A DNA stretch of 26,388 bases from Thainema sp. (GCA_052168235.1 JBQLZK010000033.1:9685-36072); one strand, 5' to 3'. Shown: positions 1 through 26,388, counted from the stretch's first letter. Notes: generated by a model not told the origin, from the sequence alone. Program-made: numbers and translations.

Positions 1-310
1 AAGAGGCACTACTGATTGCTCAAGAAATTGGCGACCGTCATGGTGAAGGAGTCACGCTCAGCAACATTGGATTGATCTATAGAAAACTAGAGCAGTATGA
101 GCAGGCGCTGAATACTTATCAAGATGCACTACTGATTGCTCAAGAGATTAGTGACCGTCGTGGTGAAGGAGTCACTCTCAACAACATTGGAGCCGTCTAT
201 AAAAATCTAGGGCAGTATGAGCAGGCGCTGAATACCTATCAAGAGGCACTACTGATTGCTCAAGAAATTGGCGACCGTCATGGTGAAGGAGTCACTCTCA
301 ACAACATCGG
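1..310 (+). repeat. 120-bp tandem TPR-coding repeats (~2.5 units visible)
   Basis: The blocks starting at 1, 121 and 241 are nearly identical (aaga[g/t]gcactactgattgctcaaga...gaccgtc[a/g]tggtgaaggagtcac). Confidence 0.9.
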
Positions 311-2003
311 CTATCTACTTGAAGCAACAGAAGAACCTGAACTAGCCATTGTTTTTCTCAAACAGTCTGTCAACCAGTACGAGGAAATTCGCGGCGATAT
401 TCAAGGGCTTTCTGCTGAAGATCAGCAAACTTTTACTGACAGCATTTCCTCCACCTACCGCAAACTTGCTGACCTCTTACTTCAACAGAACCGCATCATC
501 GAAGCGCAGCGGGTGCTGGATTTACTGAAGGTGCAAGAACTGGATGAGTATCTAGACGATGTGCAGCGCAATGCCCAAACGGAAACCGGAGTCGAGTTTT
601 GGCAACCGGAAGAAGATGTCCTGGCGCTGTACGACGATGTGCTGCTGGCCGGAACGGAACTGGCCCGACTGCAAGAGCGCGATCGCAATAGCCTCACTCC
701 AGATGAGCAAGCCCGCTTAGCTGAACTCACCGCCCAGCAAGACCGAGTCTACACCAGCTTCATCGACTGGCTCGATCACCCAGATATTATCACCGCCATT
801 GACCAGCTCCGCGAGGCCACCCGCAGCCGCACGGTAGATATCGAAAACTTTACCGACCTGCAAGCCCAACTTGCCCAACTGCCCCAGCGCAGCGTCATTC
901 TCTATCCCCTGGTGTTAGAAAATCGGTTGGAACTGGTGTTGGTTTCTGCCGATGCGCCACCCGTGCGGTATCCAGTGGATGTGGATGCCGTAGAACTGAA
1001 TCGCACTGTAGTTACCTTTGGCCAAGCTCTCAAAGACCGCAATATCGATCCGCGTCCCCTCGCAAAACAGATCTATGACTGGACAATTGCCAATCTAGAA
1101 ACCGACTTAGCAGCAGTGGGCGCAGAAAATATTATCTTCGCTCCCGATGGTGTATTGCGCTATGTGCCCTTGGCCGCACTCTACGATGGTGAGCAGTGGC
1201 TAGCCGAACGGTTCAGCTTCAGTCAAATTACCGCCGCTTCAGAAACCGATTTTGCTGCCCGACCGCGCGATCGCAGAACACTGCTGGCAGCGGCCTGTGC
1301 TGACTGTGCTTTTACCGTAAACATTGGCGACGATGCCTTTAGTTTTGGCAATCTGCCCGCGACACTTCAAGAAGTGGAACTACTAGCTAGTCAAATTCCA
1401 GGGGCCGAGCTGTTGATTAATGGTGAGTTCACCCCAGCGCGATTCAAAGACTTACTGGGCAGTGCAAACTTAATTCATCTGGCCACCCACGGCAAGTTCG
1501 TCTCCGGTAATCCTGATGAGTCGTTCATCTTATTTGGTGATGAACAGTCGGTTAACCTGCGGGAAATGCGGCGGGAATGGTCACAGCTCGATGCCGATTT
1601 GGTCGTCTTGAGCGCCTGCGAAACCGCATTAGGCAGTCCTGAACTGGGCAATGGCATCGAAGTGTTGGGGCTAGGTTTTCAGCTCCAGCGCGTAGGGGCC
1701 AAAGCCGTGATGGCTTCCCTTTGGCAGGTCAGCGACAACGGCACCCAAGCATTGATGGCCGAGTTTTATGATGGGCTAAATCAAGGCATGACCAAAGCCG
1801 AAGCCCTGCAAGCTGCTCAGATGGCAATGATTACTAATCAGCCCAGTGAGAACGCTGGACAAGCAGATCTCTCTGCGATCGCAGATACTGGCTCAGAGGC
1901 TGATGGAACGGTGCGAGCCGTCTCCCTGGCAGCTCAGGAAATGCCGGGATACAGCCATCCTTACTACTGGGCACCGTTTATCCTAATTGGCAACGGTCTG
2001 TAG
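3..2003 (+). CDS. TPR-CHAT domain protease (CHAT-1), 5'-truncated by the window edge
   Basis: The frame is open from position 3 (EALLIAQEIGDRHGEGVTLSNIG...), so the ORF-track start at 72 is not real. Contains 40-aa TPR repeats, CHAT motifs HLATHG and VVLSACETA (His/Cys dyad intact) and the C-terminus HPYYWAPFILIGNGL. Confidence 0.93.
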   Translation, partial: EALLIAQEIGDRHGEGVTLSNIGLIYRKLEQYEQALNTYQDALLIAQEISDRRGEGVTLNNIGAVYKNLGQYEQALNTYQEALLIAQEIGDRHGEGVTLNNIGYLLEATEEPELAIVFLKQSVNQYEEIRGDIQGLSAEDQQTFTDSISSTYRKLADLLLQQNRIIEAQRVLDLLKVQELDEYLDDVQRNAQTETGVEFWQPEEDVLALYDDVLLAGTELARLQERDRNSLTPDEQARLAELTAQQDRVYTSFIDWLDHPDIITAIDQLREATRSRTVDIENFTDLQAQLAQLPQRSVILYPLVLENRLELVLVSADAPPVRYPVDVDAVELNRTVVTFGQALKDRNIDPRPLAKQIYDWTIANLETDLAAVGAENIIFAPDGVLRYVPLAALYDGEQWLAERFSFSQITAASETDFAARPRDRRTLLAAACADCAFTVNIGDDAFSFGNLPATLQEVELLASQIPGAELLINGEFTPARFKDLLGSANLIHLATHGKFVSGNPDESFILFGDEQSVNLREMRREWSQLDADLVVLSACETALGSPELGNGIEVLGLGFQLQRVGAKAVMASLWQVSDNGTQALMAEFYDGLNQGMTKAEALQAAQMAMITNQPSENAGQADLSAIADTGSEADGTVRAVSLAAQEMPGYSHPYYWAPFILIGNGL

Positions 2004-2012
2004 TTCACGCGC

Positions 2013-2660
2013 TTAGTCTAAACCCTGAAGATATTGCTCGAACGCTCTCAGCGCCACGCTGGAGCCTTCTGACCACGCTCGTTCCACATAATCTGGAATC
2101 ATTTGCCTTACCGGGATACCCGGAAATAGCGGACTCTCCTCTCGTTCACCGTACCGCTCTCCATCCAGCACATAAATATGTAGCGTCCGTTCTCGATAAA
2201 CCCAAACCTCCGGCACACCAATATCTTCATAATCTTCAATCTGCGTCAGCGACGTTAAATCAATCTCCAGCGCTAAATCTGGCGGTGGATCGTATTCCAG
2301 ATTCACTCGGTCTTTGCCCAAAACCGCTTGCCGATTTTGAATATAGAAGCACTGATCCGGTTCAATGCCCTTCTGCTGAAACCGCTTCAGCGTAATCGGG
2401 TCAAATCCCTCCCAATCTTGACCTTGATGCCGCAACAGGCACTTCACTAAATCAGCCAGCGTATCCGATCGCTTGCCGTGTCCAGGCAGAGGAGCCATGA
2501 TGCGAATTTCCTCAGTCGTTGCATTAAACGTCACTTTGAGCGCAGCCTTATCCTGACGCAGTTGAAGCAGCGCTTCGTAATCTGCCCAGGTTTGATGGCG
2601 TAGGATCACCTCTCCGCCCGGCGGCAAGTCGATTTCAGTGGGCGTAATCGTTGGCAGCAT
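2013..2660 (-). CDS. Uma2 family (DUF820) endonuclease-fold protein
   Basis: Family motifs TWADYE, IMAPLPGH, EPDQCFYIQN, DPPPDLALEID and GVPEVW; 215 aa; converges on CHAT-1. Confidence 0.9.
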   Translation of the reverse strand: MLPTITPTEIDLPPGGEVILRHQTWADYEALLQLRQDKAALKVTFNATTEEIRIMAPLPGHGKRSDTLADLVKCLLRHQGQDWEGFDPITLKRFQQKGIEPDQCFYIQNRQAVLGKDRVNLEYDPPPDLALEIDLTSLTQIEDYEDIGVPEVWVYRERTLHIYVLDGERYGEREESPLFPGIPVRQMIPDYVERAWSEGSSVALRAFEQYLQGLD

Positions 2661-2727
2661 GGCAACTCATTAAATTTCTGCAAACTTTGGCGTGAATAAG
2701 TTCAGTTTCATCAGACATAGAGAGACA

Positions 2728-2755
2728 GTAGAAACGGTTTACCGTAATTCTACGG
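2728..2755. promoter_or_regulatory. Imperfect palindrome in the divergent Uma2/caspase intergenic region (possible operator)
   Basis: GTAGAA-ACGG-TTTA-CCGT-AA-TTCTAC, overlapping CCGTA-ATTC-TACGG. No function can be assigned from sequence alone. Confidence 0.3.
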
Positions 2756-2782
2756 AATGTTGAACTCCTACTGAATAACACC

Positions 2783-5050
2783 ATGAAGCGTCGCCACTTT
2801 TTGCAATTTGCTGGCTCAACTCTAGCAACAATCGGCCTCAGCCAACTCGACTTTCTGCGACAGGCCAATCAGTATGGCCGCGTCCTTGCCCAGGGTGTAC
2901 CCAACCGAAAACTGGCTCTGCTCGTTGGCATCAACTCCTATGAAGCAGCCGGGACTAGCTCTCTGGGTGGCTGCCTCAATGATGTCGAACTCCAGAGACA
3001 GCTATTGATTCATCGGTTTGGCTTCAATCCTAGCGACATTCTAGAAGTCTCCGACAACAGCAATATCAAACCCACTCGCGACAATATCTTACAGGCATTT
3101 AATGAGCATCTGATTCAGCAAGCCAATCCTGGCGATGTGGTCGTCTTTCACTATTCCGGGCATGGCGATTTAGTGGAAGACGTGAGGGCAATTGACACAG
3201 CAGAATGTCGCCGGACGAAGGATTGTAATCTGAATGGAACGATCGTACCGAATGACTCTATCGCCAGCGACTCTGGTGATGGAATTGTTGTGCCGGATAT
3301 CACAGGTCGCACGTTGTTCCTGCTCATGAGTCAGCTTGAAACAGATAACGTCACCGCTATTCTGGATAGCTGCCACTCTGGAGCAGGCACTCGCGGCAGT
3401 GCGGTTGTGAGAGCAGCGTCTCGGCTTCGCGGTGCAGCAGATGTGCTTTTACCAAGTGAGGCGGAAAAAGAGTATCAAGAACAGTTGATAAACGACTTGA
3501 GGTGGAGCGAAGACGAACTCAATCGTCTCCGCTCCGCAGGTGTCGCCAAAGGAGTTGCAATTGGCTCTGCTCTACGGGATCAGCTTGCAGTCGATGCCCA
3601 ATTTTCTGGATTTAAGGCTGGTGGTTTTACCTATCTGCTCACTCGCTATCTCTGGCAGCAGCCTGTAACGGAGACCAATGCCACCGTTTACAACGACATG
3701 AAACTCAGTACCCGTAGTTTATCCCAGTCCCAACGGGATGCTGATCAAGTACCCATTTTTGAGTATGCGCCCAATAGTAACCATGCTCAACAACCCATGT
3801 ATTTCACACCACTAGTCGGTACTGCAGCGGAAGCGGTGATCACCTCAGCTACCAATGCAGAGCAGATTCAGTTTTGGCTAGGTGGTGTATCCTCGCAAAA
3901 CCTCAATGGTAATGGCATTAGCACGGTTTTCACGGGAATTGGCGACCAAGCTGAGATCCAAATAGAACAAACTGGTCGTCGAGGGCTATATGGCGAAGGC
4001 AGACTGATTGCTGGCTCAATTGATGCTGTCCAGCCTGGAATGCTGCTGCGGGAGCAAGTGATTGGCATTTCACCCAATCCGGTTCTAACAATTGGGCTTG
4101 ATGGCTCTTTGGGGGATGCTGTGCAGCAGGCTGAAAGCGATTTGCAGTCGGTTGGTCGGATTCAAATTGTACCGATAGAGCAATTAACGGATACTGGATA
4201 TATATTTGGTCGCATGACAGAAAGCTATCATCAAGCCTTCAGTGCGGCTGGCGAAACCGATTTGCCGTTCATTAATACTGTCGGTATCTTCACCGCTGAT
4301 CAGCGACCCCTATCAGATACGTTTGGTCGAATTGATGAACCCGTTACAGCTGCAATCAACCGATTAAGGCCAAACTTCAAGTCTCTCCTAGCGAAACAAA
4401 TGTTGGGACAAATCACGACGGGAGAATCCTCGCAGCTTCAGGTTCGCGCTAAGGTATTTAACGCTGATAATCCAAGTCAAGGGGTTGAAGTCGCAACCCG
4501 AAGTGCTCGCAGTGCTGGATCCGCGCATTCAGTAGAAATCCCTCAGTTTGCCTCAGGTACCACACTCAAAGTTGAGGTGGAAAACTTTGAAGATAATGCA
4601 CTGTTTTTGAGTGTGTTGGTGATTGGGGCTGATGGCAGTCTGAATGTGCTCTATCCAGGTGATTGGTCTGCTCCAGAAGAAGCGGCCAGAATTGATGCTC
4701 AGGGTAAAGTCACTGTTCCTCGTCCTCAAGATACAACCCTTTTTCAAGTCCAAGGTTCGGGGGGATTTCCTGAAATCTTGTTGCTGGTGAGCACACAACC
4801 GCTCCGCAATGCGCTGAGGGGAATGCAAACAATTGCCAGAGGACGTGGACAGGAACGGGGCGCAATGGATTTACGAGGCGATGAGCCAGTGACGGTTTTG
4901 GATTTTCTCCTGGGTGATGTGGACGAAACGACTCGTACAACTGCTACTGGCACCATTGCTGCACTCAGTATGGCTGATCAATCAGTTGTCAGTTTTTACG
5001 ATACCAATACACTGGCGACGCTTTCGGCGGTGATTCAGGTGGGGGGATAA
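2783..5050 (+). CDS. Orthocaspase (peptidase C14) with Tat-like signal and C-terminal DUF4384-like domain
   Basis: Twin-arginine start MKRRHFLQF; KLALLVGINSY; GCLNDV; catalytic dyad in FHYSGHG and ILDSCHSG; C-terminal VENFEDNALFLSVLVIGADGSLNVLYP resembles DUF4384. Confidence 0.9.
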   Translation: MKRRHFLQFAGSTLATIGLSQLDFLRQANQYGRVLAQGVPNRKLALLVGINSYEAAGTSSLGGCLNDVELQRQLLIHRFGFNPSDILEVSDNSNIKPTRDNILQAFNEHLIQQANPGDVVVFHYSGHGDLVEDVRAIDTAECRRTKDCNLNGTIVPNDSIASDSGDGIVVPDITGRTLFLLMSQLETDNVTAILDSCHSGAGTRGSAVVRAASRLRGAADVLLPSEAEKEYQEQLINDLRWSEDELNRLRSAGVAKGVAIGSALRDQLAVDAQFSGFKAGGFTYLLTRYLWQQPVTETNATVYNDMKLSTRSLSQSQRDADQVPIFEYAPNSNHAQQPMYFTPLVGTAAEAVITSATNAEQIQFWLGGVSSQNLNGNGISTVFTGIGDQAEIQIEQTGRRGLYGEGRLIAGSIDAVQPGMLLREQVIGISPNPVLTIGLDGSLGDAVQQAESDLQSVGRIQIVPIEQLTDTGYIFGRMTESYHQAFSAAGETDLPFINTVGIFTADQRPLSDTFGRIDEPVTAAINRLRPNFKSLLAKQMLGQITTGESSQLQVRAKVFNADNPSQGVEVATRSARSAGSAHSVEIPQFASGTTLKVEVENFEDNALFLSVLVIGADGSLNVLYPGDWSAPEEAARIDAQGKVTVPRPQDTTLFQVQGSGGFPEILLLVSTQPLRNALRGMQTIARGRGQERGAMDLRGDEPVTVLDFLLGDVDETTRTTATGTIAALSMADQSVVSFYDTNTLATLSAVIQVGG

Positions 5051-5060
5051 GGCGAATTGA

Positions 5061-5156
5061 ACAGCCAAGATGGTTGTCCTACGAAAATAATTGCGATCGC
5101 ACTTTTTCTTCCAGCAAATAGCCAAGATGGCCGTTTTAGGAAATTCTGCGATCTCA
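5061..5156 (-). repeat. Two degenerate REP-like / short dispersed repeats
   Basis: AGCCAAGATGG at 5063 and 5120, each followed by ...GAAA...TGCGATC. The reverse complement of copy 1 reads GTAG-G-ACAACC-ATCTT-GGCTGT (GTAG plus hairpin). Confidence 0.5.
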
Positions 5157-5276
5157 ACTTTATCTACGCTCCCGAAATATCTGGTTTTTCTAAAGCCATT
5201 AGTGGCTGAATAACTCTCCTGTGGTCAGCCATATACACTGCTGAACAGAAATCTGCCATTGAACGAGGTTTAACTC

Positions 5277-7952
5277 ATGCGCGATCGCAACATTCAACGT
5301 CGCAACTATCAAAATAACGCTTCTATGAAGAACTTCCGCAAAACAGCTTCATTACCGATGCGGGTGCTGATGAGCAGTGCGATCGCGCTGAGTCTTTCGT
5401 CTATACCAATCGATATCCCGCTTTGTGCACCGCAACATAATGCCGCAGCACAGGAAGCTACCATCGTAAATAATCAAGCCGTAGCTGATCACTTACAGCA
5501 CATAGGTCTACGGCAGCTCGAACAGAGCCAATTTCAAACAGCAATACAAATTTTTCAACAAGCACTAGAAATATACGAGCAGACAGAAGACTTGAATGGA
5601 GCAAGTATAGCGCTCAATAACATAGGAGAAGCACATCGCAGAATGGGAAACTACTATCAAGCTTTAGAATTTTACCAACAAGCCTTAGCTATTGAGTTAA
5701 ATGCAGACGGATACGATATCGACAATATATCGACAAGCAACGTTGGCGTAATTTTCAACAATATTGGACTAACTCATTATGAATTCGGCCAATACTCTCA
5801 AGCATTAGTTACTTATGAAAGAGCTTTAGAAGTTGCTCGGAAATTTGAGAATCGAATTGGGGAGGGAATAACCCTTAATAATATTGGGAAAATTTATAAC
5901 AGATGGGGAAAATACTCGCAGGCTTTGACCGCTTATGAAGAAGCTTTAGTAATTGCTCGGGAAGTCGGAAACCGAATTGGAGAGGGAGTAACCCTTAATA
6001 ATATTGGAAAAGTATATGATAACTTAGGAATGCATCATAAATCATTAGATTTCTACCAAAGATCCTTAGCCATTACGCAAGAAACGAATAATATTTCTGG
6101 AGAAAGTACAACTTTCAACAATATTGGTATGGCGTATCAAAACTTAGATCAACACGATCTTGCCTTAAACGCGTATCAGCGATCTCTCAATATTGCTAGG
6201 AATATAGGTGATTCTGTTAGAGAAAGTATAACTCTTAATAATATTGGAGCTTTATATAGCAGTATAGGTGAATATTCCAAAGCTTTAGATATATATCACA
6301 AGATTATTAATGCTAGTCAGCTAGCTAATAATAAACTTGCAGAAGCGGTGGCATCAAATAATGCGGGTTTAGCGTATCAACGTTTAGGAAAACATTCGCT
6401 CGCTCTAAGATTTTATCGAAATTCTTTAAGTATACGAAGAGAAATTGGAGATCGGGGAGGAGAGGCAGTTAGCCTCAACAACTTAGGATTAGTTTTATTA
6501 GAACTTGAACGACTTGCTGAAGCTGAAAACAGGTTAAGTAAGGCTATAAAAATTAATGAATCTCTGCGCACCTCTGATCTTGAAGATGCAGAGTATATTT
6601 TCCTGTTTGATATGCAGGCTAATGCATATTTAACTTTACAAAGAATTGTTATTGCTCAAGATAAGTTTTTATCTGGGCTAGAAATATCGGAAAGAGGGCG
6701 TACTCAAGCTTTTGCTCGGCAAGTTGCTTCTCACCTATTGGATCAGTCAAATCTACCAGCTACTGTTTTTTGGACTTCTGCTGATTCTCTCAATATTTTT
6801 GCTCTTCAGCGTATCGCTCGTCGGCAAAACGCTACCTTGGTTCAGTATTCTATTGCAAAATTAAAAGGATTTGATCCGGTTCTTTATATTTGGACTATTA
6901 AACCTAATGGAGAGATTAACTTTCATGAACAAAATCTTGCTGATTATGACACTGATTTAGCGGAACTTGTTGATCTTAGCCGAGGGGCAATTGGTGCCAG
7001 AGGTCGTAGTTTTGATGGCACAGTTACAGCCACGCTTACTCCAGACGTTCTAGCTGAACAGCAAGCTCAGCAGCGCCAAACGCTGCAAGAGCTATACAAG
7101 CTGCTCATCGAACCCATTGCCGCAGAACTCCCCACTGATCCCAATGAACACGTCATCTTCATCCCTCACCAAGAACTGTTCCTTGTGCCATTTGCAGCAC
7201 TGATGAACGCAGAAGGTGAATATCTGATTGAAAACCACACCATCCGCACCGCGCCGTCGATTCAGGTGTTGGGCTTGACCCATGAACTCGATCAGCAAGC
7301 TGATGACAATGCATCAATGGAAGCTTTGATTGTGGGTAATCCCATCATGCCAGAGGTCTGGAATCCAGCAAGCGGAAGCAAAGAACAGCTTTCTAGCCTC
7401 ACGGGTGCCGAAGACGAAGCGGTAGCCATTGCCGAACTGTTTGATACTCAGCCACTGCTTTGGGATAAGGCATCTGAAGCAACCGTACGGCAGCAGATGC
7501 CTCAGGCGCAGATTATCCATCTAGCAACACACGGCCTGCTGGAATATGGCGATCCACAGGAATCCGGCGTACGAGACTTTCCGGGTGCGATCGCACTAGC
7601 TCCTTCTGGCACGGATGATGGACTACTCACCTCAGCCGAAATTCAGCAGATGGATTTGAATGCTGACCTGGTTGTGCTGAGCGCCTGCGATACAGGGCGA
7701 GGTCGGATTTCGGGTGATGGGGTGATTGGTCTGTCGCGATCGCTAATTACGGCGGGTGTACCCAGTGTGGTTGTGTCGCTCTGGCAAGTCCCTGATCAAC
7801 CAACGGCATTTTTAATGAAAGAGTTTTACCAGAATCTGCAACATACGCCTGACAAAGCTCAAGCACTACGGCAGGCAATGCTGACAACGATGGAAACGCA
7901 TCCTGAACCGATCAACTGGGCAGCTTTTACGCTGATTGGCGAAGCAGAATAG
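5277..7952 (+). CDS. Signal peptide-TPR-CHAT protease (CHAT-2)
   Basis: Hydrophobic leader ending AAA-QE (alternative start ATG 5325); ~9 TPRs; motifs HLATHG, VVLSACDTGRG and WAAFTLIGEAE. Confidence 0.93.
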   Translation: MRDRNIQRRNYQNNASMKNFRKTASLPMRVLMSSAIALSLSSIPIDIPLCAPQHNAAAQEATIVNNQAVADHLQHIGLRQLEQSQFQTAIQIFQQALEIYEQTEDLNGASIALNNIGEAHRRMGNYYQALEFYQQALAIELNADGYDIDNISTSNVGVIFNNIGLTHYEFGQYSQALVTYERALEVARKFENRIGEGITLNNIGKIYNRWGKYSQALTAYEEALVIAREVGNRIGEGVTLNNIGKVYDNLGMHHKSLDFYQRSLAITQETNNISGESTTFNNIGMAYQNLDQHDLALNAYQRSLNIARNIGDSVRESITLNNIGALYSSIGEYSKALDIYHKIINASQLANNKLAEAVASNNAGLAYQRLGKHSLALRFYRNSLSIRREIGDRGGEAVSLNNLGLVLLELERLAEAENRLSKAIKINESLRTSDLEDAEYIFLFDMQANAYLTLQRIVIAQDKFLSGLEISERGRTQAFARQVASHLLDQSNLPATVFWTSADSLNIFALQRIARRQNATLVQYSIAKLKGFDPVLYIWTIKPNGEINFHEQNLADYDTDLAELVDLSRGAIGARGRSFDGTVTATLTPDVLAEQQAQQRQTLQELYKLLIEPIAAELPTDPNEHVIFIPHQELFLVPFAALMNAEGEYLIENHTIRTAPSIQVLGLTHELDQQADDNASMEALIVGNPIMPEVWNPASGSKEQLSSLTGAEDEAVAIAELFDTQPLLWDKASEATVRQQMPQAQIIHLATHGLLEYGDPQESGVRDFPGAIALAPSGTDDGLLTSAEIQQMDLNADLVVLSACDTGRGRISGDGVIGLSRSLITAGVPSVVVSLWQVPDQPTAFLMKEFYQNLQHTPDKAQALRQAMLTTMETHPEPINWAAFTLIGEAE

Positions 7953-7991
7953 TACTCGATGCGGCGGGCTTTTAATGCTGGAGCAAAACCT

Positions 7992-10676
7992 ATGAAACGA
8001 TTCTCGACTCAATCTATCGGGCTGGCGATCGCACTTGGCCTCTCGTCTCCAGCGATGAGCCCATTGGGTTTACTGCCAGAGAAAAGTGCGATCGCGCAAG
8101 AAGTGACTGTTGAAGAACGTAAAACAGAAGCTGATCGCTTATTTCAGGAAGGTCTTCGACTTTATCAGGTAGGTTCTTTTCAACAGAGCTTACAAGTTTG
8201 GCAACAAGCACTAGCTATTTATCGTGAAATTGGTGATCGTCAAGGTGAAGGGGTTGTATTGGGAAATCTAGGCATAGCCTATGCTAGCTTAGGTAATTAT
8301 GAGCAAGCTATTAGTCTTTATGAACAGCGACTTTCTGTTATTCGTGAAATTGGTGATCGACAAGATGAAGCGATAACTTTTTTTAGAATTTCTGAAGTTT
8401 ACTTGTCGTTAGGAGAATATCAAAAAGCGTTTGAAATATTGCAAGCAACTCTTGCTATTAGTCGCGAAATAGATAATTTAGTAGGGGAAGCTTCAACATT
8501 AAGTAATATCGGAGCTGTTTATTTTGCTTTAGGTGAATTTGAAGAAGCTATTGTATTTTACGATTCAGCTCTTGAGATTTTACAAGAGCTAGAAGATCAG
8601 AATGGTATAGCTATTGTATTAAATAACCTTGGTGAAGCAAACAGAAGACTTGGCATATCGAGTAAATCTTTGTCTTTCTATAATCAAGCCTTATCAATTT
8701 TCAATGAAACTGGAGATGCCCAAGCGGAAGCTAAAGTATTGAATAATATTGGAAATATTTATTCCGATCTAGGAAATCATCAGTTAGCCGTAAGATACTA
8801 TGAGGATTCATTGCGAATCAAGCGCGAGATTAATGATCTTTTAGGTGAAGCGGCAACTCTTAATAATTTAGGAGAAGAATATGCCGCTGCTGAGCAGCCT
8901 CAAGAAGCTATGCGTTTTTTCATGGAGTCGTTATCAATAAAGAACGAAATTGGGAATCGGGGCAGTATAGGAATCACTCTTGCTAATATTGGTAATTTGT
9001 TATCTCAGCAAAACCATCCTGAACTAGCTATAGCTTTCTTGAAAGAGTCTGTAAATGTTCAAGAAACCATTCGAAACACTAATCAAGGATTACCTAGTCA
9101 TTTGCAAGAATCGTTTGTAGAAACTGTTGCTGACGACTATCGACAGTTGGCAGACCTCCTTTTTCAACAGAATCGTGTTCTCGAAGCACAGCGAGTTCTT
9201 GACTTGCTAAAAGTACAGGAACTGGACGACTATCTTCGAGGTGTGCAACGTAATGCTCAAACCGAATCCGGTATCACTTTAAGACCAGAAGAGCTAGAAG
9301 CTCTAGAGCGTTTCAATGTTGCCCAAAGTCAACTTATTGAACTCGGGCGAGAACTTCTAGAGCTAGAAACCATTGATCTAGCAGATCGCACTCCTGAACA
9401 GGCAGAGCGCATCCGAGAACTGCGTCAGCTACAAAATGATGCCCGTACTGATTTTCAGACCTTCCTAGAGTCTGATGAAATCAAAGCGCTCATCACCCAA
9501 CTGCGACAAACTGATGGAGCCACAAATCTAGAGCTATCAGAACTGAATACGTTACAAGACAATCTACGAAAGCTAGAGCAAAATGCCGTTGTTCTCTATC
9601 CGCTGATTCTAGAAGATCGACTGGAACTAATTATCGTCACTGCCAATTCTCCACCGCTGCGACGGACTGTTTCTGTCTCCCGTGAAGACCTGAATCGCGG
9701 CATTGCTGAAATGCGCTCGGCGCTGCAATCGCCCAGTAGCGATGCCGTTACACCTGCCCAGCAGCTTTATGATTGGCTGATTCGTCCGATTGAGGGTGAC
9801 TTGGCCCAAGCCAATGCCGATACGATTATCTATGCGCCTGATAGCCAACTGCGCTACATTCCGTTGGCTGCTTTGCACGATGGTAACCAGTGGCTTACAG
9901 AGCGGTTCCGGGTCAACAACATTACCGCTGCCAGTATTGACGATTTGGATAATCAACCGACTCCAGAACTTGAGATTCTGGCCGCTGCCTTTTCGGAGGG
10001 GCAATATACCGTGCCGATTCGCGATCGCACGTTATCCTTCGGCGGCCTCGAATATGCCGGACGTGAAGTTGAGAACCTCTCACAGATCATTCCTCAAACG
10101 GAAAAGCGGCTGAATGAAGCGTTTGATTCTGGCATTGTGGTGGATATGAACGACTTCAGTGTGGTGCATTTAGCGACCCATGCCACCTTCAATCCGGGGC
10201 CACCGGAGGATTCGTTCATTCTGTTTGGCGATGGCAGCAAGGCGACGCTGACGGACATCAAAAGCTGGAATTTTCCCAATGTGGAGCTAGTGGTGCTGAG
10301 TGCTTGTGAAACGGCGGTTGGCGATGTGCCGCTGGGTAATGGAGAAGAAATTCTGGGGTTTGGCTATCTGATGCAGTTGGCTGGAGCCGATGCTGCGATC
10401 GCATCGCTCTGGGCGGTGAGTGATGGCGGAACGCAGGTGTTGATGAATGCGTTCTATGGTGCGTTGCAGGATGGCAATAGTAAGGCCGAGGCGCTACGGC
10501 AGGCGCAGGTTGCTCTGATTGAGCGGAATTTTTCTGGGCTTGAAATCCGCGATCGCAGGGATGATGGCACTGTTGTTGCGGTCAATGTTGAGACGGGGCT
10601 GCCGCCAGCGGTGAGCAATAATCTGAGTCATCCCTATTACTGGGCACCGTTTATTTTGATTGGCAATGGGCTTTAG
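7992..10676 (+). CDS. Signal peptide-TPR-CHAT protease (CHAT-3)
   Basis: ATG 7992 follows GGAG (the ORF is open from 7959); leader MKRF...SAIA-QE; TPRs; motifs HLATHA, VVLSACETA and HPYYWAPFILIGNGL. Confidence 0.93.
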   Translation: MKRFSTQSIGLAIALGLSSPAMSPLGLLPEKSAIAQEVTVEERKTEADRLFQEGLRLYQVGSFQQSLQVWQQALAIYREIGDRQGEGVVLGNLGIAYASLGNYEQAISLYEQRLSVIREIGDRQDEAITFFRISEVYLSLGEYQKAFEILQATLAISREIDNLVGEASTLSNIGAVYFALGEFEEAIVFYDSALEILQELEDQNGIAIVLNNLGEANRRLGISSKSLSFYNQALSIFNETGDAQAEAKVLNNIGNIYSDLGNHQLAVRYYEDSLRIKREINDLLGEAATLNNLGEEYAAAEQPQEAMRFFMESLSIKNEIGNRGSIGITLANIGNLLSQQNHPELAIAFLKESVNVQETIRNTNQGLPSHLQESFVETVADDYRQLADLLFQQNRVLEAQRVLDLLKVQELDDYLRGVQRNAQTESGITLRPEELEALERFNVAQSQLIELGRELLELETIDLADRTPEQAERIRELRQLQNDARTDFQTFLESDEIKALITQLRQTDGATNLELSELNTLQDNLRKLEQNAVVLYPLILEDRLELIIVTANSPPLRRTVSVSREDLNRGIAEMRSALQSPSSDAVTPAQQLYDWLIRPIEGDLAQANADTIIYAPDSQLRYIPLAALHDGNQWLTERFRVNNITAASIDDLDNQPTPELEILAAAFSEGQYTVPIRDRTLSFGGLEYAGREVENLSQIIPQTEKRLNEAFDSGIVVDMNDFSVVHLATHATFNPGPPEDSFILFGDGSKATLTDIKSWNFPNVELVVLSACETAVGDVPLGNGEEILGFGYLMQLAGADAAIASLWAVSDGGTQVLMNAFYGALQDGNSKAEALRQAQVALIERNFSGLEIRDRRDDGTVVAVNVETGLPPAVSNNLSHPYYWAPFILIGNGL

Positions 10677-10699
10677 GCTGTTGTTGATGAAGGAAAGCC

Positions 10700-10724
10700 G
10701 TAGGGTAGGCGTCTCGCCTGCTAC
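10700..10724 (+). repeat. REP-like GTAG hairpin element
   Basis: GTAGG-GTAGGC-GTCTC-GCCTGC-TAC, intergenic, with the same architecture as the element at 5061. Confidence 0.55.
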
Positions 10725-10810
10725 TTTCCCAAAGATTCTCTAACGCTGAATAAGTGGGGATGAGTCAGAGCTATATGCTGACGTTAACCTCTAAAATTTG
10801 GCTTCTGGTT

Positions 10811-13732
10811 ATGCGCCTGCTCACTTTGTTGATGACGACCGCTCTGGCTTTGACGCTGACTCAACCGGCTGGCGGTGGTCAGGTCGGTGCGACTCAGAGT
10901 CCTCAAAAATTGCAGGATGCAATGCATCAAACGCTAGCGCAGACTGACAGTCGCCAAACTGAGGCAGATCGCCTGTTTCAGCAGGGACATCAGCAATATC
11001 GCATCAGTCAGTTTCGAGAAGCGTTACAGTCGTGGCAGCAGGCGCTGGAACTGTATCGAGCAATAGAGGATCGCACGAGCGAAGCAGCCACCCTCAACAA
11101 TATTGGTATTGTCAACGACTTATTAGGCAACTATCCGACAGCACTGGACTACTACGAGCAAAGCCTGGTGATTACCCGCGAGATTGGCGACCGGGCTACC
11201 GAAGCAGAAACCCTCAATAACATTGGCATTGTCAATCAATTGTTAGGCAACTATCCAACGGCGCTGGACTACTACGAGCAAAGCCTAGTGATTACCCGCG
11301 AGATTGGCGACCGGGCAGGCGAAGCACAAACCCTCAACAACATTGGTACTGTCAATCAATTGTTAGGCAACTATCCAACGGCACTGGACTACTACGAGCA
11401 AAGTCTGGTAATCAAACGCGAGATTGGCGACCGAGCAGGCGAAGCGACGACCCTCAACAACATTGGCATTGTCAACGACTTGTTAGGCAACTATCCAACG
11501 GCACTGGACTACTACGAGCAAAGCCTGGTGATTACCCGCGAGATTGGCGACCGGGCTACCGAAGCACAAACCCTCACCGGCATTGGCATTGTCAATCAAT
11601 CGTTAGGCAACTATCCAACGGCACTGGACTACTACGAGCAAAGTCTGGTAATCAAACGCGAGATTGGCGACCGAGCAGGCGAAGCGACGACCCTCAACAA
11701 CATTGGCATTGTCAACGACTTGTTAGGCAACTATCCAACGGCACTGGACTACTACGAGCAAAGCCTGGTGATTACCCGCGAGATTGGCGACCGGGCTACC
11801 GAAGCACAAACCCTCACCGGCATTGGCATTGTCAATCAATCGTTAGGCAACTATCCAACGGCACTGGACTACTACGAGCAAAGTCTGGTAATCAAACGCG
11901 AGATTGGCGACCGAGCAGGCGAAGCGACGACCCTCAACAACATTGGCATTGTCAATCAATTGTTAGGCAACTATCCGACGGCACTGGAGAACTACGAGCA
12001 AAGCCTGGTGATTACCCGCGAGATTGGCGATCGCGCGAGTGAAGCGACAACCCTTGGCAATATCGGTCTACTCTTAAGTAGCCAAGCACAACCGGAACTT
12101 GCCATTATTTTCCTCAAAAAAGCCATCAACGGATACGAGAGCATCCGAGATGACAACCGTACTCTGGACACGGAACTGCAAGAATCTTACACAGCCACTG
12201 TTGAAGACACCTATCGTACTCTGGCTGATTTACTGTTGGAACGGGGACGCATTCCTGAAGCGCAGCAGGTCTTGGATCTATTGAAACTGGAAGAACTGCG
12301 CGTCTTTACTAATACCCGTGCCGCCTGGACAGGTAGTGAACTGAAATACACTGACCCTGAGAAACAGGTCATTGATTCGCACAGTAGCCTGATTGCTCTC
12401 GGTGGTGAAGTCATCACCTGCGAAGACACTGACTGTGCTGAAATTGATAGTCTGTATAGCCAGCTTGAAGCTCTCACTGATCAATACAATCAGCAGGTTG
12501 AACAGTTTCAAGAAACAATCCGCGCTAACCGAGCCGAAGACGATGTCTTTCAAGATCCGGCTAACCTCAGCGGTGAAGCCGAAGATTTGCTCACAGCCTA
12601 TGCTCAGGATGGTCAGCAGGCGGTGCTCATCTATCCGTTTGTTCTGGAAGATAAACTGTGGTTGGTCTGGGCCGCAGCGGGTAACGTCATCGGCAGTGTA
12701 GAAGTCCCCGTCACGCAAGCGGAACTCTCGGCCACTGTGCAGCGCTTGGGTGAACTGCTGCAATCGCCCCAATCCAACCTGGAGTCCCTGCAAGCCACTA
12801 GCCAACAGCTCTACGACTGGATTATCCGTCCCCTCGAAACCGAACTGGCGGCCAATGACATTGACCACTTGATCTTTGTCAATGACCGAGTCACCCGCTA
12901 CATCCCAATGGCAGCACTGTATAACGGAGAGCAGTATTTACTGGAGCGCTACCGCATCTCTACTGTCCTTGCCTCAGGGCTAACCGATACCACCGACCGT
13001 CTCACCGAAATTGATCAGTCTCAGGTGCTCGGACTCGGTGTGACGGATGCCGTCGCCGATTTTAATCCCCTGCCTGCTGTCGGAGACGAACTCGATGCTA
13101 TTATTCGCAGTGATGCCGCTGATCCAACCGGAGTCTATCCCGGCCAGGTCTTCCTCAACAACGATTTCACCCTTGATGCCCTCAAGACTAATGTCCGCGA
13201 TGCTCGCGTGCTGCATCTAGCGACTCATGCTGCCTTTGTTCCTGGCCGTGCCGATGAGTCGTTTATCCTCTTGGGCAACGGTGATCCCCTCAAGGTCAAC
13301 GACATTGAAGCCATGCATCGACGGCTGAGCAATCTGCATATGGTTGTCCTATCGGCTTGTCAAACCGCATTGGGCGGTCAAGCTGGAGACGGCACCGAAA
13401 TTGCTGGCATCAGCGCCTACTTTTTAGAAGCCGGACGAGCTGAAACCGTGATTGCCTCCCTCTGGTCAGTCAACGACAGCAGCACCAGTCTGCTGATGCA
13501 GCGCTTTTACCAGCTTCTGGCAACTGGAGAACTCACCAAAGCCGAAGCCCTACGGCAGGCACAGATCGCTTTGCTTGAGCAGGACTTTTCTGAAATTGGA
13601 ATCCGCGATCGCAGAGATGATGGCACTGTTATTGCCGTTGATCGGGAAACAGGATTACCGCCAGCAGTGAGCAACAATCTGAGTCATCCCTACTACTGGG
13701 CACCGTTTATCCTAATTGGTAATGGCCTCTAA
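10811..13732 (+). CDS. Signal peptide-TPR-CHAT protease (CHAT-4)
   Basis: Leader MRLLTLLMTTALALTL (start uncertain, ORF open from 10754); eight near-identical TPRs; motifs HLATHA, VVLSACQTA and HPYYWAPFILIGNGL. Confidence 0.93.
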   Translation: MRLLTLLMTTALALTLTQPAGGGQVGATQSPQKLQDAMHQTLAQTDSRQTEADRLFQQGHQQYRISQFREALQSWQQALELYRAIEDRTSEAATLNNIGIVNDLLGNYPTALDYYEQSLVITREIGDRATEAETLNNIGIVNQLLGNYPTALDYYEQSLVITREIGDRAGEAQTLNNIGTVNQLLGNYPTALDYYEQSLVIKREIGDRAGEATTLNNIGIVNDLLGNYPTALDYYEQSLVITREIGDRATEAQTLTGIGIVNQSLGNYPTALDYYEQSLVIKREIGDRAGEATTLNNIGIVNDLLGNYPTALDYYEQSLVITREIGDRATEAQTLTGIGIVNQSLGNYPTALDYYEQSLVIKREIGDRAGEATTLNNIGIVNQLLGNYPTALENYEQSLVITREIGDRASEATTLGNIGLLLSSQAQPELAIIFLKKAINGYESIRDDNRTLDTELQESYTATVEDTYRTLADLLLERGRIPEAQQVLDLLKLEELRVFTNTRAAWTGSELKYTDPEKQVIDSHSSLIALGGEVITCEDTDCAEIDSLYSQLEALTDQYNQQVEQFQETIRANRAEDDVFQDPANLSGEAEDLLTAYAQDGQQAVLIYPFVLEDKLWLVWAAAGNVIGSVEVPVTQAELSATVQRLGELLQSPQSNLESLQATSQQLYDWIIRPLETELAANDIDHLIFVNDRVTRYIPMAALYNGEQYLLERYRISTVLASGLTDTTDRLTEIDQSQVLGLGVTDAVADFNPLPAVGDELDAIIRSDAADPTGVYPGQVFLNNDFTLDALKTNVRDARVLHLATHAAFVPGRADESFILLGNGDPLKVNDIEAMHRRLSNLHMVVLSACQTALGGQAGDGTEIAGISAYFLEAGRAETVIASLWSVNDSSTSLLMQRFYQLLATGELTKAEALRQAQIALLEQDFSEIGIRDRRDDGTVIAVDRETGLPPAVSNNLSHPYYWAPFILIGNGL
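11081..12060 (+). repeat. Eight tandem 120-bp TPR units with an exact higher-order 240-bp duplication
   Basis: The sequence repeats every 120 bp, and 11461-11700 is identical to 11701-11940. Confidence 0.97.
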
Positions 13733-13742
13733 ATCTCTAACT

Positions 13743-14372
13743 ATGCGTCGAGATCAGGTGATTACACTACTCAAAGCCCGTCAGCCTCAGCTTGCAGAGT
13801 TTGGTGTTCAGTCTCTGGCGCTGTTTGGTTCAGTCGCACGCGATGAAGCCAAGCCCGATAGCGATGTCGATCTGCTGGTTGAGTTTTCTCGCCCGATTGA
13901 TTTATTTGCATTAGTCCGGCTGCAGACTTACTTAGAAGACGTTTTGCACTGTGCCGTCGATCTCGGTACGCTGGATAGCCTAAAACCACAACTACGTCCT
14001 TTGGTTGAACAAGACATTATTCTGATCATGACGCCGCGAGATTGGAAACTGAGAGTGCAGGATATTCTGCAAGCGATCGCAGAAATTCAAACCTTTACGG
14101 CTGGGATGACGTTTGAGGAATTCCAGGCGGATATCAAGACGATCCGAGCCGTGATTGCAGACATCACCATCCTCGATGAAGCCGCAAACAGCATCTCAGC
14201 AGACGTGCAAGCCCAATATCCTGAGATTCCCTGGACTGAAATGCGAGGCATTCGCAACATTGTGGTGCATGAATATTTTCAGGTTCAGCTTGATGTCCTG
14301 TGGCGCACGATTCAAGACAGCTTGCCGCCGTTAGTGCCTCAACTACAAGCGATGTTAGAGCAAGCTGAATAA
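13743..14372 (+). CDS. In-frame fused MNT (MntA-like nucleotidyltransferase) and HEPN (DUF86/HepT-like RNase) toxin-antitoxin protein
   Basis: The GSx10DxD motif (GSVARDEAKPDSDVD) and the Rx4HxY motif (RNIVVHEY) are in one frame. An internal ATG at 14028 (MTPRDW) marks where a HEPN gene would normally start. Confidence 0.88.
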   Translation: MRRDQVITLLKARQPQLAEFGVQSLALFGSVARDEAKPDSDVDLLVEFSRPIDLFALVRLQTYLEDVLHCAVDLGTLDSLKPQLRPLVEQDIILIMTPRDWKLRVQDILQAIAEIQTFTAGMTFEEFQADIKTIRAVIADITILDEAANSISADVQAQYPEIPWTEMRGIRNIVVHEYFQVQLDVLWRTIQDSLPPLVPQLQAMLEQAE

Positions 14373-14378
14373 GTCCCG

Positions 14379-14420
14379 ACTCCTCAGACAGATATCTCTC
14401 TGAAGCCCATCCTGAGGAGT
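14379..14420 (+). promoter_or_regulatory. Inverted repeat covering the RBS of the S8 gene, plus an overlapping 20-bp palindrome
   Basis: ACTCCTCAG (14379-14387) is the reverse complement of CTGAGGAGT (14412-14420), which contains GAGGAG. TCAGACAGATATCTCTCTGA (14384-14403) is palindromic with one mismatched pair. Confidence 0.45.
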
Positions 14421-14428
14421 TGAATTCT

Positions 14429-16597
14429 ATGAAACGCTTCGTCTCTAGCCTAGTATTGACTGGTCTGCTTTGGGGAGCTGCTGACTGTCCCTATCTGTCT
14501 TCCATACCAGCCGCTCAAGCTCAGGTTCCCACATCATCGGATGACCTCTACTACTACTTCTACAATCAGCGCATTCCGCTCAATCTGCAAGCCAATCAAA
14601 TTGCGGTTGCCTTCAAACCTGCTGCGACTAATACTCGCGATCCAGGTGACCTACCGTATCTGCAACTGCAACGTGCGCTCCAGGGTGAACCCAGCAGCAA
14701 TACCCGCAGCACTCGCTCGGCAACGACTACCCCGCTTAACGTCCAGGTACAGCCTCTCGGTAGCCAGTATGCGCTAATTGAGTTCACTGACAACACCCGC
14801 AGCACTCGCGCTGCCGTGCAGGAGCGTCTACAGCAGCCCTATGTGGAAACCACACTACCCGTGCTGACTCGACCGGATAGCGACGACACGATTTTGCTGC
14901 CGAATGAGATAGTGCTGAGCTTGGAGCCCAACTTGTCGGAGAGTCAGAAGCAGCTATTGCTGGTTCGCTACGATCTGGAGATTGTTCGATCTCTACGCTT
15001 CAGTCGCGATCGCTATTTAGTTCGTTCCAAAACTGCCACAGGGACAGACGTTTTAGCAGTGGCGAATCAGCTGAATGGAGCAGTTGGTATTCAGTCAGCC
15101 ACCCCCAACTTTGTCCAGTCCATTCCTTATCGCACAGTGACCGATTTACGAGAGATGGTAGCAGCGGATGTTCCTGATGCTCAGGGGCTACTGGATACCC
15201 TACTCGCTACTCTGCCGCCAGTACAGGACTCACCGTTTCTTTCCAATTTACTGCCGCTCCAATGGCATCTGGATAGTACCCCACAGCGGGGACAATTGCT
15301 GCCGCGAACCGATATTCAAGCGGTGGAGGCTTGGCAGAACAGCAATGATGGTGAAGGCGCAGTCGTGGCCGTGATTGATAGCCTGATCCAGTGGGATCAT
15401 CCGGATTTAGCCGCCAATGTCTATGCGGTCGATGAGGGGAGTGAAGCGCTACCGGGTGAAGTGCATGGCTGGGACTTCTCCAACCCGCAGGTGAGCTGTG
15501 ATGCGGCGGATGTTTGTGTGGCAGGCGACCCAGATACGCGAATTAGTCCGGCGGAGTTAGCGATTCTGCGACCTCATTTTCAGAATACGTTTCAGCTCTC
15601 AGATGCGGAACTGTTGCAGGAATATGAATCGCTGGCACAACGGATTGCCCGCTCCAACTCTGACCTGACTCAGCCGCAGATTGCGCGAATTCTACGGAAC
15701 TGGCTGCGGGGTCAGATTGCCGCTGAGTTTCATGGCACTTGGTCAGCCGGAGTGATTGGCGCACAGGCAACTGATGAGATGGGCGTGATGGGTGTGGCTC
15801 CCAAGGCACAGATTTTGCCGATTCGGGTGTTTGGTCTGGGTGGTGAAATTAGCTCGGCAGCGCTGATTGAAGCGGTGGGCTATGCGGCAGAGCGGGATGT
15901 GGATGTGATCAATATGAGTCTGGGCGGACTGCTGCCGGATCGGGAACTGACGGATCAGATCTTTGCCATTCTGGATCAGCATCCGGATCTGGTGATTATT
16001 GCCTCGGCAGGAAATGATAATCTCGACGGCGTGGCATTCCCAGCGGCGATTCCGGGTGTGGTGTCGGTGGGGGCAACGAATCTGAGCGGCAATCGCACAG
16101 GGTACAGCAGCTATGGAGCCAGTTTGGATCTGGTGGCTCCGGGTGGAGAAACAGCGCTAACTCGCAGCGGTGGCATCCTGACGACGGGCGGCACCTGGGT
16201 GCCGGGTTTCTGGCAGGGAGTGACGCCGCCGGACTATGCCTGGGGTGTGGCGCTGGATCCGGCGGGGGAATATGTGCAGGTGCAGGGTACGTCGTTTTCG
16301 GCTCCGACAGTGTCGGGGGTGGTGGCGCTGATGAAGGGGGAGAATCCGGAGTTGGCGCGGGAGCGAGTGGTCGAAATCCTCCAGGCGACGGCCAGCTATG
16401 AGGGACTCCAGATGACGCAGGCGGATGCCAATCGCTATCGGCTACAGGCGGAGGTGGGCTTTGGCACGGCCCTGAATTTTCCGGTGCTGCGTCCGTCGGG
16501 GATTTTCACGCCAGCGGAACCCGTGTCGGCGGAGCAGTATTTCTTTGGCAGCGGTTTGGTGAATGCAGCAGCGGCAGTAGAGGCTGCAAAGCGATAG
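14429..16597 (+). CDS. Secreted S8 subtilisin-like serine protease with long N-terminal prodomain
   Basis: GAGGAG RBS before ATG 14429; signal peptide ending AQA-Q; catalytic triad in VAVIDS, FHGTWSAG and GTSFSAP; oxyanion motif SAGND. Confidence 0.93.
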   Translation: MKRFVSSLVLTGLLWGAADCPYLSSIPAAQAQVPTSSDDLYYYFYNQRIPLNLQANQIAVAFKPAATNTRDPGDLPYLQLQRALQGEPSSNTRSTRSATTTPLNVQVQPLGSQYALIEFTDNTRSTRAAVQERLQQPYVETTLPVLTRPDSDDTILLPNEIVLSLEPNLSESQKQLLLVRYDLEIVRSLRFSRDRYLVRSKTATGTDVLAVANQLNGAVGIQSATPNFVQSIPYRTVTDLREMVAADVPDAQGLLDTLLATLPPVQDSPFLSNLLPLQWHLDSTPQRGQLLPRTDIQAVEAWQNSNDGEGAVVAVIDSLIQWDHPDLAANVYAVDEGSEALPGEVHGWDFSNPQVSCDAADVCVAGDPDTRISPAELAILRPHFQNTFQLSDAELLQEYESLAQRIARSNSDLTQPQIARILRNWLRGQIAAEFHGTWSAGVIGAQATDEMGVMGVAPKAQILPIRVFGLGGEISSAALIEAVGYAAERDVDVINMSLGGLLPDRELTDQIFAILDQHPDLVIIASAGNDNLDGVAFPAAIPGVVSVGATNLSGNRTGYSSYGASLDLVAPGGETALTRSGGILTTGGTWVPGFWQGVTPPDYAWGVALDPAGEYVQVQGTSFSAPTVSGVVALMKGENPELARERVVEILQATASYEGLQMTQADANRYRLQAEVGFGTALNFPVLRPSGIFTPAEPVSAEQYFFGSGLVNAAAAVEAAKR

Positions 16598-16792
16598 ATG
16601 TTAAGGAGTTAAGCGTTGAGGAGGGACAAGCGGGATGTCTAGGCTATGAGGGGCCATCTTTGTAGAAAATTCATCTTGACTGTCCCTTTCACTAGCAGAT
16701 TTGAATTTGTCCATGAATCAGTGTAATGGTTCAGATGTAGCAGGACAGTAGAAAAAGTATTTCAAGTTAGCAGTAGGAAAAGAGAAAGAGCA

Positions 16793-19700
16793 ATGCGGAT
16801 TACTGATTGGATCAAGTGTGGGTTGGCTGTGGTGCTGTTAAGTGGAATGGGAGAAGTACCAGTAAGGGCGGAAGAAGAGCCAGTAGTAGTGGTGCAGGCG
16901 ACGGAGGAGGAGAGTGCAGCAGGTGAAGCGCAGGGACGAGTGATTTTAGAGGTTGAGGGAAGGTTGGATGAGAATAGTGGTGTTATGAACAACGGCAGTT
17001 ACTTCAACGTACATACATTTGAAGGTCAGGCAAGGGAGCAAATCACCCTTGAGTTAGTTGATGCAGACTTTGATGTAGTTATAGGACTTCTTGCTGCTGA
17101 TAACGAAATACTGGCTCATACGAGTAGTTTAGACTCGCAGATAGATGTTGAGCTACCTCTTGATGGAACGTACGCTATCGTAGTCACCTCGATGCAACTA
17201 CAAAGTGCAGGAACATATCATTTGCGACTGCATAAAGATGTTATAGATCAGGAAAATGTGATAGATGGATCACAAAATAGATTGTTTTCTGAAGTCGAGG
17301 AGAATGGTTATTTTATTGAAGAGAATAGAGATTATTATGATGCTCCATTATTTGATGAGTCAACTGGGGAGCCAATACTTATCGAATTATCTAAAGATGA
17401 ATTGAATCAGTATCTAACACAGCTATTTGTTACTAATAAAACTAACAGTTATAGCGAAAGTATTTTGAACAATATTGAAGAGAATAGAGATTATTATGAT
17501 GTTCCATTATTTGATGAGTCAACTGGGGAGCCAATACTTATCGAATTATCTAAAGATGAATTGAATCAGTATCTAACACAGCTATTTATTACTGACCCAA
17601 CTGACAATATAGATGCTTCAGTTGACGATCAGGAAAGAGCCTTGACAGAAGCTGCGCAACTTAATCAGCAGGCAAAGGAGTTGTTTGAAGCAAGACGTTA
17701 TGAGGAGGCCGCATTACTTTATGAGCAAGTATTGGCAATTTATCGACAGATATTGGGAGAAGACCATCAGAGTGTTGCTCAAGGCCTAGACAATTTAGCA
17801 CTATTATATGTTGCTCTAGGCCTCTACGAGAAAGCTGAATATCTCTATGAAAAAGTGGTAGAAATACAGCGGCAAATATTGGGAGAGATTCACCTTGATT
17901 TGGCAGTCAGTCTCAACAAATTAGCAGCACTTTATAAAGCTCAAGGACGATATGAAGCAGCCGAACTGCTTTATCAACAATCACTAAACATTGAGCTACA
18001 AGACATAGGAGAGCAACATCTCAACCTTACGAGTAGCTTCAAAAGGTTGGCAGCGCTTTATCAAGCTCGAGGACGATATGAAGCAGCCGAACTGCTTTAT
18101 CAACAATCACTAAACATTGAGCTACAAGTCCTAGGAGAGGAGCATCCTACTGTGGCAGCTAGCCTCATTAATTTAGCAGCACTTTATGTATATCAAGGAC
18201 GATACGAAGAAGCAGAGCCGCTCTATCAGCAATCGTTAGACATCAATCAACAAGTTTTCGGTGAACAACATCTTGGTGTGGCAGTTGGCCTCATTAATTT
18301 AGCAGCACTTTATCGAGACCAAGGACGATATGTAGCAGCCGAGACGCTCTATCAGCAATCGCTAGACATCCTTCAAGATCTAGGAGAGCAACATCCTATT
18401 GTGGCAGCTAGTCTCAATAATTTAGCCGCGCTTTATCAAGACCAAGGACGATATGAAGAAGCTGAACTTCTCTATCAGCAATCGCTAGACATTCGTCAAC
18501 AAGTCTTCGGTGAGCAACATCCTACTGTGGCAACTAGCCTCAATAACTTAGCAATGCTTTATGACTCCCAAGGACGATATGAAGAAGCTGAACTTCTCTA
18601 TCAGCAGTCGCTAGACATTCGTCAACAAGTCTTCGGTAAGCAACATCCGGATGTGGCAACCAGCCTCAATAATTTAGCTGGACTTTATCATACTCAAGGA
18701 CGATATGAAGCAGCGGAATCGCTCTATCAACAATCGCTAGATATTCTTCAGTCAGTCCTAGGAGAGCAGCATCCTACTGTGGCAGCTAGCCTCAATAATT
18801 TAGCTGGGCTTTATCATACTCAAGGGCGGTATAGAGAAATCGAGCTGCTTTATCAACAATCGCTAGACATTCGTCAACAAGTCTTCGGTGAGCAACATCC
18901 TACTGTGGCAGCTAGTCTCAATAATTTAGCCGCGCTTTATCAAGACCAAGGACGATATGAAGAGGCCGAGCCGCTCTTTTTGCAATCGCTAGACATCTTT
19001 CAACAAGCTTTGGGAGACAAGCATCCGGATGTGGCAGCTAGTCTCAATAATTTGGCAGGGCTTTATCAAGCTCAAGGGCGGTATGAAGCAGCCGAGCCCC
19101 TCTATCAACAATCGCTAAACATTCGTCAACAAGCCCTGGGAGAACAACATCCGGGTGTGGCAGATAGCCTCAACAATTTAGCCAGGCTTTATCAAGCTCA
19201 AGAGCGGTATGAAGAGGCCGAGCTGCTCTTTTTACAGTCACTAGACATCAGTAAACAAGTTTTCGGTGAACAACATCCAGATGTGGCAGGTGCCCTCAAT
19301 AATTTAGCAGTCTTTGACTGGGCACAAAACAATCTCATCTCTGCGTCAGACTTCTTGAGTCAAGGATTAGGCATTGAAGAAACTAATATATCAAACAATC
19401 TAGTTGTTGGTTCTGAACAACAGCGACAAGACTACATCGCCACAATCTCAGCAACAACTGATGCAACCCTTTCCCTCAACCTCCAATCCGCCCCCACCAA
19501 CCCCCAAGCCTCCCATCTCGCTCTCGAAACCCTGCTCCGCCGTAAAGGCCGCATCCTCGATGCCACAACCAACAGCTTCCAAACCCTGCGCCAGCAGCTC
19601 GATGCCGATAGCCAAGCCTTGCTAGAACAGTATCTCTCAACCCAATCGCAACTCTCCGCCCTCCTCTTCCGGGGCCTCGGCAATCTCACTCCCGACGCCT

Positions 19701-21142
19701 ATCGTCAGCGCGTCGCCGACCTCAAATCCGAAGCCAACCAGCTCGAAGTCCAGCTCTCCCGCCGCAGTGCCGAATTCCGCGCCGAAACCCAACCTATTAC
19801 TCTCGAAGCCGTCCAGGCCGAAATTCCAGCCGATGCCGTTCTGGTCGAATATGCCCTGTACGAACCCTTCAACCCTCGCGCCACCGCCCAAGCTGAGCGA
19901 TGGGGTGAACCCCGCTATGCCGCCTACATCCTCACCACCCAAGGCACCATTCACGCCATCGACATCGGTGAAGCCGCACCCATTGACCAGCTCGCCGCCG
20001 AATTCCGTCGTGCCCTCCAAGTACAAGATGCCCGCATTCAGCAGTTTGCCCGCGACCTTGATGCCGTCCTTATGCAGCCCATCCGCGACCAAATCGGCAA
20101 CGCCCAGCACATCCTGCTCTCCCCCGACGGCCAGCTCAACCTTATTCCCTTCGCCGCCCTAGTAGACGAGCAGAACCGCTACCTCGTCGAAACCCACCAA
20201 ATCACCTACCTCACCTCCGGTCGCGACCTGCTGCGCCTGCAAACCCAAACCGCCAGCCAACAGCCCCCCGTTCTCCTGGCCAATCCCAACTACGACAGCG
20301 CTGATCCCTCCGTTCAAGTCGCTGCCCTGGCACCCAGTTCAACCGTTGATCCTGATCGAGGCGACAACCGCCGCTCTGATGATCTAGCCACTCTGACATT
20401 TGGCTCCCTCCCCGGCACCGCCGTAGAAGCCGACGCGATTATTGCTCAGCTCGCTGAAGATGAAGAATACAAAGACAACGACATCATTCTCCTCACCGAA
20501 GCCAGCGCCACCGAAAACGCTGTCAAACAGGTGCGAAGTCCCCAGATTCTCCACATCGCCACCCACGGCTTCTTCATGGAGGACATTCCGCTCGTTGCCA
20601 ATGCCGATACCAACAGCGCCTTTGGCTTCTCCAGTCGCGGCGATACCGGTACGATCACAGCCATCTCCACGGCTCCCATCGCACCCCGCCAGCCCACTGT
20701 CAATCTCGAAAATCCGCTGCTGCGCTCTGGCCTTGCTCTGGCTGGCTTCAACCCCCGCCAAAGCGGCAGCGAAGACGGCGTCCTTACCGCTCTAGAAGCC
20801 TCCAGCCTTGACCTGCGCGGCACCCAACTCGTCGTCCTCTCCGCTTGCGAAACTGGCGTTGGCGATGTGGCCAACGGTGAAGGTGTTTATGGTCTACGTC
20901 GCGCCTTCGTGATCGCCGGGGCCGAAAGCCAGCTCACCAGCCTCTGGAAAGTTTCCGACCAAGGCACCGCCGACCTGATGACCGACTACTATCAGCGCCT
21001 ACTCAACGGTGAAGGTCGCAGCGCTGCCCTGCGGCAAACCCAACTGGAGCTGCTTTCCAGCTCAGCCTATCGGCATCCCTACTACTGGGCTGCTTTCATC
21101 CCCTCCGGCAACTGGCGACCGCTGCGTACCGGAACCGAATAA
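16793..21142 (+). CDS. Signal peptide-PPC-TPR-CHAT protease (CHAT-5)
   Basis: Leader ending VRA-EE; PPC-like domain (HTFEGQAREQITLEL...LPLDGTYAIVVTS); 13 kinesin-light-chain-type 42-aa TPRs; motifs HIATHG, VVLSACETG and HPYYWAAF. Confidence 0.93.
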   Translation: MRITDWIKCGLAVVLLSGMGEVPVRAEEEPVVVVQATEEESAAGEAQGRVILEVEGRLDENSGVMNNGSYFNVHTFEGQAREQITLELVDADFDVVIGLLAADNEILAHTSSLDSQIDVELPLDGTYAIVVTSMQLQSAGTYHLRLHKDVIDQENVIDGSQNRLFSEVEENGYFIEENRDYYDAPLFDESTGEPILIELSKDELNQYLTQLFVTNKTNSYSESILNNIEENRDYYDVPLFDESTGEPILIELSKDELNQYLTQLFITDPTDNIDASVDDQERALTEAAQLNQQAKELFEARRYEEAALLYEQVLAIYRQILGEDHQSVAQGLDNLALLYVALGLYEKAEYLYEKVVEIQRQILGEIHLDLAVSLNKLAALYKAQGRYEAAELLYQQSLNIELQDIGEQHLNLTSSFKRLAALYQARGRYEAAELLYQQSLNIELQVLGEEHPTVAASLINLAALYVYQGRYEEAEPLYQQSLDINQQVFGEQHLGVAVGLINLAALYRDQGRYVAAETLYQQSLDILQDLGEQHPIVAASLNNLAALYQDQGRYEEAELLYQQSLDIRQQVFGEQHPTVATSLNNLAMLYDSQGRYEEAELLYQQSLDIRQQVFGKQHPDVATSLNNLAGLYHTQGRYEAAESLYQQSLDILQSVLGEQHPTVAASLNNLAGLYHTQGRYREIELLYQQSLDIRQQVFGEQHPTVAASLNNLAALYQDQGRYEEAEPLFLQSLDIFQQALGDKHPDVAASLNNLAGLYQAQGRYEAAEPLYQQSLNIRQQALGEQHPGVADSLNNLARLYQAQERYEEAELLFLQSLDISKQVFGEQHPDVAGALNNLAVFDWAQNNLISASDFLSQGLGIEETNISNNLVVGSEQQRQDYIATISATTDATLSLNLQSAPTNPQASHLALETLLRRKGRILDATTNSFQTLRQQLDADSQALLEQYLSTQSQLSALLFRGLGNLTPDAYRQRVADLKSEANQLEVQLSRRSAEFRAETQPITLEAVQAEIPADAVLVEYALYEPFNPRATAQAERWGEPRYAAYILTTQGTIHAIDIGEAAPIDQLAAEFRRALQVQDARIQQFARDLDAVLMQPIRDQIGNAQHILLSPDGQLNLIPFAALVDEQNRYLVETHQITYLTSGRDLLRLQTQTASQQPPVLLANPNYDSADPSVQVAALAPSSTVDPDRGDNRRSDDLATLTFGSLPGTAVEADAIIAQLAEDEEYKDNDIILLTEASATENAVKQVRSPQILHIATHGFFMEDIPLVANADTNSAFGFSSRGDTGTITAISTAPIAPRQPTVNLENPLLRSGLALAGFNPRQSGSEDGVLTALEASSLDLRGTQLVVLSACETGVGDVANGEGVYGLRRAFVIAGAESQLTSLWKVSDQGTADLMTDYYQRLLNGEGRSAALRQTQLELLSSSAYRHPYYWAAFIPSGNWRPLRTGTE
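17314..17593 (+). repeat. 121-bp direct duplication (159-bp period) inside CHAT-5
   Basis: 17314-17434 versus 17473-17593, with 2 mismatches seen; encodes IEENRDYYD[A/V]PLFDESTGEPILIELSKDELNQYLTQLF[V/I]T. Confidence 0.95.
17756..19370 (+). repeat. ~13 tandem 126-bp TPR-coding units
   Basis: Recurring GEQHPxVAxSLNNLAxLYxxQGRYEEAExLYQQSL; one unit is one codon shorter. Boundaries are approximate. Confidence 0.9.
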
Positions 21143-21239
21143 GTCACCGTTCATCAGACAGATAAAAGAGTAAGTCGCAGATTCGTGCAGGGTGCAAATT
21201 TGCTTACGAATCTGCGATCGCACTTCATATCTCAAACCC

Positions 21240-21485
21240 ATGATGAACGCCTTCAAAACCGATCCCCCCATTCTGTTTTCTGGCCCTCTGCTGGGAGTTG
21301 TGACGACAACGATCTGTCCCAACCAAGCTGGACGCATCAAGTTTCAAGGCTCCTACTGGCCAGCCAAACTACATCAATCCAGCCATGTTGCCTGTATCTT
21401 GCCTAATCAGATCGTGCAAGTCGTCGGTCGTCAAGGCATTACGCTCTTAGTTCGAGAAGCCACGGGAGAGGAAGATGGAATTTAG
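21240..21485 (+). CDS. Stand-alone NfeD-like C-terminal (OB-fold) protein
   Basis: GVVTTTICPNQAGRIKFQGSYWPA...VQVVGRQGITLLV matches the NfeD pattern. Start is ATG 21240 or 21243 (ORF open from 21192). Confidence 0.8.
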   Translation: MMNAFKTDPPILFSGPLLGVVTTTICPNQAGRIKFQGSYWPAKLHQSSHVACILPNQIVQVVGRQGITLLVREATGEEDGI

Positions 21486-21579
21486 TCGCGTGATTGGTTC
21501 AAAGTGCTGAGAAAGCTGGCACTTGGATCTCTTCAAAAGTAGGAGTTGTCAAAAACGGCTATCCAGACCTCAATCAGGA

Positions 21580-21789
21580 TTAACCCTCCCGACTACGCAA
21601 CTCCCGAACAATCTCCTGAGCTAAATTTCGGCTCCATACTTGTTCAAATGGACAAGAAACGCGATCGCGATCGCGCTGAAACCAGGTAATCGCTTCTTCC
21701 AATTCAGCGACAGAGTAGGGATCGTTAACCAGCATCTTCGTTAACAAGCCTTCAATCACAAGTGCTTGAGCATCATTTAGAACCAACAT
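21580..21789 (-). CDS. Small hypothetical protein (69 aa)
   Basis: ATG at 21789 preceded by GAGGT; the upstream in-frame GTG (21792) overlaps the stop codon of the upstream small ORF. Confidence 0.55.
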   Translation of the reverse strand: MLVLNDAQALVIEGLLTKMLVNDPYSVAELEEAITWFQRDRDRVSCPFEQVWSRNLAQEIVRELRSREG

Positions 21790-21791
21790 CA

Positions 21792-21956
21792 CTACACCTC
21801 ATCAGTAGAGTTCTGTGTGCCAGACAGGGATCGGCGAGAACTATCAGCTTTGCTGAGAATGAGCAACGCTTGGTCAATGTCGCGAACCTTGATGCCTCTC
21901 AGAGCCGTCAGAATGGTTTTAATGAGGACAACTTCATCGGTTGTTAAGGTAATCAT
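21792..21956 (-). CDS. Small hypothetical protein (54 aa), absent from the ORF track
   Basis: GGAGGC-AAAC-ATG start; manual translation MITLTTDEVVLIKTILTALRGIKVRDIDQALLILSKADSSRRSLSGTQNSTDEV*. Confidence 0.55.
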   Translation of the reverse strand: MITLTTDEVVLIKTILTALRGIKVRDIDQALLILSKADSSRRSLSGTQNSTDEV

Positions 21957-22023
21957 GTTTGCCTCCGTTAAAAAACAATCTCGACTCTTTGGAGCCGAGT
22001 TGAAAAGAGTGTTGATAATACAA

Positions 22024-22057
22024 TTTAAGGCAAATGCCTTTTTAAGGCAATATACCT
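22024..22057. promoter_or_regulatory. Putative operator array in a divergent promoter
   Basis: TTTAAGGCAA occurs at 22024 and 22041. AAGGCA-AA-TGCCTT-TTT-AAGGCA gives three half-sites in alternating orientation, upstream of an RHH-like gene. Confidence 0.5.
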
Positions 22058-22097
22058 AGATTTAATTTAACGAAGACCGGATTATAGGTAGGTCGCC

Positions 22098-22313
22098 TTG
22101 AATACAGCAAAGCCAGTGCCTAAGCCAGCCAAGCCACAAATCCGGGTCTATATCTCTGAGGAGACTGATCGTCTGCTGAAAGCGATCGCAGGTATTAAGG
22201 ATTCTTCCGTGAATGCGATGGCAAATGAGGCGATTGAGGCTTGGCTCAATGAGGCAGAACAGCAAGAAATCATCGAGAAGTTTAATCTCGATAAGCTGGA
22301 TGAAATTGGTTAA
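22098..22313 (+). CDS. Ribbon-helix-helix (CopG-like) DNA-binding protein
   Basis: PQIRVYISEETDRLLKAIAGIKDSSVNAMANEAIEAWL has the beta-helix-helix pattern. The start may be GTG 22116. Confidence 0.75.
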   Translation: MNTAKPVPKPAKPQIRVYISEETDRLLKAIAGIKDSSVNAMANEAIEAWLNEAEQQEIIEKFNLDKLDEIG

Positions 22314-22421
22314 GTATGTTTCAAAAGGCGATTCTCTGGTCGATGTAGCCTCTCCTTTCTCATGCCCTTACCTCTCATCAGACCGATTAGCTAATGGGTT
22401 GAGCAATTACAACCTGGAATA

Positions 22422-24815
22422 TCAAAAAGCTTTTCTGTGCAATACTGGTGTCAAATTCTCCGGAATACCAGCCATCTGAATTGCGCTACAACCCATATCA
22501 TAAGCAAATTTGATTGACTGCCCTGCAAGAAGTGCATCATAAAAGCCAACTGCAAATTCGATCGCCGCTTGGTTGCCAATCGACTGGTTCATCCCCACTA
22601 CATAAGGTATATGTTGAACGATCGCATCTGCTTGGATATCTGAGTAACAAGCATTTAGAACAACACATTCTATCTGGTCACTAAACAATGCAAATAAAGC
22701 TGCGATCGCAGTCGCTGAAACAAGTTTAGATTGTCCAGTTTCATCCTCAAACATCAATCCTTCTGGTTCTATGGCAGAATCTTGCACAATTGTAAATTTG
22801 CGTGTAGATGTCAGTGCATTATCTGCTGCATCAACCCCAACTCCATGTCCACAGAAGTGAACAATCTGGGGATGGCAATCAAGTAACGCTCGCCGCACAT
22901 CGGTGACCGTTACTGCCCAGCGTTGCTCAAGATGGAAAGACTCTCGGTATTTGGATCGTTCTAAGCCAGTTTGAATTTTCTTGACCTCTTCGCCCAATCG
23001 CAACGGACGCGTTCCCTTTGGGTTTGCGGCTAGCACCAAAATTATCTTGGCCGACTGCAATGTATCCTGGCGGTTACCCAGATCATAATAGGTCTCGACA
23101 TAAATCTTATCGCTTTGCATGGCGGTCATTACCATACTTTCCAAACTGCGAATACGCTGATCCTTCTCAGTGATGGCGGCCAGCAGGGCTTGCAGGTCGC
23201 TGTAGGGGAGGGCCGCAGCTTCCCAGTATTTGGCAAAGTACTCTGCGCTGAGTTGAGAGCGATCAGCCTGACCTGTCACTCGGGTCTGCAGGCGAATCTT
23301 TTCATCCCCACGGCCTTCCAGCGCCACTACCTCCAGACCGGCTTCAGGATATTGCTCCGCCAGTTGTTTGAGGGCAACAGCAGCAGCGGTAGGATCGAGG
23401 CCCTCATGATGAAACAGATCAATGGTCTTATAGGCTTTAGCGATACGACGGGGATCAACATTTTGCTGTTGATACAAGTCTAAGGTTTTAATAATCGGGG
23501 AGATGAACGTTTCGAAATCCCCTGACCTGAAAGTTTCTTGCTTATTATCTGGTTTGCGGCAGGGGTCTGGATCAGTGGGGGTGGGCAGTTGCATGTAAAT
23601 ATAATCGCATCTCACATCAGCCAATTGTGTATCTGTTGAAATTCCCCAATTTTGAATATAAGCACCCGTCAAACAAGCACTGGACAAATTAGTTCTGGAT
23701 AGTTGCGTTTGCACCAACTTTGCATTGGATAGATCAGCCTGTTTTAGAGTAGATCCGCTTAGATCAGAACCAATGAAACTAGCATTCTTAAGATTGGCAC
23801 CCTCAAGATTTAAGCCTCGCAGATCTTTACGATCAAATATTTGTTCATAACCATCTTTCGTGATTACTAGCTGAGCAACTTGGGAATCTGCTAGATAGGT
23901 ATTCTCTGTGCGTGCTTGTTTGAGATGTCTGACCCCAAACCAACAGGTTCGCTTTAAAATAGCATTTCTAAAATCGCTGCTATTAAGGGAAGCTTGGGTA
24001 AAGTCAGCGTCTGTTAAATTGGCAAAGCGGAAACAGGTTCCACCACTAGCAGTAACTACAGTAGCTAACCGCCGAATTAATATATATCGAGGATTTTCCA
24101 AAACTGTCTGAGAACCAATGTAAACACTGAGGCTGGTCAGACCAACTGCAATCAGCCCCCCAAGAGGAATTGCTTGGGTAAGATGATAATGCTCATCGAA
24201 CTCAATTCCTTCCCACATGCCAGCAATTGTTCCTACAACCAATGCTGTTAGCGTAAAAGGGACTGGTCTCCTACCTAAAATGGTCTTGTCTATCGCAATT
24301 GCTGTTGAACCAGTAATTACGGCAGCAATAGCCGCTGCTGCATTTAAAAGCTGAAACACGAGAAATGCAGCTAGCGTTCGTTGTTCTTGAGTCTGACTGA
24401 AGGCGACAGCCACGATTGTTATCGTTGGGACTGAGATAATAAATATTCCCAAAGCCGCTCCTAGCCCACGTCTGACCAGAATTGTCCCTTCCCCGAGTAA
24501 CACCAGGCATGCACTGATTCCAGACCAAAACGCTAGCGGTTGATCCTGCGTTCCCAGCATTACACTGCTGATGGCACCACTGAGCCAACCTAAGATGTAA
24601 CCGCCTAAGAAGGCGAGTAATACTATACCTAAGACCAAACCAAGAGCCCAGTGTCTTTGCTGTCCAGCTTTAACCTGCTGAAAGTTTGTCCCAATCAAGA
24701 CTGCATTGCTGAAATCTGCACCTCGGATGTTTGCACCACTAAAGTCAGCACCAGTAAGATCTTGCCCTCGAAAGGAGCAACCTTGAAGATGGCAATTGCT
24801 GAAGTCTTGTGGCAT
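22422..24815 (-). CDS. Pentapeptide repeat-transmembrane-pentapeptide repeat-CHAT-like protease
   Basis: A[DN]F/Lxx repeats flank ~5-6 hydrophobic helices; the C-terminal domain has ILVLAANP, HFCGHG and VVLNACYS. Confidence 0.88.
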   Translation of the reverse strand: MPQDFSNCHLQGCSFRGQDLTGADFSGANIRGADFSNAVLIGTNFQQVKAGQQRHWALGLVLGIVLLAFLGGYILGWLSGAISSVMLGTQDQPLAFWSGISACLVLLGEGTILVRRGLGAALGIFIISVPTITIVAVAFSQTQEQRTLAAFLVFQLLNAAAAIAAVITGSTAIAIDKTILGRRPVPFTLTALVVGTIAGMWEGIEFDEHYHLTQAIPLGGLIAVGLTSLSVYIGSQTVLENPRYILIRRLATVVTASGGTCFRFANLTDADFTQASLNSSDFRNAILKRTCWFGVRHLKQARTENTYLADSQVAQLVITKDGYEQIFDRKDLRGLNLEGANLKNASFIGSDLSGSTLKQADLSNAKLVQTQLSRTNLSSACLTGAYIQNWGISTDTQLADVRCDYIYMQLPTPTDPDPCRKPDNKQETFRSGDFETFISPIIKTLDLYQQQNVDPRRIAKAYKTIDLFHHEGLDPTAAAVALKQLAEQYPEAGLEVVALEGRGDEKIRLQTRVTGQADRSQLSAEYFAKYWEAAALPYSDLQALLAAITEKDQRIRSLESMVMTAMQSDKIYVETYYDLGNRQDTLQSAKIILVLAANPKGTRPLRLGEEVKKIQTGLERSKYRESFHLEQRWAVTVTDVRRALLDCHPQIVHFCGHGVGVDAADNALTSTRKFTIVQDSAIEPEGLMFEDETGQSKLVSATAIAALFALFSDQIECVVLNACYSDIQADAIVQHIPYVVGMNQSIGNQAAIEFAVGFYDALLAGQSIKFAYDMGCSAIQMAGIPENLTPVLHRKAF

Positions 24816-24989
24816 TAACGCTCCAAGTTACTTAATCGTTTTGCTGACAACACACCGGACAGTTTGTGGACAGCTATGAGAGTATGCGAGCTTCGGCCTC
24901 TTATGACCATACAGTCAACTAGACATCAAGGGCTTCAGGATTCGTACAGAAAATTATCTGACCTATCAATAAAGATGAAGTCATATTGT

Positions 24990-26387
24990 TCATTTTCTAC
25001 GCAAATAGTCCCTTAACGATTGGAACCAATCGATTCCCCCACCCTCACCCCAGCCAACTTCACAGGTACCTATATAGGTTCCGAATATCCCCGAACGGGT
25101 AAGACAAACCGCTCGACTCATCGGAACCAGATGGTTATGAGCGAAGAAATCTTCAACATCCTGTCCTGTCCGTTCTAATCCGTAGGCGATTAGACGACGG
25201 ATCTCTATATCTTCGTCATCATTCCTCACAACATCTAGCAACAAAGGAAGCACGCCCTCAGGTAACTTAGTGTATGCCAATGCAAACGCAACATTACGGC
25301 GGATTCTCAAATCAGGAGCTTTGAGATACTGGATAAGAGCACTGATTGCGGTAGAACTAATTTTGTCCAGGATTTTGCCTATATGATCTCCCGGATTCGA
25401 ACCCAAACTTAAATCCAAACTTAAAAGAAACGGAATCGCTGATCCAGAATCAATTTCAACCAATGCATCAATACAGGTTTCCTCACAAAAAGGAAGTTTT
25501 TTCTTGAGTTCAATTAATGGCCATACCGCTGCCTGTGCTCCAGGGCCAATCGCAGCTAAGGCATAAATAGCTGCTCTAACAGCATTGTCGTTATTAGCAT
25601 TTTCAATCGTGTTGATTAGGTCAGGAACGAACCGTTTGGCTTCAGTTCGCATACTCCTAAATGCTAGTGTGATATCTTCGAATTCCGGCCAACTGCGCGT
25701 TTTTTTTAGAGCTTGCATCAGCGCAGGGACGACCCTATCAGGCTCTGCCGCAATGACACCTAAAGCTAATGCGGCAGCCACCCTCGTACCTTTATTAATT
25801 AACGCATTAAGTAATTCGGGTACGGCAGATTTGGCTTCATTCCCAATTAAGCCTAGAGTGCCCAGAGCCAGGATCACGTTTTCGCGCACTTGCGGATCTG
25901 GGTCAGATCTCAACCGCTCTCTCAAATCAGAAACAGTTACCTCGGCCTCTTGACCAAGTTCTGTCAAACCTAACGCAGCAGCAGCCCGAACATACTTGCT
26001 AGTTGGATCTTTAAGGAGTGATACCAACTCCTCAATATTGCCGTCATCAACAAGAATACTGGCCCAAGCCGTGGAAATATCCTTCAACTCCAAATGTTCC
26101 GCATCCGCATTCAAATCCTGAAGAGCAGACCGGAGTGAAGGAATGGCGTCTTTAGCATCTTTCCCGATAGCCCCCAAGGCACTAGCAGCATCTCTACGTA
26201 ATGATGCGTCTTCCCCGCTATCTTTGAGAATATTAATCAATGGTTGTACGGCTGCGCTGTCTGCGATAGCCCCTAAGGCACTAGCAGCATCTCCACGTAA
26301 TGATGTGTCTTCCCCGCTATCTTTGAGAATATTAATCAATGGCTGTACGGCTGCGCTGTCTCCAAGAGCCCCCAAGGCATAAGCCGC
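24990..26387 (-). CDS. HEAT-repeat (PBS lyase-like) protein, 5'-truncated by the window edge
   Basis: Repeated AAxALGxIG...AVPxLIxAL. The frame is open to the end of the window ([10 protein letters not shown]...). Confidence 0.88.
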
Positions 26388-26388
26388 C
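26165..26388 (-). repeat. 99-bp tandem HEAT-coding repeats (more than 2 units)
   Basis: 26165-26263 and 26264-26362 are nearly identical, and a third unit runs off the window. Confidence 0.92.

What the first reader, a model, noticed from the sequence alone, without database searches (positions are those of the whole stretch)
1902..20665. Shared R-x2-3-[DT]GT[VI]xA[VILT] peptide in six neighbouring clan CD proteases, placed in four different positions
Seen: CHAT-3 RRDDGTVVAV (10554-10583), CHAT-4 RRDDGTVIAV (13610-13639), CHAT-2 RSFDGTVTAT (7005-7034), CHAT-5 RGDTGTITAI (20636-20665), orthocaspase RTTATGTIAAL (4934-4966) and CHAT-1 SEADGTVRAV (DGT at 1902). The motif lies in the loop before HPYYW (CHAT-1, -3, -4), in an N-terminal CHAT loop (CHAT-2), just after the catalytic His (CHAT-5) and after DUF4384 (caspase). 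Simple paralogy therefore does not explain it. Known: characterised cyanobacterial orthocaspases cut after Arg, and SAVED-CHAT activates PCaspase by cleavage in a type III CRISPR system. Inference: this is a locus-specific substrate or docking code, for example cleavage after Arg exposing a common beta-strand neo-N-terminus that wires the proteases into one cascade. I do not know of a description of this motif.
Basis: partly seen in the sequence, partly recalled or inferred. Interest (0 to 1): 0.88.

Follow-up and report, generated by a model that had tools for sequence, protein, structure and literature searches.

The report
Shared loop peptide in clustered proteases
Several secreted caspase-like proteases encoded side by side in a cyanobacterium carry a similar short peptide on flexible surface loops at different places in the fold, and other cyanobacterial clusters share their own versions, which suggests a private recognition or cleavage tag that links the enzymes of one cluster.

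Summary
All six peptides are at the stated coordinates. Three of them (CHAT-1, -3, -4) sit in one homologous insertion, so they are plain paralogy. The orthocaspase match is no better than chance (278 of 1000 shuffles). The real question is therefore three loops, in CHAT-3/4, CHAT-2 and CHAT-5.

In AlphaFold models the CHAT-2 and CHAT-5 peptides lie in low-confidence coil. Each loop belongs to a large cyanobacterial TPR-CHAT subfamily. In each subfamily the loop nearly always holds Arg-Gly/Ser, but the residues after it vary.

Those later residues tend to match between different subfamilies encoded on the same contig. In 18 other contigs or loci the mean best 7-mer score was 20.2, against a null of 15.8 ± 0.7 (0 of 10000 permutations). 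Control segments of the same proteins show no excess.

So the "locus-specific code" idea is partly supported and extends beyond this window. The Arg itself is family-wide, about half of the clusters show nothing, and neither cleavage nor binding was tested. I found no published description.

The parts
3..2003 (+). CHAT-1, a TPR-CHAT protease (5' end runs off the window). It is subfamily A, with an insertion before HPYYW.
   Evidence: Pfam CHAT E 3.7e-65 plus TPR. Aligned with CHAT-3/4.
1893..1922 (+). Peptide SEADGTVRAV in the CHAT-1 C-terminal insertion. It has no Arg.
2783..5050 (+). Orthocaspase (Peptidase_C14 plus DUF4384) with a twin-arginine signal and an intact His/Cys dyad.
   Evidence: Pfam C14 E 2.5e-18 and DUF4384 E 8.1e-10. 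R3 R4 F6 L7 Q8, H127 and C197 are nearly invariant in 81 sequences.
4934..4966 (+). Peptide RTTATGTIAAL in the variable C-terminal tail of the orthocaspase. Only the Arg is typical of the family, and the match to the CHAT peptides is at chance level.
5277..7952 (+). CHAT-2, a TPR-CHAT protease of subfamily B.
   Evidence: Pfam CHAT E 1.4e-73. The model of residues 470-891 matches Craspase TPR-CHAT, DdvA and separase.
7005..7034 (+). Peptide RSFDGTVTAT in a coil between two helices upstream of the CHAT core.
   Evidence: It is model residues 108-117. The 10-residue pLDDT blocks are 66 and 64, and residues 111-114 are below 50. The family consensus is SRxAIGVRGRxxAT...
7959..10676 (+). CHAT-3, a TPR-CHAT protease of subfamily A.
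   Evidence: Pfam CHAT E 3.9e-61. 5296 database relatives at E<=0.001.
10554..10583 (+). Peptide RRDDGTVVAV in the insertion before HPYYW. Its first Arg codon is the end of a HIP1 palindrome.
10754..13732 (+). CHAT-4, a TPR-CHAT protease of subfamily A and a close paralogue of CHAT-3 at the C-terminus.
   Evidence: Pfam CHAT E 2.6e-62..
13610..13639 (+). Peptide RRDDGTVIAV, in the same columns as in CHAT-3.
14420..16597 (+). S8 subtilase with an N-terminal hydrophobic leader. It is a recurrent member of such clusters.
   Evidence: Pfam Peptidase_S8 E 8.5e-46. S8 genes of similar size are present in 4 of 14 other multi-protease loci examined.
16793..21142 (+). CHAT-5, a long TPR-CHAT protease of subfamily C.
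   Evidence: Pfam CHAT E 6.2e-86. Model of residues 1000-1449.
20636..20665 (+). Peptide RGDTGTITAI inside a coil of about 40 residues directly after the catalytic His.
   Evidence: It is model residues 283-292, within segment 267-306 where pLDDT is below 50. Family loops are listed.
22422..24815 (-). Pentapeptide-repeat protein with a weak C-terminal CHAT match. It is a seventh clan CD protein and lacks the peptide.
   Evidence: Pfam Pentapeptide E 7.9e-31 and CHAT E 2.6e-9. No pattern hit.

Best explanation
The peptide is a short linear motif displayed on flexible surface loops of co-encoded, probably exported, TPR-CHAT proteases. It has two layers.

The first layer is a family-wide Arg followed by Gly or Ser. 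This is the kind of P1-P1' pair that Arg-specific clan CD proteases accept.

The second layer is the next 5-8 beta-prone residues. They differ between genomes but tend to be the same in the different CHAT subfamilies of one gene cluster, although each subfamily carries them in a different loop.

My reading, which is inferred and not shown, is that this is a cluster-private recognition site for limited proteolysis, by self-cleavage or cleavage between partners. A protease of the cluster would cut after the Arg. The downstream residues would supply prime-side or exosite recognition, so that activation stays within one cluster.

Shown: the location in loops, the family-wide Arg-Gly/Ser, the sharing between co-located genes, and the multi-protease make-up of the clusters. 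Inferred: export, cleavage, and which enzyme cuts.
For: 1. Loop location. The CHAT-2 peptide is coil with pLDDT 64-66, and below 50 at DGTV. The CHAT-5 peptide is inside a 40-residue stretch with pLDDT below 50, right after the catalytic His.

2. Family-wide Arg-Gly/Ser in the corresponding loop: subfamily A 103 of 119, B 99 of 105, C 90 of 112, orthocaspase tail 85 of 112. R106 of the CHAT-2 fragment is conserved in at least 90% of 120 sequences.

3. Sharing between co-located genes. In 16 contigs holding two or more subfamilies, the mean best 7-mer score between loops is 22.2, against a null of 16.0 ± 0.8 (0 of 20000). Without the window and its nearest relative the figures are 21.4 against 15.9 (0 of 20000). 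With three related contigs collapsed to one, 0-1 of 20000 reach the observed value. Adding 4 DNA-verified loci gives 18 units at 20.2 against 15.8 ± 0.7 (0 of 10000). Examples are RGGFELV/RGGFELV (A and B), PATIVPE/PATIVPE (B and C) and RNNDATI/RSNDATI (B and C).

4. Specificity. Three control segments of the same proteins show no excess (624, 1714 and 4328 of 5000). In one organism, the C paralogue on the same contig as B shares the variant (score 31), while the C paralogue on another contig does not (score 17).

5. Cluster make-up. B-type CHAT and the orthocaspase are co-located in 12 of 76 loci. S8 subtilase is present in 4, and trypsin-like peptidases in 3, of the 14 multi-protease loci examined.

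6. Literature. Orthocaspases cleave after basic residues (PMC6426788, abstract start seen). Separase cuts after Arg, and a periplasmic TPR-CHAT is proposed to cut a flexible linker in trans (PMC11506125, passages).

7. The codons of the peptide differ among CHAT-1, -2, -3 and -5, so the likeness is at protein level and is not a recent DNA copy.
Against:
- The co-varying residues lie after the Arg, whereas clan CD proteases are known mainly for non-prime-side specificity (my own knowledge).
- Sharing is patchy. 7 of 16 contigs have no pair in the top 2% of the background. In 4 loci fetched as DNA, none of the 6 cross-family pairs reached the top 5%.
- "Same contig" for the protein sets rests on equal contig lengths in the search tables. 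I could verify this only for the window itself.
- Independent strong events outside the window lineage number only about four.
- The orthocaspase peptide of the window is at chance level. B-orthocaspase sharing across 11 loci is weak (18.9 against 16.8 ± 1.0; 138 of 5000).
- The loop of subfamily A was not modelled.
- With look-elsewhere over whole proteins, the window alone is not significant.
Confidence: 0.4

Rival explanations
1. The peptide is a docking strand, not a cleavage site. The beta-prone segment would pair with a groove or sheet edge of a common partner: another CHAT of the cluster, a TPR array, DUF4384 or the subtilase. The proteins of one cluster would then assemble, and the partner and the strands would co-evolve. 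The Arg-Gly would be a structural hinge.
For: The co-varying residues are an alternating hydrophobic or beta-branched stretch in disordered loops, as is typical of motifs that order on binding. A periplasmic TPR-CHAT is a dimer (PMC11506125, passages). Co-encoded adaptor modules that match each other are known in bacterial conflict systems (PMC7159879, passages).
Against: No partner has been identified and no complex could be predicted. Pairing does not require identical sequences in different proteins. This reading leaves the near-universal Arg-Gly/Ser unexplained.
Confidence: 0.22
2. The resemblance has no common function. Each subfamily has its own variable, Arg-containing surface loop for its own reasons. 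The resemblance in this window, and in some other clusters, would be chance helped by similar composition (Arg, Gly, Thr, Ile, Val).
For: The pattern was fitted after the fact. Shuffled whole proteins often give equally good blocks (52 of 60 by star score). The caspase match is at chance level. Many clusters show no sharing. The core [AGS]T[IV]x[IVLA] is only 3.0-fold (C) and 1.1-fold (orthocaspase tail) enriched in the loop over the rest of the protein.
Against: Contig-level permutations reject independence even without the window lineage (0 of 20000; 0 of 10000). Control segments show nothing. Identical 7-mers such as RGGFELV and PATIVPE in non-homologous loops are not a composition effect. 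The window triple is reached by 50 of 19,964 random triples.
Confidence: 0.2
3. DNA-level copying. Short patches would have been transferred between paralogues of a cluster by non-allelic conversion or templated repair, or the same small mobile insert would have landed in insertion-tolerant loops. Sharing would then reflect mutation rather than selection.
For: Sharing is confined to co-located genes, which is where conversion is most frequent. The loops tolerate length variation.
Against: In the window the shared residues use different codons in CHAT-1, -2, -3 and -5. The positions are not homologous, so ordinary conversion cannot act. The exact pattern is absent from 267,497 aa of other loci, so no dispersed repeat is evident. 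The DNA of the other sharing contigs was not available to me.
Confidence: 0.1

Closest known systems
Activation or linker cleavage sites of caspase-family zymogens (caspase intersubunit linker, type II metacaspase linker, orthocaspase autoprocessing after Arg; recalled, plus the PMC6426788 abstract start)
   Same: An exposed flexible loop in a clan CD protease that carries a basic residue followed by a small residue. In CHAT-5 it lies next to the catalytic His.
   Different: Here the loop sits at three or four different places in different subfamilies. The residues after the Arg are shared among co-encoded paralogues and differ between clusters. No cleavage is shown.
SAVED-CHAT to PCaspase proteolytic cascade of type III-B CRISPR-Cas (bioRxiv 10.1101/2023.06.23.546230; title, abstract start and two passages seen)
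   Same: A CHAT protease and a caspase-like protease are encoded together and act in series. The fold is related (8tl0_C was found by the CHAT-2 model, E 1.3e-5).
   Different: None of the window's 11 ORFs has a SAVED domain or is a cas gene. The proteins here have TPR arrays and N-terminal export signals. There are five CHATs rather than one.
DdvA, a periplasmic TPR-CHAT anti-sigma factor of Myxococcus (PMC11506125; passages read)
   Same: An extracytoplasmic TPR-CHAT with the same fold (8rot_A, E 3.1e-12). A flexible linker near the catalytic dyad is proposed to be cut in trans by the partner protomer.
   Different: DdvA is a single membrane-anchored regulator. No peptide shared among several paralogues is described there. 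Its cleavage site is not defined.
Effector-associated domains (EADs) of bacterial conflict systems (PMC7159879; passages read)
   Same: The same small module occurs in proteins encoded by adjacent genes, and copies in adjacent genes are closest to each other. They are proposed to couple components of one system.
   Different: EADs are folded domains at protein termini in cytoplasmic NTPase systems. Here the shared element is 7-10 residues in internal disordered loops of exported proteases.
Separase recognition motif (S/D/E)xExxR (as cited in PMC11506125)
   Same: A CHAT-fold protease that cuts after Arg in an unstructured stretch. Separase structures were found by the CHAT-2 model (5fby_A, E 2.6e-11).
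   Different: In separase the specificity lies before the Arg. Here the shared residues follow it.

Membership tests
CHAT domain proteases (Pfam PF12770, clan CD) | Profile match above the curated cut-off | tested here: met
   CHAT-1 to CHAT-5 score 207-289 bits against a cut-off of 24.
CHAT domain proteases (Pfam PF12770, clan CD) | Catalytic His and Cys in the HxxTHG and SAC motifs | tested here: met
   The Cys column is invariant in all five. The His motif is present in the four whose fragment covers it; the CHAT-1 fragment in A5 starts after it. CHAT-1 reads HLATHG. The residues are invariant across 120 (B) and 82 (C) homologues.
CHAT domain proteases (Pfam PF12770, clan CD) | Separase/Craspase-like fold | tested here: met
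   The CHAT-2 model matches 7y84_C (E 2e-13), 8eex_B, 8rot_A and 5fby_A. The other four were not searched.
CHAT domain proteases (Pfam PF12770, clan CD) | Peptidase activity and P1 preference | not testable with these tools
   Needs enzyme assays.
Orthocaspases (Peptidase_C14, prokaryotic) | p20-like domain with a His-Cys dyad | tested here: met
   Pfam C14 at 67.1 bits against a cut-off of 21.4. H127 and C197 are conserved in at least 90% of 81 sequences.
Orthocaspases (Peptidase_C14, prokaryotic) | Cleavage after Arg/Lys | not testable with these tools
   Known for characterised members (PMC6426788 abstract start). Not tested for this protein.
Zymogen activation or processing site | Located in an exposed, flexible loop | tested here: met
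   Met for CHAT-2 and CHAT-5. The loops of subfamily A and of the caspase tail were not modelled.
Zymogen activation or processing site | Conserved P1 residue that fits the protease class | tested here: met
   Arg-Gly/Ser is present in 85-99 of 105-119 loops per family.
Zymogen activation or processing site | The bond is cut in the mature protein | not testable with these tools
   Needs N-terminomics or mass spectrometry.
EAD-type homotypic adaptors (PMC7159879) | The same module in proteins of adjacent genes, with adjacent copies closest to each other | tested here: met
   Searches show the excess for co-located genes. One search shows no excess for paralogues on other contigs.
EAD-type homotypic adaptors (PMC7159879) | A small folded, non-enzymatic domain at the N- or C-terminus | tested here: not met
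   The element is 7-10 residues inside internal low-confidence loops.
SAVED-CHAT/PCaspase CRISPR-associated cascade | SAVED sensor domain and type III CRISPR-Cas genes in the locus | tested here: not met
   No SAVED or Cas family was found among the 11 ORFs of the window.

The most novel reading that the evidence does not exclude
Cyanobacterial gene clusters that encode several exported TPR-CHAT proteases, often with an orthocaspase and a subtilase, each carry a private peptide tag. The tag is an Arg-Gly/Ser followed by a cluster-specific beta-prone heptad, and different paralogues show it on different disordered loops. The tag co-evolves across non-homologous positions. It insulates a proteolytic activation circuit, or an assembly, so that only enzymes of the same cluster act on one another.
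Probability: 0.3. Interest if true: 0.85.

Novelty: new variant of a known kind. Interest (0 to 1): 0.7.

Why it matters
TPR-CHAT proteins are among the most expanded protein families in filamentous cyanobacteria. Each of three searches returned thousands of relatives (5296, 6832 and 7565 at E<=0.001). Their substrates and regulation are unknown.

A conserved Arg-Gly/Ser on a flexible loop, followed by residues that match among co-encoded paralogues, gives a concrete and testable candidate for where these enzymes are processed or docked. It also suggests how many paralogous proteases in one cell could be kept from cross-talk.

If it holds, this would be a bacterial example of substrate-code insulation in a protease network. 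It would also give handles for working out the function of the clusters: an Arg mutant and a loop swap.

Tried and rejected
Nothing can be said about binding.
- PDB search by sequence with CHAT-3 residues 471-905: 0 hits at E<=0.001.
- Rfam on the whole window: 0 matches.
- Recent DNA copying of the motif: the codons differ.
- Same organism name but different contig: 10 pairs, with the fraction of background partners scoring at least as high between 0.11 and 0.99, so no clear excess.
- Cross-family pairs in loci fetched as DNA (L002, L008, L022, L045): 6 pairs, the best at fraction 0.057-0.059.
- Whole-protein motif discovery against shuffles: not significant by star score.
- Calcium-binding (EF-hand-like) reading of DRRDDGTVVAVN: by eye it lacks the acidic residues at the canonical positions. 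I did not pursue it (recalled consensus, no call).
- SEA-type self-cleavage (Gly-Ser/Thr followed by hydrophobic residues; recalled): several sharing variants, such as RGGFELV and RGDIDIV, have no Ser/Thr, so I rejected it as a general reading.
- Literature searches found no description of a shared loop peptide in cyanobacterial TPR-CHAT proteins.
The source organism's whole proteome was not available, so the proposed proteome-wide scan was replaced by the 725,000-residue background.

Full report
**What is in the window**

The window encodes the following on the plus strand:
- five TPR-CHAT proteins: CHAT-1 at 3-2003 (5' end open), CHAT-2 at 5277-7952, CHAT-3 at 7959-10676, CHAT-4 at 10754-13732 and CHAT-5 at 16793-21142;
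- an orthocaspase with DUF4384 (2783-5050);
- an S8 subtilase (14420-16597);
- a fused nucleotidyltransferase/HepT gene (13716-14372).

On the minus strand it encodes a Uma2 endonuclease (2013-2660), a pentapeptide-repeat protein with a weak CHAT match (22422-24815) and a HEAT-repeat protein (24990-26387).

The HIP1 palindrome GCGATCGC occurs 22 times against 0.39 expected. The nearest relatives are all cyanobacterial.

The orthocaspase family starts with a nearly invariant RRxFLQ twin-arginine motif. By eye, the CHATs and the subtilase start with a basic-then-hydrophobic leader. I therefore read the cluster as exported proteases. This is an inference, because no signal-peptide predictor was available.

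**The observation**

The fitted core [DT]GT[VI]xA[VILT] occurs once in each of the six proteins and in none of the other five proteins of 200 aa or more.

It is absent from 267,497 residues of ORFs from 76 other cyanobacterial loci and from 150 orthocaspase representatives. Among 360 CHAT homologues it occurs only in the window's own proteins and in two proteins of the nearest relative contig.

Three qualifications apply.
- CHAT-1, -3 and -4 carry the peptide in the same alignment columns of one insertion. They count as one instance, not three.
- CHAT-1 has no Arg.
- A seventh clan CD protein in the window lacks the peptide.

**Is the window alone beyond chance?**

With CHAT-3 as a fixed seed:

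| Target | 7-mer: shuffles reaching the match | 10-mer: shuffles reaching the match |
|---|---|---|
| Orthocaspase | 278 of 1000 | 709 of 1000 |
| CHAT-2 | 3 of 1000 | 11 of 1000 |
| CHAT-5 | 78 of 1000 | 4 of 1000 |

When every 7-mer of CHAT-3 may act as seed, 52 of 60 shuffled protein sets give a block with as good a star score, and 4 of 60 give as good a sum-of-pairs score. The evidence inside the window is therefore marginal once the choice of motif is paid for, and the caspase instance is at chance level.

**What the loops are**

Each position belongs to a very large cyanobacterial subfamily.

- Subfamily A (CHAT-1/3/4) has an insertion of about 25-30 residues before HPYYW. Its consensus is ..ALITGDYxALGxQRGxxVxxRxxxxLPxxVSxRLSHPYYWAPFILIGNGL.
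- Subfamily B (CHAT-2) has SRxAIGVRGRxxATxxxxxxP.. about 25-40 residues before LHQLLIEPI.
- Subfamily C (CHAT-5) has a loop of about 40 residues between the catalytic HIATHGFF and NPLLRSGL. It usually holds [ST]RG followed by an alternating hydrophobic stretch.
- The orthocaspase family has a conserved LLGDLDxx[ST]R[SG], followed by a variable linker.

Arg-Gly/Ser is present in the loop in 103 of 119 (A), 99 of 105 (B), 90 of 112 (C) and 85 of 112 (orthocaspase tail) proteins.

The DGT/TGT part is not conserved. The exact core is found in 2 of 120, 2 of 120, 1 of 120 and 0 of 150 proteins.

The looser core [AGS]T[IV]x[IVLA] is present in the loop as follows:

| Family | Proteins with the core in the loop | Enrichment over the rest of the protein |
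|---|---|---|
| A | 11 of 119 | 10.7-fold |
| B | 32 of 105 | 36.8-fold |
| C | 6 of 112 | 3.0-fold |
| Orthocaspase tail | 5 of 112 | 1.1-fold |

So the Arg is a family feature, not a locus feature.

**Structure**

The model of CHAT-2 residues 470-891 has pLDDT 84.9 and pTM 0.86. Its peptide is residues 108-117, which are coil between helices 92-102 and 120-141. The 10-residue pLDDT blocks are 66 and 64, and residues 111-114 fall below 50.

The model of CHAT-5 residues 1000-1449 has pLDDT 81.7 and pTM 0.84. Its peptide is residues 283-292, inside segment 267-306 where pLDDT is below 50. That segment comes directly after the catalytic His.

The CHAT-2 model matches Craspase TPR-CHAT/Csx29, DdvA, separase, gingipain R and SAVED-CHAT.

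The peptide is therefore on flexible loops and not on core strands, at least at two of the four positions.

**The decisive test: do other clusters share their own variant?**

The tables give the length of the longest contig for each protein. The window's three proteins all show 76,557, which is the one case I can verify.

For each such pair I took the best ungapped 7-mer BLOSUM62 score between the two family loops. I compared it with all cross-family pairs:

| Pair type | Pairs | Observed mean | Background mean | Random sets reaching the observed mean |
|---|---|---|---|---|
| A-B | 8 | 20.5 | 15.8 | 5 of 20000 |
| B-C | 10 | 24.3 | 15.8 | 0 of 20000 |
| A-C | 7 | 17.4 | 15.7 | 2113 of 20000 |

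Taking contigs as units:

| Set | Observed | Null | Permutations reaching it |
|---|---|---|---|
| 16 contigs | 22.2 | 16.0 ± 0.8 | 0 of 20000 |
| 14 contigs, without the window and its nearest relative | 21.4 | 15.9 | 0 of 20000 |
| As above, three related contigs collapsed to one | (not listed here) | (not listed here) | 0-1 of 20000 |
| 18 units, adding four DNA-verified loci | 20.2 | 15.8 ± 0.7 | 0 of 10000 |

Examples of shared variants are RGGFELV in both an A and a B loop, PA[AT]IVPE in B and C loops of three contigs, RNNDATI/RSNDATI in B and C, and GSDRGDI/GATRGDI in B and C. The window's relative has DGTVVAV in both A and B.

Three control segments of the same proteins show no excess (624, 1714 and 4328 of 5000).

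Pairs from the same named organism but on different contigs show no clear excess (10 pairs). In one organism, the C paralogue on the same contig as B shares the variant (score 31), while the C paralogue on another contig does not (score 17).

Restricted to these three loops, the window's own triple scores 23.0 against 15.8 ± 2.0 (50 of 19,964).

**Results against the reading**

- 7 of the 16 contigs have no pair in the top 2% of the background.
- In the four loci fetched as DNA that hold two subfamilies, none of the 6 pairs reached the top 5%.
- B-type CHAT and the orthocaspase are co-located in 12 of 76 loci. Loop-tail similarity within 11 loci is only weakly raised (18.9 against 16.8 ± 1.0; 138 of 5000), and the window's own pair scores 17.
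- Strong independent events outside the window lineage number about four.
- The permutation tests treat contigs as independent, which related genomes are not.

**How it most likely works**

The facts to explain are these:
- a flexible loop;
- a near-universal Arg-Gly/Ser;
- 5-8 beta-prone residues after it that match among co-located paralogues although they sit in different loops;
- different codons for the shared residues;
- clusters rich in proteases: CHATs, orthocaspase, and S8 in 4 and trypsin-like in 3 of the 14 loci examined.

Orthocaspases cut after basic residues (PMC6426788, abstract start). Separase, a CHAT-fold enzyme, cuts after Arg. A periplasmic TPR-CHAT is proposed to cut a flexible linker in trans (PMC11506125, passages).

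I therefore favour a cluster-private processing site, cut after the Arg, with the following residues giving recognition (confidence 0.4).

The rivals are a non-cleaved docking strand (0.22), chance plus family-typical loops (0.20) and DNA-level copying (0.10).

Nothing here shows cleavage or binding.

**Comparison with what is known, and novelty**

The proteins are ordinary members of the CHAT and orthocaspase families.

The locus is not a SAVED-CHAT/PCaspase CRISPR system. It has no SAVED domain and no cas genes.

The nearest concept is the coupling of co-encoded proteins by matching adaptor modules (EADs, PMC7159879). Those are folded terminal domains, so that defining feature is not met here.

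The nearest mechanism is zymogen linker cleavage in caspase-family enzymes. Here the site moves between loops and its flanking residues are cluster-specific.

Searches found no description of such a shared loop peptide. I rate it a new variant of a known kind, with interest 0.7.

Noticed in passing
window 10549-10556, 13605-13612, 1875-1882 (and 19 other sites): The cyanobacterial HIP1 palindrome GCGATCGC occurs 22 times against 0.39 expected. In CHAT-1 it encodes A-I-A 20 bases upstream.
   Followed up: partly
window 2783-2850; alignment A6: The orthocaspase/DUF4384 family begins with a nearly invariant KRRHFLQF twin-arginine motif (R3 R4 F6 L7 Q8 in at least 90% of 81 sequences). This points to Tat export of a caspase homologue.
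   Followed up: partly
loci L001, L008, L009, L011, L022, L028, L033, L034, L037, L039, L040, L053: B-type TPR-CHAT and the orthocaspase/DUF4384 gene are co-located in 12 of 76 loci, mostly as adjacent genes on the same strand. An S8 subtilase of about 735-780 aa recurs in L001, L009, L037 and L045, and trypsin-like peptidases in L008, L022 and L045.
   Followed up: partly
window 10754-13732 (CHAT-4), about residues 100-500: The TPR array of CHAT-4 consists of about nine nearly identical 40-residue units (..GNYPTALDYYEQSLVI[TK]REIGDRA.EA.TL..IGIVNQLL..). This suggests recent repeat expansion.
   Followed up: no
window 16793-21142 (CHAT-5), about residues 170-265: The N-terminal region of CHAT-5 holds a tandem duplication of about 50 residues (IEENRDYYD.PLFDESTGEPILIELSKDELNQYLTQLF.T) upstream of the TPR array. 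No Pfam family matched it.
   Followed up: no
window 13716-14372: One ORF fuses a nucleotidyltransferase domain with a HepT-like RNase domain, whereas the two parts of MNT/HEPN toxin-antitoxin pairs are usually separate. It overlaps the end of CHAT-4 by 17 bases.
   Followed up: no
window 22422-24815 (minus strand): A protein with N-terminal and central pentapeptide repeats, hydrophobic (probably membrane) segments and a weak C-terminal CHAT match (HFCGHG / LNACYS). It is a seventh clan CD protein, without TPR and without the peptide.
   Followed up: partly
loci L053:2983-5388, L040:750-3284, L034:14839-16329, L053:1979-2965, L034:13861-14808: CHAT-CHASE2 fusion proteins occur in L053 and L040. 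In L053 the fusion follows a DUF1822 gene. L034 has DUF1822 next to a CHAT protein cut short by the locus end. This is a different CHAT architecture in the same neighbourhoods.
   Followed up: no
window about 15030-15050 (S8 residues 204-208) and 4943-4957: The S8 subtilase N-terminal region holds TATGT, the same pentapeptide as in the orthocaspase tail (KTATGTDVLAV against TTATGTIAAL). It is probably chance.
   Followed up: no
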